Shown here: in pieces, positions 1 through 53,529 of the stretch
Numbering within the stretch: position 1 is the stretch's first letter
Layout: every line of letters starts with the position of its first letter
Source: Pirellulales bacterium
GTDB lineage: Bacteria > Planctomycetota > Planctomycetia > Pirellulales > UBA1268
DNA length: 53,529 nucleotides
Assembly (NCBI GenBank): GCA_044336925.1
Contig: JBIIOM010000001.1
Coordinates: 1-53,529, forward strand
Direction of reading: 5' to 3'
Program-made: the position numbers and the translations under genes
The notes under the pieces: generated by a model
The model's database searches: none
The model's input: the letters and a program-made list of their open reading frames with translations, nothing else
Told to the model about the DNA's origin: nothing

Positions 1-61
1 CGCGAAAGACATTGCCGGTTTCAAGCGGCAGGGCCGCGCATGATCGTCGTCGATACCAACG

Positions 62-1813
62 TCATCGCCCACCCCCAACCGAGACGTCCGCGAGCGAGCC
101 GGCGGAGACGGTGATCACGCGGTCGCAGTAGGATGTGGTTGAGAGGCGGTGGGCGATCATGATGATCGTGAGGTCGCGGGAGAGACCGGCAAGCGTGTCC
201 ATGAGGGCCTTTTCAGTGGCGTCGTCCAAGGCGCTCGTCGCCTCGTCGAAGACGAGCACGGGCGCCTGCTTGTAGAGCGCCCGCGCAATCCCGATCCGCT
301 GCCGCTGGCCGCCGGAGAGCCGTACGCCCCGCTCGCCCACGGTCGTGGCATAGCCCTTCGGTAGCGACTCGATGAATTCGGCAATCTGGGCCTGAGCGGC
401 CGCGGCCTCGAGACGGCCCTGATCGACCTCCGCCGCCGGGATGCCGAGCGCGATGTTCTCTGCGATCGACGCGTCGGCGAGAAAGATGCTCTGCGGCACA
501 TGCGCGATGTTCGCCTGCCAGGCCTCGGAGTCTACTTCGCGGCCGTCGATCAGGAGCCGGCCACTCGTGGGGGCGAGCAGCCCCATGAGGATGTCGGCGA
601 GCGTGCTTTTGCCGCTGCCCGTCGGCCCGACGAGGGCTACGCGTTCGCCCCTCTTGATTTCGAGCGACACATCGCGGAGCACGAGCGGCAGTTCGGGCTG
701 GTAGCGGAACGAGCAGTCGTCGAGCGCGATCGACTCGGTGAAGGCAGCGGGGGCCGCCCGGGGCCGGTCGGCCTCGGGGGCCGGCTGGTCGAGGAGATCG
801 AGCACGATCTGGAACCCGGCCACGTGGTTTTGCAACAGGGAAAACGACATGTAGGTCTGCTGCAGCGCCGGCAAGAGCCGCTGGGCACCGAGCGCGAGAG
901 CCCCGAGCACGGGCAGCGCCGCCGCGATGCCGCCGGACCGCGTCACGAGCACATAGGCCAACGCCGCCACGCCCGCCATGCCCGCCGCCTCGATCACAAA
1001 CCGCGGAAACCCGCCGAGCAATTCGGCCCGGGCCCGCAGTTGGCGGATCGCCCAGTCGGCGTCTCGATAGCGGGCGAGATAGTAGGGCTGCGAATGGTCG
1101 AGGAGCACGTCGCGGATCGCCCCCAGGCCCTCCTGCACGTTTTGCACGAGGGCCTTGTTGCTCGCCGCCTGCTCGCGGCTGTTGGTGGTGAGCGAGGCCT
1201 TCGTGGCCAGCGTGATCGCCAGATATGCCCCTCCGAAGGCGAGCACCGTGAGAAACGCCACCCACGGGTCGATGAGCACGAGGCCGAGCGCGATCGCGGC
1301 GATCACGGCGACGTTGACGCAGATCAAAAGCAGCGGATTGAGTACGCCGTAGATCAGCCCATCGACGTGCGAAATCACGGCTGTCGTGATCGTGGCCGAG
1401 TTGCGGGCCACATGCACGGCATACGGCTGGTAGAGCGTGCGGCGATAGGCCTCCTGCGAGAGATCGCTGCCGGTGCCGGCGGCGACGCGGCCGGAGAGCC
1501 AGAGGTTCACGAGGCGGATCAGACCCGAGGCGACCGCGGCAACCACGAAGAGCATCGTGACGGGCAGGAGCAACTGACTGGGCTCCGTGAGCCCGCGGGC
1601 CTCCGCGGCTGCCCGCACCCACGGCCGGCTCCAGAGCCGCTCGGGGTCGGCAAGCACCGTGAGAAACGGGACGACCGCGGCGAGGCTCACAATCTCTGCG
1701 AAGCCGCTTGCGAGCATCGAGCCCAATACGGCCACGAGCTGAAACCGCCGCTTGCCCGGAAGATGGGCCCAGAGGCGGCGGAGGAGCGCGGGGAGTGGCG
1801 GATGGTCGGTCAT
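62..1813 (-). CDS. ABC exporter, fused permease/ATPase (MsbA/PglK-like architecture)
   Basis: 583-aa ORF with ATG at 1813. Hydrophobic N-terminal half resembles a six-helix exporter TMD. C-terminal NBD has Walker A GPTGSGKST, ABC signature LSGGQRQR, Walker B LVFDEATSALD and H-loop IAHRL. Confidence 0.9.
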   Translation of the reverse strand: MTDHPPLPALLRRLWAHLPGKRRFQLVAVLGSMLASGFAEIVSLAAVVPFLTVLADPERLWSRPWVRAAAEARGLTEPSQLLLPVTMLFVVAAVASGLIRLVNLWLSGRVAAGTGSDLSQEAYRRTLYQPYAVHVARNSATITTAVISHVDGLIYGVLNPLLLICVNVAVIAAIALGLVLIDPWVAFLTVLAFGGAYLAITLATKASLTTNSREQAASNKALVQNVQEGLGAIRDVLLDHSQPYYLARYRDADWAIRQLRARAELLGGFPRFVIEAAGMAGVAALAYVLVTRSGGIAAALPVLGALALGAQRLLPALQQTYMSFSLLQNHVAGFQIVLDLLDQPAPEADRPRAAPAAFTESIALDDCSFRYQPELPLVLRDVSLEIKRGERVALVGPTGSGKSTLADILMGLLAPTSGRLLIDGREVDSEAWQANIAHVPQSIFLADASIAENIALGIPAAEVDQGRLEAAAAQAQIAEFIESLPKGYATTVGERGVRLSGGQRQRIGIARALYKQAPVLVFDEATSALDDATEKALMDTLAGLSRDLTIIMIAHRLSTTSYCDRVITVSAGSLADVSVGGGR

Positions 1814-1877
1814 TGGGGCGGAAGCGTGGCCGAGGGGCCCGAGGGCACCAGCGAGTTTCCCATCGGCCGGTTACGAA

Positions 1878-3440
1878 TCAATGCAGAGCCTCGAGCCGCT
1901 CGCGCAGGGCCTTGATCTGCGGATGATCGAGGCCGCCTTGAGGCAGGGCCGGAAGACGGGTGATTTCGTCATACAGCCGCCGGGCCGTGGCCGCATCGCC
2001 CGCATCGAGTGCGAGGTTGGCCAAGCGGGTATGGCCATACCACACATACTCGATCGTGCGCGGCACGCGGCGGGCGATATCCGCGAGCGGATGCGGCTCG
2101 AAGCAGGCCGCGCCGCGATAGAGCGCCACGATCTCACCATAGGCCCGTGCCGCCGCCTCTCGATCGCCGACCTCTTCAAGGGCCGTCCCCAGATTCGCCC
2201 AGGCCTTCGTGCTGTGCGGGGCCTTGATGGCCGTGTCGGCCCAGAGCGCGAGCGGCGAGGTGTGAACCGTGTTGCGCTGATAGGTCGCCCCGGCGAGGGC
2301 GAGGGCCGCCGTGCCGAGAATCGCGGTCGAGAGCCGCAGATCGGAGAATGCTTGCACGGTGCCCAGGGCAACGGCAGCCGCCACGCACGCCAGCGAAAGA
2401 TAGATGCGGTGCTCGAACGCCAGGTCGATCGTCGCCGCCACGCTTGACGTCGGAAGGAGCACGAGCCCGAATGCCAGCGGCAAGAAACCGAGCTGCGGAT
2501 CGCGCCGCCAGAGCCATGCCGTTGCTGCCGTGGCCACGGCGACGAGCCCCCAGGCGATCGAGAGCCACACGGGATCATCTTCGACTGGCCAGGAGGGATC
2601 GATGCAGAGCCGGCTCGGCCAGAGAGCCTGGGCGAGATAGTGGCCGATGATCTCGGGCTGCGTGCGGAGGTATTGCCAGGTGCTCACCCGCTGGGCACAG
2701 AGCAGCCCGCCGGCGAGATAGTGGCTGCGATTGAGGAGCACGTAGCCCACTCCAGAGCCAACAGTGGCGACGAGCGCGGCGTAATACCAGCCGCGTCGCG
2801 AAAACACCTCCCGCCACGACGCCGCGAGAAACGCCCGGTCGAAGAGCAGAAACACCGTCAGCGCCACGATGCCCACCTCCTTCGTGGCAATCGAGAGCAG
2901 CACGCAGCCATATGACGCTGCGAGCCACGGCCACGCCCGCCCGCCCGCCGCCGCCCGCCAGAGGCAGTAGAGGCCGGCGAGAAATAAGAGCCCCATCAGC
3001 GACTCAAACCGCTGGTAGAGGTAGGTCACGGAGTGCGTCTGGAGCGGATGCAGGGCCCAGAGCAAGGCGGTGAACAGGCTCGCCGCCGCGGCCCGTGGCG
3101 GCCCCAGGCGGCGCGTCGTCACCCCGCGCACGATCAGAAAGAGCAGGCAGGCGGCCGCGGCATGGATGGCGATGTTGACGAGGTGAAACCCCGGCAGCCA
3201 CATTCCGTGGAGCGTCTTTTGGAGTTCGAACGTGAAGAAGCCGAACGTCCGCGGCCGGGGCAGGAACCAGCCGGCGGGATCGGAGGGTGACAGCGTCCGC
3301 AGGCCCTCGGCGAGCGGGATGCCGTCGAAGAGAAACGGGTATTCGAGGCTGTTGGAATACGCAGCCGCAACCGCCGCGACGATCAGCCCGCACGCGACGG
3401 CCGCGCTGGGCCAGCCCTTGTTGTCACTGACCGCGCTCAT
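1878..3440 (-). CDS. TMTC-like GT-C membrane protein with C-terminal TPR-like tail (paralogue T1, degenerate first-loop motif)
   Basis: I prefer the internal ATG at 3440 (MSAVSDNKGW...) over the ORF-track start at 3557. Shares motifs with five paralogues: GFHLVNIAIHAAA, LHPLQTHSVTYLYQRFES, ATKE, LLPTSSV...FEHRIYLS. The first-loop motif reads FLFDG instead of F-x-DD. Confidence 0.7.
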   Translation of the reverse strand: MSAVSDNKGWPSAAVACGLIVAAVAAAYSNSLEYPFLFDGIPLAEGLRTLSPSDPAGWFLPRPRTFGFFTFELQKTLHGMWLPGFHLVNIAIHAAAACLLFLIVRGVTTRRLGPPRAAAASLFTALLWALHPLQTHSVTYLYQRFESLMGLLFLAGLYCLWRAAAGGRAWPWLAASYGCVLLSIATKEVGIVALTVFLLFDRAFLAASWREVFSRRGWYYAALVATVGSGVGYVLLNRSHYLAGGLLCAQRVSTWQYLRTQPEIIGHYLAQALWPSRLCIDPSWPVEDDPVWLSIAWGLVAVATAATAWLWRRDPQLGFLPLAFGLVLLPTSSVAATIDLAFEHRIYLSLACVAAAVALGTVQAFSDLRLSTAILGTAALALAGATYQRNTVHTSPLALWADTAIKAPHSTKAWANLGTALEEVGDREAAARAYGEIVALYRGAACFEPHPLADIARRVPRTIEYVWYGHTRLANLALDAGDAATARRLYDEITRLPALPQGGLDHPQIKALRERLEALH

Positions 3441-3446
3441 CGGATT

Positions 3447-3457
3447 CTCACAGTGAG
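3447..3457. promoter_or_regulatory. palindrome in a short divergent intergenic region
   Basis: CTCAC-A-GTGAG is a perfect 5-1-5 palindrome. It lies between the divergent T1 (start 3440) and YfhO-like A (start 3491 or 3548) genes. Confidence 0.2.
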
Positions 3458-3547
3458 GGTGCCGGGCATTGCAGACGTCGGGCATCAGGGTTGGAATGGG
3501 TCGGCTGCGGTATCGTACTCGCCCTCCTGCTTCTTCCGCGCGACAGC

Positions 3548-6280
3548 ATGGCTGCATCGTTCATCACCCGCCCATCGTTCTTTCCGATCGTGCTCCTCGC
3601 CACGGTTGCGGTGCTGTTTGCCGGCTCGGTCGGCCCGGGGCTCTTGTTTGCCTTTCGCGACTCGCTCCACTTCTATCCGCCGCTCTACCGGCTCGTGGCC
3701 GACGAGTGGCTCGCCGGCCGGGTGCCGCTTTGGAACCCGCTCGCCAACTGCGGCCAGCCGCTGGCCGGGATGGGGAGCGCAGGCGCGTTTTATCCCCCGC
3801 AGATTCTGCTCGCGATGCTCCTGCCCGACGGCACGTCGCTGAACGTGTATTGCATTCTGCATCTCGCGTTTGCCGCGACCGGGGCGTATTTCCTCGCGCG
3901 GGATCAGGGCGGCTCGCGGCCGGCGGCGACGGTGGCGGGGCTCGCGTATGCGTTTGGCGGGAGTGTGCTCCTGCAGGTCTACAACCCGATCTACGCGGCG
4001 GGCGCCGCGTGGGTCGCGTGGGCCGTCTATGCGGGCCTGCGGCTCTTGCAGGCCAGGGGTGGAACCCGCGACTTCGTGCTCTTGGCCGCGGCACTGGCGA
4101 TGTGCGTCTTCTGCGGCGACCCTCAGGCTGCCTACCATGCCGGGCTCGTGCTCGGACTCTTTTGGCTCATGCTGCCCGGGAGATCGTGGAAGGGTTTTGG
4201 AATGCTCGCCGCCGCGGGTCTGGCGGGCGGGCTCTTGTCACTCGTGCAGGTGGCCCTCGCAGCCGAGTTCACCCGCGACACGCAGCGGTCGATGGATCTC
4301 GCCCCCTACTCGCTCTGGGAGATTCCCGCGTATCTCGCCCACCGCGCGGAGATCGGCGACCGGGCGGCCTGGTACGACATCTTCATCGGTCGGCCCCGGG
4401 CGGCGGCCGGGCATTACGGGGCGATCTATGCATTCGCGCTGCACCCGCTGCGGCTCGTGGAATTTCTCTGGCCCGACGCGCTGGGCACGATCGCCGGGAG
4501 GTGGGCGGCGAATCTCCGCCTCGACAACAGTGAAGTCTGGGCCAACTCGCTCTATTCGGGCATCCTGCCGGTCGTGCTCGCCGCCGGGGCCTGGCTCGTG
4601 CCGGCCGCGGGGTGGCCGACCCGCAGAGCCTGGGGGCTCGCGGCCGTGCTCGCGCTTGTCGCCAGCATGGGCGGGCTGGGCCTCGTGGGGCTCGTGCGAA
4701 ATGCCGCCGCGATCCTCACGGGCGACTTTGGCTCACTCGGCTATGCGCATGGCGACGAAGTGGGCGGCCTCTATTGGGCGATGTCGATCGGTCTGCCCGG
4801 CTATGCGGGATTTCGGTATCCCGTGAAATGGATGACCGTGTTCGCCCTCGCCCTCGGGCAGCTGGCGGCCATGGGATTTGACGGCCTCGGTGACGCCGCC
4901 GTGCGTGCACGCTGCCGCAAGATGGCCGTTGCCGTGGCGGCTGTGCTTGCCGTCTTGGTCGCGGGGCTCGGGATCGCGGCGCTCGCCAACGGGCAGGCGG
5001 ACGTGTTGCCGGCGGGCAGTTTGGAGGCACGGCGGGTCGCCGTCTTTCAGGCGGTGTTTCATGGCGGCGTCCACGCGCTGGCGTTCGCCGCGATCACGGC
5101 CTTGCTGATCGGCGGGCCCCGGTGGGCTTCGCGGCGGGCGGCGTTCGCGATGCAGATCGGGCTGGTACTGATGGTTGCGGCCGACCTGGCCATGGCGGGC
5201 CGACGTGAACTGGTGGTCGAGCCTGTCGCGCGGCTCGTGGCCGGCGGGGACTATCTCGACGAACTGGCGCTCCGCCGGCGGGCGGACATGGCGACCGTGG
5301 CGTCGCGGCCGCGGCTGGCGGTCGTCGATCCGGCCTCGATCCTGATCGACCCGCTCGACATGCCGCGCTATGTCTGGGAAGTCGGGCAGACGCTGATCGG
5401 CCACACGGTTTGGTTCCACGGCCAGGAAAAAATCGGCGAGCGGAGTACGGCGATGTCTCGGGAGCTCGAGTTTCTCTTGTGCCCGCTGGAGCACGAGGGC
5501 AGGAAGATCGTCTCGCGGCGGACCTACGACCTATGCGGCGTCGAATTCTTCATCGTCGGAGCGGGCGAGGCCGAGCTCACGGCCTCGTCCACGCTGCTCC
5601 ATGAGTGGACGGCCGAGCAGCGGCGGGGGGCTTTCGACGGGCCGGTGCCGCTCGGGCCGCCGCTGCCTGCGGTGCCGATCATGAATCTCGGGCCGAACGG
5701 CGGCGAGCCGCTGATGGTGGTGGCCCGCAACGAGTCGGCCCTGCCGCGGGTGCGGGTCGTGCGGCAGGTTGCGACCGTCCCTCCGGCGAGCAAACGGGAT
5801 TGGGCCACATGGATCGACCTGCTCAAGCGGATCGCGTTTCCGAATCGGGAGATTCCCGACCTGTTTCACGCCGCGATCGTCGAGGGCACGGCTCTGAATG
5901 GCCCGCCCTTTCCGCAGGGCGGCCGCGCAGCCGTCCGCGACGCCTGCCGGATGGTGGTCGATGAGCCGCAGCGAGTCGTCATCGAGGCTGATCTCGCCAC
6001 GCCGGGGCTGCTCGTGGTCGCCGATAGTTGGCACCCCGACTGGACTGTCAGCGTGTCGAACGACGGCGGGCCGCCCCGGGCTGCGCCGATCCGGCGGGCC
6101 AACCGGATTCATCGCGGTGTCGGGCTGCCGGCAGGCCGGCATGTGCTCGAGTTTCGGTATCGCTCGAAGACGTTCGTCTGGACGGCGCCCTTGACGCTGG
6201 CGGCATGGGCGGCCGCCGCGGTCGCCGTGGCGGCGTCGTTTCGGAGTGGCCTGACCGCTGCGAGGCATGGGGCGACATGA
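3548..6280 (+). CDS. YfhO-like polytopic membrane protein (GT-C-type), copy A
   Basis: Start is uncertain: TTG at 3491 or ATG at 3548. Many TM helices. N-terminal RDSLHFYPPLY...GRVPLWNP...GQPL motif. C-terminal LVVADSWHPDWTVSV...ANRIHRGVGLPAGRHVLEFRYRS resembles the YfhO-family C-terminal signature, followed by a final TM helix. Confidence 0.7.
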   Translation: MAASFITRPSFFPIVLLATVAVLFAGSVGPGLLFAFRDSLHFYPPLYRLVADEWLAGRVPLWNPLANCGQPLAGMGSAGAFYPPQILLAMLLPDGTSLNVYCILHLAFAATGAYFLARDQGGSRPAATVAGLAYAFGGSVLLQVYNPIYAAGAAWVAWAVYAGLRLLQARGGTRDFVLLAAALAMCVFCGDPQAAYHAGLVLGLFWLMLPGRSWKGFGMLAAAGLAGGLLSLVQVALAAEFTRDTQRSMDLAPYSLWEIPAYLAHRAEIGDRAAWYDIFIGRPRAAAGHYGAIYAFALHPLRLVEFLWPDALGTIAGRWAANLRLDNSEVWANSLYSGILPVVLAAGAWLVPAAGWPTRRAWGLAAVLALVASMGGLGLVGLVRNAAAILTGDFGSLGYAHGDEVGGLYWAMSIGLPGYAGFRYPVKWMTVFALALGQLAAMGFDGLGDAAVRARCRKMAVAVAAVLAVLVAGLGIAALANGQADVLPAGSLEARRVAVFQAVFHGGVHALAFAAITALLIGGPRWASRRAAFAMQIGLVLMVAADLAMAGRRELVVEPVARLVAGGDYLDELALRRRADMATVASRPRLAVVDPASILIDPLDMPRYVWEVGQTLIGHTVWFHGQEKIGERSTAMSRELEFLLCPLEHEGRKIVSRRTYDLCGVEFFIVGAGEAELTASSTLLHEWTAEQRRGAFDGPVPLGPPLPAVPIMNLGPNGGEPLMVVARNESALPRVRVVRQVATVPPASKRDWATWIDLLKRIAFPNREIPDLFHAAIVEGTALNGPPFPQGGRAAVRDACRMVVDEPQRVVIEADLATPGLLVVADSWHPDWTVSVSNDGGPPRAAPIRRANRIHRGVGLPAGRHVLEFRYRSKTFVWTAPLTLAAWAAAAVAVAASFRSGLTAARHGAT

Positions 6281-9060
6281 GCGACACGCCTTTCAACTCC
6301 GCGTCGCCGCTCGATCGCATCCGTGAGCAGGTTGATGCGGCGCTTGCCACCTGCGCGGCGTGGGCCGACAGCCGCTGGCTCTTTCCGGCGGTGCTGGCGG
6401 CCACCGTGGCGGGGCTCTTCTTCGATGCGGTCGGGCCCGACTGCGTGTTTGCCTATCGCGACTCGCTCCACTTTTATCCGCCGCTCTACAAGCTCGTGCG
6501 GGAGGAGTGGCTGGCGGGCAGGGTGCCCCTCTGGAACCCGCTCTTGAACTGCGGCCAGCCGCTGGCAGCGATGGGCACGGCGGGAGCGTTTTACGTTCCG
6601 CAGATCCTGCTCACGATGCTCCTGCCCGACGGCGTGTCGCTCAACGTCTTTTGCATCGCGCACCTCGCACTCGCCGCGACCGGGGCCTACTGCCTGTCGC
6701 GAGACCAGGGCTGTTCGCGGCCAGCGGCGACGGTCGCGGGGCTCGCGTATGGGTTTTGCGGCAGCGTGTTCCTGCAGATTTACAACCCGATCTATGCCGC
6801 GGGGGCGGCCTGGCTCGTGTGGACGGTCTATGCAGGACTGCGGCTGCTCGAGCGAGGCGGCCTCCGCGACGGGCTGCTTCTCGCGGCGGCGCTTGCCATG
6901 GCCGTCTACTGCGGCGACCCGCAGGCCGCCTACCACGCCGGGATCGTGCTCGGCCTCGTCTGGCTTTGCATGCCGGGGAGGTCGTGGCGGCGGCTCGGGC
7001 TCGTGGCCGCGGTGGGCGTCGCGGGCGGGCTGCTCGCGCTCGTGCAGGTCGCGCTTACGGCCGAGTTCATGCGGGGCACCTCTCGCGGCATCCATATGGT
7101 GCCGCACTCGATCTGGGAGATTCCGTCTTTCCTCGCCCGGCCGGCCGCGGAGCGGGGCGGCTTGCACTGGTACGACGCGCTGATCGGCCGGCCGCCGGCG
7201 GGCGACTCGCATTACGCCGAGATCTACTCGTTCAGCGTCTTCCCGTGGCGGGTGCTGGAGTTGGTGTGGGCCGATTTTTCGGGGACGACGTTTTACCGCT
7301 GGCCGGTGATGCTCGGCATCGACATCCCGGGGGCCTGGGCCAACTCGCTCTACGCGGGCGTGGTGCCTGTCGCCGCGGCGATCGCCGCAGTATGCGCAGG
7401 CCGTGGCCGCCGGGAGCCGCGGCGGATGTGGTGCGCTGTGCTCGCTTGGGCGGCCGTCGCGAGCCTTGGGGGCCTCGGCATCGTGGGCCTCGCCCGCAAC
7501 GTGTTCGTGATCGCGACCGGCCGTTGGCAGGAGTTTGGTTATCGCCCCGGCGACGAGGTCGGCGGGCTTTCCTGGGGGATGTCGATCCTGCTCCCCGGCT
7601 ATGCGGGCTTTCGCTACCCGGCCAAGTGGATGACGGTGTTTGCGCTGGCGCTCTCGCAACTGGCGGCCCTCGGCGTGGCGGAACCCGATGAGCCCGACTC
7701 GCGAGGATCGTTCGCGCGGGCCGCGGTCGCGATCCGCACATGGGCCCTCCTCGGAGTGTGTCTGGGGCTCGGTGCGGCGGCGATCTTGGGCGTCGATCGC
7801 GCGCTGCCCGGGGCCGAGGGAGATGTGCGGCGCGGACTCGCCTGGTGGGCCGTCATGCGCGGGGGTGTGCTTGCGGCGGCCGTCGCGGCAGCACTGGCGG
7901 CGTTGCTCGGCGTTTTGCAACGCGATGCGGGCGGCGCCGTCGCGCGGCGTGGGGCGGCGGTGGCGGTCGCGCTGCTGGCCGCGATCGATCTCGCTTTGGC
8001 CGGGCGGGGCGAGATCGTGGCGGAGCGGTTCAGCGATCTCGTCGCGAGCAGCGGGTATCTCGCACGGCTTCCGGCGGCAGAGCCGCTCGGCGGTGAAGCA
8101 CGCCCCGCGCGGCCGCGGCTCTATGTGCAGGGCGCCCCTCCTAAATTCGTCGATCAGCGGGAGCCGGGCCGATTCGTCCGCTACACCGGCATCATGGGCC
8201 GCAGCCATGTGCCCTGGCTCCACGGCGCGGGGATCGTCGGCGAGCCGAGCACGGCGATGCCGGCCGACCTCGAGCGGCTGCATGAGCCACGGCGGATCAA
8301 CGGCCGGATGGTGCCGCCCCGCCGGGTTCTCGATCTGGCCGGCGCGGAATACTTCGTCGTCTCGCTCGAGGGCCTCGGCAAAGCAGCCGCGAAAGCGGCG
8401 TTTGCCGACTGGTCGGAGGCACAGAAGCAGGGCGTCTATGAAGGCCCCGCGCCGCGCGGCGAGCCGCTGCCGATGCAGCCGCTCTGGCTGCCCGGCGAGG
8501 AAGAACATGCGCCGGTGGCTGTCGTCGTGCGAAACCCGGCCGCCCTGCCGCGGGTGCGGGTCGTGCGCGATGTGGACCTTCACCTGCCGGGATCGCCACC
8601 GCTCGATGAGATCGCGATCCCGAGCGTCGAGACACCTGATCTCTTCCGACGCGTGATCGTCGAGGCCGCGAGCGACGCGGCGATCGCCCCGCCGGAGGCA
8701 TCTTTGCGCGGGCCGCCGCCGACGCAAGACGCCTGCCGGATCGTGGTCGATGAGCCACAGCGGGTCGTGGTGGAGGCAAGCCTCGCCGCGGCCGGGATGC
8801 TCGTGCTGGCCGACACGTTTCATCCCGATTGGCAAGCCACGCTTGTCACCGACGACGGCGGTTCGCAGCCGCTGCCGATCTTCCGGGCCAACCGGATGCA
8901 CCGGGCCGTGAGCCTGCCTGCCGGCCGGCATCGCGTGGAGTTTCGCCATCGGTCGCAGACGTTCGCCCGCACGGCCGGCCTGACGCTCGCGGCGTGGGCC
9001 GCGTGGGCCGCGGCGGTGATCATGTCGTTTCGTGGGCCGCGCAGCCGGGAGGGCTCGTGA
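6277..9060 (+). CDS. YfhO-like polytopic membrane protein (GT-C-type), copy B (tandem paralogue)
   Basis: ATG at 6277 overlaps the upstream TGA as ATGA. The ORF-track extension back to 6028 is Arg/Gly-rich overlap. Colinear with copy A: AYRDSLHFYPPLYKLV..., LVLADTFHPDWQATL...ANRMHRAVSLPAGRHRVEFRHRS. Confidence 0.75.
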   Translation: MSDTPFNSASPLDRIREQVDAALATCAAWADSRWLFPAVLAATVAGLFFDAVGPDCVFAYRDSLHFYPPLYKLVREEWLAGRVPLWNPLLNCGQPLAAMGTAGAFYVPQILLTMLLPDGVSLNVFCIAHLALAATGAYCLSRDQGCSRPAATVAGLAYGFCGSVFLQIYNPIYAAGAAWLVWTVYAGLRLLERGGLRDGLLLAAALAMAVYCGDPQAAYHAGIVLGLVWLCMPGRSWRRLGLVAAVGVAGGLLALVQVALTAEFMRGTSRGIHMVPHSIWEIPSFLARPAAERGGLHWYDALIGRPPAGDSHYAEIYSFSVFPWRVLELVWADFSGTTFYRWPVMLGIDIPGAWANSLYAGVVPVAAAIAAVCAGRGRREPRRMWCAVLAWAAVASLGGLGIVGLARNVFVIATGRWQEFGYRPGDEVGGLSWGMSILLPGYAGFRYPAKWMTVFALALSQLAALGVAEPDEPDSRGSFARAAVAIRTWALLGVCLGLGAAAILGVDRALPGAEGDVRRGLAWWAVMRGGVLAAAVAAALAALLGVLQRDAGGAVARRGAAVAVALLAAIDLALAGRGEIVAERFSDLVASSGYLARLPAAEPLGGEARPARPRLYVQGAPPKFVDQREPGRFVRYTGIMGRSHVPWLHGAGIVGEPSTAMPADLERLHEPRRINGRMVPPRRVLDLAGAEYFVVSLEGLGKAAAKAAFADWSEAQKQGVYEGPAPRGEPLPMQPLWLPGEEEHAPVAVVVRNPAALPRVRVVRDVDLHLPGSPPLDEIAIPSVETPDLFRRVIVEAASDAAIAPPEASLRGPPPTQDACRIVVDEPQRVVVEASLAAAGMLVLADTFHPDWQATLVTDDGGSQPLPIFRANRMHRAVSLPAGRHRVEFRHRSQTFARTAGLTLAAWAAWAAAVIMSFRGPRSREGS

Positions 9061-10553
9061 TGCGAGGCTTTCCGCTCCGGCCAGACGGCGATGCACAGCC
9101 CTCCCAGACGACCGAGTCATGGGATGTGTGGCTCGTGGGCTGCCTCTGCGCCGGCGCGGTGCTGCGGGTGCTGGCGTCGCTCAACGATCTGTGGCTCGAC
9201 GAGATCTGGACGCTCTGGATGCTCGGCCAGGAAGTCAAGGAGCCGCTCGATCTCGTCCGTGGTGCGATGCGGCACGACAACAATCATCTCCTGAACTCCG
9301 CCTGGTTGTATGCCCTTGGGCCGCATCGGCCGAGCATCGTCTATCGGCTGCCCGCGATCCTGGCCGGCGTTGCCGCGATCGCGATCGCCTGGGCGATCGG
9401 CCGGCAGCGATCCCGCGCGGCGGCCCGCCTGGCCGCCGTCGCGTTTGCGATCAGTTACCTGCTCGTCAACTGCCAGTCCGAGGCGCGGGGATATGGGATG
9501 CTGTCGGCATGCGTGCTTGCGGGGCAGTGGGCGATGCAGGCGAGGTTCTTCCGGGGCCACGGCGAAGCGGTGCCGGCGGCGGAAGGCGTCCCCGTTCATG
9601 CAGCCTGGTTCAACGTGGCCTGCCTGGTCGGGTTCGTGTCGCACGCGACGTTCGTCCTCTGGTATCTCGCGGCCCTGCCTTGGACAGCCGTGAAGATCGC
9701 CGCCGCACAGGGGTCGGTCGCGCGGAAGTGTGGAGCACTCGCGGCGTGGCACGCCCTGCCGCTGGCCACCTTGGCCACGGTCTATCTCGGCTTCTACAGA
9801 GGCATGACGATCGGGGGCGGGCCCGAGTCGTCGCTCTTCGCCACCGTCTGCCAGACGCTTTCGCTCCTCGCCGGAGGCCCGGCAGGGCTGCCCGGCTCCC
9901 TGATCGTCGCCGGCTGCGTCGCGACGATTGGCATCATGTGCCTCGTGCAGGCGGCCCGGCGGGCGGCCGACGAGGCGGTCTTTTTCCTGCTCGCCATCCT
10001 GGTCGTGCCGGCCGCCGTTCTGGCCGTCGCTCCAATCGCGCACTATGCGATCCGCTATCTGCTCGTGCCGTCGATCATCCTGCTCATGCTGATCACCCGC
10101 GAACTGCCGGAACTCTGCCGCGGCTCGCGGCTGCTCCGCGGCGTCGTCGTGGCCTTCGCGGTCGCCGCGGCGGGCGGCAATCTCGCCCGCGATGCGATGC
10201 TCGTCGCCCGCGGCCGCGGCGGCTATGCCGCCACGCTCGAGTGGATGCGGTCGGCATCGGCGGACCCGCAGGGCGTGATCACCTGCTACAGCAACCACGA
10301 GTTTCGCAATCGCCTGCTCGTCGCCTACCACTCGGCGGCGATTCCCGGAGCTCGCTACAGGCTCTTCGATGCCGGCTCGCTGCCGCCCCACGGCGCCGAG
10401 TGGTATATCCTCTTCGACCCGCGCGAAGGCGGCGTCGGCAAGGAGCGGATCGCCGATCGGCATGGAAACGCCTATCGCCTCCTGCGATCAATGCGGTCGG
10501 GCGGCCTCACCCCTTCGCACTGGCACGTCTATCGCCGCGAGTCGCCCCGCTGA
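9060..10553 (+). CDS. ArnT/GT39-like (PMT_2-type) GT-C membrane protein
   Basis: ATG at 9060 shares one base with the upstream TGA. About 10 TM helices. First-loop acidic motif LWLDEIWTLWM is typical of GT-C enzymes. Short soluble C-terminus. Confidence 0.55.
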   Translation: MRGFPLRPDGDAQPSQTTESWDVWLVGCLCAGAVLRVLASLNDLWLDEIWTLWMLGQEVKEPLDLVRGAMRHDNNHLLNSAWLYALGPHRPSIVYRLPAILAGVAAIAIAWAIGRQRSRAAARLAAVAFAISYLLVNCQSEARGYGMLSACVLAGQWAMQARFFRGHGEAVPAAEGVPVHAAWFNVACLVGFVSHATFVLWYLAALPWTAVKIAAAQGSVARKCGALAAWHALPLATLATVYLGFYRGMTIGGGPESSLFATVCQTLSLLAGGPAGLPGSLIVAGCVATIGIMCLVQAARRAADEAVFFLLAILVVPAAVLAVAPIAHYAIRYLLVPSIILLMLITRELPELCRGSRLLRGVVVAFAVAAAGGNLARDAMLVARGRGGYAATLEWMRSASADPQGVITCYSNHEFRNRLLVAYHSAAIPGARYRLFDAGSLPPHGAEWYILFDPREGGVGKERIADRHGNAYRLLRSMRSGGLTPSHWHVYRRESPR

Positions 10554-10566
10554 AGGAGCCGGTTTG

Positions 10567-12504
10567 GTGCCGAATCCCACCCATGATCCCTCGCTTCGGG
10601 CTCCATCGCGCGCCCGCAGCGTCGCCGTGCCGCTTTTGATCGCGGTCTTGGCAGTGGTCGCCCACGGCCGCGGCGTGTGGAACGGATTCATCTGGGACGA
10701 CGACGCCTACGTGACGGCCAACGAGACGCTGCGGTCTGGCGACGGGCTGCGGCGGATCTGGCTGGAGCCGCGGTCGATCCCGCAGTATTACCCGCTCGTC
10801 CACACCACCTACTGGGTCGAGTATCGCTGCTGGGGGCTCGAGCCGGCCGGCTACCACGCCGTCAACGTGCTCCTGCACGCAGCCACGGCCGCGCTGCTCT
10901 TCCGCGTGTTTCTCCAGGTCGGGCTTCCCGTTCCCTGGCTGGCCGCAGCCCTCTTCGCCGTGCACCCTCTCGGCGTGGAATCAGTCGGCTGGGTGACGGA
11001 GCGGAAGAACACGCTGTCGTTGTTCCTGGCGGTGGCTGCGGCAGGGGCCTGGTTTCGGTGGCGGCTCGGTGTCAACGGAGAAGGCGGCAAGCCGCAATGG
11101 CTCGCTCTGGCCGTCGCGCTCTTCACGCTCGCGATGCTCGCCAAAACGGTGGCGGCGATGCTCGTGCCGATGCTGCTTGTCGCCATGTGGTGGAAAACCG
11201 GCCGGCTCGGCCGGCGCGACCTCGTCGGGGTGGCTCCGCTGGTGGCCGTCGGGCTGCCGCTGGCGGGCTTCACCGTGTGGCTCGAAAAACACCACGTGGG
11301 CGCCGACGACGTGGAGTGGCGGCTCTCCCCGGCGGGGCGGCTCGTGCTGGCGGGCCGGGCAGCCTGCTTCTATGCCCAGAAGCTGGTGTGGCCCTGGCCG
11401 CTCGCGTTTTTCTACGACCGCTGGCGGATCGATCCCGCGCAGCCGGCGCAATGGATCTTTCCGGTCGGGGTCGCGGCGACCGTGGCCGGTGCGTGGTGGC
11501 AGCGGAGGCGGATCGGCCGCGGCCCGGTGGCGGCGCTGCTCGCCTTTCTCGCGGGGCTGTTCCCGGCGCTCGGCTTTTTCGACGTCTTTCCCTTCAAGTA
11601 TTCTTTCGTGGCCGACCACTTCGCCTATCACGCGCTGCCCGTGGGGCTCGCGGCCGCGGCCGCCGGGCTGGCGGTGCTCTGCGGCCGGGCAGGCATCCCG
11701 CTCGCCGTGCCGGCGGCCGGGCTGATCGCGATCCTCCTCGCGGCGACATGTGCCCGCACCGGAGTGTTCTCGAGCCAGGAGACGCTCTATCGCGACACGC
11801 TCGCGAAGAATCCGTCGTGCAGCATCGCCGCCAACAATCTCGGCGCGTTCTATCTCGACACCGATCGCCCGCGCGAAGCGATCGAACTGCTCGCCAGGGG
11901 GGCGGCCAATGCGATTTTTTCCGACGAGCGTTCGCGGAGCCTCGCCAATCTCGCGCAGGCTTTTCTGCGGCTCGACGAGCCCGGTCGGGCCTACGAGGCC
12001 GCCGCAGCCGCCCGTGCGGCTCGTGATTCAAGGCGCACCCGCGGGATACTGGCTCGGGCATGCGTCCGCGCCGGCAAGCTCGATGAGGCGGATGCCGTGA
12101 TCGCTGCTGCCAGGCCCGATGAGGGAGTCGGATCGGACATGCTGCTCACCCGCGGCGAGCTGGCTCTGGCCCGGGGAGATCGCGCCGCCGCCGCTACGCT
12201 CTTCCAGGCCTGCCTCGACGGCTGCGACGGACGGGCCCGGCTCAACGCGATGCTGGAAATCGCCGTCGCCTACCTCGAGCGGGATTTGATCGCAGAGGCC
12301 GAGTGGCTGCTGGCGGCCATGGCACCGGGGGCGACAGCAGCTCGGGGCTGGATGAACGTGGCGGTCGCCTACGCGCGGCGAAACGAGTTTCCGGCTGCGA
12401 TCGAGGCCTGCGAGCAGGCGGCGACGCTCGACCCGGCATCGGGCGAGATCGCCTCACTGCTCGGCAGATTGCGTGCAGCGGCGAGCGGGGCGGCCCGGCC
12501 CTGA
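10567..12504 (+). CDS. TMTC-like GT-C membrane protein with C-terminal TPR domain (paralogue T2)
   Basis: GTG at 10567 (or TTG at 10564) lies 8 nt after an AAGGAG Shine-Dalgarno at 10553-10558. Motifs: GFIWDDDAYVTAN, GYHAVNVLLHAAT, VHPLGVESVGWVTERKN, LAKT, FVADHFAY. C-terminal TPR repeats. Confidence 0.75.
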   Translation: MPNPTHDPSLRAPSRARSVAVPLLIAVLAVVAHGRGVWNGFIWDDDAYVTANETLRSGDGLRRIWLEPRSIPQYYPLVHTTYWVEYRCWGLEPAGYHAVNVLLHAATAALLFRVFLQVGLPVPWLAAALFAVHPLGVESVGWVTERKNTLSLFLAVAAAGAWFRWRLGVNGEGGKPQWLALAVALFTLAMLAKTVAAMLVPMLLVAMWWKTGRLGRRDLVGVAPLVAVGLPLAGFTVWLEKHHVGADDVEWRLSPAGRLVLAGRAACFYAQKLVWPWPLAFFYDRWRIDPAQPAQWIFPVGVAATVAGAWWQRRRIGRGPVAALLAFLAGLFPALGFFDVFPFKYSFVADHFAYHALPVGLAAAAAGLAVLCGRAGIPLAVPAAGLIAILLAATCARTGVFSSQETLYRDTLAKNPSCSIAANNLGAFYLDTDRPREAIELLARGAANAIFSDERSRSLANLAQAFLRLDEPGRAYEAAAAARAARDSRRTRGILARACVRAGKLDEADAVIAAARPDEGVGSDMLLTRGELALARGDRAAAATLFQACLDGCDGRARLNAMLEIAVAYLERDLIAEAEWLLAAMAPGATAARGWMNVAVAYARRNEFPAAIEACEQAATLDPASGEIASLLGRLRAAASGAARP

Positions 12505-12537
12505 CCGTGAAGCAGTGGCCGGCGGCCGGAAAGTCGA

Positions 12538-12570
12538 GGTTTCTCGGCGGAAAACCCCCTTTTTGTTTTT
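12538..12570 (+). terminator. possible weak intrinsic terminator after the plus-strand GT-C operon
   Basis: A 5-bp stem (GGTTT...AAACC) is followed by CCCTTTTTGTTTTT. This T-rich run stands out in otherwise high-GC DNA and begins about 55 nt after the stop at 12504. Confidence 0.3.
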
Positions 12571-12692
12571 CACACAAATCTCATGGCAGGCTGATTGCAT
12601 CCTCATGCTTCGCGCGTAGCATTCGGCCCAGCAAGCGGATTGGTGGATCGACCGCCGGGCGACTTGCAACATGTGCATGAAAAGGATTTGCA

Positions 12693-13928
12693 ATGACTCA
12701 CACGAGTTTCCTCAACGCTCGGAAGGGCTTCACGCTCGTCGAGCTGCTGGTGACGATCGCGATCATCGGCATCCTGCTTGGGCTCCTCCTGCCCAATCTG
12801 GCTGCCGTGCAATCGACCGCGAAGGCTGGTGCCCAGGCCGCGACGCTGCAGTCGTTCGGCAAGGCGTTTATCGACTTCTCCACGCTCGACGGCCAGGGCC
12901 GTCTGTCGTCGAGTGCCTTCGACCACTATCGTGACGGCGACGCCACGAAGGTGGGCTGGGTGGCCGACATCGTGAACAACAAGTTCGGCAACCCGAACAA
13001 GTCGCTCGATCCGGTCAACCGGCTGAAGATCAACGAGAAGTTCACCGACCTGGCTGGCACCTCCAGCTCGGGCTCGCTGAACAACTACCGCTGGCGGAGC
13101 ACGGTCACCAACCGGCCGTCGGACGGCGCGATCGTGGGCGACGTGACGAGCATCCGCGGCACGGCCTACTTCGGCACTGCCCAGACCGTGTGGGATGACG
13201 GCTACAACAGCAACTTCTGCACGACCTGGCACTTCAGCCGCGGTGACAACAACATCAGCGGCGCGGATAACTACTCCGTCAACTCGAGCGGACTCGATGG
13301 TGAAAAGAGCCCGCTCGACGGCGACGGCCCGCTTAACGGGGCGATGCTCGGCGATCCCACGATGCTGACCACGGCCGACAAGGTTGGCCTCATGGGCGCC
13401 TCGCGGGCCGGCGACAGCGGCGACTCGACGATCGCGTCGAGCGGCAACAACACCGCCGAGAGCATCAACCGCTTCGTCGACCCGTCGGGTCGGCGGGTGG
13501 TGGCGAAGGTCGGTGACTTCACGGTCGAGTCGTTCACCGACGGCCCCGCGGCGTCGCGGAACCTCACCGCGAATCAGGGTGGTGTGTACGAGGGCACGAC
13601 GAACGCTCAGGTTCACGAGCTCAACGACATCATCCCGAACTGCAAGGCCAAGAAGATCAACACCGCCTTCGGCACGTTGATCGGCGGCGGCTATGCCAAC
13701 CTTGTCTTCGCCGACGGCTCCTGCCGCCGCGTGAACGACAACAACGGCTACGGCGGTGCCAACAAGGGTGACAGCTGGATCGGTCCCTTCCCGACCAATC
13801 CGCAGGCCACCACGGCTTCTGGCCGCACGTTCCAGCTGAACGACGGCGCGTATGACGAGATCAAGGACGAGCTTTATGCCGGCCGTCTCCGTACGCTCCT
13901 GACCGCTGGTGGCGGTTCGCAGGACTGA
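12693..13928 (+). CDS. DUF1559 protein with prepilin-type N-terminal cleavage/methylation domain (type II pseudopilin-like)
   Basis: N-terminus [24 protein letters not shown] is a class III signal (G|FTLVE). C-terminal H-X9-DG-like region GGYANLVFADGSCRRV. This family is highly expanded in Planctomycetes. Confidence 0.85.
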   Translation: MTHTSFLNARKGFTLVELLVTIAIIGILLGLLLPNLAAVQSTAKAGAQAATLQSFGKAFIDFSTLDGQGRLSSSAFDHYRDGDATKVGWVADIVNNKFGNPNKSLDPVNRLKINEKFTDLAGTSSSGSLNNYRWRSTVTNRPSDGAIVGDVTSIRGTAYFGTAQTVWDDGYNSNFCTTWHFSRGDNNISGADNYSVNSSGLDGEKSPLDGDGPLNGAMLGDPTMLTTADKVGLMGASRAGDSGDSTIASSGNNTAESINRFVDPSGRRVVAKVGDFTVESFTDGPAASRNLTANQGGVYEGTTNAQVHELNDIIPNCKAKKINTAFGTLIGGGYANLVFADGSCRRVNDNNGYGGANKGDSWIGPFPTNPQATTASGRTFQLNDGAYDEIKDELYAGRLRTLLTAGGGSQD

Positions 13929-13961
13929 GTGGAGCCCAACGTCAGCACGTCTGACACGAGA

Positions 13962-14001
13962 GCCGCGGCCGCCTTCGGGCGGCCGCGGTTTCTTTTTTTT
14001 T
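13962..14001 (+). terminator. Rho-independent terminator
   Basis: GCCGCGGCCGCC-TTCG-GGCGGCCGCGG forms an 11-bp perfect GC stem with a tetraloop. It is followed directly by TTTCTTTTTTTTT, about 34 nt after the stop at 13928. Confidence 0.85.
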
Positions 14002-14111
14002 GATGAGGAGCGGGGGACGTCAGTGAATGCGATCCTGAACGTGGTATCTTTCTCATTCTGATGGGCTATTGGCCGGTTTTCCCGTTCAACGTTTGAGAGG
14101 GCAGGCGACTG

Positions 14112-15569
14112 ATGACGGAAGCATCACGGGCTGACGATGCGAGCCGGCTTGCTAGCGCAGTCAAATCTCCGCTGCCTGCGCGAAAGACCAACTGGTGGGC
14201 CCTTGCCGTCCTCGCCGCCGCGGGGCTCGCGGCGGTCGTTTCGTTAAAGGCCAGGTATCCGGCCAAGCAGCCGGAGAAGCCTTCGCGGCAACAGTGGATC
14301 GAGCTGCACGGCATGGCCGGGCAGTTGCGGGAGCGAGGCCGCGTCAACGAGGCGATCCAGGCCGGAATCGCCGCGGCGGAGCTCGCGCCCAAGGCCTACG
14401 GGCCCGATCACTTCACCGTGGCCGAATCGCTGAATCTGCTCGGCCTCATCTACACCGACGCCGCCCGCTATCAAGAAGCGCTCGGCGCCTATGAGCAGGC
14501 CCTGCCGATTCTCCAGACGATCTTCGGGCCCCAGAGCAAGGAGGTGGCGCTCGCCGGCAGCAACCTCGGGCTCACGCTCATGCGGCTGGGAGAGTATGCC
14601 GAGGCCCGGGCGATCTTCGAAAAGGCGCTCGAGATCACGGAGGCCACGGCGGGGCCAGGCGGCCTCGACACGGCCTCCGCGCTCAACAACCTGGCCGTAC
14701 TGCTCGACACGAGCGGCGATCACGCGGCCGCGAAGCCCGTGCACGAGCGGGCACTCAAGATTCGCCGCGGCGTTTTAGGCCCCGCCGATCCGCGGACGGC
14801 CGAATCGATGACGAACCTCGGCTGGAATATCGCCCAAACGATCGACAAGATGCCCGCCGCCGATCGTGCCAAGAACGAGAAGGAGGCGAAGTCGCTCCTG
14901 CGAACGGCCGATCGACTCTATGGGCAGGCCGTGGCCGTGCGCGGCCGCGTGCTCCCGCCCGACAGCCTCGAACTCGCCGCCACGCTCGCCGGTGCCGCGA
15001 ACGTGGCCCGCGAATCGGGCCAGCTCGATGCCGCGGGTCGGCTGGCCCTCGAGGCGCTGGCGATCCGGCAGGCGAAGCTCGGAGCGAATCATCCGACCAC
15101 GGCGGCCTCGTATGAGACGCTCGCACGGGTGCGGAACGCTGCCGATGAGGTGGACGAGGCCGGCGAGTTTTTTGCCCTGGCCACCGACGTGCGGATGAAG
15201 GCACTGGGGCCGAAACATCCCAAGACGCTCGACTCGCTCGCGACGCTCGCCGACTTCCACGTCGCGAGGAAAAACCATGCGGATGCCGAAAAGCCGCTGC
15301 GGGCGATCATCGAGATTCGCGGGAAGCTCGACGGCGACACTGCCGAGTCGCTCGTGAGGCCGCTCGAACAGCTCGCCGCCGTGCTCGACGCGACCGACCG
15401 TAAGAAGGAAGGGGACGAACTGCGGGGCCGGGCGGCGAAGATCCGTGAGGCGGTAAAAAAAGCCGCAGCGGATGCGAAAGAGGTCGCAGCGGAGGCGAAA
15501 AAGGTCGCAGCGGCACAGAAAGCAGCCGAGGCTGCCGCACAAGAGGCGAAGCCCGCTCCCGCGAAGTAA
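14112..15569 (+). CDS. membrane-anchored TPR_10/TPR_12-type (kinesin-light-chain-like) repeat protein
   Basis: ATG at 14112. One N-terminal TM helix (WWALAVLAAAGLAAVVSL). About eight 42-aa TPR_12-like repeats (for example ESLNLLGLIYTDAARYQEALGAYEQAL). Lys/Ala/Glu-rich C-terminal tail. Confidence 0.8.
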   Translation: MTEASRADDASRLASAVKSPLPARKTNWWALAVLAAAGLAAVVSLKARYPAKQPEKPSRQQWIELHGMAGQLRERGRVNEAIQAGIAAAELAPKAYGPDHFTVAESLNLLGLIYTDAARYQEALGAYEQALPILQTIFGPQSKEVALAGSNLGLTLMRLGEYAEARAIFEKALEITEATAGPGGLDTASALNNLAVLLDTSGDHAAAKPVHERALKIRRGVLGPADPRTAESMTNLGWNIAQTIDKMPAADRAKNEKEAKSLLRTADRLYGQAVAVRGRVLPPDSLELAATLAGAANVARESGQLDAAGRLALEALAIRQAKLGANHPTTAASYETLARVRNAADEVDEAGEFFALATDVRMKALGPKHPKTLDSLATLADFHVARKNHADAEKPLRAIIEIRGKLDGDTAESLVRPLEQLAAVLDATDRKKEGDELRGRAAKIREAVKKAAADAKEVAAEAKKVAAAQKAAEAAAQEAKPAPAK

Positions 15570-15597
15570 AATTGGAGTCTCCTGGAGGACGCCCCAC

Positions 15598-17667
15598 ATG
15601 GCAACGATCACATCCCCCGCGCCGGCCCACACCACATCCCGTGACGTTTTGCCTGAGGGCGTTGATGCGGGGCTGCCTGAGGCCCCCGCCGCCCCGCGTG
15701 GCAGCACGCTCCTGAAGTGGCAGATCGGCGCCACGCTCGTGGGCGGCACGCTCCTGCTCTGCTCCGTGATCGCGCAATTGCTCTGGTCGAAGGAACTCTA
15801 TCCGGCGATCCCCGCGGCGCTCGCCATGCTCATGCTCGGGGCACCGCTCGTCTACGCGGCCGTCCAGGATCTGCTCAAGGGGGAGGCGGGGATGAACGCC
15901 CTCGTCGCCCTTGCCGTGATCGGCGCGGCCGCCACCGGCAAATACCAGGAGAGCGCGGCGATCGCCTTCTTCATGATCGTGTCGGGCCTGATCGAGAAGC
16001 GGACGGCGATCGGGGCCGAGGCGAGCATCGAGTCGCTGATCAAGCTCTCCCCCACGAAGGCCGCCCGGCTCCGCGAGGGGGGCGGCGAGGAGATGGTGGA
16101 GGCGAAGGTGCTGCGGCCGGGCGATCTCGTTCGCGTCCGTCCCGGCGACAATATTCCCGCCGACGGCCGCGTGGTGACAGGCACGAGCACGATCAACCAG
16201 GCGAGCATCACGGGCGAATCGCTGCCGGTGGACAAGATCGCCGGTGACGAGGTGTTTGGCGGCACGATCAACCTGACGGGCGTGATCGACGTCGAGGTGA
16301 CGAAGGCCGGCGCCGACACGCTCCTGGGCCGCGTCAAGGACCTGATTTTGCAGGCCGAAAAGACAAAGACGCCGATCATGCGGCTCGTCGATCAATACGC
16401 CGCGTGGTATACGCCGACCGTGCTCATGCTCGTGGGTGTGGTGCTCTTCTTCGCCCTGCGGAGCGACCCCGACACCGCCTTCGACCGGGCGATCGCGATG
16501 CTCGTGATCGCCTGCCCGAGCGCCTTGATCCTGGCCACGCCGACGGCGATGGTGGCCGGGCTCTCCGCGGCTGCCCGGCTCGGCGTGCTCATCAAGAGCG
16601 TGGTCACGCTCGAGGCCGCCCGGAATCTCACGGCGATCGTGTTCGACAAGACGGGCACGCTCACGACGGGCGTGCTTCAAGTGACGCGGCTGGCGCCCCA
16701 GGAGGGCGTCGAGCCCGGGGACCTCCTGCGGCTTGCCGCCTGTGCCGAGCAGGACAGCCGCCACCCGGTCGCTCGCGCGGTGACCGAGATGGCTCGCAAG
16801 GCAAAGCTCAAGCTCTCGCGGCCGACCGAGTTTGAAGAGGTCGCGGGGAAGGGCGTGCGGGCGGAGATCGACGGCCGGAAGGTGATGGTGGGCCGCGGCA
16901 CGTGGCTCGCCGACAAGGGCAACGGCCTCTCGGCCGCGGGCGTCGCCGCAATCAACGAGATCCAGGCGTCGAGCGAGGCCGACGGGCTGAGCGTGCTCTA
17001 CGTGGTCCGCGACGGCGAACTGGCCGGCTGGATCGGCCTTGAAGACAACGCGCGGCCCGAGGCGGCCGAGGCGGTGGACCGGCTTCGCGATCTCGGTCTC
17101 AAGCGACTCGTGATCTTGACGGGTGATCGCAGGAGTGTGGCGAAGCGGGTGGCCGAGCAGATGCATTTCAGCGAATACAAGGCGGAGGTGCTCCCGCATG
17201 AGAAACTCGAAATGGTGGACGAACTCAAGGCCAAGGGGCACCGCGTGGCCGTGATCGGTGACGGCGTGAACGACGCCCCGGCTCTCGCCGCCGGTGACAT
17301 CTCGATCGCGATGGGCGCCGCCGGGAGCGACGTGGCCATTCACTCGGCTTCAATCGCCCTCATGAACTCGAACCTGAACCGCGTGCCCTTCCTGATTGAA
17401 CTCTCGCGGCGGACGATCTCCGTGATCCGGCAGAACATGATCATCGGCGGGCTCTTTATCCTCGTGTTCATGTCGCTCGCCGGGGCGGGCTACGTGACGC
17501 CCGTGTGGGCGGCGTTTCTGCACATCGTGAGCGGCCTGATCGTGATCTTCAATTCGGCCCGGCTCGTCCGCAGCGGCGAGGAGATCGAGCAGGCGGAGGC
17601 CGATCGGCTCGCGGAGATCGCCCGGCGGAAGGCGCGGACGGCCCGCATCGCCGCGGCGGCGACGTGA
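15598..17667 (+). CDS. P1B-type (heavy-metal) P-type ATPase, atypical CPS transmembrane motif, no N-terminal metal-binding domain
   Basis: ATG at 15598 lies 8 nt after GGAGGA. Motifs: TGES, DKTGTLT (GAC at 16645), SRHP, TGD, GDGVNDAPALA. TM motif IACPSALILATPTA (TGC-CCG-AGC at 16513-16521). No GMxCxxC/HMA or His-rich N-terminus. Confidence 0.9.
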   Translation: MATITSPAPAHTTSRDVLPEGVDAGLPEAPAAPRGSTLLKWQIGATLVGGTLLLCSVIAQLLWSKELYPAIPAALAMLMLGAPLVYAAVQDLLKGEAGMNALVALAVIGAAATGKYQESAAIAFFMIVSGLIEKRTAIGAEASIESLIKLSPTKAARLREGGGEEMVEAKVLRPGDLVRVRPGDNIPADGRVVTGTSTINQASITGESLPVDKIAGDEVFGGTINLTGVIDVEVTKAGADTLLGRVKDLILQAEKTKTPIMRLVDQYAAWYTPTVLMLVGVVLFFALRSDPDTAFDRAIAMLVIACPSALILATPTAMVAGLSAAARLGVLIKSVVTLEAARNLTAIVFDKTGTLTTGVLQVTRLAPQEGVEPGDLLRLAACAEQDSRHPVARAVTEMARKAKLKLSRPTEFEEVAGKGVRAEIDGRKVMVGRGTWLADKGNGLSAAGVAAINEIQASSEADGLSVLYVVRDGELAGWIGLEDNARPEAAEAVDRLRDLGLKRLVILTGDRRSVAKRVAEQMHFSEYKAEVLPHEKLEMVDELKAKGHRVAVIGDGVNDAPALAAGDISIAMGAAGSDVAIHSASIALMNSNLNRVPFLIELSRRTISVIRQNMIIGGLFILVFMSLAGAGYVTPVWAAFLHIVSGLIVIFNSARLVRSGEEIEQAEADRLAEIARRKARTARIAAAAT

Positions 17668-19139
17668 CGCGGCGCGGGATGATCGCGGCGGCAGTCGTCC
17701 TGGCAGCGGCCACGATTGCGGCCCACGCGCCGGCCTGGCGGGGGGCGTTTGTCTCGGATGACATCTCCGAGATCGCCGAGAACCCGGCGATTCGCGTGCT
17801 CTGGCCCCCGTGGGTGCCGATGATGGAAGGCACACCGATGCCGCATCGGCCGCTGCCCTACTACACGTTTGCCCTGAACTACGCCGCCCACGGCCTCGAT
17901 CCCCGCGGCTATCACGCGGTGAACCTCGCGATCCATCTCGCCAACGGCTGGCTCGTGTGGTGGGTGGGGCGGGAGATTCTGCGGCGGCTCGGAGCCGGGG
18001 ATGCCGCGGGGGGGATCGCCGTGGCGGCCACGACGCTTTGGCTCGTGCATCCGCTTTGCACACAGGCGGTCGATTACATCTACCAGCGGATCGAGTCGCT
18101 CGGGGCGCTGGCGATTCTCGGGACGGTGGCGTGTTTCTTGCGGGCGAGCCCGCAGTCCCTCGCTGGCGCTTCGGGCTTCCGGAAGATCAGCGAAGTGGAT
18201 CGGGCTTCGGGATGGCTCGCGGCGAGCGTGGCGGCGAGCGCCGCCGGCATGCTCTGCAAGGAGCACGTGGTGGCGGCGCCCGTGGTAGTGTTGCTCGTTG
18301 ACTGGCTCGTTGTCCGCTGGCGGCAGGCCGCGCCGTGGCGATCGCTTCTCGACGCGGCCGCCGCCCGGCCGGCCTACTATGCGGCGCTCTTCGCCACGCC
18401 GCTCGTTGCCGTGGCGCTCGTCGTCTTGCAGCGGCAGAGGTTTACGGACTTCGAGCAGGTGCTCGCCGGCCCGCTGCTCTATGCCGCCAATCAGCCGCTC
18501 GTGATCGGGGAGTATCTGCGGCGGGCGATCGTTCCGGCACCGCTGTGCCTCGACTGGTATCGGATTCCGATTGACAGCCCCGCGCTCCTCGTGCCGGGCA
18601 TCGGAGCCATCGCCCTGGCCCTGGCCGTGGCTGCCTGGGGCGTGACCCACGCCTGCGGGCTCGCCCTCGTGATCCTACTTTTTCTCGTGCTCCTCGCTCC
18701 CACGTCGAGCGTGCTGCCGGTCAACGACCTGATGGTGGAGCATCGGATGTATCTGCCGCTCGCGGTGCTCTGCACGGCCGCCGCCGCTGTGGGCCACGTA
18801 CTGCTCGTGCGACATTGTGCGGCGGGACGGCGGCTGGTCGTGGGCGGAGCGATCGTCGGCATCGTGGCCGCCCTGCTCGCGGCGACCACCTGGGCCCGCT
18901 GCCATGCCTATCAATCGCGGCTCGTGATGTGGGCCGACGTGGTCCTGAAATCGCCGCGCAATCCCCGCGGCTGGCAGACGCTCGCCGTGGAACTCTGGCA
19001 GGCGGGCGCGCTTGATCGGGCGCTCGAGGCCGTGGACACGAGCCTCGCGATAGTGCCCGATTCCGAAGTGTCGCTCGCGACGCGGAAGGCCATCCTCGCC
19101 GACATCGAACGGTCAAGGCCGGCCGCAGACTCGAGGTAG
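17664..19139 (+). CDS. TMTC-like GT-C membrane protein, short TPR tail (paralogue T3)
   Basis: GTG at 17664 overlaps the ATPase stop as GTGA. An alternative ATG lies at 17679. Motifs: GAFVSDDISEIAEN, GYHAVNLAIHLAN, VHPLCTQAVDYIYQRIES, CKEH, LAPTSSVLPVNDLMVEHRMYLP. Confidence 0.75.
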   Translation: MTRRGMIAAAVVLAAATIAAHAPAWRGAFVSDDISEIAENPAIRVLWPPWVPMMEGTPMPHRPLPYYTFALNYAAHGLDPRGYHAVNLAIHLANGWLVWWVGREILRRLGAGDAAGGIAVAATTLWLVHPLCTQAVDYIYQRIESLGALAILGTVACFLRASPQSLAGASGFRKISEVDRASGWLAASVAASAAGMLCKEHVVAAPVVVLLVDWLVVRWRQAAPWRSLLDAAAARPAYYAALFATPLVAVALVVLQRQRFTDFEQVLAGPLLYAANQPLVIGEYLRRAIVPAPLCLDWYRIPIDSPALLVPGIGAIALALAVAAWGVTHACGLALVILLFLVLLAPTSSVLPVNDLMVEHRMYLPLAVLCTAAAAVGHVLLVRHCAAGRRLVVGGAIVGIVAALLAATTWARCHAYQSRLVMWADVVLKSPRNPRGWQTLAVELWQAGALDRALEAVDTSLAIVPDSEVSLATRKAILADIERSRPAADSR

Positions 19140-19144
19140 ATCCC

Positions 19145-19981
19145 ATGCAATCCGATCAGTTTCAGCTTCATGCCGAGATCGAAGAGCGGCACTGGTGGTT
19201 TCGGGGGCGGCGGGCGATCGTGCGCCGACTGCTCGCCGAAATCGCGCCGCCGGTCAGCGGCCGGCGGATCGTGGACGTGGGCTGCGGCACGGGGGCCAAC
19301 ATCGCCTCGCTCACCGATGCCTACGTCTGCCACGGGATCGATCCCTCGTCCGAGGGCATCGTTTTGGCAAGGAAGCGGTTTCCCGGGGTGACATTCACCT
19401 GCGGACTGGCCCCCGACGCCTTCAGCCCCGAGGAACGGGATGCCGACGTCATGCTCGCGATGGACGTGATGGAGCACGTGCCAGACGACTTTCTGTTTGC
19501 GAGCAGCCTGCTCGCGGCGCTCAAGCCGGGGGGCCACCTTTTGATCACAGTGCCGGCCGACGCCGCACTCTGGAGCGCCCACGACGACGCCTTCGGGCAC
19601 TACCGCCGCTACAGCCGCCCCCGGCTCGAGCGAGTGTGGCGCGACCTGCCCGTGACGCCGCTGCTCGTGAGCCACGCGATGGCACGGCTCTATCCAGCGG
19701 TGCGCGCGGTGCGCGGCTGGAACCGCCTGCGCGGGCATGCGGCGGGTCGGGCCGGAACGGACTTCACGATGCCTCCCGGCCCTGTCAACGCCCTGCTCGA
19801 ACGGCTGCTGGCCGGCGAATCCAGGCGTCTGGTGGCGACGCTCGCGAACCCCGCGCGGGCCTATCGTCGCGGCGTGAGCTTGATCGCGATCCTGCGGCGC
19901 GAGCCCGGCACGATTGAGCCCGCCGGCCGACCGGCGGACGTGCCTGCCGATGTCGCGCAGCCCGAGAATAGAAGCCGCTAG
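19145..19981 (+). CDS. class I SAM-dependent methyltransferase
   Basis: Motif I VDVGCGTGANI. N-terminal HWWFRGRR and MDVMEHVPDD are typical of the Methyltransf_11/23 family. Starts 6 nt after the upstream stop. Confidence 0.85.
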   Translation: MQSDQFQLHAEIEERHWWFRGRRAIVRRLLAEIAPPVSGRRIVDVGCGTGANIASLTDAYVCHGIDPSSEGIVLARKRFPGVTFTCGLAPDAFSPEERDADVMLAMDVMEHVPDDFLFASSLLAALKPGGHLLITVPADAALWSAHDDAFGHYRRYSRPRLERVWRDLPVTPLLVSHAMARLYPAVRAVRGWNRLRGHAAGRAGTDFTMPPGPVNALLERLLAGESRRLVATLANPARAYRRGVSLIAILRREPGTIEPAGRPADVPADVAQPENRSR

Positions 19982-20132
19982 GCTCCATCGGCTTCGGCGG
20001 ACGCGGCGCTCGAATCGCTGCCGCTTGGGATGACGCTCGAATACCTGCAGAGCCTGCTGTCGGCCGATATCGACCGGGAGTTCCTGGCAACCGTTCTCAG
20101 CCGCTACGCCGCCGAACTGGGCGGCTCCAACG

Positions 20133-20519
20133 CTACCAACTTACGTTGAGGCCCGGATAACGCGGGAGCACGGTGTCTTTGGAGAGCAATTCGAGCCCAC
20201 GGATGATTGCCGTCGCGGCGAGGATACGATCGAACGGATCGTTGTGGATGTCTGGAAGGGCAGCGGCGGCCATCGCGATCGCCGTATCGACGGGGATCTC
20301 GGTGATGGCATGGTGCCGAAGGCACTCGGCCACGAATCGTTCGGGAGGCAACGGCAGCTCGAGGCGATTCCGCTTGACCAAAAGAGCGATCTCCAAGCTG
20401 GAGATTGCCGACATGAACAGCCTGCCGGCAGACTGGCGGATCATGGCTTTGCCGACGTCGGTAAGCTGTTCCTGGTCGGATGCCAGCCAGACGAGGGCGT
20501 GAGTGTCGAGCAGCAGCAT
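20133..20519 (-). CDS. vapC: type II toxin, PIN-domain VapC family
   Basis: Starts MLLLDTHALVWL and contains NDPFDRIL. The ATG at 20519 shares one base with the antitoxin TGA. Confidence 0.85.
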   Translation of the reverse strand: MLLLDTHALVWLASDQEQLTDVGKAMIRQSAGRLFMSAISSLEIALLVKRNRLELPLPPERFVAECLRHHAITEIPVDTAIAMAAAALPDIHNDPFDRILAATAIIRGLELLSKDTVLPRYPGLNVSW

Positions 20520-20755
20520 CAGCGGGCGGTCTCGGGCCAGTCTTCGACCGCCACCGGAGCGCACGGATCGCCTTGAAACCGCGCGCCCCTGAGATGCGGG
20601 GCCTGCTCCAATGGATCATGGCTATCGCGGTGCGGCACGATATCTACCACGGGGAGGTTGTTCCGACAGATCGTCACGGGCTTGCCCGTGCGTTCAACCT
20701 CGGCAATGAGCCGCGAGAGGTGGGCCTTGGCCTCGTAGGTGCTGACGGCTTTCAT
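20519..20755 (-). CDS. type II antitoxin, Phd/YefM family
   Basis: 78 aa, MKAVSTYEAKAHLSRLIAEVERTGKPVTICRNNLPVVDIVP. Lies immediately upstream of the PIN toxin and overlaps it. Confidence 0.85.
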   Translation of the reverse strand: MKAVSTYEAKAHLSRLIAEVERTGKPVTICRNNLPVVDIVPHRDSHDPLEQAPHLRGARFQGDPCAPVAVEDWPETAR

Positions 20756-20771
20756 GTCTGAATAGTAATGA

Positions 20772-20788
20772 GACTAGTCTATCTAGTC
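20772..20788. promoter_or_regulatory. inverted repeat, candidate antitoxin operator
   Basis: GACTAG-TCTAT-CTAGTC is a perfect 6-bp inverted repeat. It lies 17-33 nt upstream of the antitoxin ATG, in a locally AT-richer stretch. Confidence 0.4.
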
Positions 20789-20879
20789 AAGCGCACTACG
20801 GCGTTCCCAGGGCCGGCATCGGTCACGAGCTGCTCCCCCACCGTGACCAGGCGTTCGAGCATCCGCTGGGCGTCGCTCT

Positions 20880-22634
20880 TCAGAGGCTCTCGATCGCCCG
20901 CCGTGCGAGATCCAGATTCGCGCATCCAGCCGGATTCTCCGGATCGAGTCGCACGGCCGTTTCGAGGTCGCCGAGCGCGAGATCGGGCCGCTCCTGCCGC
21001 AGGCGAACCATGCCGCGGGCCAGCCAGCCCTTGGCCAGGTCGGGCCGTAGCCGGATCGCTTCGTCAAGCATGGCGATCGCCGTGTCGAGGTCGGCCCCGC
21101 GACTGAGCACGATGCCCAGATTGATCCGCGCGTCGGCCTCGCCGGGGGCGAGTCGAATCGCCTCCGCGAATGCATCGGCGGCGGCATCGTTGCGGTGTTC
21201 CTCGGCCAGAATCCTGCCGAGGTTGAGCCAGTTGCGCTCGCGTTCCGGATGATCAGCGACCGCCTGTTGGGCAAGCGGTGCTGCCTCGTCAAACCGACGC
21301 TCGCGAATCAGCGCCGCCACGAGGTTCGTGACCCCGCGGTCGTTCTCCGGGCAGTCTCGCACGTTCTGTTGCCAGAGCGATGCGGCGGACTGAAAATCGC
21401 GATTCCGCAGAATGGTTCTGCCGACGCTCGCCGCTACGAGGATCGCGACGAGTGTGAGCCACGCCACCTGCCCACGGACCGAATGCCGCCCGTGACGCAG
21501 CCTGCGGGCCGCCATCGCGACGGCCGTCACGAGCCCGCCGATCAGAAACGCCGCCGGCAGATACATTCGGTGCTCGGCAATCGTCTGGGTCTTCACCGGC
21601 ACGATGCTGGTCGTGGGGCCGAGCAGAATTGCCGCGGCCACGAGCGGAAAGAAGGCCCGGGGCTTCCGCCCGAAGCCGACGGCGACTCCCGTCACGAGGG
21701 CCGCCGTGGCGACGACGAACGGCCCGACTTCCCTGGGCCCTGATGCGAGCCACTCCCCGTGGTCCAGCACGAGCGTGGCCGGCCAGAAGAGCTTGCCCAG
21801 ATACAGCCAAATCGCCCGGCACTGCGTGAGGGCGTAGGCGATGACCGAGGCCGTCGTGAGCCCGGCCGATCCGCCACGGCCGCCGAGCGCCCAGGCGAGA
21901 CCGATGATCGCGGCCACGTTCAGCGCGAGGCCAGCGTAGAGCACCGGCCGCACACGCCGGTCGCGGCCGGCCGCAGGGAGCCGATCGCGAAATGCCCAGT
22001 CGAAAGCCGCGACCAGCGGCAGGATCGCGGCCGTGGTTTCCTTGGCCGAGGCACCTACGATCGCGAGCAGTCCGGCGATGGCGGCCACCGCGAGGCTTCC
22101 CCGCGCGAGCGACACGATCGCGGCATCGAACGCAGCAAGGATAAAGAGCGTTGCCAACGACTCGGCCCGCTGGATCACGTAGGTGTTCACTGCCGTGTGC
22201 AGCGGATGCACGGCCCAGAGCACGGCCGTGATGGCGGCAAGCAGCCGCGCCTCGTGCAACCGCAGGCCCGAGAGCCGCAGGATTCTGCGGGCCACGTCGA
22301 AGATGAGCAGCACGTTGCCCAGATGGATCGCGAGGTTGACGATCCGAAACCCCGGCCGCCAGAGGCCGTGAACCGCGTAGTCGATCGCGAGCGAAAGGTT
22401 GAGCAGCGGCCGGCTGTCGTGCGTGCGGCCCCCCTCGGCCTTCGTCACGAGCACGTCTCGAAGCGGCCAGAGCCGGCGGATCGAGGAGTTTTCGACGATC
22501 GACACTTCGTCGTCGAAGACAAACGCTCCGTCGAGCGCATTCGCGTAGGCCAAGGCGAGCAGCATCGCGGCCATGACGCCGACGCCGGCGATCCACGCCC
22601 AGGCTAACGTCGGCAGGCTCTTCCGCCCGCTCAC
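20880..22634 (-). CDS. TMTC-like GT-C membrane protein with C-terminal TPR domain (paralogue T4)
   Basis: GTG start at 22634 overlaps the upstream stop as GTGA. Motifs: GAFVFDDEVSIVEN, GFRIVNLAIHLGN, VHPLHTAVNTYVIQRAES, SAKE, LGPTTSIVPVKTQTIAEHRMYLP. About 5 C-terminal TPRs. Confidence 0.8.
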   Translation of the reverse strand: MSGRKSLPTLAWAWIAGVGVMAAMLLALAYANALDGAFVFDDEVSIVENSSIRRLWPLRDVLVTKAEGGRTHDSRPLLNLSLAIDYAVHGLWRPGFRIVNLAIHLGNVLLIFDVARRILRLSGLRLHEARLLAAITAVLWAVHPLHTAVNTYVIQRAESLATLFILAAFDAAIVSLARGSLAVAAIAGLLAIVGASAKETTAAILPLVAAFDWAFRDRLPAAGRDRRVRPVLYAGLALNVAAIIGLAWALGGRGGSAGLTTASVIAYALTQCRAIWLYLGKLFWPATLVLDHGEWLASGPREVGPFVVATAALVTGVAVGFGRKPRAFFPLVAAAILLGPTTSIVPVKTQTIAEHRMYLPAAFLIGGLVTAVAMAARRLRHGRHSVRGQVAWLTLVAILVAASVGRTILRNRDFQSAASLWQQNVRDCPENDRGVTNLVAALIRERRFDEAAPLAQQAVADHPERERNWLNLGRILAEEHRNDAAADAFAEAIRLAPGEADARINLGIVLSRGADLDTAIAMLDEAIRLRPDLAKGWLARGMVRLRQERPDLALGDLETAVRLDPENPAGCANLDLARRAIESL

Positions 22635-22792
22635 TCGTTTTTGAAGTCCTTCATCACGGCATCCACCTGCGTGTCGATGTCGCGGGTGAATTTCACGTCC
22701 GCTTTTTTGGTGCCAGTCGAGTCCTCGCAGCCTGCCACAGCCACGAGCACAAGGCCCACGATCACCACCCAGCTAGTTTGGTTTCGCCTCAT
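22631..22792 (-). CDS. small predicted lipoprotein
   Basis: I prefer the ATG at 22792 (MRRNQTSWVVIVGLVLVAVAGCEDS...). It has a signal peptide with lipobox VAG|C and a 30-residue mature peptide. A GAGGA motif lies upstream. The gene is translationally coupled to T4. Confidence 0.55.
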   Translation of the reverse strand: MRRNQTSWVVIVGLVLVAVAGCEDSTGTKKADVKFTRDIDTQVDAVMKDFKNE

Positions 22793-22869
22793 CTGATCCT
22801 CATCGATCCATGCCATGTTTTTCCCGTTCAAGCCATTACTATAAGGTCTCACCTTCCCGGCCTCAAACC

Positions 22870-23568
22870 ATGAAGCTCAGCATCGTCGTGCCCGTTTTCA
22901 ACGAGCGGGATCTCGCTCCCCAGGCCCTGGCGCGAATCGAAGCCGCACCGCTGCCCGAGGGCGTCGTCCGCGAACTCGTGCTCATCGACGATTGCTCGAC
23001 CGACGGCACCCGGGAGTGGCTCCGTGACTTCGCGGCTGCGAGGCCCGACGTGATCCTCAAGCTCCACGAGAAAAACGCCGGCAAGGGCGCGGCACTGCGG
23101 ACGGGCTTCGCCGCGGCCACGGGCGACTTCGTCATCGTGCAGGATGCCGACCTCGAGTACGACCCCCGGGAAATCCCCACCGTCCTCGAGCCGCTCCTCG
23201 ACGGCCGGGCCGATGCCGTCTTCGGCACGCGGTTCCTCGGCCACACCCACCGCGTGCTCTACTACTGGCACTCGGTGGGCAACTGGCTGCTCACGACGTT
23301 GAGCAACATGCTCTCCAACGTGAACCTTACCGACATGGAGTGCTGCTACAAGGCCTTTCGTCGAGAGGTGCTCACCCGGATCGATCTCAAGGAAGATCGA
23401 TTCGGCTTCGAGCCCGAGATCACGGCGAAGGTGGCCCGGCTCGGCTGCCGAATCTACGAAGTGCCGGTGAGCTACTCGGGCCGCACGTATGCGGAAGGCA
23501 AGAAGATCAACTGGAAGGACGGCTTCTCCGCCCTCCGCTGCATCCTGCAGTACAACCTGTTGGGGTGA
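22870..23568 (+). CDS. GT2 glycosyltransferase, soluble DPM1/polyprenol-phosphate-sugar-synthase-like
   Basis: ATG at 22870 (MKLSIVVPVFNE). Motifs: DDCSTDGT, QDADLEYDP, CYKAFRR. 232 aa with no TM segment. Confidence 0.85.
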   Translation: MKLSIVVPVFNERDLAPQALARIEAAPLPEGVVRELVLIDDCSTDGTREWLRDFAAARPDVILKLHEKNAGKGAALRTGFAAATGDFVIVQDADLEYDPREIPTVLEPLLDGRADAVFGTRFLGHTHRVLYYWHSVGNWLLTTLSNMLSNVNLTDMECCYKAFRREVLTRIDLKEDRFGFEPEITAKVARLGCRIYEVPVSYSGRTYAEGKKINWKDGFSALRCILQYNLLG

Positions 23569-23598
23569 GGCGTCCGGGGCGTGCTACGCGCACACCAA

Positions 23599-25179
23599 TC
23601 ACCGCGGACGGATCCGCCGCAGCACGACGACCTCGTCGTTGGCATGGACTGGGAGCCAGGCTTCGCTGCCGCCGGGGAGCGGCCGTGACCAGTCGAGCGG
23701 CACGATCATAACGTCGACGCGTTGAAACTCCGGCGGGGCGTCGCCGCCCTGCCGCCAGGCCTTGATGCCGGCAGCCAGTGCGTCGTAGCCGGGGGTCAGG
23801 TGCGGGTGGCCGATGAGCGGCGTGAGCGGCGTGTAGGTCGCGGAGAGGTAGTTGTAGTCGGTCCATGTGTCGCTCTCGGGATTGAGGGCCAGCAGGCTGC
23901 CCATGATCCCGGCCCGGTCGAGGAATGCGAAGGCATCGGCCATCGCAGCGGCAACGTGGCAGTCGGAACGCCTGGTGGGGTGCTGATTCCACTCGCGAAA
24001 AACGAAAGTGGCGTTGTCGAGGATCGCACAGGCGAAGAACGCGGCTGCGAGCGCCCAGCGGCCGGGACGAATCGGCTTGGAGAGTACGCGAGACAGCCAC
24101 TGCTCCACGAGCGGCAGCCCGAGCAGGCACAGCGGCAGCCAGGTGTACCCTCGCGTGAAGTGGAGCGGCTGGCGGGCGGGCATGAGGAGTTCGTGCTTGG
24201 CCAGGGCGAGCGACACGCATGCGGCGATCACAAAGAACGTCATCTCGGGCCGCCATGCATGGCGATCCCGCCAGCAGCGGCCGGCTGCGAGGCCAAAGAC
24301 GGGCGCACCGGCCGCGATCATGGGGCCCAAGTCGAGCACCCACATGATCGACCAGCGGGAGTGAATCGCCTCGTGCTGGGGAAAGCGGGGAAGGTAGCCG
24401 AAGTAGTAGCCCAGGAATGCCGCCATCACGGCCAGATGCACCACGGCCGGCCACTCGAATCGTCGGCGCGCGATCGCCCGCCATGCCAGCCACGCCCCGA
24501 GCACCAGCAGATGCTGGATGCCGGAGAAGGGATGCGTCGCCGCGAGGGCGGCGACCGCGCCGACGGCGGGCCAGGGCCGATCGCGCACCGCCGCGAGCCA
24601 CGCGGCCGCCACGAGAGCGTGGTAGACCGCCTCCGTCGGCAGGACGAGGTTGCGGCCCCAGTTGAGAAACCACCAGCCGTTGAACGGATCGTTTTGCAGC
24701 AAGAAATAAAGCGGTGGTCGGCCATGCACGATGTTCGCGGCCACGGCCGATGCGACGAGCAATCCCCCGCCCCACATCACGAGCAGATAACACGGCACGA
24801 GAGCCCGCGAGGCGGGCAGGATCGCCTCGACGAGTCGAAACGTGAGAAACGCACATGCGAATCCGCCGATCGCGCCTGCCAGGCAGAATATGAAGCCCGG
24901 ATCGACTCCCAGGACCTTGGTTCCGACACCGACGAGCCAGGGCAGCCAGTGCCAATAGATCACCGGCGCGGCAGGGTCGGGGTCGAAGGGATTACAATAC
25001 GCAAGCCCGTTGCCACGCTCGAAAATCTCGCGGGCGTTGGCACAGTAATAGGCGGAGTCGAAGATGAGAAAGCCCGTCGGCCGGTGCGGGCCGAGGACCA
25101 CATGGGCCAGATAGATCGACCACAAGGGCAGGACGGCCAAGAATGCCCAGCGGGCAACGACGGCGGGCGGCAGGGTCAT
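23599..25179 (-). CDS. uncharacterised polytopic membrane protein (possible GT-C), paralogue 2 of a tandem pair
   Basis: ATG at 25179 overlaps the upstream TGA as ATGA. About 12 hydrophobic helices. Conserved block FDSAYYCANAREIFERGNGLAYCNPFD...VIYWHWLPW is shared with the upstream gene. I recognise no family. Confidence 0.65.
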   Translation of the reverse strand: MTLPPAVVARWAFLAVLPLWSIYLAHVVLGPHRPTGFLIFDSAYYCANAREIFERGNGLAYCNPFDPDPAAPVIYWHWLPWLVGVGTKVLGVDPGFIFCLAGAIGGFACAFLTFRLVEAILPASRALVPCYLLVMWGGGLLVASAVAANIVHGRPPLYFLLQNDPFNGWWFLNWGRNLVLPTEAVYHALVAAAWLAAVRDRPWPAVGAVAALAATHPFSGIQHLLVLGAWLAWRAIARRRFEWPAVVHLAVMAAFLGYYFGYLPRFPQHEAIHSRWSIMWVLDLGPMIAAGAPVFGLAAGRCWRDRHAWRPEMTFFVIAACVSLALAKHELLMPARQPLHFTRGYTWLPLCLLGLPLVEQWLSRVLSKPIRPGRWALAAAFFACAILDNATFVFREWNQHPTRRSDCHVAAAMADAFAFLDRAGIMGSLLALNPESDTWTDYNYLSATYTPLTPLIGHPHLTPGYDALAAGIKAWRQGGDAPPEFQRVDVMIVPLDWSRPLPGGSEAWLPVHANDEVVVLRRIRPR

Positions 25180-26771
25180 CGCGGCCTCCGCAGTGCGGCC
25201 AGGCGATCGTTCTCGCAAAGAATCTTCCAGCCCGTGAAGTCGATCGGGTAGCGCCGGAGCTTCGAGAGGATCACGATATCGACCACGTCGAGCGCGGGAT
25301 CCTTCGCGCCGGTCTTGAGCCAGCGCGAGGCGGCCTCGATCCGGGCGTCGCGATCCGGGCAGAGGAACAGGTGCCCGATGTAGGGATCAAGCGAGGTGTA
25401 GGTGCCGAGGAGGTAGTTGTCGTCGGCTCCCTCGCTACAGAGCACGAGCCCGATGCCCCGCGCTCCCAGCCGGTCGATCTGCCGGAGCAGGTCAAACACC
25501 GCGGACGTCGTGCGGAGCTCTTCGAGGCTCTCCCGGCACATGACTCCCAGCCATGTGGCGGTGTCGATCGACATGAGGAGCATCCCCGCGGCGGCCGCGG
25601 CCACGAGCGCGGGGCGGGAGAGGCGGTCGGCCAGCGCGATCAGAATCCGCTGGAGCAGCGGCAGCCCGAGCAGCAAAAGCGGCATCCAGACATAGCCCCG
25701 CGTGAAATGCAACGGCTGCCTGGGGGTCATGAACAGTTCGTGCTTGACGAGAAAGAGCGAGACGGCCGCGGCGACGACGAAGAACGTCATCTCGGGCCGC
25801 CAGCGGGTCCGGTCGAGCCAGCAGCGGGCGGCCGCAAGGGCGGCGACCGGCGTGTAAGCCGCCGCCATTGACGCGACGGGCAGGATCCACATGAGCGACC
25901 AGTCGCTGAAGATCCGCTGGTGCTCAGGAAACCGCGGCAGATAGAGGAAGTAGTAGCCGGCGAAGGCCGCAGAGGCCGCGGCGGTCGCGAGCCACGGACC
26001 GAGGAACCGTCGATCCCAGGCGAGCCGGATCGTCAGCCAGAGACCAAGAATGGCCAGATGCTGCGCGCCCGAGAAGGGATGCGTGGCCGCGAGCGCGGCG
26101 ATGCAGGCCACGCCATGCCAGGGCTTCCCCCTGACGATGCCCACCCACGCCCAGGCGACGAGCGCATGGTAGGTCGCCTCCTGCGTGTAGAGGCAGTTGC
26201 GGCCCCAGCAGAGAAACCACAGCCCCTCGAACGGATCAAACCTCAGCAGCCGGAAGTCGGGAGGCAGGCCGAAGACGACATTGCACGCGACCGCAGTGAG
26301 CACACACAGCCCGCCGCCCCACATCGAGAGCAAAAACAGCCCCGGCATGAAGCGGCTCGACGGCAGGATCGCCTCCACGAGCCGGAACGTGCCGAGCGCG
26401 AAGACGATGCCTGCGACGAGACCGACCGCGAAAAACCAGCCGCCCGGATCGAGCCCCAGCACCGAGATGCCGAAGCCGAGGATCCAGGGAAGCCAGTGGT
26501 AGTAGATCACCGGCGCGTCGGGGGAGGTGTCGTAGGGATTGCAGTAGCCGAGGCCGTTGCCCCGCTCGAAGATCTCGCGGCCGTTCGCGGCGTAGTAGGC
26601 ATGGTCGTAGCAGATGAAACCGGTCGGCAGGTGCTGGCCGCGGACATAGTGGGCGAGAAACAGGCCCCAGAACGGTAGGAGCGCGACGATCGACCAGAGC
26701 AGGGCGACCTGCCACGGGGCACGGAGCGAAGCGGATGCCTCGGCGATAGATCGATCGGAATGCAGGTTCAT
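25176..26771 (-). CDS. uncharacterised polytopic membrane protein (possible GT-C), paralogue 1 of a tandem pair
   Basis: ATG at 26771 (MNLHSDRSIAE) overlaps the upstream TGA as ATGA. The ORF-track 1038-aa version is an off-frame Arg-rich extension. Conserved block YDHAYYAANGREIFERGNGLGYCNPYD...VIYYHWLPW. Confidence 0.65.
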   Translation of the reverse strand: MNLHSDRSIAEASASLRAPWQVALLWSIVALLPFWGLFLAHYVRGQHLPTGFICYDHAYYAANGREIFERGNGLGYCNPYDTSPDAPVIYYHWLPWILGFGISVLGLDPGGWFFAVGLVAGIVFALGTFRLVEAILPSSRFMPGLFLLSMWGGGLCVLTAVACNVVFGLPPDFRLLRFDPFEGLWFLCWGRNCLYTQEATYHALVAWAWVGIVRGKPWHGVACIAALAATHPFSGAQHLAILGLWLTIRLAWDRRFLGPWLATAAASAAFAGYYFLYLPRFPEHQRIFSDWSLMWILPVASMAAAYTPVAALAAARCWLDRTRWRPEMTFFVVAAAVSLFLVKHELFMTPRQPLHFTRGYVWMPLLLLGLPLLQRILIALADRLSRPALVAAAAAGMLLMSIDTATWLGVMCRESLEELRTTSAVFDLLRQIDRLGARGIGLVLCSEGADDNYLLGTYTSLDPYIGHLFLCPDRDARIEAASRWLKTGAKDPALDVVDIVILSKLRRYPIDFTGWKILCENDRLAALRRPR

Positions 26772-28273
26772 TGCGGCCTTTCCTCCGCCGAGATCGGCGG
26801 CGCGGTCGGCGCTCGCAACAGAGCCCAACTGCCGAGGTCGATCGTCTCCAGCGGGCCCGGCAGCAGCTTCTCGGCAATCCCCCATGTGCTTCCTCGGTTC
26901 GAGACGGCGATGATCGCGAACTGTGGCGGAAGGTGCCGCCGGGCATCCGCATCGCGGATAGCTTTGCCGACAAGACTCCAGACGTAGAGCCCGTCCTCCG
27001 CGTGATAGAGGCGGCCCTCGGAGAAGATTGTCACCAGCGGATTCCACGGCAACCAGACCATCCCGGGCAGGCGGCGCGACAGGTCGAGGGCGTCGTCGTA
27101 GGCGGCGAGCGAGGCATGCGGCGCCCAGAGGCTGGTCGGTCGGGTGACGATCCGCCCAGCCAGGATCGCTATCGCCGCTACGGCCACGAGCCCTCTCACG
27201 GCAGTCGCCCGGCTCGAGGCCGAGACCGAACCGATCAGCACCACGGCCGCTGGTGGCAGCCAAAGCAGAAAACCCTGCAGGCAGTTGAGCGTGCCGCCTG
27301 ACTTGAAGGCCGATGCCAGACCCGGCGCCCAGGCGACGAGCCAGACGAGCATCGGCAGCAGGATGTCCGCCGTCGCCTGCCGGCGCGACAGCCAGAGCCA
27401 GGCTCCCACCGGGAGCGCGACATGCACCGCGATGTACGGCAGCAGATGGATGAACCGATTCCAAGGGTTCGTCGCCCAGGGGAGGCCGGCGGGCGTCAGG
27501 ACCGCCGTGAACCAGGCCCCGGCGGGATCGGTCGTCGCAAGCAGGATCGCAAGCCACAGGCACCCTGTCACGGACAGCCTGGCCACATGATGCAGGGTGG
27601 GTCGCCGGCCGGCCGTGATTGCCAGCCAGGCGATTTGCCCGAGCGGCACGCCCAGCGACGTCTGCTTGCACATCATTCCCGCCGTGGCGAGACCGGCCGC
27701 CAGCCAGCCGCCCCGCGCACCGCGGTCGCGCACCAGCGCGAGGTTCGACAACAGGCCAAAGGCCACCGCAAAATTGTCGGCCTGGAGAAACTGCCAGTTG
27801 GCCCACGGCCAGATTGCGATCGTGATGGCTGCGGCCAGCAGTCGCGGTCTTGGTAACACGGCGGGGCCGGTGCGGACTGGCCAAGCCAGGCAGGCCATGA
27901 CGATGGCTGTCACGGCGACGCCGATATTGATCGCGGCCGCGATGAGCAGGGCTTCGCCTGGCCCCCCAGCCCAGGTTGCCGGCCAGTTGAGCCAGACCGG
28001 CAGTGGTCCATACATCCACGTGCTCGCGGGACCGTCGCTCCCCGGGTAGAGCGGCAGGCCGAGCCGCAGGGAGAACGTGGGCGCCAGCCGGATATCGTTC
28101 CAACTGCGGAGCGGGAAGATGCACCAGCAGAGCCACAGCCACACCGCGGCCGTAGTCAAGGCAGCCGCAACGAGCAGCCACTCGGCGCGGCTGCCCAGCG
28201 AGTGTGTCCGAGCATGCAGGGTCGATCGCATCGGCGATGATACGGAATTCTCGGGTGACAGCAGGGGAGGCAT
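26768..28273 (-). CDS. uncharacterised polytopic membrane protein (possible GT-C)
   Basis: ATG at 28273. About 11 TM helices. MCKQTS resembles the post-TM K-E/K-H motif seen in the other GT-C-like genes here. Soluble C-terminal region of about 100 aa. Confidence 0.6.
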   Translation of the reverse strand: MPPLLSPENSVSSPMRSTLHARTHSLGSRAEWLLVAAALTTAAVWLWLCWCIFPLRSWNDIRLAPTFSLRLGLPLYPGSDGPASTWMYGPLPVWLNWPATWAGGPGEALLIAAAINIGVAVTAIVMACLAWPVRTGPAVLPRPRLLAAAITIAIWPWANWQFLQADNFAVAFGLLSNLALVRDRGARGGWLAAGLATAGMMCKQTSLGVPLGQIAWLAITAGRRPTLHHVARLSVTGCLWLAILLATTDPAGAWFTAVLTPAGLPWATNPWNRFIHLLPYIAVHVALPVGAWLWLSRRQATADILLPMLVWLVAWAPGLASAFKSGGTLNCLQGFLLWLPPAAVVLIGSVSASSRATAVRGLVAVAAIAILAGRIVTRPTSLWAPHASLAAYDDALDLSRRLPGMVWLPWNPLVTIFSEGRLYHAEDGLYVWSLVGKAIRDADARRHLPPQFAIIAVSNRGSTWGIAEKLLPGPLETIDLGSWALLRAPTAPPISAEERPQ

Positions 28274-28288
28274 CTCGATTATTGTGGC

Positions 28289-30250
28289 TCAACGGTCCTC
28301 GCGGCCAAGCGCCTGGAGGTTGGCGGCGGCCTGCGGGTGGCCCGGGGCGAGCTCCAGGCAGCGATGGTAGGCGGCGATCGCCCTATCTTGCTGACCGAGT
28401 GTGAGGAATGCGTTGCCGAGGTTGTTGTGGGCGTCGGGATTGCCGGGGTCGAGGGCGATGGCGCGGGCGAGAATCGGGATCGCCGCGTCGGCGTCGAACC
28501 GGGCGACCGTGGACCCGAGATTGAAGATCACGTAGGCGTCGTCGGGCGCCTCGGCCGCGATGGAGGCCCAGAACTCCGCCGCCTTTCGCGGATCGCTCCG
28601 CACGACCGCCCGGGCCAGGTGCTCCTTGGCCGCGAGTGAATCGGGCATCCTGGCGACGGCGTCGCGCAGCAGCGGCTCGCCCCGCGAATCACCGGCCCGA
28701 TCGAGCGCGAGGCCAAGATACATCCGCAGCCGATCGAGCACGGGATCGCGAAAGGCGACGCTGCCGTCGGCCTGCGTGGCCAGGCCCGCCTGGGCGGCGC
28801 GGGCGGCTTCTTCGGGCCGGCCGGCATTGAGGAGCGCGGCGGCGAGCGCTGCATATGGCACGGGATTTCGCGGATTGCGTTCGACCGCGGCGGCACAGGC
28901 CGCGATCGCGTCGTCGTGTCGGTCGAGTTTCGAGAGTTCCGTGCCGTAGCGGGCGAGCGACCGGGAGCTGCCGCCGCTCTTGATGACGGCGTCGTGCCAG
29001 GCGGCGAGCGGCGACCGATAGACCGTGTTGCGGGCGGCGGCAAGCGCCGCCAGGGCCACGACCGCGGCGGCTGCGAGGGGAAGCAACTGCGGCGCGCGAG
29101 TGGCGACTAGCACGACGGCTGCCGTGATCGGCACGGCGGAAGCCAGATACATCCGATGCTCCACGCACACATCCTGCACCGGCAGGATGCTCGACGTGGG
29201 CGCGAGCAGCAGGAGGAACGCGAGCACCATGAATGCCGCTGCCGGCCTCCGCCCAAGCGACCGGATCGCCCAGACCGCGACGCTCACGACTCCGACGGCG
29301 GGCACAAGCAGCCAGATGTCGCTGCCGAGGAAATCTCTCCTCAGCACGGCGCCGTGATCGATCGAAAGGCCCATCGGAATTACGAGCCGCGACAGATACC
29401 AAAGGATCACGACCGGCTGGTTGAGGGCGTAGACGCATGCCTGCCAGAAGGAGAAGCCGGCCTCGGGATAGCGATGCCGCTGGACGGCCACGATCGCAAA
29501 CAGGATCGGCAGCATGGCGAAGAGCGCGAGATGCCAGGAGCCGCGGCGGGAAAAGACATCGCGCCACGAGCCGGCGAGGAATGCCCGATCGAGCAGCAGC
29601 ATGACGAGCGGCACCACGACCACCCACTCCTTGCAGGCCATGCCCAGGCCGCAGGCGAAGGTCGCGAGGGCGACCCAGGGCAGCGGCCTCGCCGCGGTGG
29701 TCGCCTTCAGGAATGCGGCGCACGTCGCCAGCGTCGCCAGCGCCGCGAGCAGTTCGATCCGTTGGTAGACATAGCTCACCGCCTGCGACTGGAGCGGATG
29801 CACGAGCCAAAGCGCCGCCGAGAGCGCGGCGATCATCCGGGGCGGCAGGAAATCACTGGCGGCAATTCTTTGGTGAGTGAGTAGCGTGCCGACGATCCAA
29901 TACAGCAGCCAGCCGTTGACGAGATGAATGGCGACGTTGACGGCATGAAACGGTAGCGGGTCGAGCGGCCTCGTGCCGAAGAGGGCGGCTCCCAGCCGGC
30001 CGACTTGATAGTTGACGGCGAACGAGAGATAGGGAAGCGGCCGATGCGGCAACTCACCCCCTTCAAACATCGGCCGCCACGGCGGCAGGAGCGTGCGGAT
30101 CGCGGGGTTGTCCACGATCTCGGAGAGGTCGTCGAAGAGGAACGGGCCGCGGATGCTCGGGCTGTAGGCGACGATCGTCGCGGACATCGCCAGGGCGAGC
30201 ATCAGGGCGGGCCGTCGTGCGAGCCACGCGAGACCGTCCCGCGCGTTCAT
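28289..30250 (-). CDS. TMTC-like GT-C membrane protein with C-terminal TPR domain (paralogue T5)
   Basis: ATG at 30250 (MNARDGLAW) overlaps the upstream TGA as ATGA. Motifs: GPFLFDDLSEIVDN, PFHAVNVAIHLVN, VHPLQSQAVSYVYQRIEL, ACKEW, LAPTSSILPVQDVCVEHRMYLA. C-terminal TPRs. Confidence 0.8.
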   Translation of the reverse strand: MNARDGLAWLARRPALMLALAMSATIVAYSPSIRGPFLFDDLSEIVDNPAIRTLLPPWRPMFEGGELPHRPLPYLSFAVNYQVGRLGAALFGTRPLDPLPFHAVNVAIHLVNGWLLYWIVGTLLTHQRIAASDFLPPRMIAALSAALWLVHPLQSQAVSYVYQRIELLAALATLATCAAFLKATTAARPLPWVALATFACGLGMACKEWVVVVPLVMLLLDRAFLAGSWRDVFSRRGSWHLALFAMLPILFAIVAVQRHRYPEAGFSFWQACVYALNQPVVILWYLSRLVIPMGLSIDHGAVLRRDFLGSDIWLLVPAVGVVSVAVWAIRSLGRRPAAAFMVLAFLLLLAPTSSILPVQDVCVEHRMYLASAVPITAAVVLVATRAPQLLPLAAAAVVALAALAAARNTVYRSPLAAWHDAVIKSGGSSRSLARYGTELSKLDRHDDAIAACAAAVERNPRNPVPYAALAAALLNAGRPEEAARAAQAGLATQADGSVAFRDPVLDRLRMYLGLALDRAGDSRGEPLLRDAVARMPDSLAAKEHLARAVVRSDPRKAAEFWASIAAEAPDDAYVIFNLGSTVARFDADAAIPILARAIALDPGNPDAHNNLGNAFLTLGQQDRAIAAYHRCLELAPGHPQAAANLQALGREDR

Positions 30251-32526
30251 CGCTCCGCCTCCGCGGCCGCGAGCCGTGTCCGGAGCCAGTCGCAGCGGTG
30301 TGCGGCGGCCGCCGCGGCGGTGTCGTCGCCGAGAAGCTGACAGGTTGCTGAAAGACCATCCCACATCCGTGGATCACCCGAATAAAACCTCGTTGCCGAT
30401 TCGAACACGGCGCGGGCAGCGGCGGCGCGGCCTTCGTCGAGATGCCGGCGGCCCTGCCGAAGAAGCTCGTCGGGCGTGCCGTAGCCCTCGCGCTCGAACC
30501 AGCAAAGGTCGTCGAGTTCGGCCGGCGGGCCGTGAAGGGCCGCGTCGATCGCGGCGACATCGAGCCGGTAGACGAGGATCGACCCGCCGATCGAGGCGTC
30601 GGGTGTTCGCTGCCGAAGGAAGGCTTCGAGGCGGGCTGCCTGCAGGATGTTGAAGGCGGCCACGGCGAGATCGGGGAGCGAAGGGGGCTGCCCGATGTCG
30701 CCAAGGCCGAGGTCGTCGCGGTCGGCCGTGAAGGCTCGGAGCAGTTGTTTCGCGGAGCCGTCGTCGGCCTCCTTGCCCCCGGCGTCGAGCCACTGGCTCG
30801 CGCGGCGGTAGTGGTCTTCGAACAGGCGGCACCAGCGGCCGCGTGGCCGGTCGGAGATGCCTTGGAGCGCCGTCGCGCTCACGCAATAGATGCCGGGTTC
30901 GAGGACCTGCTTTACGCCCCAGCCCCGCGGATAGCCGAGGTGTTCAACGGCTCGCAGTTCCGAGGAGACAGGGGCGGCGCCCGAATAGTTGACGTAGATT
31001 CGGTCGGCGGGGGCCGAGTGCTGTTCGAGCCAGCGGCCGAGGCGGCGGAGATCCTGGCCCCAATCGAGGCTCGAATCCACGAGCCACTGGTGCGCCTCTC
31101 CGCGGGGCACGAGTTGGTTGAAGTAGGCGAGCGAGGCCGGATAGCGGCTGACGACGTCGGCCGCATGCAGGACCACGAGGCCGGAGATGAGGAACTTGCG
31201 CCACGGCACGGTCGCAACCTGCCAGCAGCCACCGGCGAGGATCATGAGCGGCGGATACGAGGGGAGGAGGTGCCGCTCACCGATATTCAGGTGACTGGTC
31301 AGAAACGTCGCCCAGAGAAGACCGAGCCACACCAACAGCGGCAGCACGTTCCAGGCCTCGTCATCGAGGGCGAGGCGGTGGGCGATTCGCCCGATCACGA
31401 GGGCCACCGCCCGGGCCACCCCGAAGCCGGCGAGCACAAGGGCGGGCAGTGTGTTCTTGACCGCGAGGCAGAGTGGAAAAAACCACCACCATCCAAACAC
31501 TGAATGCTCGCCGATCGCAAACGCTTCGCGATGGCCACTGCGAGCGGCGACGTAGCTCAGTCCCCACAGCCACGACTCGGGCAACAGCCGCCAGACCGCA
31601 ACCCCTTCGCAGACCATGCCGACACCGCCCGCATGGCCCACGCACTCGGCAAGTGTGGGAAACCAGAAAAACCCTGCTGGTTCCGAACCGGGCACGAACG
31701 CCCGGTAGCGGAAGCCGCACGAGGCCCAGATCACGAACACGGCCGCCAGGAGCGGCCCGACGAGGCTCGCGGCCATCACCGCCGCCTTCCGCCCGCGATC
31801 GACGAACATTGTCGAAAAGTCCGCCATAGAGAGCGGCAGCGGCCGCCGTGACGCTGCCATGATGATCACAAACAGCCCGGCCAGCGGCGCAAGCAGCACG
31901 CACGAATGCTTCGCGATCGCCGCGAGACCCACCGCGACGGAGGCCGCGATCAGTGAACCGACGGTCACCCGATTGACCAGATTCCAGAGCAACCATGCGC
32001 CGAGCGTGAAAAAGAGGCTGCCGCAGGCGTCGCTCGTGGCCAGCGGGCCGTGGGCCACGAGGGCCGGCCAGAAGGCTGCGAGCCCGAGCGACACAAGCCC
32101 GCCACCGTGGCCAAAGAGTGAACGGGCCCACAGATAGACGACGAGGCAGAGCGCCGCGGACCATATCGTCGCCATCCCCCGTGCGGCGGCAAGGATGACC
32201 GCCGGATCGTGGCCGGACTCATAGAGGAGCGAGCGTCCCAGGCGAAAGCTGTCGCTCTGCCGCCATGCCACCTCATCCTCGGGCAGCCGATATCCCAGCG
32301 CGACAAGCGGCACCGCGCACCAGCGCTGCGGCAGATTGCCGTTTTCAGGCTGGAGCCGGTAGTCGTCGGTCGTCCAGTACGAGAGGCCGGATGCGATGTG
32401 CAACACCTCGTCGAACGTGGCCGAGGCGTCGAGTGTCGCCGTGAAGGCGAGCGCAGAGTGGGCGATGAGCAGGCCGGCCACGGCGATGCCCTGGAGCCAC
32501 GGGCTTGGATGGCCAGACGCCGTCAT
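30247..32526 (-). CDS. GT39/PMT_2-like GT-C glycosyltransferase with large C-terminal domain, copy B
   Basis: ATG at 32526 overlaps the upstream TGA as ATGA. First-loop motif TFDEVLHIASG...YRLQPENGNLPQRW. Also IAKHS and the periplasmic motif VDSSLDWGQDL. C-terminal TPR-like end. Confidence 0.75.
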   Translation of the reverse strand: MTASGHPSPWLQGIAVAGLLIAHSALAFTATLDASATFDEVLHIASGLSYWTTDDYRLQPENGNLPQRWCAVPLVALGYRLPEDEVAWRQSDSFRLGRSLLYESGHDPAVILAAARGMATIWSAALCLVVYLWARSLFGHGGGLVSLGLAAFWPALVAHGPLATSDACGSLFFTLGAWLLWNLVNRVTVGSLIAASVAVGLAAIAKHSCVLLAPLAGLFVIIMAASRRPLPLSMADFSTMFVDRGRKAAVMAASLVGPLLAAVFVIWASCGFRYRAFVPGSEPAGFFWFPTLAECVGHAGGVGMVCEGVAVWRLLPESWLWGLSYVAARSGHREAFAIGEHSVFGWWWFFPLCLAVKNTLPALVLAGFGVARAVALVIGRIAHRLALDDEAWNVLPLLVWLGLLWATFLTSHLNIGERHLLPSYPPLMILAGGCWQVATVPWRKFLISGLVVLHAADVVSRYPASLAYFNQLVPRGEAHQWLVDSSLDWGQDLRRLGRWLEQHSAPADRIYVNYSGAAPVSSELRAVEHLGYPRGWGVKQVLEPGIYCVSATALQGISDRPRGRWCRLFEDHYRRASQWLDAGGKEADDGSAKQLLRAFTADRDDLGLGDIGQPPSLPDLAVAAFNILQAARLEAFLRQRTPDASIGGSILVYRLDVAAIDAALHGPPAELDDLCWFEREGYGTPDELLRQGRRHLDEGRAAAARAVFESATRFYSGDPRMWDGLSATCQLLGDDTAAAAAAHRCDWLRTRLAAAEAER

Positions 32527-35060
32527 CGCGCTGCCTCCTCTGGCCCGCGCTCGAGCAACTTTTGCAGCTCCGGCGGCACGTCGCTGCCGAGCCGCTGCGC
32601 GGTGCGGATGTCCGCGATCGCTGCCGCGACGTTGCCAAGCCGCAGGCTGAGAACGCCCCGATTGAAGTAGGCCGGCGCGAAGTCGGCGCCGCGGGCGATG
32701 GCGGCGGCATAGGCGGCGATCGCCTCCTCCGAACGATCGATCGTGGCGAGAACGTTGCCGCGATGGTAGAGGGGCTTTGGGTCGTGCGGGGCGAGGCGGG
32801 CGGCCTTGTCGTGGGCGGCAAGGGCATCGCCGAGCCGCTCACGGGCCGCGTAGACGAGGCCGAGCCGGTCCCACGCGACGGCGCTCGTGGGGTCGAGCCG
32901 CGTGGCCTGCTCGAGGGTTTCCTGCGATTCCACGAGCGACCCCTGATCAAACAGCCGATCGCCGCGCCGCACGAGCGCCGCGGCATCGCCCCCCGAGTCG
33001 CGCTCCATCCACGAGATCGGCTCGAGCTCCGCCGGCGGGCCGGCCAGCGCCTGCGCAAGATCGGCCGCGGAGAGCCGAAACACGAGGATCGAGCCGCCCA
33101 CAGTGGCATCGGGCTCGCGCTTCCGGAGGAACGCCCGCAGCCGACCGGCCTGCAGCAGATTGAAGGCATGCACCGCGGCCTCGCGAACCGCGGCATCATC
33201 CGCCGCCTCGTGGGGCTGCACCGAAGGAAGATCGCCGCGGGAATCATTGACGATCGCGCCGGCAGCGGAGGCATCTTCAGTGGCGGCGTCGATGAAGCGA
33301 CGGGCCCGCTGGTAGGTCGCCTCGAAGGCAGTGCACCAGGGCCCGAGCGGTTCGGCGTAGACGCCCTGCAGGAGCGTCGCGCTCGTGCAGTACACACCGG
33401 GCTGCAGTCGGCGCGGCATGCCTGCCGCCGGAGCGAGGTCGATGCTCTCGGCCTGCGGTAGCACGCGATCGACGAGATCACTGCCAAAGTAGCAGGCATA
33501 CACCGGCTCGCCGGGCTCGGCATGGCGATCGAGCCAGGCCCGCAGGCGAAGGAGGTCCTGGCCCCAGTCGAGGTTCGAGTCCACCAGCCAGCGGTATTCG
33601 CGACCGCGAGGCACGAACTGGTTGAAGTAGGCAAGCGACGAGGGCCAGCGACTCGCGACGTCGATCGCATGGAAGGCGAGCAGAATGACGACGGCACGCC
33701 AGACCCAGGCGGATGAGGCGGCGGCGAGTGTTCCGCCCGCCAGGACCATGAGTGCCGGGTACGACGGCAGCATGTGGCGTTCGCCGATGTTCAGGTGGCT
33801 CGTGAGGAACGTGGGCCAGAAGACGACGAGGATGCCGAGCGGGGCGAGGCTCGCGTACGTCGCCCGCCCGAACGGCAGGCGGCGGCCGATGCTCTCGAGC
33901 AGGCCGCGGCAGGCGACGCCGATTCCCCACAGCGAAAGGATGAGCGAGGGCAGCGTGTTTTTGATCGCGAAGCAGAGTGGAAAATACCACCACCAGCCGT
34001 CGATCGAGTAGCTGCCGATGGCGAAGGCATAGCGGGTGCGGACGGTAGCCCCCACGTAGCTGAGCCCATAGAGCCAGCCCTCCGGAAGAAGCCGCCATGT
34101 CGCGAGCACGCCACAAATCCTGCCGATCGTGCCGGCGTGCTCGCTGCACGACTCGAGCGTTGTGTAGCGGCGAAACTCCTGTGGCCCGCAGTTGGGCCCC
34201 GCGACTTCGTACCGAAACCCGCACGACGCCCAAATGAAGAAGATGGCCCCGGCGAGCGGGACGACGAGTGCGGCGGCCGCGAGGGCGGTCCGCTGCCCGC
34301 GGCCGCGGACGACCGTCTTCCACGGGCCGAGATCGACGACGAGCGGCCGGCCGAGGGCGGCGATCACGGCGAGATACACAATCGCCAGCGGCACGAGCAT
34401 CACGCTCGAATGCTTGGCGATCGGGGCAAGGCCGAGGGCGAAGAATGCGGCGGCGAGCGTGCCAGGCGTGATCCGCTGAAACAGTTCCCAGAGGGACCAG
34501 GCGCCAAGCGTGAAGAAGAGTGCCCCGCAGGCGTCGCTCGTGGCCAGAGGCCCGTGGGCGACGAGGGCGGGCCAGAAGGCGGCGAGAGTGAGCGAGACGA
34601 GGCCGCCGGCAGTGCCAAAGATCGACCGCGACCAGAGGAAGACGACGAGGCACAAGGCCGTGGACCAGACCGTGGCCATCGCGCGGGAGGCCGCGAGCAT
34701 CGCCTGCGGATCGTTGCCGCAGGTGTAGAGGTATTGCCGGCCGAGGAGGATCGCCTCGCTCTCCCGCCAGACGGGCTGGTCGAGTGTCGGGAAGTTCAGG
34801 TTCATGAAGAGCAGCGGGATCCCACACCACCGCTGCGGCAGGTTGCCGTTTTCGGGCTGAAGTCGATAGTCGTCGAGCGACCAGTAGGCGACGCCGGCCA
34901 CCATGTGGAGCGGCTCGTCGAACGTGGTCGCCGCACCGAGTGTGGCGGTGTAGGCGAGCACGTAGTGGCCCGCGAGGAGGGCGATGACGGCGGCCGCGAT
35001 CCACAGATGCCGAGGCGGGCCCGGGGCTCGCTCACCCTCGCGTGCGGTTCGCGCTCCCAT
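32523..35060 (-). CDS. GT39/PMT_2-like GT-C glycosyltransferase with C-terminal TPR domain, copy A
   Basis: ATG at 35060. Motifs: TFDEPLHMVAG...YRLQPENGNLPQRW, IAKHS, VDSNLDWGQDL. Clear C-terminal TPRs (AVAWDRLGLVYAARERLGDALAAHDKA...). Confidence 0.75.
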   Translation of the reverse strand: MGARTAREGERAPGPPRHLWIAAAVIALLAGHYVLAYTATLGAATTFDEPLHMVAGVAYWSLDDYRLQPENGNLPQRWCGIPLLFMNLNFPTLDQPVWRESEAILLGRQYLYTCGNDPQAMLAASRAMATVWSTALCLVVFLWSRSIFGTAGGLVSLTLAAFWPALVAHGPLATSDACGALFFTLGAWSLWELFQRITPGTLAAAFFALGLAPIAKHSSVMLVPLAIVYLAVIAALGRPLVVDLGPWKTVVRGRGQRTALAAAALVVPLAGAIFFIWASCGFRYEVAGPNCGPQEFRRYTTLESCSEHAGTIGRICGVLATWRLLPEGWLYGLSYVGATVRTRYAFAIGSYSIDGWWWYFPLCFAIKNTLPSLILSLWGIGVACRGLLESIGRRLPFGRATYASLAPLGILVVFWPTFLTSHLNIGERHMLPSYPALMVLAGGTLAAASSAWVWRAVVILLAFHAIDVASRWPSSLAYFNQFVPRGREYRWLVDSNLDWGQDLLRLRAWLDRHAEPGEPVYACYFGSDLVDRVLPQAESIDLAPAAGMPRRLQPGVYCTSATLLQGVYAEPLGPWCTAFEATYQRARRFIDAATEDASAAGAIVNDSRGDLPSVQPHEAADDAAVREAAVHAFNLLQAGRLRAFLRKREPDATVGGSILVFRLSAADLAQALAGPPAELEPISWMERDSGGDAAALVRRGDRLFDQGSLVESQETLEQATRLDPTSAVAWDRLGLVYAARERLGDALAAHDKAARLAPHDPKPLYHRGNVLATIDRSEEAIAAYAAAIARGADFAPAYFNRGVLSLRLGNVAAAIADIRTAQRLGSDVPPELQKLLERGPEEAAR

Positions 35061-35063
35061 CGA

Positions 35064-36077
35064 TCACTCCGTGCTCAGCGGAGTGCGTCCCGCGACGGCG
35101 GCGTGATCCTCGGGCAGCACGTAGTCCCGCCAGTCGCGGTGGGGCAGGAAATTGGCGGCACTGCGGTTGCCGAGGACGAACACGGCCAGAAGCAGGCTCA
35201 CGATGCCGAGCAGCAGGCCGCCGATCACGAGCATCCCCGCGGTGAACGTCGCCCAGCCGGGGATCGCGGCGGTCGTGAACAGTCGGATCGTGAGCACGGC
35301 GCCGAGCGCGGCCACGACCGCCGCCATCAGCCCCGCCACGATGACGAACAGCCGTGACACGATGACGTCGCTCCACACCGAGAGCGTGCAGATGCCGTGC
35401 ATCACGAGCGCCGGCAGATTCATCTTCGACTCCCCGGCGAGCCGGCGGCCGCGGGCGATCGGCACCTGCACGACCGGAATCCGGGCGTGGAACACGCCAG
35501 CGGCATAGTGATTCCAGATCTCGGATACGCCCACCACCCGCTCGAGCACCGGCCGCGGCAGGACGCTGAAGTTGCCCACCTTCACGTCGCGGCCCACGAA
35601 GATCTTGTGCAGCAGGCGAAACGTCCGGTAGCCGAGCATGAATCCCGCGCCGTCGTGTCGCTTGAGCCGCTCGGCGAACACCGCTGCGTGGGGCGAGCCC
35701 TCGACCGCCACCGCGAGCAACTCCGGCAGCGACGACGGGCAGTCTTCGCCGTCGCCATCCATCACCACGGCGTAGTCGGCGTCGGTCTCGGCGGCGATGA
35801 ACGACAGGCCGATCGCGATCGCCCGCTGGTGGCCGAGGTTGCGGCGGAGCCGGAGGACTTCGACGGCCGGGATATGCGGCGTCGGGCCGGGCAGGGCCGC
35901 ACACTCCTCGTGCCGGGAGCCGTCGTCCACGAACACCACGGCGAAGTCATAGGGGAGCGAAGCGGCGACGGCTTCGAGTTTGTCGAGCAGGAGCGCGGCG
36001 CTCTTCGCGTCGTTGAAGACGGGAATGCAGGCGACAACGGAGGGACGTTCGTGTGGCATGTGGTTCATGCTGTTCAT
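35064..36077 (-). CDS. GT2 glycosyltransferase with two C-terminal TM helices (GtrB/ArnC-type polyprenol-phosphate glycosyltransferase architecture)
   Basis: ATG at 36077. Motifs: ACIPVFND, VFVDDGS, VMDGDGED. The C-terminal hydrophobic segments VIVSRLFVIVAGLMAAVVAAL and FTAGMLVIGGLLLGIVSLLLAVFVL match GtrB/ArnC topology. Confidence 0.8.
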   Translation of the reverse strand: MNSMNHMPHERPSVVACIPVFNDAKSAALLLDKLEAVAASLPYDFAVVFVDDGSRHEECAALPGPTPHIPAVEVLRLRRNLGHQRAIAIGLSFIAAETDADYAVVMDGDGEDCPSSLPELLAVAVEGSPHAAVFAERLKRHDGAGFMLGYRTFRLLHKIFVGRDVKVGNFSVLPRPVLERVVGVSEIWNHYAAGVFHARIPVVQVPIARGRRLAGESKMNLPALVMHGICTLSVWSDVIVSRLFVIVAGLMAAVVAALGAVLTIRLFTTAAIPGWATFTAGMLVIGGLLLGIVSLLLAVFVLGNRSAANFLPHRDWRDYVLPEDHAAVAGRTPLSTE

Positions 36078-36087
36078 GACTGCCGAT

Positions 36088-38154
36088 TCATGGTGAGGCG
36101 GCGAGGCCGACCAAGGCCAGCATGGCGGCCGGCGGCTTCCCGCCGAGCCGCACGAACGCCTCGATGTCGGCCCGCGCCTCGGCCGTGCGGCCGGCGCGGA
36201 TCAGGAGAACGGCTCGATTGTAATGGGCATCACGGAAGGTTGGATCGGCCGCGAGCGCCGCTGTAAAGTCCGCGATGGCTGCCGCGGGCTGGCCCATTTC
36301 CGCGTGCAGCCCGCCACGGTTATAGACCGCCTCGGCGTCTTTGGGGTCGCAGGCAACGGCCCGATCGAAGGCCTCCAGGGCGGCGGCCCGATCGCCCCGG
36401 TCCTGCCGGGCGATGCCAAGGTGATCCCACCCCTTGGCGTATTTCGGATCGACCTCGACGGATCGGGCGAACGACCGCTCGGCATCGTCACGCCGACCGA
36501 GATCAAGCAGCACGTTGCCGCGGTTGAGCCAGGCGGGGGCGATCTGGTCGTCGAGGGCGAGGGCCCGGTCGAGATCGGCGAGGGCCTCTGGCGACCGGCC
36601 GAGTTTCCAGAGCACGTAGCCGCGGTCGGCATGCGTGGCTGCGTCGTCGGGCGTGAATTCCAGCACGGCGTCGATCGCGGCGAGGGCCTCGGGATAACGG
36701 CCCTGGGACTTTGCGAGCGAACCGACGTTGACGCTATGCACCTTTGGATAGCGGCCTGTCTCCGCCACCCGGGCCAAGAGCCGCTCCGCCTCCGCGAGCG
36801 ACGCGGGATCCTTCTTCGCGATCAGCTGGGCCGCGAGGTTGATCATCGCCCGCTCGTTCCGCGGCTCAGCCGCAAGGGCCTTCCGCCACAGAATCTCGGG
36901 CGTGACGAACTCACGATTGCGGGCCGCCGTCGAGAGGCCGAGTGCGAGGGCGACAGCGGTGGCGGCCAGGCCGCAGAACCGCGGCGAGAGCGCGAGCCGC
37001 TCCCGGGCGACGACCCAGGCCGCCGCCACGGCGGGCACGATCAGGCAGGCGCTCGCCAGATACGCCCGATGCTCCGCGATCGTCTGCGTCTTGACCGGGA
37101 CCACGGACGACGTTGGCCCCAAAAGCACGAAGAAGAGAAAGGGGCCGAGAAAGGCGATCGGGAACTTCGCGTAGCCGTAGACGACGCCGCCAAACACCGC
37201 TGCCGTGAGCAGGAGCCAGCCCCCCGACTCGGCCAGCCCCGACGAGAGAAAATCGCCGTAGTCGAAGACGAGCCCCTGCGGCCACACGATCCGCGCGAAG
37301 TAGAGCCAGATCGCCTTCGCCTGCGTGAGCAGGTAAAGCCAGGGAGAGGCCGAGTCGAGCCCGGCCGACGAGCCGCGGCCGCCAAGCGCCGTGAGCATGA
37401 GAGCGACACTCGGCCACGAGGCTGCCGCCGCGAGGTGCCACGGCCAATGCCGAAGCGTGCCCCGCCAGGATCCGGCGATGAGCGCTCGATCGACGAGCAG
37501 CGTGACCAGCGGGATCGCCACGCTCGTCTCCTTCGCGGTGCCTGCGAGGGCGGAGAGCAGGGCGACGAGGGGCAGGGCCCATGTCTTGCGGCCGGCGTCG
37601 GCCGCGAGGATCCCCCGCACGCAGACGAGCAACGCCGCGAGGGTCATGAACGCCCCGAGCGATTCGGCCCTCTGGATGACGTAGGTCACCGCAGCGGTGC
37701 CGAGCGGATGCACCGCCCACAGAACCACCGCGGCGAACGCGATCTCCCCGGCCCGGTCGCGGACGGCTGCCGGCACCGCGGGACGCGCGAGCAGCTCGCG
37801 AGTGAGCGCGAGAAGCAGCAGGGCGTTGCCGCAGTTAATCAGAATGTTCACCACGCGGAACCCGATTGGCGCGGTTCCCGTGACCGCACGATTGACCGCG
37901 AGCGAGACATTGAGAAGCGGCCGGCCGTCGATCGTCCTCCCCTCGCCGTGCTCGTAGACGAGGACGGGCCAGAGCGGCCAGAGCGAGCGAATCGAGCGAT
38001 TGGCCGTGACACTCGAGGCATCGTCCATGATGAACGGCGCCCTGAGGCCGCTCGCGTAGGCCAGCCAGACCGCCGCGACGAGCGTGAGAGCGGCCAGAAG
38101 GCCGCTCTGAAGCCCAAAAAAGTTCGGCGGTTTTTCCAGCGCGTTTTCGGCCAT
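36088..38154 (-). CDS. TMTC-like GT-C membrane protein with long C-terminal TPR domain (paralogue T6)
   Basis: ATG at 38154. Motifs: APFIMDDASSVTAN, GFRVVNILINCGN, VHPLGTAAVTYVIQRAES, TAKE, LGPTSSVVPVKTQTIAEHRAYLA. About 7 C-terminal TPRs. Confidence 0.8.
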   Translation of the reverse strand: MAENALEKPPNFFGLQSGLLAALTLVAAVWLAYASGLRAPFIMDDASSVTANRSIRSLWPLWPVLVYEHGEGRTIDGRPLLNVSLAVNRAVTGTAPIGFRVVNILINCGNALLLLALTRELLARPAVPAAVRDRAGEIAFAAVVLWAVHPLGTAAVTYVIQRAESLGAFMTLAALLVCVRGILAADAGRKTWALPLVALLSALAGTAKETSVAIPLVTLLVDRALIAGSWRGTLRHWPWHLAAAASWPSVALMLTALGGRGSSAGLDSASPWLYLLTQAKAIWLYFARIVWPQGLVFDYGDFLSSGLAESGGWLLLTAAVFGGVVYGYAKFPIAFLGPFLFFVLLGPTSSVVPVKTQTIAEHRAYLASACLIVPAVAAAWVVARERLALSPRFCGLAATAVALALGLSTAARNREFVTPEILWRKALAAEPRNERAMINLAAQLIAKKDPASLAEAERLLARVAETGRYPKVHSVNVGSLAKSQGRYPEALAAIDAVLEFTPDDAATHADRGYVLWKLGRSPEALADLDRALALDDQIAPAWLNRGNVLLDLGRRDDAERSFARSVEVDPKYAKGWDHLGIARQDRGDRAAALEAFDRAVACDPKDAEAVYNRGGLHAEMGQPAAAIADFTAALAADPTFRDAHYNRAVLLIRAGRTAEARADIEAFVRLGGKPPAAMLALVGLAASP

Positions 38155-38286
38155 GACCCGAGAATATCAGCCGCATCGGAAGCCGCTTTTGTGAGGAAAC
38201 CGTGAGGGCGAGGAAGTCCGCGGCTGCTCGTTTACACTCCGAGAAAGAGTCGATCGCCCCCCGCACCTCCTCCCCTCGACCGACCC

Positions 38287-41200
38287 ATGCCCCGCCTGCC
38301 AGTCGCGGTCTTCATGATCCTGCCGGCCTGCTTGCTGCTCGCGCCGGGCCAGTCCGCCGAGCCGACTCGGGCCGCAGAGCCGGCGCCGTCCAAGCCGCTC
38401 GCCGGCGTAGAACGCGACGTGCGGGTGCAGCAGTATCTCGAAAGCGCGCAGCGGAAGCGGGAGGCGGGCGACTTCGAGCAGGCTCTCAGCGACCTGCGGG
38501 CCGCCAACGCGCTCGTGAAGAAGACGCGGGGCGACGGTCACCCCGACCAACTGCCGCTCCTCGACCTTGCCGCGGAGATACTCGTCGAAAACGACAAGAT
38601 GCAGGATGCGGAGGGGCCGCTGCAGAAGGCCGTGGCCCTGCGGGAGTCGCTCGCCCGCGAGGGGCAGTCGAGCCAGGAGGTGCCGCTGGCGGCCTCGCTC
38701 CTTCTGCTCGGCAAGGTGCATGCCGCGCTCGGCAAATACGAGAGCGTGGTGGACATGCTCAAGAAGGCCGTCCGCATGCTCGACACATCGCTCGGGCCGG
38801 AACACGAAAAGACGTTTCAAGCCCGCCGAGAGCTTGCCCGCTCGGTGGAGATCTTCGAGGAGACGCTCGGGCCTGAGCACCCGGCGACCCTCAAGGCGCT
38901 CGAAGAGCTCGACGAAGTGCAGGCGGCGCTCGGCGACTGGACCGGAGCCGCCGCCAATGCCCGCAAGATCATCGGAGTGAAACAGGCACAGCTCGGCGCG
39001 GCGAACCCGGAGACGCTCGACGCGGTGATGACGCTCACCGATCTGATCGCGCACGGCGGTGCGGCCGATGAAGCGATCACGATCCAGGCCGAAGCGATCG
39101 CCGCCGCCGAAGCGGCCGAAGTATCGCCGGCGGTGCTCGTGCCGTCGCTGCGGCATCTCGCGGCCCTGCACCTGGCCAACGAGGACTACTCGCCGGCCAT
39201 CGATGCCTACACGCGGGCCCGCGATCTCGCCGCGGCCCACCTCGGTGCCGACGGGGCCGAGCCGCTCATCGATCGGCTGCATCTCGTGGACGTGGCGCAG
39301 AAGCGGGGCGACGACGATCCGTGGGACGCGGGCTTCGAGGGCATCGTCGCCCGGCTGCGGGAGCTCGCCGGCCAGGACGACCCGCGGGCGGCCGAGGGGC
39401 TCAGGCTCGCGGCCGACGCCCTCCTCGCCGCCGACTCCTTCGACCGGGCGAGCGAACTCTACCGCGAGGCGCTCGCGCTCGACGAACGGCTGCTCGGTCC
39501 GGCGCACGTGGACGTGGCGTCCGACCAGACGGGCCTCGGCCGCTGTCTCGTGGGCAATGGCGACACGAAGGCGGCGGAGTCGCTTTTGCGGACGGCGCTC
39601 CAGACGATGCAGCGCGAGCACGGGCCGGCGCACGCGGCCACGCTCGAGGTGCTCGCCCGGCTCGCGGAGTGCGCCGTGCGGGCGGGCGACGCCAAGACCG
39701 CGGAACAATGCGTGGCGCAGATCCTCGAGCGGCGGGTGCCGCGGCAGGGCGCGCACGCCGAGGAGGACTTCTGCCGCCTCGTCGATGCCGCGGCCGCGCT
39801 CTGCGAAAAGGCCGGAGATGCCGCCAAGGGGGGCGCGATCCGCGACCAACTCGTCGCCATCCGGAGGGCGCAATTCGGCGAGTCGCACGAGCACGTCGCC
39901 GACGTTCTCGTCACCATGGCCAACGCCCGGCAGGCGGTCCGCGACTACCCCGCCGCGACGGCGATGTACGAGGCGGGGATCGCCATCTACGAGGCCGCCT
40001 TGGGCGCCGAGCACCCCGACATCGCCGGGGCGCTGTTGCCGCTCTCCCGCACCTACCGGGCGATCGGGAAGAACCCGGAGGCGGAGCTGGCCCTGCGGCG
40101 GGCGCTCGGCATCTGGGAGGCGACCGTTGGCCCCGAGCATGAAGTGACGCTCGCGACCATGAAACCGTTGGCGATCGTGCTCCTCGCGCTCGGCCGCGAG
40201 GCGGAGGCGATTCCGCTGATGGAGCGGCTGCTGGCCGGTCTCGACGCCGATCCATCAGCCGACCGGATGGAAATGGTGAAGCTGCTCACGAAACTCGCCG
40301 AGGTGCGGGAGGCGATCGGCGAGGCCGACGCCGCCCGCCGGGACCTCCGCCGGGCGATCGAAATCGAGATGCGGTTGGCCGACACCGACCAGGCCGGCTC
40401 GGCGACTGACCTGGCCGACATCGCCAAGCTCCAGCAGCTCCTCGGCGATGATGAGGCCGCCGCCGAGAACCTCGCGCGGGCCCGTGACATGGCGGCCAAG
40501 CTTCCCGACGCGAAGGATCAGATCGCGAAGATCGAGGCCACGGCCAAGCCCGCCCGCAAGCCGGTGGCCGCCGCTCCGGCCACCGACAAGCCGGCCCCGC
40601 CGCCGACGGTGTCGAGCGCCGCCGTGATCGCCGCGGCGAAGAGCAAGTATCGGCTCGGCAAGCGGAGCGAGGCCCGCGGCATGCTCGAGAAGGCTCTCGG
40701 CGATCTTCGGGCAGGAACGGATCGTGATCTCGACCGCGCCGACCTGCTCGTGACGCTGGCCGACATGCGGCAGCGGACGACCGACTACGACGCGGCGGCC
40801 GTGCTCTACGAGGAGGCGCAAAAAATCGCCATCGAGCGCGGCGGCTCGAGTTCGCCGCGGGCGCTCGTCATCGCCCTGCGGCTGCTCGGCATTCGCCAGG
40901 CCCAGGGGCAGGCTCCGGTGGCGACGAGCCTCGTGGATGACGTCGAAAAGAGTGCGCAACAGGTTTTTGCCGGTGGGCCCTCGGCCGAGTCGATGGACGA
41001 AGTGCGTGAGGCGGTGCGCCGGGCCGAGGCCGTGTCGCTCGCCGCGGGCGACCGCAAGAGCGCCCGCCGGCTTCTCGAGATCGGCCTCGCCCTCGCCGGC
41101 CGGCCCGATCGCCGTTCGGCCCTCGCGGCGCTCGACACGCTCGCGGTGCTCCTGGCGAGCGGCAGGTCGTCATCGGCCGTCGCCCTCCGCACGCGGCTCC

Positions 41201-42993
41201 TCGATGCGGAGATGCTCAATGCCCGCCGCGACGACCCGCTCTCCGCGCGGTTCATCCTCCACCGCGGCATCGCCGCCGAACAGGCGGGGGATCTCCCGAC
41301 CGCCGAACGCGACTATCGCCAGGCGCTCGCGCTCGACGAGGCGACGCAGGGCCGCGATCACCCGTTCGTGGCGGTCGATCTCCTGCGGCTGGCGGCGGTG
41401 CGGGAGCTGGCCGGGGATCGCGCCGGTGCGACCGAGGCCCGTGGCCGGGCCGTGGCGATCGCCGAGCAGGCCGGCCGCGCGGCGACCAGCGATGTGGCGG
41501 CCGATCTGCGCACGCTGGCCGTGGCGCTCGGCACAGCCGGCGAGACCGACGCCGCCACGAAGCTGATCAAGGCCGCCGTCGATGCCCAGCTCAAGAGCGA
41601 CGGCGCGAAGTCGATCGACGTCGCCCGCTTGCTCGCCGATTCGGCCGACATCTTCAAGAGACGCGGCAACGCCGCGCGGGCCTCGGAACTGCTCACCGAG
41701 GCGATGGCCATCGCCGACGCGGTGGTCGGATCTGGCCATCACGAAACCCTCGCGCTGGCCGCGAAGCTGGAACAGTTGAAGCGGTTTGGCGCCACCGACC
41801 AGATTGCCACGCGGACGTCGGTGCCGCTGGCCGCGGCGGATGCGGCACGGCCAGCCGCGGCGGGGCCGGCGGCGACGCAAGCCGCCTCGGCGATGCCGCC
41901 GTCACCAGCCGTTGCCGTCGCTCCGGTCTCCGCAGCCGCGCCCCGCGATCCCGAGATCGACGCGGCACTGGCGGCAATCGCCGCCGATGTGGCGGCAGGG
42001 CGACTGCCCGCCGCGTTGCAGCAGTTCAAGGATCTCGGCCAGCAGGTGTGGAAGACGCACGGCGTCGATGATCCGCGGGTGGCGCAGGTGGCCGTGCCGT
42101 ACGTGCACTTCCTCGTCGAGCACGGAGAACTGCGCAAGGCCCGCGCGATCGTCGATCGTGCCGTCGCCGCGCGGACGAAGTCGCCGGGTCCCACCCATCC
42201 CGACACGGCCGAGACCGTGCTCGCTGCCGTCGCGGTGGACGTCGCCGCCGGAAAGATCGACGAGGCCTGGGCCAACTACGGCCTGGCACGAGCGACCCTC
42301 ATGGCCGCCGGCGCGAACGTCGATCGCGCGGCGATCGTGCAGTCGTTCGTCGCGAGAGCGTGCGAGCTTGGCGACGTGGCGACGGCGATCGATGCCGCTG
42401 AACGGTTTCTCGACGGCCGATCCTCGGCCGTGGCGGCGGCGGAGGCCACGGCCGTCCGGGCGACCCTCTGCGAAGCTCTGCTCGCTGCCGGGATTGCCGA
42501 TCGAGCCGTGGCCGTGGCCCGTGAATGCGTGCCGCAACGGGCGGCCGATGCGACGGTTGACGCAGAGTCTGTGCCCGCCCTTGCCCGCCTCGCCCACGTT
42601 GAACAGGCCGCGGGGCTCTCGGAATGGACTCGCACCGCCGCCGCCGCCGAGGCGGCGCTCGCGCCGGCACTCGATGCCGCTTCCCCTGAGCAGTGCGCCC
42701 CGGGGCTGATCCGGGCCGGCCGCGAGCTTGCCCGCACCCACGCCCGCGCCGGAGACCTGGCCGGGGGACTTTCGCTGGCCGAGCACACTGCAGCCGCTGC
42801 GGCGCGCGGATTGCCCGAGCGGCACACGGAGCGGCTACTGGCGGAACGGGTGCTGGCCGAACTGCTGCTCGAATCGGGGAGCGCCGACCGGGCCGCAGCG
42901 CTGCTGGAGACCGCACGCGGGCAGTCGATCGACTTCGACGTCCGCGAGGCGGTGTTACGGCACTTCGCCACCGCCGCGACACTGCCGCTCTGA
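38287..42993 (+). CDS. giant exported TPR_10/TPR_12-type repeat protein (1568 aa)
   Basis: ATG at 38287. Signal-peptide-like N-terminus MPRLPVAVFMILPACLLLAPGQSAEP. The rest is dozens of roughly 42-aa TPR_12-like repeats (for example HPDTAETVLAAVAVDVAAGKIDEAW). The only break is an Ala/Pro/Lys-rich linker around AKPARKPVAAAPATDKPAPPP. Confidence 0.8.
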   Translation: MPRLPVAVFMILPACLLLAPGQSAEPTRAAEPAPSKPLAGVERDVRVQQYLESAQRKREAGDFEQALSDLRAANALVKKTRGDGHPDQLPLLDLAAEILVENDKMQDAEGPLQKAVALRESLAREGQSSQEVPLAASLLLLGKVHAALGKYESVVDMLKKAVRMLDTSLGPEHEKTFQARRELARSVEIFEETLGPEHPATLKALEELDEVQAALGDWTGAAANARKIIGVKQAQLGAANPETLDAVMTLTDLIAHGGAADEAITIQAEAIAAAEAAEVSPAVLVPSLRHLAALHLANEDYSPAIDAYTRARDLAAAHLGADGAEPLIDRLHLVDVAQKRGDDDPWDAGFEGIVARLRELAGQDDPRAAEGLRLAADALLAADSFDRASELYREALALDERLLGPAHVDVASDQTGLGRCLVGNGDTKAAESLLRTALQTMQREHGPAHAATLEVLARLAECAVRAGDAKTAEQCVAQILERRVPRQGAHAEEDFCRLVDAAAALCEKAGDAAKGGAIRDQLVAIRRAQFGESHEHVADVLVTMANARQAVRDYPAATAMYEAGIAIYEAALGAEHPDIAGALLPLSRTYRAIGKNPEAELALRRALGIWEATVGPEHEVTLATMKPLAIVLLALGREAEAIPLMERLLAGLDADPSADRMEMVKLLTKLAEVREAIGEADAARRDLRRAIEIEMRLADTDQAGSATDLADIAKLQQLLGDDEAAAENLARARDMAAKLPDAKDQIAKIEATAKPARKPVAAAPATDKPAPPPTVSSAAVIAAAKSKYRLGKRSEARGMLEKALGDLRAGTDRDLDRADLLVTLADMRQRTTDYDAAAVLYEEAQKIAIERGGSSSPRALVIALRLLGIRQAQGQAPVATSLVDDVEKSAQQVFAGGPSAESMDEVREAVRRAEAVSLAAGDRKSARRLLEIGLALAGRPDRRSALAALDTLAVLLASGRSSSAVALRTRLLDAEMLNARRDDPLSARFILHRGIAAEQAGDLPTAERDYRQALALDEATQGRDHPFVAVDLLRLAAVRELAGDRAGATEARGRAVAIAEQAGRAATSDVAADLRTLAVALGTAGETDAATKLIKAAVDAQLKSDGAKSIDVARLLADSADIFKRRGNAARASELLTEAMAIADAVVGSGHHETLALAAKLEQLKRFGATDQIATRTSVPLAAADAARPAAAGPAATQAASAMPPSPAVAVAPVSAAAPRDPEIDAALAAIAADVAAGRLPAALQQFKDLGQQVWKTHGVDDPRVAQVAVPYVHFLVEHGELRKARAIVDRAVAARTKSPGPTHPDTAETVLAAVAVDVAAGKIDEAWANYGLARATLMAAGANVDRAAIVQSFVARACELGDVATAIDAAERFLDGRSSAVAAAEATAVRATLCEALLAAGIADRAVAVARECVPQRAADATVDAESVPALARLAHVEQAAGLSEWTRTAAAAEAALAPALDAASPEQCAPGLIRAGRELARTHARAGDLAGGLSLAEHTAAAAARGLPERHTERLLAERVLAELLLESGSADRAAALLETARGQSIDFDVREAVLRHFATAATLPL

Positions 42994-43004
42994 TGCCCCG
43001 CCCA

Positions 43005-43138
43005 GTAGGCCGGCCTTCAGGCTGCCGAATGCAAAAAGTGGGGTAGCCTTCAGGCTGCCGCATGCAAAAGTAGGGTAGCCTTCAGGCTGCCGAATGCAAA
43101 AGTAGGGTAGCCTTCAGGCTGCCGAATGCGGGGTGGTG
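43005..43138. repeat. tandem 32-bp direct repeats (about 4 copies)
   Basis: The unit GTAGCCTTCAGGCTGCCGAATGCAAAAGTAGG occupies 43043-43074 (1 mismatch) and 43075-43106. A longer variant is at 43005-43042 and a truncated copy starts at 43107. Copies are contiguous with no spacers. Confidence 0.9.
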
Positions 43139-43174
43139 TAACTCACGTATTCGGCAGGCTGAAGCCTACCCTAC
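43102..43174. terminator. long imperfect hairpin between convergent genes (candidate bidirectional terminator / REP-like element)
   Basis: 29-nt arms at 43102-43130 and 43146-43174 match at 26 of 29 positions, with a 15-nt loop. The 3' arm contains the TAG stop (43171-43173) of the minus-strand gene. Confidence 0.6.
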
Positions 43175-44655
43175 TCGGCCGGCGGATCGGCGGGGACCTT
43201 GGCGGGCGGCGGCTTCGGCTTGGCCTTCTTGGCGTCGCCCTTGCTGATGGCGGAGAGCGCCTTGCGAGCGGCGGCGTCGGCCGCGTCGCTCGCGGCGAGC
43301 ACCTGTGAGCTCTTCTGCTCCTGCGTGCGGGAGCCGGCGAGCAGGTCGGCGAGCAGGGCGTGCAAGGGCGAGGACGGATCGTATTGCGAATCTTCCGCCT
43401 CGACGAGTTGCTTGGCGGACTGCAACGAATCGACCGCCCGCTTCGCCGCCTGCTTCGAGGCCAGCGAATCCTTGGCATCGAAGGCCGCCCTCGATTCGCG
43501 AAGCGCCAACTCCGCGGAAAGCATGAGCGGCAACGCGATGTCGGGATGCTTCTCGAGACCTGCCGATTCGAGCCCTTCGAGGCCGGCATCGAGGTGGCGG
43601 CGGGCCGACTTCAGGTCGCCCGCAAGCATCTCCGCCTCCGCCAGCGAAGCGAGCGGCTCGGCCCGCACGAGCGCCGCCTCGCGGGCGGCTGCGACGAATT
43701 CGGGCGGGGGCGCGGCCTCGGGGTCATCGCGAGTCTTGAACGACGCGAGCGCCGCATCGGCGGCGGCGCTGCCGAGGCCCATCGACTCTTCGAGGTAGCT
43801 GATGGCGCGCCTGCGCTGGCTGTCGGCCTGCATCTTGCGATCGGCCGCGTCTTCCGGCGGCGCGTCTTCCGCGGGCTTCGACGTGGCGTCCTCTGCGTCG
43901 TCTGTGTTTGTGTCGGCGGCGACCGTCCAAGGCAGCTTGCTCGCCTCGAGATACCGCATGCCCGCGAAGCGGCGGGGCCGGGCCTGCGTGATCATCATCC
44001 GGGCATGGGCCGAGCGCGACATAGGATCGTCTTCCTCGTCGGAGAGCCGGCCACGCAGCGAACTGCGGGCCGCGATCGACATCCGGATCAGCGTGTCGAT
44101 CCGCTCGAACCAGCCGTCGATCTGCTTCCGATCGGCGGTTTCGCGGCCGACGGCCCGCGCGTCGTTCGCGGCCCGCGCCCGCTGGAGATACAGTTCCGTC
44201 GTGTTGTCGAGCAGCCGGAGATACGTCAGCTCGAGCGGCAGCCAGTAGCGGCCCAGCTGCTCGCCATCGTCGCGCGGCGATCCCGCCATCACGAGCTGCT
44301 GGAAGCCGGGCTCACTCACCATCTTGTAGGCGTCGGTGAGCGTCTTTTCGGCGGCATCGAGGTTTCCCATCCGCCGTTCGATGCTGCCGCGGTAGATGAG
44401 CAGCTCAGCATAGACGATGGTCATCGGGCCGAGTGAGACGTTCTTCTTCCGCGGCTTGATCGCCGCCTCGACCCGCTTGGCTTCCGCGACGGCTTGTCGG
44501 TATTTGCCCTCCTCGAGCAGTTCCGTGAGCAGTTTCCGCTCGACGGCGAGGTCAAACTGCGCGAGCGCCGCGCGTGACGTGAAGCCACCGACCGCGATCA
44601 GGACGCAGATGGCGAGCAGGAAGGAGCGAGCGGGGCCGACATGCGGGCGACTCAT
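43171..44655 (-). CDS. exported alpha-helical hypothetical protein with acidic and Lys/Pro-rich regions
   Basis: I prefer the ATG at 44655 (MSRPHVGPARSFLLAICVLIAVGGFTSRAALAQ, a signal peptide). The ORF-track extension to 45099 is Arg/Pro-rich. High GC3. I recognise no family. Confidence 0.6.
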   Translation of the reverse strand: MSRPHVGPARSFLLAICVLIAVGGFTSRAALAQFDLAVERKLLTELLEEGKYRQAVAEAKRVEAAIKPRKKNVSLGPMTIVYAELLIYRGSIERRMGNLDAAEKTLTDAYKMVSEPGFQQLVMAGSPRDDGEQLGRYWLPLELTYLRLLDNTTELYLQRARAANDARAVGRETADRKQIDGWFERIDTLIRMSIAARSSLRGRLSDEEDDPMSRSAHARMMITQARPRRFAGMRYLEASKLPWTVAADTNTDDAEDATSKPAEDAPPEDAADRKMQADSQRRRAISYLEESMGLGSAAADAALASFKTRDDPEAAPPPEFVAAAREAALVRAEPLASLAEAEMLAGDLKSARRHLDAGLEGLESAGLEKHPDIALPLMLSAELALRESRAAFDAKDSLASKQAAKRAVDSLQSAKQLVEAEDSQYDPSSPLHALLADLLAGSRTQEQKSSQVLAASDAADAAARKALSAISKGDAKKAKPKPPPAKVPADPPAE

Positions 44656-44713
44656 GAACGCATTCCAGGGGCCGGTCGGGAATCGATGCCTCCCAGTATA
44701 TCGACCAGTGCCG

Positions 44714-45400
44714 CTACTTTTTCCCCGGGGCCGCCGGTTCCGAAATCCAGGGTGCTTCGAGCGGAGCGAGCGGATCGCTCTCGCCCGCGGGGCCGCCGAG
44801 GACGTCGAAAGACACGCGATGCGGCAGTCGCGCGAGTGCGAGGGCGGTGGCAAATGAAAGTTCCGTGAGCCGCGGAAAGGCGATCGGGCCGCGGTGGGGA
44901 GCGAGGGCTTGGGCCGCCCCGGGCGAGATCGAGCCGAGCCGCGAGAGCACGAGGACTCCGCGGTGGCCGGCGAGGGCACGGGCCGTCTCCGGGGAAAGGG
45001 CCAGCAGGCCGACCGAAAGCGGGTGCCGCAGCCGAGCGAGGGCGGCTGCGGTCGCCGGCGGCAGGACGACGAGGCCGTCGAGTGCCAATGGGCCCGCATG
45101 CCGGGAAAGTGCCAGCGCCTGCTTTTGCTCGATCGCTTCGAGACCGCCGAGCGACAGCCAGCCCCGGTGCGGAGCGAGCGCCGCGGCCGACTCCACCGGG
45201 AGCGCCACGACCGAGTCGAGCACGAGCGGCCCCTGATGCCGGGCGAGGTCGCGGGCCATCACCGGCACGAGCATCCGCAGGTCGGGCCGCGCGAGCAACT
45301 CTCCGGGATCCGGCTGGGCACATGCCGGCATCGGCAGCACCGCGATGATGACGGCGAGCACCGGGGCCATGACCCGGCCGGCGGCATCCTTAAAAATCAT
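44714..45400 (-). CDS. exported leucine-rich-repeat-like protein (about seven 23-24-aa repeats)
   Basis: I prefer the ATG at 45400 (MIFKDAAGRVMAPVLAVIIAVLPMPACA|QP, a signal peptide). Repeats have consensus p-x-x-A-x-A-L-A-x-H-R-G-x-L-x-L-x-x-L. GC3 is very high in this frame, whereas the competing ORFs are Arg-rich junk. Confidence 0.6.
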   Translation of the reverse strand: MIFKDAAGRVMAPVLAVIIAVLPMPACAQPDPGELLARPDLRMLVPVMARDLARHQGPLVLDSVVALPVESAAALAPHRGWLSLGGLEAIEQKQALALSRHAGPLALDGLVVLPPATAAALARLRHPLSVGLLALSPETARALAGHRGVLVLSRLGSISPGAAQALAPHRGPIAFPRLTELSFATALALARLPHRVSFDVLGGPAGESDPLAPLEAPWISEPAAPGKK

Positions 45401-46361
45401 CGGTGGGCTCGACGGGTGCTGGCTTCTCCTCGCCCTCCTGTTCTTCCGTGACCGGCTTCTCATTGTGCTCACCCTCCGCCGCCGGAGCGGGGGGCGTGGG
45501 CTCGGCCGGCTGGCTGGGAGGCGGCGGGAGCGGGGGAGCGGCGGGCTTCGCAGGCGGCTTTTTGGCCCCCTTGACGGGCCGATCGCGGTTGGCGACGAGC
45601 ACCTGTGAGTCCCAGCGGCCGACCGTGTATTTCTCGATCAGGCCGACGCGGCGAAGGCGGTTGCCGTCCACGTCTTCATAGTAGAGATCCTTCGTGAACG
45701 TGCCGTTGCCATCGACGTCGAAAAACGGATCATGGTCGTCCTGCGTGGTGTTGGCGTCGGTGTCGTACCAGGTCTCGCTGGCCAGTCGGGCCGAGCCCAC
45801 GCTCTCCTTGCTGGCCGGCTCGCCGTAGAGCACGAGCGACCGGCCCTCGTGCCGCTCGCCGGCGAACCCGCCCGCCGTGCGCAGGGCCGTCTTGCCGACG
45901 TCGAGAAACATGTGCTGGGCGGGAATCCGCAGGAACGACAGAAACGGGCACATCGACCAGGTGACGAGCGCCGCCCCGATGAACAGCGCCCCGGCGAATC
46001 CGCCGACCACCGCCCCGCCCGCCATGTCGATCGCTTCGATCGACTTGATCTCCTTGGAGATGATCTTGGGATGCACGAACAGCCAGAGCACGAACATCGT
46101 GCCCCACATGAGCAGGGCGAAGGCGAGAAACACCGACCAGGCCTGGAGCGACACCGTCTCGGGCAGGAAGACGCCAAGATTGTCGCTGAGAATCGGGGCC
46201 AGGAAGCCGGCGATCGGCTCGTGGAGCAGGACGGCGAGCGAGAGCGAGACGAAGAGCTCGAGGGCCGTCACGGCGCAGGAGTAGACGCCGTGGGCGCTCC
46301 CCAGCCAGCCGAGGTAGAGGACGACGATCAGGACGCCGAGATCGAAGATGATGGCGGGCAT
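45390..46361 (-). CDS. CvpA-like (colicin V production family) membrane protein with extended C-terminal tail
   Basis: ATG at 46361 lies 6 nt after GAGGAGA. The N-terminus MPAIIFDLGVLIVVLYLGWLGSAHGVY plus 4 TM helices is typical of CvpA. The tail has two DVDGN motifs and a Pro/Ala/Glu-rich end. Confidence 0.65.
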   Translation of the reverse strand: MPAIIFDLGVLIVVLYLGWLGSAHGVYSCAVTALELFVSLSLAVLLHEPIAGFLAPILSDNLGVFLPETVSLQAWSVFLAFALLMWGTMFVLWLFVHPKIISKEIKSIEAIDMAGGAVVGGFAGALFIGAALVTWSMCPFLSFLRIPAQHMFLDVGKTALRTAGGFAGERHEGRSLVLYGEPASKESVGSARLASETWYDTDANTTQDDHDPFFDVDGNGTFTKDLYYEDVDGNRLRRVGLIEKYTVGRWDSQVLVANRDRPVKGAKKPPAKPAAPPLPPPPSQPAEPTPPAPAAEGEHNEKPVTEEQEGEEKPAPVEPTDDF

Positions 46362-46378
46362 GAGTCTCTCCTCGCGGG

Positions 46379-48202
46379 TCAGGTCGTGACCCGGATCACT
46401 TCGTTGACGCTCGTCAGGCCCTTGAGCACTTTCATGAGGCCGTCGGTCTGCAGCGACCGCGTGCCCGCCTTGCGGGTGGCCGCCTTGAGGTCGTTGATGT
46501 TGGGCTCGGCCGTGATCAGCTTGCGGATCTCGTCGTTCATGACCATCAGTTCGTGGAGGCCGAGCCGGCCCTTGTAGCCGCTGCCGCCGCAGGCGTCGCA
46601 GCCCTTCTCCTTGTAGATCTGCTTGACAATGCCGGGCTTCACGCCGAGCCGCTTGAGCAGGTCGGCGGGCGGTTCGTAGGCCTCCTTGCACTTGTCGCAA
46701 AGCCTGCGGGCGAGCCGCTGGCCGAGCACGGCGGTGACGGCGGTCTGGATCAGCATCGGATCGAGGCCGAGGTCGAGCATCCGGGTGACCGTGGCGACGG
46801 TGTCGTTGGCGTGGAGCGTGGAGAAGACGAAGTGGCCGGTGAGGGCCGCCTGGCAGGCGATCTCCGCCGTCTCCTTGTCGCGGATCTCGCCCACGAGCAG
46901 CACGTCGGGATCCTGGCGGAGCACGCTGCGGAGAATGCTCGCGAACGTGACGCCGGCGGCGGAATTGACCGCGATCTGCGTGATGCCGTCGAGCCGGTAT
47001 TCGACCGGGTCTTCGATCGTCGTGATGTTGTGCTGAAGGGCGTCGATCTCGTTGAGCGAGGCATAGACGGTGGTCGTCTTGCCGGAGCCGGTGGGCCCGG
47101 TGACCAGGAACATGCCGTAGGGCTTGTGGATCACCCCCCGCAACTGCTCGAGGATCTGCGACCGCAGGCCGATGTTGGCCAGGCCCGCCTTCATCACGCC
47201 CCCGGAGGAATTCAAGAGCCGGAGCACCATCTTCTCGCCGTAGCTGGTGGGAGTGGACGCGGAGCGGACGTCATATTTCGCCTTCTCGAAGACCGCCGAG
47301 AAGGTGCCGTCCTGCGGCCGGCGGCGCTCGGAGATGTCCATGTCGGAGACCACCTTCAGCGCCGAGATCACCCCCTTGCCGTCGCCCATCGAGAGCAGCG
47401 AGGAGTTCTTGAGCACGCCGTCCACCCGGAACCGCACGAAATACTGCTGCTCGTGCGGCTCGAGGTGCACGTCGGTGGCGCCCGCTTCCATCGCCGCGAT
47501 GAGGATGTTTTGCAGGTTCTTGACGTTGGCGGACATCGTGTCGCCGTCGTCGCCGTCGGCGGGCTGGGTGAGCGCCTGCCGGCCGTCTTTCTTGAGGAGC
47601 GAGAACCGTGGCGCCTCCTTGGGCGGCTCCTTCTTGCCTGCCAATTTCTGGAGCGTGTCGCCGAGACCCTTGACTCGGTCCATCAGCGACTTCGGCGGCT
47701 CGGGGGGCTTGGCCGCGGCCTCCTTCGCCGCGGCCTCCTTCGCCTGCGCCCGGCTGTCGCGGAAGCCCTGGAGCATGTTTTTCAGTCCGTCTTTCGTGAG
47801 CAGCCGCTTGGCCGGCGGCACCCGCTTGTCGCGCTCGCGGGTGAAGACCGCCAGCAAGGCGGGCAGGCCCACCGCGACGATCGGAATCGTGAGCGGGCCG
47901 ACCTGCATCGTGCCGATCACGAGCGCCGCGAGCGTGGCGCCGATTCCGAGATACCACCACTCCATGTTGGGAATGGCGAGATCCTGGTTCTGCTTGTCCA
48001 TCCAGAGCGCGGCGGCGATCCCGACCGCCGTGAGCGACGCAAAGGCGGCCCAGATCAGCAGCCCCGTGAGGGGAAAACCCGAGTACGAAGGGAGCTCGAG
48101 GTTTGCCAGCAGCGGCACCCAGGCGACGGGCATCGTCATGAAAAAGACCACAGCTGGACGGACGGACGTCGCCAGAGCGTCGCTAAGGTGCGACGACAGC
48201 AC
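46379..48202 (-). CDS. GspE/PilB-family secretion ATPase fused to an N-terminal 3-4-helix transmembrane domain
   Basis: Walker A GPTGSGKTTT. Also Asp box, Walker B and His box region (LLVGEIRD, FSTLHAND) and a tetra-Cys motif (CDKC...CDAC). Residues ~1-125 are hydrophobic helices, followed by a Lys/Ala/Pro linker. The start is GTG at 48202 or ATG at 48139. Confidence 0.85.
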   Translation of the reverse strand: MLSSHLSDALATSVRPAVVFFMTMPVAWVPLLANLELPSYSGFPLTGLLIWAAFASLTAVGIAAALWMDKQNQDLAIPNMEWWYLGIGATLAALVIGTMQVGPLTIPIVAVGLPALLAVFTRERDKRVPPAKRLLTKDGLKNMLQGFRDSRAQAKEAAAKEAAAKPPEPPKSLMDRVKGLGDTLQKLAGKKEPPKEAPRFSLLKKDGRQALTQPADGDDGDTMSANVKNLQNILIAAMEAGATDVHLEPHEQQYFVRFRVDGVLKNSSLLSMGDGKGVISALKVVSDMDISERRRPQDGTFSAVFEKAKYDVRSASTPTSYGEKMVLRLLNSSGGVMKAGLANIGLRSQILEQLRGVIHKPYGMFLVTGPTGSGKTTTVYASLNEIDALQHNITTIEDPVEYRLDGITQIAVNSAAGVTFASILRSVLRQDPDVLLVGEIRDKETAEIACQAALTGHFVFSTLHANDTVATVTRMLDLGLDPMLIQTAVTAVLGQRLARRLCDKCKEAYEPPADLLKRLGVKPGIVKQIYKEKGCDACGGSGYKGRLGLHELMVMNDEIRKLITAEPNINDLKAATRKAGTRSLQTDGLMKVLKGLTSVNEVIRVTT

Positions 48203-48486
48203 GTTTTATACCGGTTCTACCCACGCCGACACGGTGCCGCAACATCGGAGGTCCCCGCAGGCCGGGAAAAAACCATGTTTTCGCGGCCCTCACGCGTTTC
48301 TAACTGGACGGGACGGCCTTTCTGGTCGAGAGTGTGGGGGCGATAGTCGAGTTGCGACAGCCGGTCTGTCGGCGGTGTGCGGGGATGGCTTTGTGCACGC
48401 GGGGGGGCGTCGATCGGACGGATTCGCGCTCGGCGATCGTCCCGCCTTTGGTTCGATTCCTCGCCCCGCTTTCGAGGAGAACTGTG

Positions 48487-49659
48487 ATGAAGACTTCGAC
48501 ATACGGAAATCATTCTGCGCCGAGAGGCCTCGCGCCGCCGCGTGGGTTTACGCTGGTGGAGCTGCTGGTCGTGATCGCGATCATCGGCATTCTCCTGGGC
48601 ATGCTGCTGCCTGCCGTGCAGGTGGTCCGCGAAACGGGCCGCCGTTCCAGCTGCCAGAACAACCTGAAACAGATTTCGACGGCGATCATTCACTACGACT
48701 CGACGAATTTGAAACTGCCCGGCTGGCGGAATGCGATCGACACGTATAGCCCGGTGATGGTGTCAGCCACGGCGACGAAGGACAACGCCTGCGTCTCCTG
48801 GACGGTGCCGATTCTTGGCGAACTGGGCAGCAACGAGATCTTCAACTGGTATGAGACGTACACCGGCACGACGAGCGGCACGATCGCACAGCAATCGCGC
48901 GACGAGATCGCCGCAAAGCGCATCCCGATCTACCTCTGCCCGACGTCGAGCGCCGACATGGCCGTGACGGGCGGGCTGTCGTATGCCGCGAACGCTGGGA
49001 CCGGCGGTGAGGAGATGATGGGCAGTAACCCGGCCGACCAGTATCGTGGCGACGGCGTGTTTCTCGACGCCGTAGGAAACGTGAATGCCAACGGCTCGGC
49101 CGCGTATTACGACAGCGGCCGCAAGATGTACAACCCCGCCCGGTCGTCGCTCTCGCACGTGACGAGCGGCGACGGCGATGCCGTGACGCTGATGCTTTCG
49201 GAGCGGTGCGGTCCGGTGACCGGTTTGGGGAGCGTGTCGTGGGCGGCCAATCCGCTCGCCGTGCAGACGACGGGCAGTGCGTTCACGGCAGGTCGCCATA
49301 TGTTCGGCCACCCGCCGTTCAACTCGAACGTGCCGCAGGCATCGAACGTGTATCGGGTGATCAACACACCGAGCGACAAGGTGCCGCCGAACAGCGCCGA
49401 CGACTACGCAGTGCGTTATCCGTCGTCGCGGCACCGCGGCGGCGGCGTGAACGCGGTTTTTTGCGACGGCCACACGCGATTCGTGAGCGAGAAGATCGAT
49501 TCCTGGGTCTACTGCCAGATGCTGACGTCGAACTCGAAGATCCTCGACAACAACATGAACACCGGGCATACCGGCAGCCGCGCCTACCGCTGGCAACAGT
49601 ACGGCATAGGCGGATTCACGAAGGAATACATCTTCGACGACAAGGATCTCGACAAGTAG
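48487..49659 (+). CDS. DUF1559 protein with prepilin-type N-terminal methylation domain (pseudopilin-like)
   Basis: ATG at 48487 lies 7 nt after GAGGAG. Motifs: [27 protein letters not shown] and the classic H-X9-[20 protein letters not shown]. Confidence 0.9.
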
Positions 49660-49709
49660 GACAGGCTTCAGCCTGTCATCAAGCGGCGACAGGCTGAAGC
49701 ATGTCCTAC
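49657..49709. terminator. 22-bp-stem hairpin between convergent genes with both stop codons inside the arms
   Basis: GTAGGACAGGCTTCAGCCTGTC (49657-49678) pairs with GACAGGCTGAAGCATGTCCTAC (49688-49709) at 21 of 22 positions. The TAG of the plus gene is at 49657-49659. The TAG of the minus gene is at 49706-49708 (reverse strand). Confidence 0.7.
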
Positions 49710-51247
49710 TGAGCGGCGAGTCTTTGCGGCACCTGCCGCTCGCCGCTGGCGGCCACGGCACCGCGGTCGCCCGACTCGTGGTATTCGGCATCTTGGTTGA
49801 CGTCCCAGACGTCGTAGAGCTGCTCCCCCGCGAGGATGTTGCGCGCGGTGAGCATCGCCGTCATCATCGCGTGGTCTTGGTTGTTGTATTTGTGCATGCC
49901 GTTGCGGCCGACGAGGTGCAGGCCGGGGTAGCCGTGCTCGAGCCCCCGGCGGATCGTCGCGACGTGCCGCGCGTAGTCGTCGTCGTACACCGGATAGGCC
50001 TTCGGTTGGCGGACGACGTGGCCGTCGAGCACGTCGCCCTCCTTCGCGAGGCCGAGTTGCACGAGCTCGTGGCCCGCGAGGGCCACGAGCTCGGCATCCG
50101 GCATGCTCCAGAGGCCATCCCCCTCGAAACAGAAATATTCGAGGCCGTAGCAGGCGAGGGCCGGGTCGGGCACCAGTTCCGGCGACCAACTTCGGAAGTT
50201 TTGCACCCGGCCCACCTTCACGCCCGGCTCGTGGATGTAGATCCAGTTGTCGTCGAACGAGAGCGACGGCCGGACGATCAGGGCCACCGTGAGGAAATCG
50301 CGATACTTGAGCGCGGCGGCGGCGGCGAGCACGTCGGCCGGCGGGGCGGGGGAGAGCCCGTGCACCAGTTCGCGGAGCGGGGCCGACGAGATCACGTGGT
50401 CCGCCTCGACGGCCTGTGCGTGGCCGCCGGAGTCGGTGAAGTTGACCCGCCAGCCGCGGTCGGACGACAGTTTTTCGAGCCCCGTCACCCGGCAGCCCAG
50501 CCGCACCTCGCCGCCTTGCTCGCGGGTTTTCCGCGCGGCCGCATCCCACATCATGCCGGGGCCCAGCCGTGGATAGCGAAACGAGCCGATCAGCGTCTTG
50601 ATTTGTTTTGATCGATCCTTCGGCTCGCGCGGCGGGAAGAGGGCGTTCCAGATCGCCGTGGTGAGCGAGAGGCCCTTGATCCGCTGGGCGGCCCAGTCGG
50701 CAGAGATCTCTTTGCAGCTCATCCCCCACACCTTTTCGGTGTAGGTCTTGAAGAAGATGCCAAACAGACGCCGGCCGAACTGGTTGCTCACCCACTCTTC
50801 AAACGACCTCGGGTTTGCCACCGGAAACAGCCGGGCATGGGCATAGCTCGCCACGCAGCGGGCCGCCTCCACGATGCCGAGATTCCTGAGCGCTTCGCCG
50901 GCCTTGAGCGGATAGGCGTAGAACTTTCCGCCGTAGAGGATCCGGGAGCTGCGGGGGCGGACGAGCATGTCGTCGCCGAGCAATTCGGTCCAGAGTTCCT
51001 CGACCTCCTTCGATTTCGAAAAGAAACGGTGGCCGCCAATGTCGAATCGGAAGCCCTTCCCGTCCGCCGCGGGAGACCGGTATTCGACCGTCCGCGAGAT
51101 CCCGCCGACGAGCTCCGGATCGGCTTCGAGCACGGTCACGCAAACGCCTGCCCGCGAAAGCAGGTAGGCGGCCGTCAGCCCGGCCGGGCCCGCGCCGATG
51201 ACCGCCACGGTGGGATCACGAGAGTCGTCTTGCGTGACGCGCAGCAT
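49706..51247 (-). CDS. FAD/NAD(P)-binding oxidoreductase (amine-oxidase / UDP-galactopyranose-mutase-like superfamily)
   Basis: ATG at 51247. Dinucleotide-binding motif [29 protein letters not shown] followed by GG...GGHRFFSK. 513 aa. Confidence 0.8.
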
Positions 51248-51321
51248 GCCGCAGAGTCTACACCGTTTCCGCCGTCGGAACCGGGCTCATGAAAATCAAA
51301 TGCCGCGAATCCTGCGAGCGA

Positions 51322-51798
51322 TCACTGCACCTTCAGCAGTTCGACGAGGAAGTGGAGTTGGGCATTCGGCGGGATCGGGCCGCCGGGGGTGCCGCGGGCG
51401 CCGTAGCCGAGATTGCTCGGGATCAACAGTTCGATCATGCCCCCCTCGCCCACGAGCTGCATCCCTTCGGTCCAGCCGGGGATCACGCCGTTGAGCGGAA
51501 AGTCGATCGACTCGCCACGCTGGTAAGAGCTGTCGAAGACCTTTCCGTCGTCGAGCCAGCCGTGGTAGTGAACCTCGACGTTGCTCGAAGCCTTGGGGTT
51601 CGCCCCGGTGCCCTTGCGGAGCACGCGGTACTGCAGGCCGGAGGCGGTCTTCGTGAAGGCCTTCGGCGCGTCGGCGTCGAGCTTGCCGGCGCCCTTGGGG
51701 AGCGCGGGGTGGGGAACTTCTTGTGGGGCTTGTGCCACGGTGATCTCCGGGGTGAAAAGGGTGAGGCAGCAAACAGTGATGGCGGCAAAGAGACGCAT
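51322..51798 (-). CDS. FKBP-type peptidyl-prolyl cis-trans isomerase, exported
   Basis: I prefer the ATG at 51798 (MRLFAAITVCCLTLF..., a signal peptide), which lies 8 nt after AGGAG. FKBP_C core: VEVHYHGWLDDGKVFDSSYQRGESIDFPLNGVIPGWTEG...LLIPSNLGYG. Confidence 0.9.
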   Translation of the reverse strand: MRLFAAITVCCLTLFTPEITVAQAPQEVPHPALPKGAGKLDADAPKAFTKTASGLQYRVLRKGTGANPKASSNVEVHYHGWLDDGKVFDSSYQRGESIDFPLNGVIPGWTEGMQLVGEGGMIELLIPSNLGYGARGTPGGPIPPNAQLHFLVELLKVQ

Positions 51799-51889
51799 CG
51801 CGTGGCTCCTGGAGTGGGAAAGGTCGGCCAAACAGTATAGAGCAAGCGAGAAAACCCCGTCTCCTCATGTACCACGCAAGCCCGCCGCG

Positions 51890-52179
51890 CACGGAAGCCC
51901 GCAGCGCGAGCAAGGTCCATCCGCCCTCCACTCCCATCAACGACGCTCTCACCCGCCCCGCAAGAAACGCCCCAACTCTCCTCGCTTGCGCGTCGGGCTT
52001 CCGTAGCGGCCGCGTTCAACGGCGCACGCTGAGCGGGATATACCACGGAAGCCCGCAGCGCAAGCAAGGTCCATCCGCCCTCCACTTCAATCAACGCCGC
52101 CCCCACCCGCCCCACGCGAAACGCCCCGACTCACCTCGCTTGCGCGTCGGGCTTCCGTAGCGGCCGCGTTCAACGGCGC
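51890..52179. repeat. two tandem copies of a ~136-bp MITE/REP-like unit (154-bp period) with ~25-bp imperfect terminal inverted repeats
   Basis: Copy A (51890-52025) and copy B (52044-52179) differ at 11 of 136 positions with no gaps, by manual alignment. Each unit starts ACGGAAGCCCGCAGCGC(G/A)AGCAAGG and ends CCTCGCTTGCGCGTCGGGCTTCCGT. Copy B overlaps the pepP stop. Confidence 0.9.
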
Positions 52180-53462
52180 GAGGCGAGCAGGGATTCGATT
52201 TCGTCGGGCTCGATCGGCACGTGGCTGCAGAGGTCGACCGGGCCGTCCGCCGTGATCAGGATGTCGTTCTCGAGCCGGATGCCGATTCCCTCGTCTGGGA
52301 TGTAGATGCCCGGCTCCACCGTGATCACCCAGCCGGGTGCGAAGGGGCCGCTCAGCGGCGCGAGGTCGTGCACGCCCAGGCCGAGCGAATGGCCGAGGCC
52401 GTGCATGAAGTATTTCCTGCAGGCGGGCTCGTCGGGCGAGTCGTTCGCCACCTGCTCCTTCGTGAGCAGGCCGAGCGCGAGCAGTTCGTCGTTCATCTCG
52501 AGCTGCGCGGCTCGCTTCCAGTCGCGGGGCGTCACGCCCGGCCTGGCCCGGGCGATCGAGCTTTTCAGCACCCGCAGCACGGCGTCATACACGGCCCGCT
52601 GCCGGGGCGTGAACCGGCCGCTGACGGGATACGTCCGCGTGAGGTCGGCGTTGTAGTTGGCGTAGTTGGCGCCGACGTCGATCAACACGAGATCGCCCGA
52701 GCGGCAGGGCTTGTCGTTGTCGATGTAGTGCAGCACACAGCTGTTTTTGCCCGCGGCGACGATCGGCTCGTAGCCCATCTTCGCCCGGTGCCGCGTGAAC
52801 TCGGCGATGAGTTCCGCCTCGAGCTCGTATTCCATCACGCCCGGCTTCAGGGCCGCGAGCACGCGGCGGAGGCCCTTGTCGGTGACGTCGATCGCCTGGC
52901 GGATGAGCTCCACTTCAGCCGGGCTCTTCACGGCGCGGAGCCGCCGCAGAAGCGGCGCGAGACGCTCCACGCGGTGGAGCGGATACTTGGCGATCAACTG
53001 CCGCGCGAGCCGCAGGTCGCGGGGCTCGATGTCGGTGCTCGCCCGCTCGTGCTCGTTGGCGTTGAGCACCGCGACGTCGGCTTCACACATGAGCGCATGC
53101 AAAACACCCGGTAGTTCGGAGAGCCAACGCACCTTCGCGATCCCGGAGATCTCCTGCGCCCGCTCCTTTGAGAGTTTTTCCCCTTCCCACGTGGCGAGGT
53201 GCTCGTTCGGCTGCCGGATGAAGAGCAGCTCGCGGTGGGCCGGCTCGGCCGCATCCGGCGCGAGCACGAGCACGCTCTCCTCCTGCTCGATTCCGGAGAG
53301 CCAGAAGAGGTCGCTTGCCGGCTGCAAACGCAGCGTGCCATCCCCGCTCGTCGGCAGAACGTCGGCGGCATGCACGACCACGACGCAGTTTTTCGGCAGG
53401 AGCTCCCGCAACTGTCGGCGGTGGGCGACGAACAGGGCCGGGTCGATCGGGGCGTGTCGCAT
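52170..53462 (-). CDS. pepP: Xaa-Pro aminopeptidase (M24B family)
   Basis: ATG at 53462. Metal-ligand motifs are present: DLVLIDVGANYANYNADLTRT, HGLGHSLGLGVHD, VITVEPGIY, IRLEND. Confidence 0.9.
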   Translation of the reverse strand: MRHAPIDPALFVAHRRQLRELLPKNCVVVVHAADVLPTSGDGTLRLQPASDLFWLSGIEQEESVLVLAPDAAEPAHRELLFIRQPNEHLATWEGEKLSKERAQEISGIAKVRWLSELPGVLHALMCEADVAVLNANEHERASTDIEPRDLRLARQLIAKYPLHRVERLAPLLRRLRAVKSPAEVELIRQAIDVTDKGLRRVLAALKPGVMEYELEAELIAEFTRHRAKMGYEPIVAAGKNSCVLHYIDNDKPCRSGDLVLIDVGANYANYNADLTRTYPVSGRFTPRQRAVYDAVLRVLKSSIARARPGVTPRDWKRAAQLEMNDELLALGLLTKEQVANDSPDEPACRKYFMHGLGHSLGLGVHDLAPLSGPFAPGWVITVEPGIYIPDEGIGIRLENDILITADGPVDLCSHVPIEPDEIESLLASRR

Positions 53463-53501
53463 GCCTGAAGCGGGCTCCTGAGAGGGACGCTGTTGGGAAG
53501 T

Positions 53502-53526
53502 ACGGAAGCCCGACGCGCGAGCGAGG
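53502..53526. repeat. third (partial, window-truncated) copy of the MITE/REP-like terminal repeat
   Basis: ACGGAAGCCCGACGCGCGAGCGAGG matches the terminal inverted repeat of the 51890-52179 units. It lies about 40 nt upstream of the pepP start, at the window edge. Confidence 0.6.
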
Positions 53527-53529
53527 AGA

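Follow-up and report, generated by a model that had tools for sequence, protein, structure and literature searches.

A locus dense in GT-C glycosyltransferases in an uncultured Pirellulales bacterium: an apparent expansion of three-component extracytoplasmic glycosylation

What use might a bacterium make of 14 large multi-pass membrane proteins encoded within a single interval? The question is raised by positions 62-38154 of a 53,529-nucleotide stretch (the window) of a metagenome-assembled genome (MAG) from an uncultured member of the Pirellulales. The locus is real and unusual: 14 GT-C enzymes of six families lie beside two lipid-linked-sugar donor synthases, and its interest lies in this scale and family mix, not in the logic of the scheme. 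An earlier note, made from the sequence alone, had proposed a novel system; this claim falls away, as the underlying logic appears to be that of established three-component extracytoplasmic glycosylation (polyprenyl-phosphate-sugar synthase, flippase and periplasmic GT-C), greatly multiplied (PMC11127046, PMC8035078, PMC12041528). We put at roughly 0.55 the probability that a multi-component system for extracytoplasmic glycosylation has been greatly expanded at this locus, its TPR-bearing GT-Cs most likely O-glycosylating proteins.

Gene content of the interval

Gene calling by GC3 and open reading frames established 21 ordinary genes and a two-gene toxin-antitoxin pair, or 23 genes where the earlier note had counted 24, while its figure of 14 polytopic membrane proteins was upheld. 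These 14 genes occupy 27,264 of the 38,093 bp (72%), and no large multi-pass membrane gene is found among the 8-9 genes of the window's other 15 kb. The interval had also been described as an island, but the uniform GC content of the window (64-73%) lends no support to a compositional (foreign-DNA) origin. One open reading frame, 20104-20619 on the minus strand, is spurious; the gap really holds a Phd/YefM-PIN pair (20133..20755), which is an insertion outside the glycosylation system:

Phd/YefM antitoxin, 20519-20755, minus strand (Pfam PhdYeFM_antitox, 2.4e-8)
PIN toxin, 20133-20564, minus strand (Pfam PIN, 3.8e-16)

The genes g22-g21-g20-g19-g18-g17-g16-g15 are tightly packed, each overlapping its neighbour by 4 bp or lying no more than 15 bp from it, and are predicted to form an eight-gene, translationally coupled operon. 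Besides the GT-C and donor-synthase genes, the interval encodes several further proteins:

g8, 14112..15569, plus strand: TPR_12 protein anchored in the membrane at its N-terminus (TM 29-47; Pfam TPR_12, 8e-53)
g9, 15598..17667, plus strand: P1B-type heavy-metal P-type ATPase (Pfam E1-E2_ATPase and Hydrolase)
g11, 19145..19981, plus strand: cytoplasmic SAM-dependent methyltransferase (Pfam Methyltransf_23, 2e-17)

The ATPase scores 566 bits against NCBIfam ATPase-IB_hvy (cut-off 346) and carries the CPS motif, with the HMA domain absent.

GT-C identity of the 14 membrane proteins

All-against-all BLASTP reproduced the paralogue groups described earlier: family A with six members, families B, C and D with two each, and the singletons g5 and g17. 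Tool evidence for GT-C identity was obtained for all 14 proteins, and an acidic residue directly behind TM1 is kept in the homologue alignments of every family. The GT-C assignment came through Pfam and homologue scans and AlphaFold/Foldseek comparisons capable of refuting it, and now extends to three proteins that had been left unclassified; the finer division into six TMTC-like, two YfhO-like, two PMT_2 and one ArnT/PMT-like protein was borne out by homologue scans. Family A comprises:

g2, 1878..3557, minus strand: TMTC-like GT-C with weak C-terminal TPR (BLASTP to g18 1.9e-48, to g10 9.6e-39)
g6, 10567..12504, plus strand: GT-C with C-terminal TPR, start uncertain
g10, 17679..19139, plus strand: GT-C without a TPR array (BLASTP, alignment, homologue scans)
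g13, 20880..22634, minus strand: GT-C with C-terminal TPR
g18, 28289..30250, minus strand: GT-C with C-terminal TPR
g22, 36088..38154, minus strand: GT-C with the largest TPR array

Family A appears to be TMTC-like on the basis of several converging features. It shares the motifs described for human TMTC1-4, namely DD, HP(L/I)xT, KE and E(H)RxY (PMC7801869), the residues being near-invariant among 126 family A sequences and the aspartate behind TM1 present in 126 of 126. The alignment-averaged hydropathy shows 11 peaks, in agreement with the 11-TM TMTC topology, in which the TPR array lies outside the cytoplasm; a periplasmic location of the arrays would follow the same plan. Among 15 diverse TM-only members scanned with Pfam, a set that includes the six paralogues of the window itself, PMT_2 was matched in four (best 7.4e-7) and TMTC_DUF1736 weakly in two. 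Homologues of g10 and family A bear the JGI name 'protein O-mannosyl-transferase', and several carry PF13231. Two members lack parts of the catalytic motifs, which counts against the preferred reading: the first-loop motif of g2 is FLFDG, its second Asp lost, and g6, the most divergent paralogue, has AK-T in place of AKE.

The remaining families and singletons are the following:

g3, 3491..6280, plus strand: family B, YfhO-like GT-C of about 910-929 aa, likely start 3548
g4, 6277..9060, plus strand: family B, YfhO-like GT-C, 53% identical to g3 (BLASTP)
g5, 9060..10553, plus strand: singleton GT-C, PMT_2/ArnT-PMT clan (homologue scans)
g15, 23599..25179, minus strand: family C GT-C, 51% identical to g16 (BLASTP)
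g16, 25176..26771, minus strand: family C GT-C (AlphaFold2 model and Foldseek)
g17, 26768..28273, minus strand: singleton GT-C of a small family (AlphaFold2 model and Foldseek)
g19, 30247..32526, minus strand: family D GT-C (Pfam PMT_2 1.3e-8, 35.6 bits, cut-off 26.1)
g20, 32523..35060, minus strand: family D GT-C with C-terminal TPR (Pfam PMT_2 4.1e-7, 30.8 bits, above cut-off; TPR families)

For family B, a search with g3, which has no direct Pfam match, returned 19,971 homologues; Pfam YfhO was matched by 39 of the 46 scanned alignment members (g3 and g4 included; best 2e-18), and the D of the RD motif behind TM1 is kept in 45 of 46. Likewise without a direct Pfam match, g5 is probably PMT_2-like through its homologues: PMT_2 was found in nine of 24 scanned alignment members (g5 included; best 1.3e-9), PMT in one and a TMEM260-like domain in one, the WLDEIWT motif behind TM1 is invariant (DE in 24/24), and hhalign of its family gave 81% against family C and 78% against the g17 family. 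Relatives of g5 are encoded at 80 metagenome loci. The family D pair (51% identity by BLASTP) carries the FDE motif in both members.

No Pfam model matches family C (57 homologues; D or E behind TM1 in 56/57) or the g17 family (58 homologues; D in 45/48). Models of g16 (pLDDT 94.7, pTM 0.93) and g17 (pLDDT 91.7, pTM 0.92), which represent both families, indicate that these three proteins are GT-C: the top 19 Foldseek PDB matches of g16 are all GT-C structures (AftA, STT3, PglB, DPY19, ALG9, AftD; probability 0.99-1.0, TM at most 0.53), as are the top 29 of g17 (best ArnT 5ezm, TM 0.58).

Proposed donor supply and a candidate acceptor

Two glycosyltransferases and one transporter would supply the donors, and a pilin-like protein is a candidate acceptor:

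g14, 22870..23568, plus strand: soluble GT2 of the polyprenyl-phosphate-sugar synthase type (Pfam Glycos_transf_2, 2.7e-34)
g21, 35064..36077, minus strand: GtrB/ArnC-like GT2 with C-terminal TM helices (Pfam Glycos_transf_2, 3e-12)
g1, 62..1813, minus strand: ABC exporter half-transporter, MsbA/PglK/HepA-like (Pfam ABC_membrane and ABC_tran)
g7, 12693..13928, plus strand: prepilin-type (N-methylation motif) pilin-like protein (Pfam N_methyl, 4.7e-8)

The earlier assignment of both GT2s, one soluble and one membrane-anchored, agrees with PDB and NCBIfam relatives and TM analysis. Judged by similarity, they are apparently nearest to polyprenyl-phosphate glycosyltransferases (ArnC, GtrB, DPMS, AglJ, PgfS, PpgS). 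The best PDB relatives of g14, in which no TM helix was found, are ArnC (7.4e-20) and Pyrococcus dolichol-P-mannose synthase (2.4e-19), and its NCBIfam matches, all below equivalog cut-offs, are AglJ (4.8e-33), ArnC, PgfS and PpgS. For g21, which has three C-terminal hydrophobic segments, matches to ArnC (2.1e-10) and GtrB sll0501 (1.7e-9) extend over residues 13-290, through the TM helices; members of its cluster carry the name 'polyisoprenyl-phosphate glycosyltransferase'.

In the preferred reading, g14 (DPM1/AglJ-like) and g21 would charge polyprenyl phosphate at the cytoplasmic face with a single sugar per lipid, taken from a housekeeping nucleotide sugar. The lipid-linked sugars would then reach the periplasmic leaflet, perhaps via g1, which is proposed for this step because no GtrA, SMR or MATE flippase is encoded. 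On the periplasmic side, the 14 GT-Cs, each with its conserved first-loop acidic residue, may use these donors; the TMTC-like and PMT_2 enzymes with TPR arrays would most likely attach O-glycans to secreted proteins or proteins of the envelope, with g7 as a candidate target. These glycans may be lengthened by the YfhO-like enzymes, by family C and by g17 and g5, or the latter may act on different acceptors in the envelope. Three-component systems of this kind are widespread (PMC11127046); in streptococci, GtrB and a YfhO-family GT-C glucosylate Ser/Thr-rich protein regions (PMC12041528). The pilin-like protein contains 17% Ser+Thr, with NCBIfam pilin/pseudopilin N-terminal matches.

Whereas the known scheme includes a flippase, this locus encodes none of the canonical types, Wzx included, and its sole transporter candidate is a generic ABC exporter, a candidate flippase or exporter with best NCBIfam matches to MsbA (3.8e-81), HepA (3e-73) and PglK (4e-73), all below equivalog cut-offs; both points count against the preferred reading. 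The earlier note held that most GT-Cs carry TPR domains; clear arrays are present in only about six of 14 (g6, g13, g18, g20, g22 and, weakly, g2), which counts against the preferred reading. TPR arrays occur in polysaccharide export proteins too, and the repeats therefore do not prove a protein acceptor.

A tentative alternative, clearly second to protein glycosylation, is a periplasmic glycopolymer assembly line, in which each GT-C family adds one linkage type to a lipid- or wall-anchored glycan from polyprenyl-P-monosaccharides and a complex spanning the periplasm is held together by the TPR arrays. Stepwise assembly of this kind by PimE, MptA-C, EmbA-C and AftA-D yields mycobacterial lipomannan, lipoarabinomannan and arabinogalactan. 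Only two donor synthases serve six structurally distinct GT-C families, and a ratio of two synthases to 14 transferases would fit one glycan with many linkages equally well. Moreover, glycan-elongating enzymes (AftA, AftD, EmbB, PimE and ALG mannosyltransferases) are among the best structural matches of family C and g17, g1 resembles exporters of glycans or lipid-linked glycans (HepA, PglK), and one related cluster (L165) holds two nucleotide-sugar epimerase/dehydratase genes; YfhO enzymes are known to act on teichoic acid polymers (PMC5836110, PMC8035078). However, Pfam scans of the locus revealed neither a priming transferase nor a polymerase, a ligase or a component for export across the outer membrane, the six enzymes of TMTC architecture belong with characterised members that act on proteins (PMC7801869), and the pilin-like protein is a conserved cluster member. 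The absences listed in the earlier note were upheld: when every protein was scanned with Pfam and NCBIfam, neither nucleotide-sugar enzymes nor Wzx/Wzy/Wzz, a WecA/WbaP-type transferase or STT3 came to light; the oligosaccharyltransferase motif WWDxG occurs in none of the 14 GT-Cs.

Conservation and variation of the cluster

The synteny comparison proposed earlier established that the cluster is conserved, yet changes rapidly, within a clade of Pirellulales-like MAGs from fresh water; the version in the window is the largest observed. Its core comprises GT-C genes, the GtrB-like GT2, the pilin-like protein, the TPR protein, the P1B ATPase and the methyltransferase. Two blocks, g22-g21-g20-(g19)-g18-g17-(g16-g15) and g7-g8-g9-g10-g11, are found again in the relatives L002, L003-L005 and L163-L165 at 42-97% amino acid identity, the ATPase being the most conserved gene (89-97% vs 42-85% for the GT-Cs). 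The pilin-like gene adjoins g8/g9 in L002, L005, L007, L087, L090 and L163-L165, the place of g8 between g7 and g9 is conserved, and g11 follows g10 in relatives as well. In L002, g1 has a 90% identical copy at the same place and g6 a 77% identical orthologue. Beyond close relatives, a polyprenyl-P-type GT2 lies within 5 kb of a family C gene in 10 of 49 loci across several phyla, and a module of GT2, methyltransferase and family C in other phyla was found at 6 of 49.

This variability bears on a doubtful reading, weaker than glycopolymer assembly, that the locus serves no common pathway: GT-C paralogues would have gathered at a hot spot through duplication and insertion, each acting alone on various acceptors (proteins, LPS, peptidoglycan, lipids) from shared polyprenyl-P-sugar pools. 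Gene content differs between close relatives: L002 has an IS66 element in place of g2, a single family B gene (a g4 orthologue, 79% amino acid identity) with g3 absent, and a GT2 plus methyltransferase where the window has the inserted toxin-antitoxin pair, while L163/L164 lack family C and g19. The members of the paralogue pairs diverged long ago (51-53% identity), and family C and g5 homologues in other genomes are mostly solitary, so such enzymes can work outside a cluster. Such solitary occurrence counts against the preferred reading, and the varying content fits a loose enzyme collection as well as a fixed pathway. Nevertheless, a hot spot does not readily account for the tight packing and coupling of the eight-gene operon, a g22-g21-g20-g18-g17 order conserved down to about 50% identity, the retention of both family C and both family D paralogues in L003-L005, or the concentration of GT-C genes relative to the adjacent 15 kb.

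A known lipid A or LPS-core modification cluster, in which an amino sugar or hexose is added in the manner of ArnC/ArnT, is highly improbable, for although ArnC is nearest to the GT2s and ArnT is the best structural match of g17, scans found no ArnA, ArnB, ArnD or ArnE/F homologues, the NCBIfam ArnC scores (81 and 46 bits) are far below the 529 equivalog cut-off, and an Arn-type system needs one GT-C where this locus has 14. Among the described clusters for lipid A, LPS or teichoic acid, none matches the locus.

Outside the interval, two further genes were assigned by Pfam, whose membership in the glycosylation system is uncertain:

g25 and g26, 45390..48202, minus strand: CvpA-like membrane protein (Colicin_V, 1.6e-6) and T2SSE/PilB-type ATPase (T2SSE, 2.8e-120)

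In L163, L164 and L165 these genes directly adjoin g22, in the order g26-g25-g22-g21-g20.

Organisation of the locus

Across positions 62-38154 of the window, whose 53,529 bp represent a complete metagenomic contig, 23 genes were recognised, a toxin-antitoxin pair included, and 14 of them encode large polytopic membrane proteins that cover 72% of the interval; the remaining 15 kb of the window holds no gene of this large polytopic GT-C type. Because the GC content is high, genes were called from third-position GC and open reading frame (ORF) structure, with starts adjusted against orthologues. The resulting gene order is as follows, with letters denoting the multi-member families of predicted GT-C glycosyltransferases.

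g1, minus strand: ABC exporter
g2, minus strand: GT-C family A
g3 and g4, plus strand: GT-C family B
g5, plus strand: GT-C singleton
g6, plus strand: GT-C family A
g7, plus strand: pilin-like protein
g8, plus strand: TPR_12 protein
g9, 15598-17667, plus strand: P1B ATPase
g10, plus strand: GT-C family A
g11, plus strand: methyltransferase
20133-20564, minus strand: PIN-domain toxin of the toxin-antitoxin pair
20519-20755, minus strand: Phd/YefM antitoxin of the same pair
g13, minus strand: GT-C family A
g14, plus strand: soluble GT2
g15 and g16, minus strand: GT-C family C
g17, minus strand: GT-C singleton
g18, minus strand: GT-C family A
g19 and g20, minus strand: GT-C family D
g21, minus strand: GT2 with TM helices
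g22, minus strand: GT-C family A

The eight genes from g22 to g15 are tightly packed into one unit, overlapping by 4 bp or lying at most 15 bp apart, and the toxin-antitoxin pair (20133-20755) occupies the 898-bp gap between g11 and g13. Two other gene calls were rejected: the ORF at 20104-20619 (minus strand) is not a gene (GC3 0.51), the toxin-antitoxin pair being preferred, and the long ORF at 25176-28292 (minus strand) comprises two genes that lie in different frames. Neither an Rfam nor a tRNA scan of the window returned a match. The proteins of the window and its nearest syntenic relatives come from freshwater metagenomes and from MAGs labelled Planctomycetia or Pirellulales, a placement with which the DUF1559 and prepilin-type proteins of the window are consistent.

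GT-C families and their evidence

When the membrane proteins were scanned directly against Pfam and NCBIfam (to E = 10), g19 and g20 alone were recognised, so the classification in the earlier note, which had read about 14 genes as GT-C-type, was tested by other routes. All 14 proteins contain 5-10 or more hydrophobic segments, the first extracytoplasmic loop bears an acidic residue that 94-100% of the homologues of each family retain (FDE in g19 and g20), and none of the tests put one of the 14 outside the GT-C fold. Direct evidence exists for g19 and g20, through Pfam, and for g16 and g17, through predicted structure; it extends to g15, which is 51% identical to g16, and for the remaining nine it is transitive but consistent.

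Family D is the most readily placed, with g19 and g20 scoring 35.6 and 30.8 bits on Pfam PMT_2 against a gathering cut-off of 26.1. For family C, a homologue search returned 57 homologues, none with a Pfam domain, and for g17 it returned 58 without a relevant one, the latter from a g17-only query, since a concatenated g15+g17 query retrieved family C alone. The structural check covered g16, for family C, and g17, whose AlphaFold2 models have pLDDT values of 94.7 and 91.7. Foldseek comparison with the PDB returned only GT-C enzymes among the top 19 matches of g16 (AftA, STT3, PglB, DPY19, ALG9 and AftD; probability 0.99-1.0, TM at most 0.53) and among the top 29 of g17 (probability 0.99-1.0, with ArnT first at TM 0.58).

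A family A profile search yielded 699 relatives, many of them named 'protein O-mannosyl-transferase' by JGI, and among the matches listed 6 of 120 carry PF13231. When 15 diverse members were scanned as TM-only sequences (the window's six paralogues and nine homologues), four matched PMT_2, at best with 7.4e-7, and two matched TMTC_DUF1736 weakly (E = 0.044). Family A carries the motifs described for human TMTC1-4 (PMC7801869): DD follows TM1, in loop 1, HP(L/I)xT lies within TM3, KE belongs to loop 3, and E-R-x-Y precedes TM10. Of the reference motifs DD in loop 1, KE(T/Q) in loop 3 and ERxxY in loop 5 (PMC7801869), all 126 family A sequences checked retain the first D, the K and the Y, while the second D is kept by 118 and the E by 116. 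The alignment-averaged hydropathy of the family has 11 peaks, which matches the 11-TM TMTC topology and would place the TPR array outside the cytoplasm; such arrays occur in g6, g13, g18 and g22 and, weakly, in g2, and g10 has none. TMTC1-4, eukaryotic protein O-mannosyltransferases of the GT-C/PMT clan (PMC7801869), thus have about 11 TM segments, C-terminal TPRs and motifs in common with family A, whereas none of the six window proteins matched the TMTC_DUF1736 model in Pfam scans, g10 has no TPR array, and the donor, dolichol-P-mannose in the eukaryotic enzymes, would here be a bacterial polyprenyl-P-sugar. One family A homologue of greater divergence, on the 1-Mb contig L001, has no comparable cluster around it.

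Family B is far larger, with 19,971 relatives in a full HMMER scan. Pfam YfhO is matched by 39 of the 46 alignment members scanned, g3 and g4 included (best 2e-18; members 24-53% identical to g3), and g3 and g4 themselves give no match to it even at E = 10, so that their putative YfhO membership is one of transitive homology only. Relatives of g5 were found at 80 loci in a metagenome scan; PMT_2 is matched by 9 of the 24 members scanned, g5 included (best 1.3e-9), PMT by one and TMEM260-like by one, g5 itself has no Pfam PMT_2 match, and the motif WLDEIWT is invariant in the family.

Searching the PDB sequence set with profiles of families A, B, C, D and g5 gave no match, or TPR proteins alone if the TPR part was kept. 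In profile-profile comparison, small profiles gave no inter-family link, and larger ones linked family C with g5 (81%), g17 with g5 (78%), and family A with g5 and g17 (38-44%), leaving family B joined to no other family; these apparent links are weak to moderate and are taken as supporting evidence only.

Predicted donor synthesis, neighbouring genes and conservation

Both GT2 proteins resemble enzymes that make lipid-linked sugars. The soluble g14 (232 aa from its likely start, without C-terminal TM helices) is of the DPM1-like type and lies nearest to AglJ (4.8e-33), ArnC (7.4e-20) and the Pyrococcus dolichol-P-mannose synthase (2.4e-19). The second, g21, has hydrophobic segments at 229-290, aligns with ArnC and GtrB along its whole length, through the TM helices, and lies nearest to PgfS (6e-12), ArnC (2.1e-10) and GtrB (1.7e-9); members of its 90% cluster carry the name polyisoprenyl-phosphate glycosyltransferase. 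By sequence similarity, the nearest characterised relatives of g14 and g21 are polyprenyl-P-sugar synthases, and since all their NCBIfam scores fall below the equivalog cut-offs, the sugars cannot be named. From the GT-C fold and the adjacent GtrB/ArnC-like GT2 genes, we infer that the GT-C enzymes use a polyprenyl-P-linked sugar as donor.

The earlier note had seen no genes for nucleotide-sugar synthesis, Wzx/Wzy/Wzz, WecA/WbaP-type initiating transferases or an oligosaccharyltransferase, and Pfam and NCBIfam scans of the window were likewise negative for each of these, STT3 included. The WWD or W[WYF]DxG motif (WWDxG in oligosaccharyltransferase) occurs in 0 of the 14 GT-C proteins, and PglB and STT3 appear as fold-level matches only, in the Foldseek results of g16 and g17. 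No Pfam match was obtained for a dedicated flippase of the GtrA/GtcA, SMR (ArnE/F-type) or MATE kind, nor was a small membrane ORF found in the gaps; the sole candidate for moving lipid-linked sugars is g1, an MsbA/PglK/HepA-like ABC exporter.

The cluster is conserved inside one clade and is quickly changing. A close relative, L002 (81-87% nucleotide identity, aligning with window positions 87-19962 and from 20911 onward), has a single family B gene and, in place of g2, an IS66-family element (L002:2964-5295; DDE_Tnp_IS66, TnpB_IS66 and a small ORF), which indicates that the cluster is being remodelled by mobile elements; at exactly the position of the toxin-antitoxin pair, L002 encodes a third GT2, of 346 aa, and a methyltransferase of 209 aa. 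Three further relatives, L003-L005, keep the block g21-g20-g19-g18-g17-g16-g15 at 60-93% amino acid identity, in L005 followed directly by inverted g11-g10-g9-g8-g7. More compact versions in L163 and L164 run g28-g26-g25-g22-g21-g20-g18-g17, then inverted g11-g10-g9-g8-g7, then g13, without g19, family C, g14, g23 and g24, and in L165 the genes g7-g8-g9-g10 face g18-g20-g21-g22-g25-g26. The core comprises one block of family A, GT2, family D, family A and g17, and another of the pilin-like protein, the TPR protein, the P1B ATPase, family A and the methyltransferase; three relatives have a CvpA-like protein (g25) and a PilB/GspE-type ATPase (g26) at its flank, adjoining g22. The window holds the largest version of the cluster seen, and five more distant metagenome contigs (L007, L085, L086, L089 and L090) carry several GT-C genes beside a GT2.

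The most conserved gene of the cluster is the P1B ATPase g9, at 89-97% amino acid identity as against 42-85% for the GT-C genes; it is always near the pilin-like g7, usually with the TPR gene g8 between them. Its transmembrane metal site reads CPS instead of the usual CPC and the N-terminal HMA domain is absent. Its role may be to provide metal for the active sites of the GT-C enzymes, or it may simply be an anchor gene with a housekeeping function.

Beyond g22, in the remainder of the window, the following genes were noted.

g23, within 38287-45099: 1568 aa, signal-peptide-like N-terminus and 13 TPR_12 stretches
g24, within 38287-45099: 642 aa, no family
g26, 46379-48202, minus strand: PilB/GspE-type ATPase; residues 227-604 form the T2SSE domain, the N-terminal extension of 226 residues contains three hydrophobic segments and matches no Pfam model, and the usual T2SSE_N is absent
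g27, 48334-49659, plus strand: second prepilin-type protein (N_methyl and DUF1559/SBP_bac_10), adjoining the PilB-type ATPase, with an N-terminal pilin segment 48% identical to that of g7

Genes g23 and g24 lie between g22 and g25 in the window only and are missing at that junction in L163-L165. In L165, two NAD-dependent (nucleotide-sugar) epimerase/dehydratase genes (L165:2415-4729 and L165:8306-9987) are present that are absent from the window, and an apparent frameshift divides the P1B ATPase into two ORFs. The taxonomic labels of the L003-L005 bins are inconsistent and probably wrong: L003 is labelled Pirellulales, and the names given to L004 and L005, whose loci are syntenic with the window and share about 70% identity with it, are 'Planctomicrobium piriforme' and 'Candidatus Kuenenia stuttgartiensis'.

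Interpretation and relation to known systems

To our knowledge, no glycosyltransferases other than GT-C enzymes act outside the cytoplasm, and in bacteria GT-C enzymes usually occur singly or a few together. We read the locus as a greatly multiplied version of the three-component scheme for extracytoplasmic glycosylation, consisting of a synthase, a flippase and a GT-C enzyme (PMC11127046, PMC8035078, PMC5836110): the two synthases g14 and g21 would make lipid-P-sugars, the ABC exporter g1 would perhaps flip them, and the fourteen GT-C enzymes would use them in the periplasm. In the GtrA/GtrB/Gtr* systems of O-antigen glucosylation in Shigella and Salmonella, and in the Citrobacter pentofuranose system (PMC11127046), a GtrB-like GT2, as g21 resembles, likewise makes the polyprenyl-P-sugar for a periplasmic GT-C; however, each has one GT-C, whereas in the window there are 14, drawn from six families, with neither a GtrA, SMR or MATE flippase nor a link to an O-antigen locus. 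ArnC of the lipid A aminoarabinose system is the nearest solved relative of g14 and g21 and ArnT the best structural match of g17, but ArnA, ArnB, ArnD, ArnE and ArnF are absent and the GT2 scores lie far below equivalog cut-offs.

As to the acceptor, the TMTC and PMT_2 architecture with TPR arrays favours proteins for about half of the GT-C enzymes. A protein-directed form of the scheme exists in streptococcal GtrB with a YfhO-family enzyme acting on Ser/Thr-rich regions (PMC12041528). YfhO-family enzymes serve in lipoteichoic acid glycosylation in B. subtilis and Listeria and, with streptococcal GtrB/PgtC2, in the glucosylation of Ser/Thr-rich protein regions (PMC5836110, PMC12041528). The putative YfhO-like g3 and g4 are paired with GtrB-type synthases; at about 920 aa, they have a large C-terminal extracytoplasmic part and belong to a didermic planctomycete without teichoic acids. 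Pilin-like proteins are candidate acceptors, as suggested by the conserved g7 and the neighbouring PilB-type ATPase: TfpW, a Pseudomonas GT-C that adds arabinose to group IV type IV pilins (bioRxiv 10.1101/2020.04.19.049825), is encoded beside its pilin substrate, and here the prepilin-type g7 is kept in the cluster and the ATPase flanks it in relatives. The likeness is one of synteny only; g7 is a planctomycete-type pilin-like protein.

The chief alternative is that glycans are assembled in the periplasm on a line of the mycobacterial kind. Mycobacterial EmbA-C, AftA-D, PimE and MptA-C use decaprenyl-P-arabinose and polyprenyl-P-mannose, and, as proposed here, many GT-C enzymes with lipid-P-monosaccharide donors build glycans outside the cytoplasm. 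The diversity of the GT-C families speaks for such a line, as do structural matches to AftA, Emb, PimE and ALG enzymes, AftA, AftD, EmbB and PimE being among the best for g16 and g17; yet there is no detectable sequence similarity to the mycobacterial set, genes for DPPR synthase and DprE are absent here, and the mycobacterial GT-C genes are more dispersed and have defined acceptors. Because gene content varies between relatives, a looser reading, in which independent enzymes have gathered at a hot spot, also stays in play. A horizontally acquired island is not supported by the composition, with GC at 64-73% over the entire window and no compositional break.

A more ambitious reading would be one dedicated diderm machine, in which six GT-C families in sequence make a complex glycan wholly in the periplasm from polyprenyl-P-monosaccharides, on pilin-like fibre proteins or as a new envelope polymer, with the co-conserved P1B ATPase supplying divalent metal. 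We consider it unlikely; if true, it would give planctomycetes an equivalent of glycosylation in the eukaryotic ER lumen or of the way mycobacteria assemble arabinomannan.

The surface chemistry of Planctomycetota is poorly known, and literature searches found no published description of such a locus or of any Planctomycetota GT-C cluster. The mechanism class is already known; the novelty lies in the packing of 14 GT-C genes into 38 kb, in the joint occurrence of six families, of which two (family C and g17) lack Pfam or solved representatives, and in the conserved company of a pilin-like protein, a P1B ATPase and a methyltransferase. With its 14 GT-C genes in a conserved, operon-like arrangement, the locus points to an unexplored, probably elaborate envelope glycosylation layer in Planctomycetota, and offers testable candidates for acceptor (the pilin-like protein), flippase (the ABC exporter) and metal supply (the P1B ATPase). 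Its bacterial TMTC-like enzymes could, moreover, serve as models of the human TMTC O-mannosyltransferases.

The analysis also defines two GT-C families without a Pfam model, of which family C is multi-phylum and at times linked to a GtrB-like synthase and a methyltransferase. Among cultured relatives, which carry parts of the system only, family C is present in Anatilimnocola aggregata ETAA8, Caulifigura coniformis Pan44 and Thalassoglobus neptunius KOR42. Outside the clade, family C occurs in many phyla, mostly as a solitary gene; an ArnC/GtrB-like GT2 lies within 5 kb of the family C gene at 10 of 49 loci, which supports the dependence of the family on a polyprenyl-P-sugar donor, and a GT2 together with a methyltransferase does so at 6 of 49. 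In this last module, found in L014, L027, L058, L063, L073 and L079, the GtrB-like GT2 and a SAM methyltransferase lie about 2-3 kb upstream of the family C gene, and its hosts are Anaerolineales, Gemmatimonadaceae, Verrucomicrobiia, Isosphaeraceae and Pirellulaceae MAGs.

Follow-up and report, generated by a model that had tools for sequence, protein, structure and literature searches.

An atypical P1B-type ATPase of an SPFH/ABC-linked clade, probably captured by a GT-C glycosylation island in a Pirellulales bacterium

In this study, we analysed a 53,529-nt stretch of DNA from a Pirellulales bacterium (hereafter the window) that carries an atypical P1B-type ATPase among glycosylation genes. 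Across classes, the genes deeply conserved alongside this pump encode a trio of HflK/C-type SPFH proteins together with an ABC-2 transporter. Our best explanation, with a probability of roughly 0.6, is that an intact P1B pump of an SPFH/ABC-linked clade was captured by an island of GT-C glycosylation genes, and that it would keep its ancestral transport of divalent metal and would not be dedicated to GT-C enzymes.

The pump is the second of four co-directional genes, in the order TPR protein, P1B ATPase, T3 and methyltransferase, just as an earlier note made from the letters alone had described. The features of the locus are as follows:

12693-13928, plus strand: pilin-like gene, 411 aa, with the type IV prepilin signal GFTLVELLV (N_methyl, E 5e-8; TIGR02532)
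13960-14001, plus strand: strong intrinsic terminator (14-bp stem with 11 G-C pairs, T9 tail)
14112-15569, plus strand: TPR protein, 485 aa (TPR_12, E 8e-53; TPR_10 repeats)
15584-15589, plus strand: ribosome-binding site GGAGGA, 8 nt upstream of the ATPase ATG at 15598
15598-17667, plus strand: P1B-type ATPase, 689 aa (TIGR01525; E1-E2_ATPase and Hydrolase domains)
16513-16521, plus strand: C306-P307-S308 (TGC-CCG-AGC) in TM4 (TM6 in 8-helix numbering), reading ACPSALILATPTA
17521-17535, plus strand: H642-I-V-S-G in the last TM helix, which reads HIVSGLIVIFNSARL (H642 is 17521-17523)
17664-19139, plus strand: T3, predicted GT-C-fold membrane glycosyltransferase, start GTG 17664 or ATG 17679, stop TAG 19137-19139
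19145-19981, plus strand: class I SAM-dependent methyltransferase, 278 aa (Methyltransf_23, E 2e-17; ATG at 19145)

The junctions given in the note were also found, including a 28-nt gap between the TPR and ATPase genes, the GGAGGA site, the GTGA at 17664-17667 and a 5-nt gap between T3 and the methyltransferase gene. The start of T3 can be placed in two ways: GTG 17664 gives a 4-nt overlap with the ATPase gene and ATG 17679 an 11-nt gap, and a near-identical 486-aa database protein (P0125) implies the latter. The possible overlap suggests real co-expression of the pump with the GT-C enzyme, an observation that runs against our best explanation. The terminator at 13960-14001 is predicted to close the transcript of the pilin-like gene, and the four-gene unit would begin past it. 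Since this strong terminator stands ahead of the four genes, and a search within them revealed no convincing one, it is plausible that they form a single transcription unit.

The pilin-like gene is a conserved upstream neighbour of the pump. By clustering, 25 of the 36 loci with sufficient flank have a member of the pilin-like family upstream of the pump, either immediately adjacent or separated by nothing but the TPR gene, and BLAST raises this number by a few. The AF2 model of the pilin-like protein had a mean pLDDT of 49 and was unusable. The TPR protein has a hydrophobic N-terminal segment and a C-terminal tail rich in Ala, Glu and Lys, and homologues of it (cluster c15), in one orientation or the other, are found close to the pump at 13 loci. 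In Phycisphaeraceae, the upstream gene belongs to cluster c41, which has no pilin signal and carries a PTETVYGL motif that we take to be Sua5/TsaC-like. A methyltransferase gene downstream of the T3 orthologue is also present in three other loci (L011, L014 and L015).

The ATPase is an intact heavy-metal (P1B-type) pump, scoring 566.2 bits against TIGR01525 (cut-off 346.25) and also above the cut-off of the cadmium-family model TIGR01512. The core P-type motifs are all present, as the note had stated: TGES (residue 205; 16210-16221), DKTGT (residue 350; 16645-16659), the HP dipeptide typical of P1B pumps ((R)HP at residues 388-390; 16762-16767) and GDGVNDAP (residue 554; 17257-17280). The structures of CopA, ZntA and sCoaT are roughly equidistant from it (E 1e-90 to 1e-100). 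It was also right that the N-terminus has no HMA domain or His-rich stretch: no HMA match was found in Pfam/NCBIfam, residues 1-45 contain one His and no Cys, and there are only three Cys in the whole protein. The genome also encodes a canonical CopA-type pump (contig C244), a CopA-type fragment (C108) and a P1B-5-type pump (C267). In a register set by hand from the common NS(A/L)(R/L)L motif, from which the HMMER local alignment differs here, H642 would stand at the position of CopA M711 and of the His in the HEGxT motif of P1B-4 and the HNxxT motif of P1B-6; the alignments cover the P1B-4 and HN motifs, and the equivalence to CopA M711 is from the hand alignment only.

The pump is indeed atypical, lacking the transmembrane signatures of P1B-1, -2, -4, -5 and -6 as well as an N-terminal metal-binding domain. 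P1B-1 pumps (Cu+/Ag+) have CPC in TM4, YN in TM5 and MxxSS in TM6; at these places we found CPS, I-L (opposite YN in a local alignment to CopA) and HIVSG, and the CopA-type pump of the same genome (C244) has all three motifs. P1B-2 pumps (Zn2+/Cd2+/Pb2+) have CPC in TM4, Lys in TM5 and DxG in TM6, and the query has no Lys in TM5, a His replacing the Asp, and a branch apart from the AD(M/T)G sequences. P1B-4 pumps (Co2+/Zn2+/Fe2+) have SPC in TM4 and HEGxT in TM6, with which CPS and HIVSG have the His alone in common. The definitions of the P1B-6 and P1B6-like types used below were taken from papers that cite the curated P1B subgroups of Smith et al. 2014. The P1B-4 pumps sCoaT (PDB 7qbz), CzcP and CtpD resemble the query in their short or absent N-terminal domain, the aligned TM6 His and the single Cys in the TM4 xPx motif, but Cys and Ser are swapped (CPS in the query versus SPC), the query has no Glu of HEGxT, and it lies on a separate branch of the tree.

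The P1B-6 (FezB) type is defined by D[Y/F]SCA in TM4 and HNxxT in TM6 (bioRxiv 10.1101/2020.01.10.902569), where our pump reads IACPS and HIVSG. Like the query, FezB of ferrosomes, with six predicted TM helices, has no N-terminal metal-binding domain and carries a His at the same TM6 position. On the other hand, the query has ACPS and not SCA in TM4, its His is not followed by Asn, and two additional N-terminal helices (residues 41-61 and 71-93) give it a typical 8-TM P1B layout. No fez genes were seen in the vicinity. Pumps that combine HN with CPC have been named 'P1B6-like' by Boudehen et al. (PMC9374683). The nearest 50%-cluster representatives (49-54% identity) carry CPC and LHN(V/I)GS..NSARL without metal-binding domains, and in a tree that holds no CtpC sequence the query nests among HN + CPC relatives, apart from the P1B-1, -2 and -4 types, while having CPS and H-I itself. 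Compared with CtpC of M. tuberculosis, a pump of this kind, the query has retained the Cys of TM4 and the His of TM6, and its nearest relatives have CPC and LHN(V/I)GS, but it shows CPS and H-(I/V) instead of CPC and H-N. According to PMC9374683, CtpC carries a metal-binding domain at its N-terminus and is partnered by PacL; neither DUF1490 nor the PacL family was found among the Pfam/NCBIfam matches of the TPR protein upstream of our pump. By these motifs and the tree, the clade would be placed among the "HN"-type, CtpC-like (P1B-6-like) pumps, and it appears to match none of the curated subgroups tested by motif.

The TM4 site at 16513-16521 does read CPS instead of CPC, CPH or SPC, as the note had pointed out, but this is not a new form of the motif, Cys-Pro-Ser being already listed among the CPx variants in reviews (PMC9045314; PMC8456098). 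Our literature search for a 'CPS motif' in P-type ATPases found no paper, and that for Cys-Pro-Ser together with ATPase found unrelated papers only. CPS was found without exception in 47 of 47 Pirellulales orthologues, CPC is present in 4 of 4 Phycisphaeraceae, and the sister lineages of the Pirellulales pump carry CPC. A second, independent CPS branch (L079, L083 and L085) was found within the pump clade, as were CPT, CPG and TPC, the last in one branch. CPS in this Pirellulales family is a lineage-fixed, derived variant of an ancestral CPC and no marker of a separate subfamily. On a tentative reading, the free replacement of the second residue of C-P-C (by Ser at least twice, by Thr and by Gly) would point to a metal site of one Cys and one His, and to a role in metal supply or under metal starvation and not in detoxification. 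Selenocysteine in relatives, considered on account of '1 TGA' inside the match in many of them, was rejected: in the eight sequences fetched the TGAs are natural gene ends, none of them at the CPx site, and they only appeared internal because the longer C-terminal tail of the query was aligned across the gene ends of its relatives.

The SPFH/ABC cluster consists of the three HflK/C-type SPFH proteins, whose genes match HflK and HflC models, and an ABC-2 transporter made up of one ATPase, a pair of permeases and a ~600-aa protein of unassigned family. Whether the ATPase-T3 linkage recurs in other genomes had been set beforehand as a check, and the result mostly went the other way: of 37 related loci in GTDB whose downstream flank spans 3 kb or more, 33 have an ABC-2 permease and SPFH genes downstream of the pump instead of T3, and the four exceptions are exactly the T3-bearing loci. 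The same association extends to distant Planctomycetota. Of 20 loci drawn from the whole phylum (pump identity 41-68%), 18 have the pump inside (9) or beside (9) the SPFH/ABC cluster, and these are the loci at 47-68%. A FastTree analysis joined all of the in-operon and adjacent pumps in one clade with the query nested inside, with local supports of 0.90-1.0 on the path of the query and no support value at the deepest node, where the in-operon group meets the adjacent one. A literature search joining SPFH, P-type ATPase and Planctomycetes found no paper.

In the genome studied here and in its closest relatives, the pump is separated from the SPFH/ABC genes; the closest MAGs derive from time series of lakes. 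The cluster of this genome is itself intact and is found on contigs C107 and C199 instead of the pump contig (C15): ABC2a, the SPFH trio and the ABC ATPase are at C107:6477-13108, between GT2 and GT-C genes, and ABC2b and c10 are on C199. Within its own family the pump is convergent with ABC2a and is not co-transcribed with the SPFH genes; this arrangement, like the separate contigs seen here, weighs against our best explanation. The number of glycosyltransferase (GT) genes between pump and ABC2a varies from 0 (L010 and L023) through 1 (L018) and 2-3 (L008, L042 and L017) to more than 8 (L011, L012 and the window). An intact cluster on other contigs, beside more glycosylation genes, fits a glycosylation island grown around the pump.

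It could be argued that the pump is an ordinary Zn/Cd/Co-type exporter for heavy-metal detoxification, with SPFH and GT-C neighbours that are incidental. Public annotations label its homologues as Cd2+/Zn2+-exporting ATPases, the cadmium-family model scores above its cut-off, and a survey of the family revealed a patchy distribution, with the pump in 48 of 121 genomes (31 of the 70 high-quality ones) and identities that cut across genera (97% to a different genus and 73-83% inside its own). A patchy spread and an identity that does not track genus are typical of accessory, transferable resistance genes, and presence in just 48 of 121 genomes marks the pump as accessory, which fits a resistance gene as well. 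However, the TM5 Lys and TM6 DxG of P1B-2 pumps, the SPC and HEGxT motifs of P1B-4 pumps and a metal-binding domain are all missing, and no MerR/ArsR-type regulator was noted beside the pump among the called genes and BLAST-labelled ORFs of the loci read. Moreover, the SPFH/ABC linkage is held across classes down to 47% identity, which is unexpected for an incidental neighbour. We consider such a detoxification role fairly unlikely.

T3 had been described as TMTC-like. Its AF2 model (pLDDT 89, pTM 0.90) was matched by Foldseek to AglB, STT3, ArnT and PglB (probability 0.93-1.0, TM-score 0.40-0.48), and on this model T3 has a GT-C membrane fold. An acidic loop-1 motif, FVSDD, is located at 17748-17762, with D27 invariant, and the C-terminus gave one weak TPR match, corresponding to about 1-2 TPR units versus many in the paralogues T2 and T4. 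No PMT_2 or TMTC_DUF1736 profile match was found for T3, even at E up to 10; among the best 25 of 32 families, PMT_2 matched 6 of 24 T3 homologues and TMTC/DUF1736 matched none. A search of PDB sequences with a profile of T3 homologues yielded no GT-C match, the results being swamped by TPR proteins. Thus, T3 resembles GT-C enzymes with C-terminal TPRs (PMT_2/TMTC-type) in fold, acidic loop-1 motif and TPR remnant, but differs from them in having neither profile match and so few TPR units; the TMTC-like label stands as to architecture and not as to the TMTC/DUF1736 profile. The genome has eight T3-like GT-C genes, six of which are in the window.

The note had proposed that the pump metallates the periplasmic GT-C machinery. 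This was not borne out, as the ATPase-T3 linkage mostly fails to recur. A directly downstream T3 is confined to loci with pumps of 90-96% identity; at 89%, a T3-like gene is located 1.2 kb downstream, and the linkage is gone once pump identity falls below about 85%. In the survey of 121 family genomes, T3-like GT-C genes are missing from 31 of the 48 that carry the pump and present in 17 that lack it. With an odds ratio of 1.8 (p = 0.15), the two are only weakly associated, and since this figure is uncorrected for phylogeny or MAG incompleteness, the profile counts only against an obligatory pump-T3 link. The metal-for-glycosylation idea is weakly supported, because the partners across the phylum are SPFH/ABC genes and glycosylation genes adjoin the pump only in the closest relatives.

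The pump may still have been recruited secondarily in the sub-lineage with the GT-C island, where it would export a divalent cation needed by the periplasmic active sites of T3 or other GT-C enzymes. Many GT-C enzymes need divalent cations, and T3 begins either in a 4-nt overlap with the pump gene or 11 nt past its stop codon. The order of pump and T3 (or T3-like gene) is kept in six loci (L011, L013, L014, L015, L012 and L066), even with T3 at 49-51% identity, most of the T3-like GT-C genes of the genome (6/8) are inside the window, and T3 retains the FVSDD motif with its invariant Asp. Against this, the linkage is lost below about 85% pump identity, and pump and T3-like genes each occur without the other in the family (31/48 and 17 genomes). 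Pump sequence and TM motifs are the same in island and non-island genomes and give no sign of a new function, and GT-C enzymes usually use Mg2+ or Mn2+, both abundant in the periplasm. In view of the possible 4-nt overlap we leave some room for such a lineage-specific recruitment, although it seems quite unlikely.

By gene content, the closest described analogue is the hmtA locus of P. aeruginosa, in which PA2435 (HmtA) sits with PA2437, PA2438 and PA2439, annotated as HflC/HflC/HflK; zinc depletion induces these four genes 5.6-14-fold (PMC4542158), and the PA2439 promoter is bound by Zur (PMC8531726). The two share a core of a P1B ATPase and three SPFH (HflK/C-type) proteins, a likeness of gene content alone, and the planctomycete cluster differs in adding the ABC-2 transporter and the ~600-aa protein and in that the pump is detached from it in this genome. 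HmtA has been described as an importer of Zn and Cu (Lewinson 2009, cited by PMC8456098). By analogy with this Zur-bound, zinc-starvation-induced locus, whose SPFH trio and P1B pump recur here, our pump might be an HmtA-like zinc or copper importer under metal starvation, working in the direction opposite to canonical P1B pumps. However, the import claim for HmtA comes from one study. To our knowledge, all structurally characterised P1B pumps export, and we regard import as highly improbable.

In the explanation that we prefer, capture of an unchanged pump, a GT-C glycosylation island would have expanded at the pump site and split the pump from the SPFH/ABC genes, an order of events that is read from unjoined contigs. 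In capturing the pump, the island would have made it part of a new transcription unit, behind the TPR protein and ahead of the GT-C enzyme and the methyltransferase, while leaving the pump itself unchanged; among island-bearing relatives the pump is 94-97% identical and has the same TM motifs. It would keep the ancestral job of its clade, using ATP to move a borderline divalent metal across the cytoplasmic membrane, with Cys306 (TM4) and His642 (TM6) as the predicted metal ligands, and it probably acts in concert with an SPFH scaffold. With the hmtA locus and CtpC as analogues, we would guess Zn2+ first as the metal, with Mn2+, Fe2+ and Co2+ also possible. We infer both the metal and the direction of transport, and likewise that the pump is not dedicated to GT-C enzymes.

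A wider proposal is more tentative, and we would hold it at well under even odds. The pump clade would be tied across Planctomycetota to the SPFH trio and the ABC-2 transporter, with a Cys/His site and a part in supplying metal or in coping with metal starvation, and the window would represent an uncoupling in which the pump was wired to a glycosylation operon. That the pump additionally feeds metal to GT-C enzymes, as a further step, is less likely.

These results show that a tight operon-like layout with a possible 4-nt overlap can be the product of recent, lineage-specific growth of an island, while deep synteny names other partners, and they are a caution against carrying the glycosylation-metallation idea forward on operon layout alone. 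In this clade of pumps, the second Cys of C-P-C is dispensable, having been substituted by Ser at least twice, which bears on TM4 chemistry and hence on metal selectivity. We know of few established clients of bacterial SPFH (HflK/C, flotillin-like) proteins besides FtsH, and the phylum-wide adjacency to the SPFH trio makes this pump a concrete candidate for an SPFH partner that can be tested.

In the window, part of a metagenome-assembled genome (MAG) of 2.79 Mb (80% complete; contig C15) whose closest public relatives are freshwater Pirellulales MAGs, gene order and junctions matched the description in the earlier note (TPR protein, ATPase, T3, methyltransferase):

13960-14001, strong intrinsic terminator preceding the four-gene unit
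14112-15569, TPR protein (TPR_12/TPR_10)
15598-17667 (+), P1B-type ATPase (the pump; TIGR01525), 28 nt after the TPR gene, the spacer containing GGAGGA at 15584-15589
start GTG 17664 (GTGA overlap with the pump gene) or ATG 17679, T3
19145-19981, class I SAM methyltransferase, after a 5-nt gap from T3

The gene at 12693-13928, which terminates at the strong terminator, encodes a protein of ~400 aa that carries a type IV prepilin signal and, C-terminally, a FADG motif. At most Pirellulales loci a gene of this cluster (c4 in loci L008-L062 from related genomes) directly precedes the pump, as it does in one remoter CPC-type genome (L068), the protein having diverged to 34-42% identity despite this kept position. 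The membrane-anchored TPR protein has a low-complexity C-terminal tail rich in Ala, Glu and Lys (15440-15569, …KKAAADAKEVAAEAKKVAAAQKAAEAAAQEAK…), and sequence-variable tails of this type also occur in many of its pump-adjacent homologues. Glu/Ala repeats of PacL1, the partner of mycobacterial CtpC, are required for pump stabilisation (PMC9374683); the likeness of the TPR-protein tail to these repeats may be compositional only.

The pump matched TIGR01525 with 566 bits (cut-off 346) and contains the catalytic motifs TGES, DKTGT, HP and GDGVNDAP. Motif and profile checks bore out the earlier reading of C-P-S in TM4 (C306-P-S308, 16513-16521) and of an N-terminus that is not His-rich and has no HMA domain (Pfam/NCBIfam profile searches); the last helix contains H642-IVSG. 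C-P-S, which the earlier note set apart from the CPC, CPH and SPC forms, is no new form of the motif; reviews include it among the CPx variants. The solved CopA, ZntA and P1B-4 structures were approximately equidistant from the pump (E 1e-90 to 1e-100). In an exhaustive neighbour search over 50%-identity representatives, the closest sequences (49-54% identity, without metal-binding domain) had C-P-C in TM4 and LHN(V/I)GS..NSARL in TM6, and the phylogenetic tree placed the pump among these HN-plus-CPC representatives, separate from sequences with P1B-1 (MxxSS), P1B-2 (ADxG) and P1B-4 (SPC/HEGST) signatures. The HN-plus-CPC type was named 'P1B6-like' by Boudehen et al., with M. tuberculosis CtpC as an example (PMC9374683), and D[Y/F]SCA together with HNxxT is the definition of true P1B-6 pumps (FezB). 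The pump fully fits none of the P1B-1, P1B-2, P1B-4, P1B6-like and P1B-6 definitions and is indeed atypical among P1B ATPases, as had been proposed. Relative to the subgroup motifs it retains Cys in TM4 and His in TM6, the latter corresponding to CopA M711 when the register is set by hand on the shared NSxxL motif (the HMMER local alignment differs in register there). On other contigs, this genome also encodes a canonical CopA-type pump (C244, with a fragment on C108) and, on C267, a P1B-5-type pump with TPCP.

The sequence ACPSALILATPTA was invariant in all 47 Pirellulales orthologues of the pump, and the four Phycisphaeraceae orthologues, which are 65% identical and share the synteny, all had C-P-C. 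Among pumps located inside the operon described below, L079, L083 and L085 form another C-P-S branch, independent of the first, and CPT, CPG and TPC likewise occur in the pump's clade. Therefore, the third position of C-P-x is tolerant in this clade, and C-P-S is not the signature of a distinct functional subfamily. In a further planctomycete family (f51; L096-L101), the orthologous pumps have C-P-T in TM4, one more substitution of the second Cys, and LHNLGS in TM6.

Clustering of neighbour genes revealed a recurrent layout around the pump: a pilin-like gene 5' and, on the opposite strand, an ABC-2 permease 3', followed by three Band_7/SPFH genes (HflK, HflC and HflK model matches), an ABC ATPase, another ABC-2 permease and an unassigned protein of ~600 aa. 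Of 37 loci with a downstream flank of 3 kb or more, 33 had this SPFH/ABC block 3' of the pump, the four exceptions being exactly the T3-bearing loci. Across the phylum, pump relatives (43-68% identity) were detected in 67 of 400 other genomes, all from other classes, and the pump adjoined SPFH/ABC genes in 18 of 20 fetched loci. In 9 of these 18, the pump gene is part of the operon itself, reading in the same direction and following the third SPFH gene, with the ABC ATPase (or, if that was undetected, the second permease) next. All these pumps belong to one clade in the tree, which also includes the pump of the window. No close relative (E 1e-150 or better) was present in 185 sampled genomes from other families of the same order, and the same-class genomes listed in the phylum-wide search included none at E 1e-130 or better. 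Together with the relatives in other classes, these data suggest that the family received the pump, perhaps along with all of the SPFH/ABC block, horizontally from a donor resembling Phycisphaerae.

A Pfam search with T3 gave no family match except one weak TPR. Since its confident AF2 model (pLDDT 89) matched AglB, STT3, ArnT and PglB at probability 0.93-1.0 and 6 of 24 homologues matched PMT_2, T3 can be identified as a GT-C enzyme whose TPR tail is greatly reduced. Co-expression of the pump with T3 is likely. The proposal that the pump metallates the periplasmic glycosylation machinery, however, received no support from conservation. We compared 50 GTDB loci with pump relatives at 59-96% identity, plus several metagenome contigs: T3 was directly 3' of the pump only in L011, L013, L014 and L015 (pump identity 90-96%), and a T3-like gene (49-51% identity) followed the pump in L012 and L066. 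T3-like genes within 10 kb became sporadic below ~85% pump identity and rare below ~76%; the recurrence of the linkage that had been proposed as a check was mostly not seen. Among 121 genomes of the family, 48 had the pump and 34 had T3-like GT-C genes (both 17, pump only 31, GT-C only 17; odds ratio 1.8, p = 0.15), and neither requires the other. Pump sequence and motifs are alike in genomes with and without the glycosylation island, and so nothing points to a new function specific to glycosylation. In L066 (6306-7987), gene calling split the pump into two genes (334 aa, E1-E2_ATPase; 241 aa, Hydrolase) directly 5' of the T3-like gene, the cause being a frameshift in a pseudogene or else a fault in the assembly.

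The SPFH/ABC cluster of this genome is intact, on contigs other than that of the pump:

C107:6477-13108, first ABC-2 permease, three SPFH genes and ABC ATPase
C199, second ABC-2 permease and ~600-aa protein

At C107:3526-6526, directly next to the first permease on this 13.6-kb contig, are genes for a GT2-like and a T3-like GT-C enzyme, which probably form the outer end of the glycosylation island; six of the eight T3-like GT-C genes of the genome are in the window and the one on C107 is the seventh. In related genomes, glycosyltransferase genes between the pump and this permease form a graded series (0, 1, 2-3 and >8). In all four checked family genomes that have a GT-C gene near the pump (85-97% identical to that of the window), pump and SPFH genes were on separate contigs; in family genomes with the ancestral order they were ~3-5 kb apart. 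Across these unjoined contigs, the simplest reading is that the GT-C island grew at the pump site and separated the pump from its former partners. At 97% identity, the pump is closer to those of G116 and G058, genomes assigned to another genus, than to those of its own genus (73-83%); this would reflect horizontal movement of the island region within the family or else mis-binning of contig C15.

The intact P1B catalytic core, single TM4 Cys, single TM6 His (aligning with that of P1B-4 and P1B-6 pumps) and deep SPFH/ABC linkage are consistent with a pump that would carry a borderline divalent metal. Zn2+ would be the best guess, by analogy with the P. aeruginosa hmtA locus, the described system most similar in gene content, in which PA2435 (HmtA) occurs with PA2437, PA2438 and PA2439 (HflC/HflC/HflK family). 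All four genes are induced 5.6-14-fold on zinc depletion (PMC4542158), and the PA2439 promoter is bound by Zur (PMC8531726); CtpC has been tied to Zn or Mn (PMC9374683). What is distinctive in this organism is a derived C-P-S variant within an SPFH-linked P1B clade, set apart from its cluster and probably taken over by a growing glycosylation island.

Follow-up and report, generated by a model that had tools for sequence, protein, structure and literature searches.

Type IV pili, type II secretion systems (T2SS), competence pili and archaella are currently modelled with a soluble hexameric ATPase that acts on a membrane platform of the GspF/PilC type. A tetra-cysteine (zinc) motif divides the GspE/PilB clade of ATPases from PilT, and tetra-Cys ATPases of this clade are known only from type IV filament machines. 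In the bindosome of Sulfolobus (BasEF), a soluble PilB-like ATPase, BasE, and a PilC-like membrane protein, BasF, are thought to assemble solute-binding proteins that carry class III signals. Type VII ABC mechanotransmitters, such as MacB, LolCDE and FtsEX, use cytoplasmic ATP hydrolysis to move a periplasmic domain via transmembrane (TM) helices. CvpA is conserved across bacterial phyla and is needed by enteric pathogens for gut colonisation, yet we know of no established mechanism for it; a CvpA-like membrane domain is also found in mycobacterial MarP (Rv3671c).

A channel-like nature and a tie to envelope stress have been proposed for the CvpA protein of Escherichia coli, whose variable C-terminal extension is predicted to lie in the periplasm and has been suggested to bind partners there (bioRxiv 10.1101/2020.09.25.314492). 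Planctomycetes carry canonical T2SS-like operons, such as Plim_0410–0401, together with numerous and dispersed DUF1559 genes, of which P. limnophila has 68 (PMC10632474).

Here we analyse a locus on a contig of 53,529 bp, which was taken in its entirety as the window, where an ATPase of the PilB/GspE family bears its own membrane domain and is followed by a gene for a CvpA-family protein. The features of the locus are as follows.

38287–42993, plus strand: convergent secreted TPR_12 protein, 1568 aa (Pfam TPR_12, 2.8e-76)
43171–44655, minus strand: secreted TPR-like helical protein (ORF4 type), 494 aa, signal peptide ...ALA/Q, faint TPR_12/TPR_2 matches
44714–45400, minus strand: exported LRR-like repeat protein, 228 aa (from repeat spacing: seven repeats of about 23–25 aa each)
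45390–46361, minus strand: CvpA-family 4-TM partner, 323 aa (Pfam Colicin_V, AlphaFold2)
45393–45575, minus strand, within the CvpA-family gene: Pro-rich tail ending in DDF-COOH
45576–45914, minus strand, within the CvpA-family gene: folded C-terminal domain with DxDxDG-like motifs
45930–46361, minus strand, within the CvpA-family gene: CvpA-like 4-TM body
46379–48139, minus strand: TM-anchored PilB/GspE-family ATPase, 586 aa (Pfam T2SSE, NCBI and JGI calls, homologue coverage)
46382–47530, minus strand: N2 and C-terminal ATPase core, residues 204–586 (PDB phmmer, with Foldseek in agreement)
46589–46699, minus strand: tetra-Cys motif, CxxC...CxxC, residues 481–517 (coordinates checked)
47072–47098, minus strand: Walker A (coordinates checked)
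47531–47827, minus strand: cytoplasmic Lys/Ala/Pro-rich linker, residues 105–203 (alignments, AlphaFold2 secondary structure)
47828–48070, minus strand: N-terminal membrane domain with three TM helices, residues 24–104 (AlphaFold2, hydropathy)
48140–48486: divergent intergenic region, 347 bp, presumed to hold the promoters (from gene coordinates)
48487–49659, plus strand: DUF1559 / H-X9-DG prepilin-like protein, 390 aa (SBP_bac_10 1.3e-26, N_methyl 8.8e-09, TIGR04294)

A PilB/GspE-family ATPase with its own membrane domain

The open reading frame at 46379–48202 (minus strand) matches Pfam T2SSE (PF00437) over residues 227–604 of that frame at 2.8e-120, scoring 401.8 bits against a gathering score of 24.9. 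Although the frame is open to a GTG at 48202, which the first-pass annotation of this DNA had taken as the start, the NCBI and JGI gene calls and the homologues agree on the ATG at 48139 as the likelier one. The same annotation had described a GspE-type N2 domain and ATPase core with tetra-Cys motif, and the T2SSE match, structural matches and motifs all confirm this. Walker A (GPTGSGKTT), the Asp box (TIEDPVEY), Walker B (DPDVLLVGEIRD) and the His box (TGHFVFSTLHAND) are intact, as in GspE; in alignments of the close family these four motifs are nearly invariant, with GKTT, TIEDPVEY and DPDVLL fully so, and the tetra-Cys residues are invariant in all homologue alignments. One lineage has a K-to-R change in Walker A. 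A phmmer search of the PDB matched PilF, GspE and PilB at 321–354 bits over residues 204–585 only, each match beginning near residue 204 save for one that aligns from 163. The best are PilF (352–354 bits) and Geobacter PilB (about 342); Vibrio GspE chains score 334–347 and Myxococcus PilB (3jc8) 321. Foldseek with the AlphaFold2 model, which is poor in the C-terminal domain (pLDDT below 50 at residues 312–393), returned PilB, PilF and GspE again and nothing else from the PDB, the top PilB/PilF matches being 39–43% identical.

The ATPase nevertheless stands apart from these relatives. It falls below the equivalog cut-offs for GspE (TIGR02533, 461.7 bits against 630.25) and PilB (TIGR02538, 462.4 against 675.65) and scores 43.2 bits against a cut-off of 1000 for the BasE type (NF053672). 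Its core is 39–48% identical to ordinary PilB/GspE cores. A phylogeny of the cores places 12 family ATPases in one clade with all 94 ordinary PilB/GspE cores, Planctomycetota MAG sequences among them, outside it, in a neighbour-joining tree without support values.

At the N-terminus, residues 1–201 have no Pfam match even at E≤5. There is no N1 or MshEN/GSPII-type soluble domain; its place is taken by three TM helices, which AlphaFold2 models at residues 24–54, 59–79 and 84–104, with mean pLDDT per 10-residue block of 91–96 over residues 31–120. The membrane domain terminates in an invariant R103-D104 and is followed by a linker of about 100 residues that holds two helices and an invariant LLKKDG strand. 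The earlier description of three to four hydrophobic helices followed by a Lys/Ala/Pro linker thus holds for the linker and three helices; the fourth is absent from the model. Whereas GspE is tethered by GspL, this ATPase would be tethered by its own helices and, lacking N1, has nothing with which to bind GspL. At least two N-terminal hydrophobic segments occur in 12 of 12 family ATPases, compared with none in 92 of 94 ordinary PilB/GspE ATPases and one in the other two.

An in-frame ATG at 47536 raises the alternative that the hydrophobic region is a separate gene or untranslated and that the ATPase begins near MSANVKNLQ. This reading is scarcely credible, and we reject it on codon usage, conservation and structure. 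The frame is free of stops from 48202 to 46379, with coding-like GC3 of 0.83–0.97 from about 48120 onward. More than 120 homologues of 55–98% identity span 94–97% of the protein, a second large branch of proteins of about 545 aa, some labelled Pirellulales, is covered at 99–100% including the N-terminus, and the region is kept in hundreds of metagenomic Planctomycetia homologues and included in every full-length one. It is conserved as protein down to 27–59% identity with invariant residues, the motifs being PSFSGFP, W, RD and, in the likewise conserved linker, LLKKDG. Together with the confidently modelled helices, these observations bear out the earlier proposals that the region upstream of the core is coding and that it belongs to the ATPase in one continuous frame, making the protein self-anchored.

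A profile of the N-terminal domain, searched against 1.84 billion representatives, retrieved 28 clusters. Of the six full-length matches (548–611 aa), five are T2SSE fusions (four scanned, one annotated as such), so that among the full-length matches checked the domain is found fused to this ATPase type in all except the weakest (P0147). Descent of the domain from a degenerate GspF/PilC was considered and rejected (hhalign probability 0.4%); its comparison with TM helices 3–4 of the CvpA-like protein gave 20.7%, below significance.

The ATPase–CvpA pair as the conserved unit

The CvpA-like gene starts 17 nt downstream of the ATPase, at translational-coupling distance, behind a GAGGAGAG motif. 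Its product has a marginal match to Colicin_V (PF02674; 29.5 bits against a cut-off of 29.3), and its relatives have stronger precomputed matches. AlphaFold2 models the protein at pLDDT 82.6 and pTM 0.74, with four long helices above 90; Foldseek with this model found no PDB match at E<2. A 4-TM body and a variable C-terminal extension are shared with E. coli CvpA, from which the protein differs in its pairing with a PilB/GspE-type ATPase and in its C-domain, which is folded, rich in DxDxDG, about 110 aa long and without a Pfam match at E≤5, and which leads through a Pro-rich spacer to the terminal DDF. The DDF-COOH, here in the context PVEPTDDF, is conserved and preceded by a hypervariable linker. 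The positive-inside distribution, the E. coli CvpA predictions and a secreted, co-varying partner suggest that the C-terminus is periplasmic. A degenerate GspF/PilC was rejected here too (hhalign probability 0.8%), which also sets the protein apart from the partner of BasE, and its cytoplasmic loops are short, so entry into the ATPase pore, as is thought for PilC/GspF, is impossible, a point against the mechanism proposed below.

What is conserved is a module of two genes, that for the ATPase and, 15–40 nt downstream of it, that for the CvpA-family 4-TM protein. Among the family loci, which are related, non-independent metagenomic loci, the two genes are adjacent in 7 of 7 non-redundant loci and in 3 of 3 from the Pirellulales-type branch. 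In the reverse test, loci reached through the CvpA-like gene have an adjacent ATPase in all 55 testable cases, and all 35 complete ATPases carry TM segments. The adjacency is kept in every locus context examined, very divergent ones included, which establishes the gene at the 17-nt gap as the true conserved partner that the first-pass annotation had taken it to be. Our control comprised 80 ordinary PilB/GspE loci of 39–47% identity, among the matches listed in an ATPase-alignment search of contigs, all of which were of the ordinary kind; none of these 80 has a CvpA-like match. The broader four-gene cassette suggested earlier is not the conserved unit. Its LRR-like ORF is limited to the closest relatives. 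Outside the window's branch, the Pirellulales-type and Gemmatales branches have the pair on its own, flanked by lutBC and sucCD or by further housekeeping genes and without a pseudopilin or TPR gene next to it. Contigs that carry the pair include the 1.1-Mb Gemmatales contig BPJP01000001.1 and others of 339 kb and 432 kb.

The absence of platform, secretin and peptidase genes, as first reported, also stands: T2SSF, secretin and peptidase A24 were found in none of the window ORFs scanned (large and high-GC3 ORFs), and a GspF/PilC (T2SSF) gene in none of 78 family loci covering 715 kb. By contrast, T2SSF lies near the ATPase in 58 of the 80 ordinary loci, again among the matches listed. Pfam listings of 14 neighbourhoods (gene calls, at least 8 kb flanks) contain neither secretin nor prepilin peptidase. 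Other parts of the genome could still encode a canonical GspF/PilC, secretin and prepilin peptidase. Compared with the PilB/PilC system, the module lacks MshEN/GSPII, an adjacent PilC, PilMNOPQ and PilT.

Literature searches on CvpA with PilB/GspE, on TM-anchored PilB/GspE and on Planctomycetes DUF1559 with GspE returned no description of this module, and none linking CvpA to PilB/GspE-type ATPases. PADLOC, run on five proteins, gave no match, and thus the module is not a known defence system. The ATPase–CvpA pair defines an undescribed envelope module of Planctomycetia.

Secreted neighbours and the DUF1559 gene

The exported helical protein at 43171–44655, for which a signal peptide was found as the first-pass annotation had anticipated, has orthologues of 23–44% identity. 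Such a secreted TPR-like protein joins the module in the window's branch, and across loci the type of the CvpA-like tail co-varies with the type of the third gene: DDF occurs with the ORF4 type, and an acidic tail with a type that we call ALT3. This co-variation indicates a periplasmic docking pair, and the presence of the acidic tail–ALT3 pair in two separate ATPase clades argues that tail and partner are swapped as a unit. In the window, the co-variation makes the TPR-like protein the candidate to which the DDF tail would dock in the periplasm.

The LRR-like ORF does exist, as first described; it has seven repeats and no Pfam match at E≤5; it is found only in the closest relatives, with a displaced paralogue in one locus (L008), and is a recent lineage-specific insert. 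The TPR_12 protein at 38287–42993 has homologues convergent to the module in three loci (L003, L005 and L007) and is a clade-specific neighbour.

On the other side of the ATPase, the divergent pseudopilin is borne out by its N_methyl match and its class III signal, G/FTLVE. Of the 35 loci of the window's branch that could be tested, about 24 have a DUF1559 orthologue immediately divergent from the module, spanning ATPase core identities of 43–97% and including a degenerate lineage; in the other branches no DUF1559 gene adjoins the pair. The intervening 48140–48486 holds no sigma-70-like consensus, and promoter and terminator scans gave nothing informative.

A proposed mechanism and its alternatives

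We favour, at a probability of roughly 0.55, a self-anchored PilB/GspE-type motor whose obligate membrane partner is the CvpA-family protein, not GspF/PilC, and which may service DUF1559 prepilin-like proteins. The ATPase would form a hexamer on the inner membrane, held by 18 of its own helices, with the N-terminus predicted outside and the core inside. ATP-driven movement would be relayed sideways from these helices to the CvpA-like 4-TM protein, a coupling suggested by gene order and co-variation among related metagenomic loci. The latter would expose its folded C-domain and its Pro-rich tail to the periplasm where, in the window's lineage, the terminal DDF-COOH would dock the secreted TPR-like protein. 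The output, the least certain step, might be extraction or assembly of DUF1559 prepilin-like proteins by a platform-less device resembling a pseudopilus or bindosome. A membrane-tethered motor with a prepilin-like gene close by recalls T2SS. DUF1559 (Pfam SBP_bac_10) proteins likewise have a prepilin signal, as BasEF substrates do, an analogy only, and the proposed logic resembles that of MacB, LolCDE and FtsEX in involving no transport across the inner membrane; this likeness is functional only, as the ATPase fold and membrane proteins are unrelated.

The two settings of the pair pull the interpretation in different directions. In the window's branch, the DUF1559 link favours a minimal type II- or IVa-like machine; elsewhere, the stand-alone pair favours recruitment of the ATPase to another envelope process and means that the module may have a core function other than pilin handling. 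One step further would be a CvpA device under ATP control that has nothing to do with pilins: the ATPase would gate or drive a CvpA-family channel or mechanotransmitter with a housekeeping role in the envelope, for instance in the homeostasis of ions or membrane or in small-product export, and the DUF1559 and TPR genes would be lineage-specific bystanders. The two-gene unit without pilin-like neighbours, the channel-like and stress-linked character proposed for CvpA and the lack of T2SSF nearby all fit such a device. We consider it unlikely, while giving it appreciable weight, given that the ATPase belongs to a tetra-Cys clade known only from type IV filament machines and that a divergent DUF1559 orthologue persists over so wide a range of core identities. 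Moreover, with DUF1559 genes as numerous and dispersed as they are in Planctomycetes, missing adjacency is no bar to pilin use.

It is less probable still that this is an ordinary T2SS or type IV pilus ATPase whose platform, secretin and peptidase are encoded elsewhere, with the TM domain replacing a GspL/PilM-type tether and the CvpA-like protein accessory or coincidental. The core does resemble PilB/GspE cores in identity and in every motif, canonical T2SS-like operons exist in Planctomycetes, and the absence of a platform extends only as far as the scanned window ORFs and the related loci. Against this stand the CvpA-like adjacency, invariant across branches and contexts; the ordinary loci, which among the matches listed often have T2SSF and never a CvpA-like gene; the single clade formed by the family; and the scores below both equivalog cut-offs. 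The self-anchored motor with a CvpA-family partner accommodates a wider reading, which we advance tentatively and regard as possible: that the pair is a machine related to type IV filaments but of a class not recognised before, in which a CvpA-family membrane transducer replaces the otherwise universal GspF/PilC and services the DUF1559 family in Planctomycetia.

If this were true, the widespread CvpA family would gain its first mechanistic role, as a motor-coupled link between inner membrane and periplasm. An integral-membrane motor that is paired with CvpA and has no platform gene nearby would be a natural experiment on the need for the platform. The matching of the DDF tail to the ORF4 type, and of the acidic tail to ALT3, offers an interaction that can be tested directly, and the module offers a way into both the function of CvpA and what Planctomycetes do with their dozens of DUF1559 prepilin-like paralogues.

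A membrane domain on a PilB/GspE-type ATPase

The module, a transmembrane (TM)-anchored ATPase with a CvpA-like four-helix protein, lies within four consecutive ORFs on the minus strand of the window (43171–48202; the window, GC ~68%, is a complete 53,529-bp contig in public assemblies), with a fifth gene divergent from them:

46379–48202, minus strand: PilB/GspE-family ATPase (Pfam T2SSE, 2.8e-120, residues 227–604)
45390–46361, minus strand: CvpA-like protein (Colicin_V, 29.5 bits against a cut-off of 29.3)
45393–45575, minus strand: Pro-rich tail of the CvpA-like protein, with its terminal DDF codons at 45393–45401
44714–45400, minus strand: repeat ORF, LRR-like, without a Pfam match
43171–44655, minus strand: helical ORF (ORF4), faintly TPR-like, without a significant Pfam match
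48487–49659, plus strand: DUF1559 prepilin-like protein (DUF1559 and N_methyl in Pfam; H-X9-DG domain in NCBIfam)

All conclusions are drawn from sequence, gene order and predicted structure, and the source organisms are uncultured. The ATPase retains Walker A, the Asp box, Walker B, the His box and the tetra-Cys motif, which together with the T2SSE match bears out the complete GspE-type core proposed in the first-pass annotation; by these motifs it belongs to the tetra-Cys GspE/PilB clade of the T2SSE superfamily. The two most specific NCBIfam models, PilB and GspE, score equally (462.4 and 461.7), each below its equivalog cut-off (675.65 and 630.25), which sets the protein apart from both PilB proper and GspE proper. 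PDB matches are confined to residues ~204–585 (PilF, GspE and Geobacter PilB at ~334–354 bits, Myxococcus PilB (3jc8) at 321), and Foldseek searches with the predicted model returned the same relatives.

The hydrophobic N-terminus is part of the ATPase protein, as had been claimed from its hydrophobicity, and four observations agree on this. The frame is uninterrupted, with a third-position GC of 0.83–0.97 from ~48120 to the stop; more than 120 homologue clusters (55–98% identity, 575–600 aa) span 94–97% of the query; PSFSGFP ahead of helix 1 and two Trp are conserved, while Arg-Asp behind helix 3 and an LLKKDG strand ahead of the N2 domain are invariant; and AlphaFold2, run on a 40-sequence alignment, places helices at 24–54, 59–79 and 84–104, with mean pLDDT per 10-residue block of 91–96 over residues 31–120. 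Three of the three to four helices originally suggested are therefore modelled and a fourth is not; beyond the three come two cytoplasmic helices and a short strand. ATG 48139 (586 aa) is the start codon in the homologues and in the annotations of both NCBI and JGI. Since the stretch after helix 3 is strongly basic, the three helices should, by the positive-inside rule, leave the N-terminus in the periplasm and the ATPase domain in the cytoplasm. Around the conserved Walker A region (residues 312–393) pLDDT falls below 50, against >90 in the TM domain, which probably reflects a shallow alignment of close relatives (every sequence at least 55% identical) and leaves the family assignment unaffected.

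The N-terminal domain has no Pfam match, even at E ≤ 5, and the N1/MshEN-type domain of GspE/PilB is missing. Its profile retrieved 28 clusters from 1.84 billion representative proteins; five of the six full-length hits (548–611 aa) are T2SSE fusions, four by our own scan and P0046 by annotation, and the weakest, P0147, has no T2SSE domain. The most divergent hit, used as a query, revealed a second large branch of ~545-aa proteins at 99–100% coverage, some labelled Pirellulales, and one further family member came from a Gemmatales MAG. The control set comprised 80 loci from many phyla with 94 ordinary PilB/GspE-type ATPases: ahead of the core, 92 lack any hydrophobic segment and two have one, compared with at least two in 12/12 TM-anchored family members. 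When the cores were placed in a neighbour-joining tree, computed without support values, these 12 stood apart from the ordinary ATPases as one clade with 0/94 inside it. Core identity to the window is 58–89% for catalytically intact family members, 35–50% for a degenerate sub-lineage and 39–48% for ordinary ATPases. Public annotation of the family is generic ('GspE/PulE/PilB-like' or 'hypothetical protein'), and we found no description in the literature of a membrane-integral PilB/GspE-type ATPase, no link between CvpA and such ATPases, and no match of the module to known defence systems.

The conserved ATPase–CvpA-like pair

The conserved unit is the ATPase and the CvpA-like gene, which proves a true neighbour, and not the four-gene cassette first proposed. 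The ATPase has the CvpA-like gene as its immediate downstream neighbour in 7/7 non-redundant neighbourhoods first examined, two of them very divergent and otherwise surrounded by unrelated housekeeping genes, and in three further loci (3/3) of a Pirellulales-type branch, where the bare pair sits between lactate-utilisation and succinyl-CoA synthetase genes. In the reverse direction, 62 metagenome loci were retrieved through the CvpA-like protein: all 55 that extend far enough encode an ATPase core immediately upstream, and each of the 35 complete ATPases shows two or more hydrophobic segments at its N-terminus. The LRR-like ORF (seven repeats of ~23–25 aa), by contrast, is no cassette member but a recent insert, with the behaviour of a gene that is mobile or was recently duplicated: it is limited to the closest relatives, with a displaced paralogue elsewhere, and shifts position (44714–45400 (−) in the window; 20637–21602 in locus L008; 4312–4719 in L098), and most relatives lack it.

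A platform gene is missing from the module loci examined. A GspF/PilC HMM, its seed confirmed as Pfam T2SSF, matches 58/80 ordinary loci but 0/78 family loci (715 kb in total), whereas the CvpA-like HMM matches 0/80 ordinary loci. T2SSF, secretin and peptidase A24 were all without a match among the scanned window ORFs, in line with the absence noted at first reading. Neither the N-terminal domain (hhalign probability 0.4%) nor the CvpA-like protein (0.8%) is a disguised GspF/PilC platform.

One TM-anchored sub-lineage has replaced the Walker A Lys with Arg (GSGRTT; loci L134, L136, L139, L141 and L143; proteins P0128, P0131, P0135 and P0145), and in most members the Walker B Glu is gone as well (GSLDD, GDLDD). 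A CvpA-like gene, encoding a tail that lacks DDF, still directly follows these ATPases, which may be paralogues of the motor that are inactive or serve in regulation.

Exchange of the CvpA-like tail and its secreted partner

In the AlphaFold2 model of the CvpA-like protein (pLDDT 82.6, pTM 0.74), four long helices form the membrane part and are followed by a compact domain at residues ~150–262, rich in DxDxDG-like motifs, and by a disordered Pro-rich tail; no solved structure resembles the protein. The ATPase TM domain (columns 20–96) aligns with TM3–TM4 of the CvpA-like protein (columns 68–144) at an hhalign probability of 20.7% (E 1.1e-3), a weak similarity that is most likely compositional, with common origin possible.

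In ~27/37 homologues the CvpA-like protein ends in DDF-COOH, and the Pro-rich spacer ahead of this motif is hypervariable; in a subset the ending is instead a long, strongly acidic tail (EEEIVVLVDEDG...EEIVEE...KK). In most relatives the gene after the CvpA-like one is an ORF4 homologue; ORF4 itself carries a signal peptide (...ALA|Q) and matches TPR models faintly. Tail type and ORF4 homologue co-vary among loci that include the whole tail and at least 1.5 kb of downstream sequence; these loci are related and partly redundant, so that the counts are non-independent events:

Tail type and downstream ORF4 homologue (loci)
DDF tail: strong homologue 29; none or weak 4
Other tail: strong homologue 1 (an 'SDF' variant); none or weak 17

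At every acidic-tail locus a different secreted TPR-like protein, ALT3, occupies the ORF4 position. This pairing occurs at two separate places on the ATPase tree, one within the window's closest clade, where the CvpA-like body is still 86% identical up to residue 265 and the tail alone diverges. By these comparisons tail and secreted partner are exchanged as a unit, which is evidence for predicted docking of the tail on the TPR-like partner; as the partner is secreted, docking would be periplasmic. The variable C-terminus of CvpA has been suggested to bind periplasmic partners (bioRxiv 10.1101/2020.09.25.314492).

Surrounding genes and a proposed mechanism

In ~24/35 testable loci by manual tally from the locus table, including loci of the degenerate lineage, the module is directly preceded by a divergent, orthologous DUF1559 gene (35–79% identical). 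Planctomycetes carry many DUF1559 genes at dispersed positions (68 in P. limnophila; PMC10632474). A second prepilin-type protein (12693–13928, plus strand; N_methyl, no DUF1559 match) lies ~30 kb from the module here, with orthologues (30–40% identical) within 5–8 kb of it in L001, L005 and L007, and is possibly part of one functional set with the module. The convergent neighbour of the module is usually a gene for a large secreted TPR_12 protein.

Elsewhere in the window, large paralogous genes at 28289–38154 (minus strand), several with C-terminal TPR repeats and two combining these with a PMT_2-type glycosyltransferase membrane domain, together with GT2 glycosyltransferases at 35064–36077 and 22810–23568, suggest an envelope glycosylation locus adjoining the module. 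Four large ORFs (929, 1010, 574 and 559 aa; 3491–10553, plus strand, and 1878–3557, minus strand) have coding-like GC3 and no Pfam match. A PIN-domain ORF (20133–20564, minus strand; 3.8e-16) in an otherwise gene-poor gap may be a toxin–antitoxin remnant.

We propose that the ATPase hexamer would be held in the membrane by 18 helices of its own. For PilC/GspF, delivery of force through the central pore has been proposed; the cytoplasmic loops of the CvpA-like protein are too short for this, so force would instead pass laterally, helix to helix, from the ATPase to the CvpA-like protein, and onward to the periplasmic domain of that protein and the TPR partner tethered to it. MacB, LolCDE and FtsEX are mechanotransmission-type machines, and the ATPase-to-CvpA-like-to-periplasmic-partner logic would be similar by analogy. 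Stand-alone ATPase–CvpA pairs in other branches show that a neighbouring pilin gene is not required, although the DUF1559 genes of Planctomycetes are, as noted, many and dispersed. The work done, the least certain step, might be to extract or assemble prepilin-like DUF1559 proteins, which would parallel the archaeal bindosome system.
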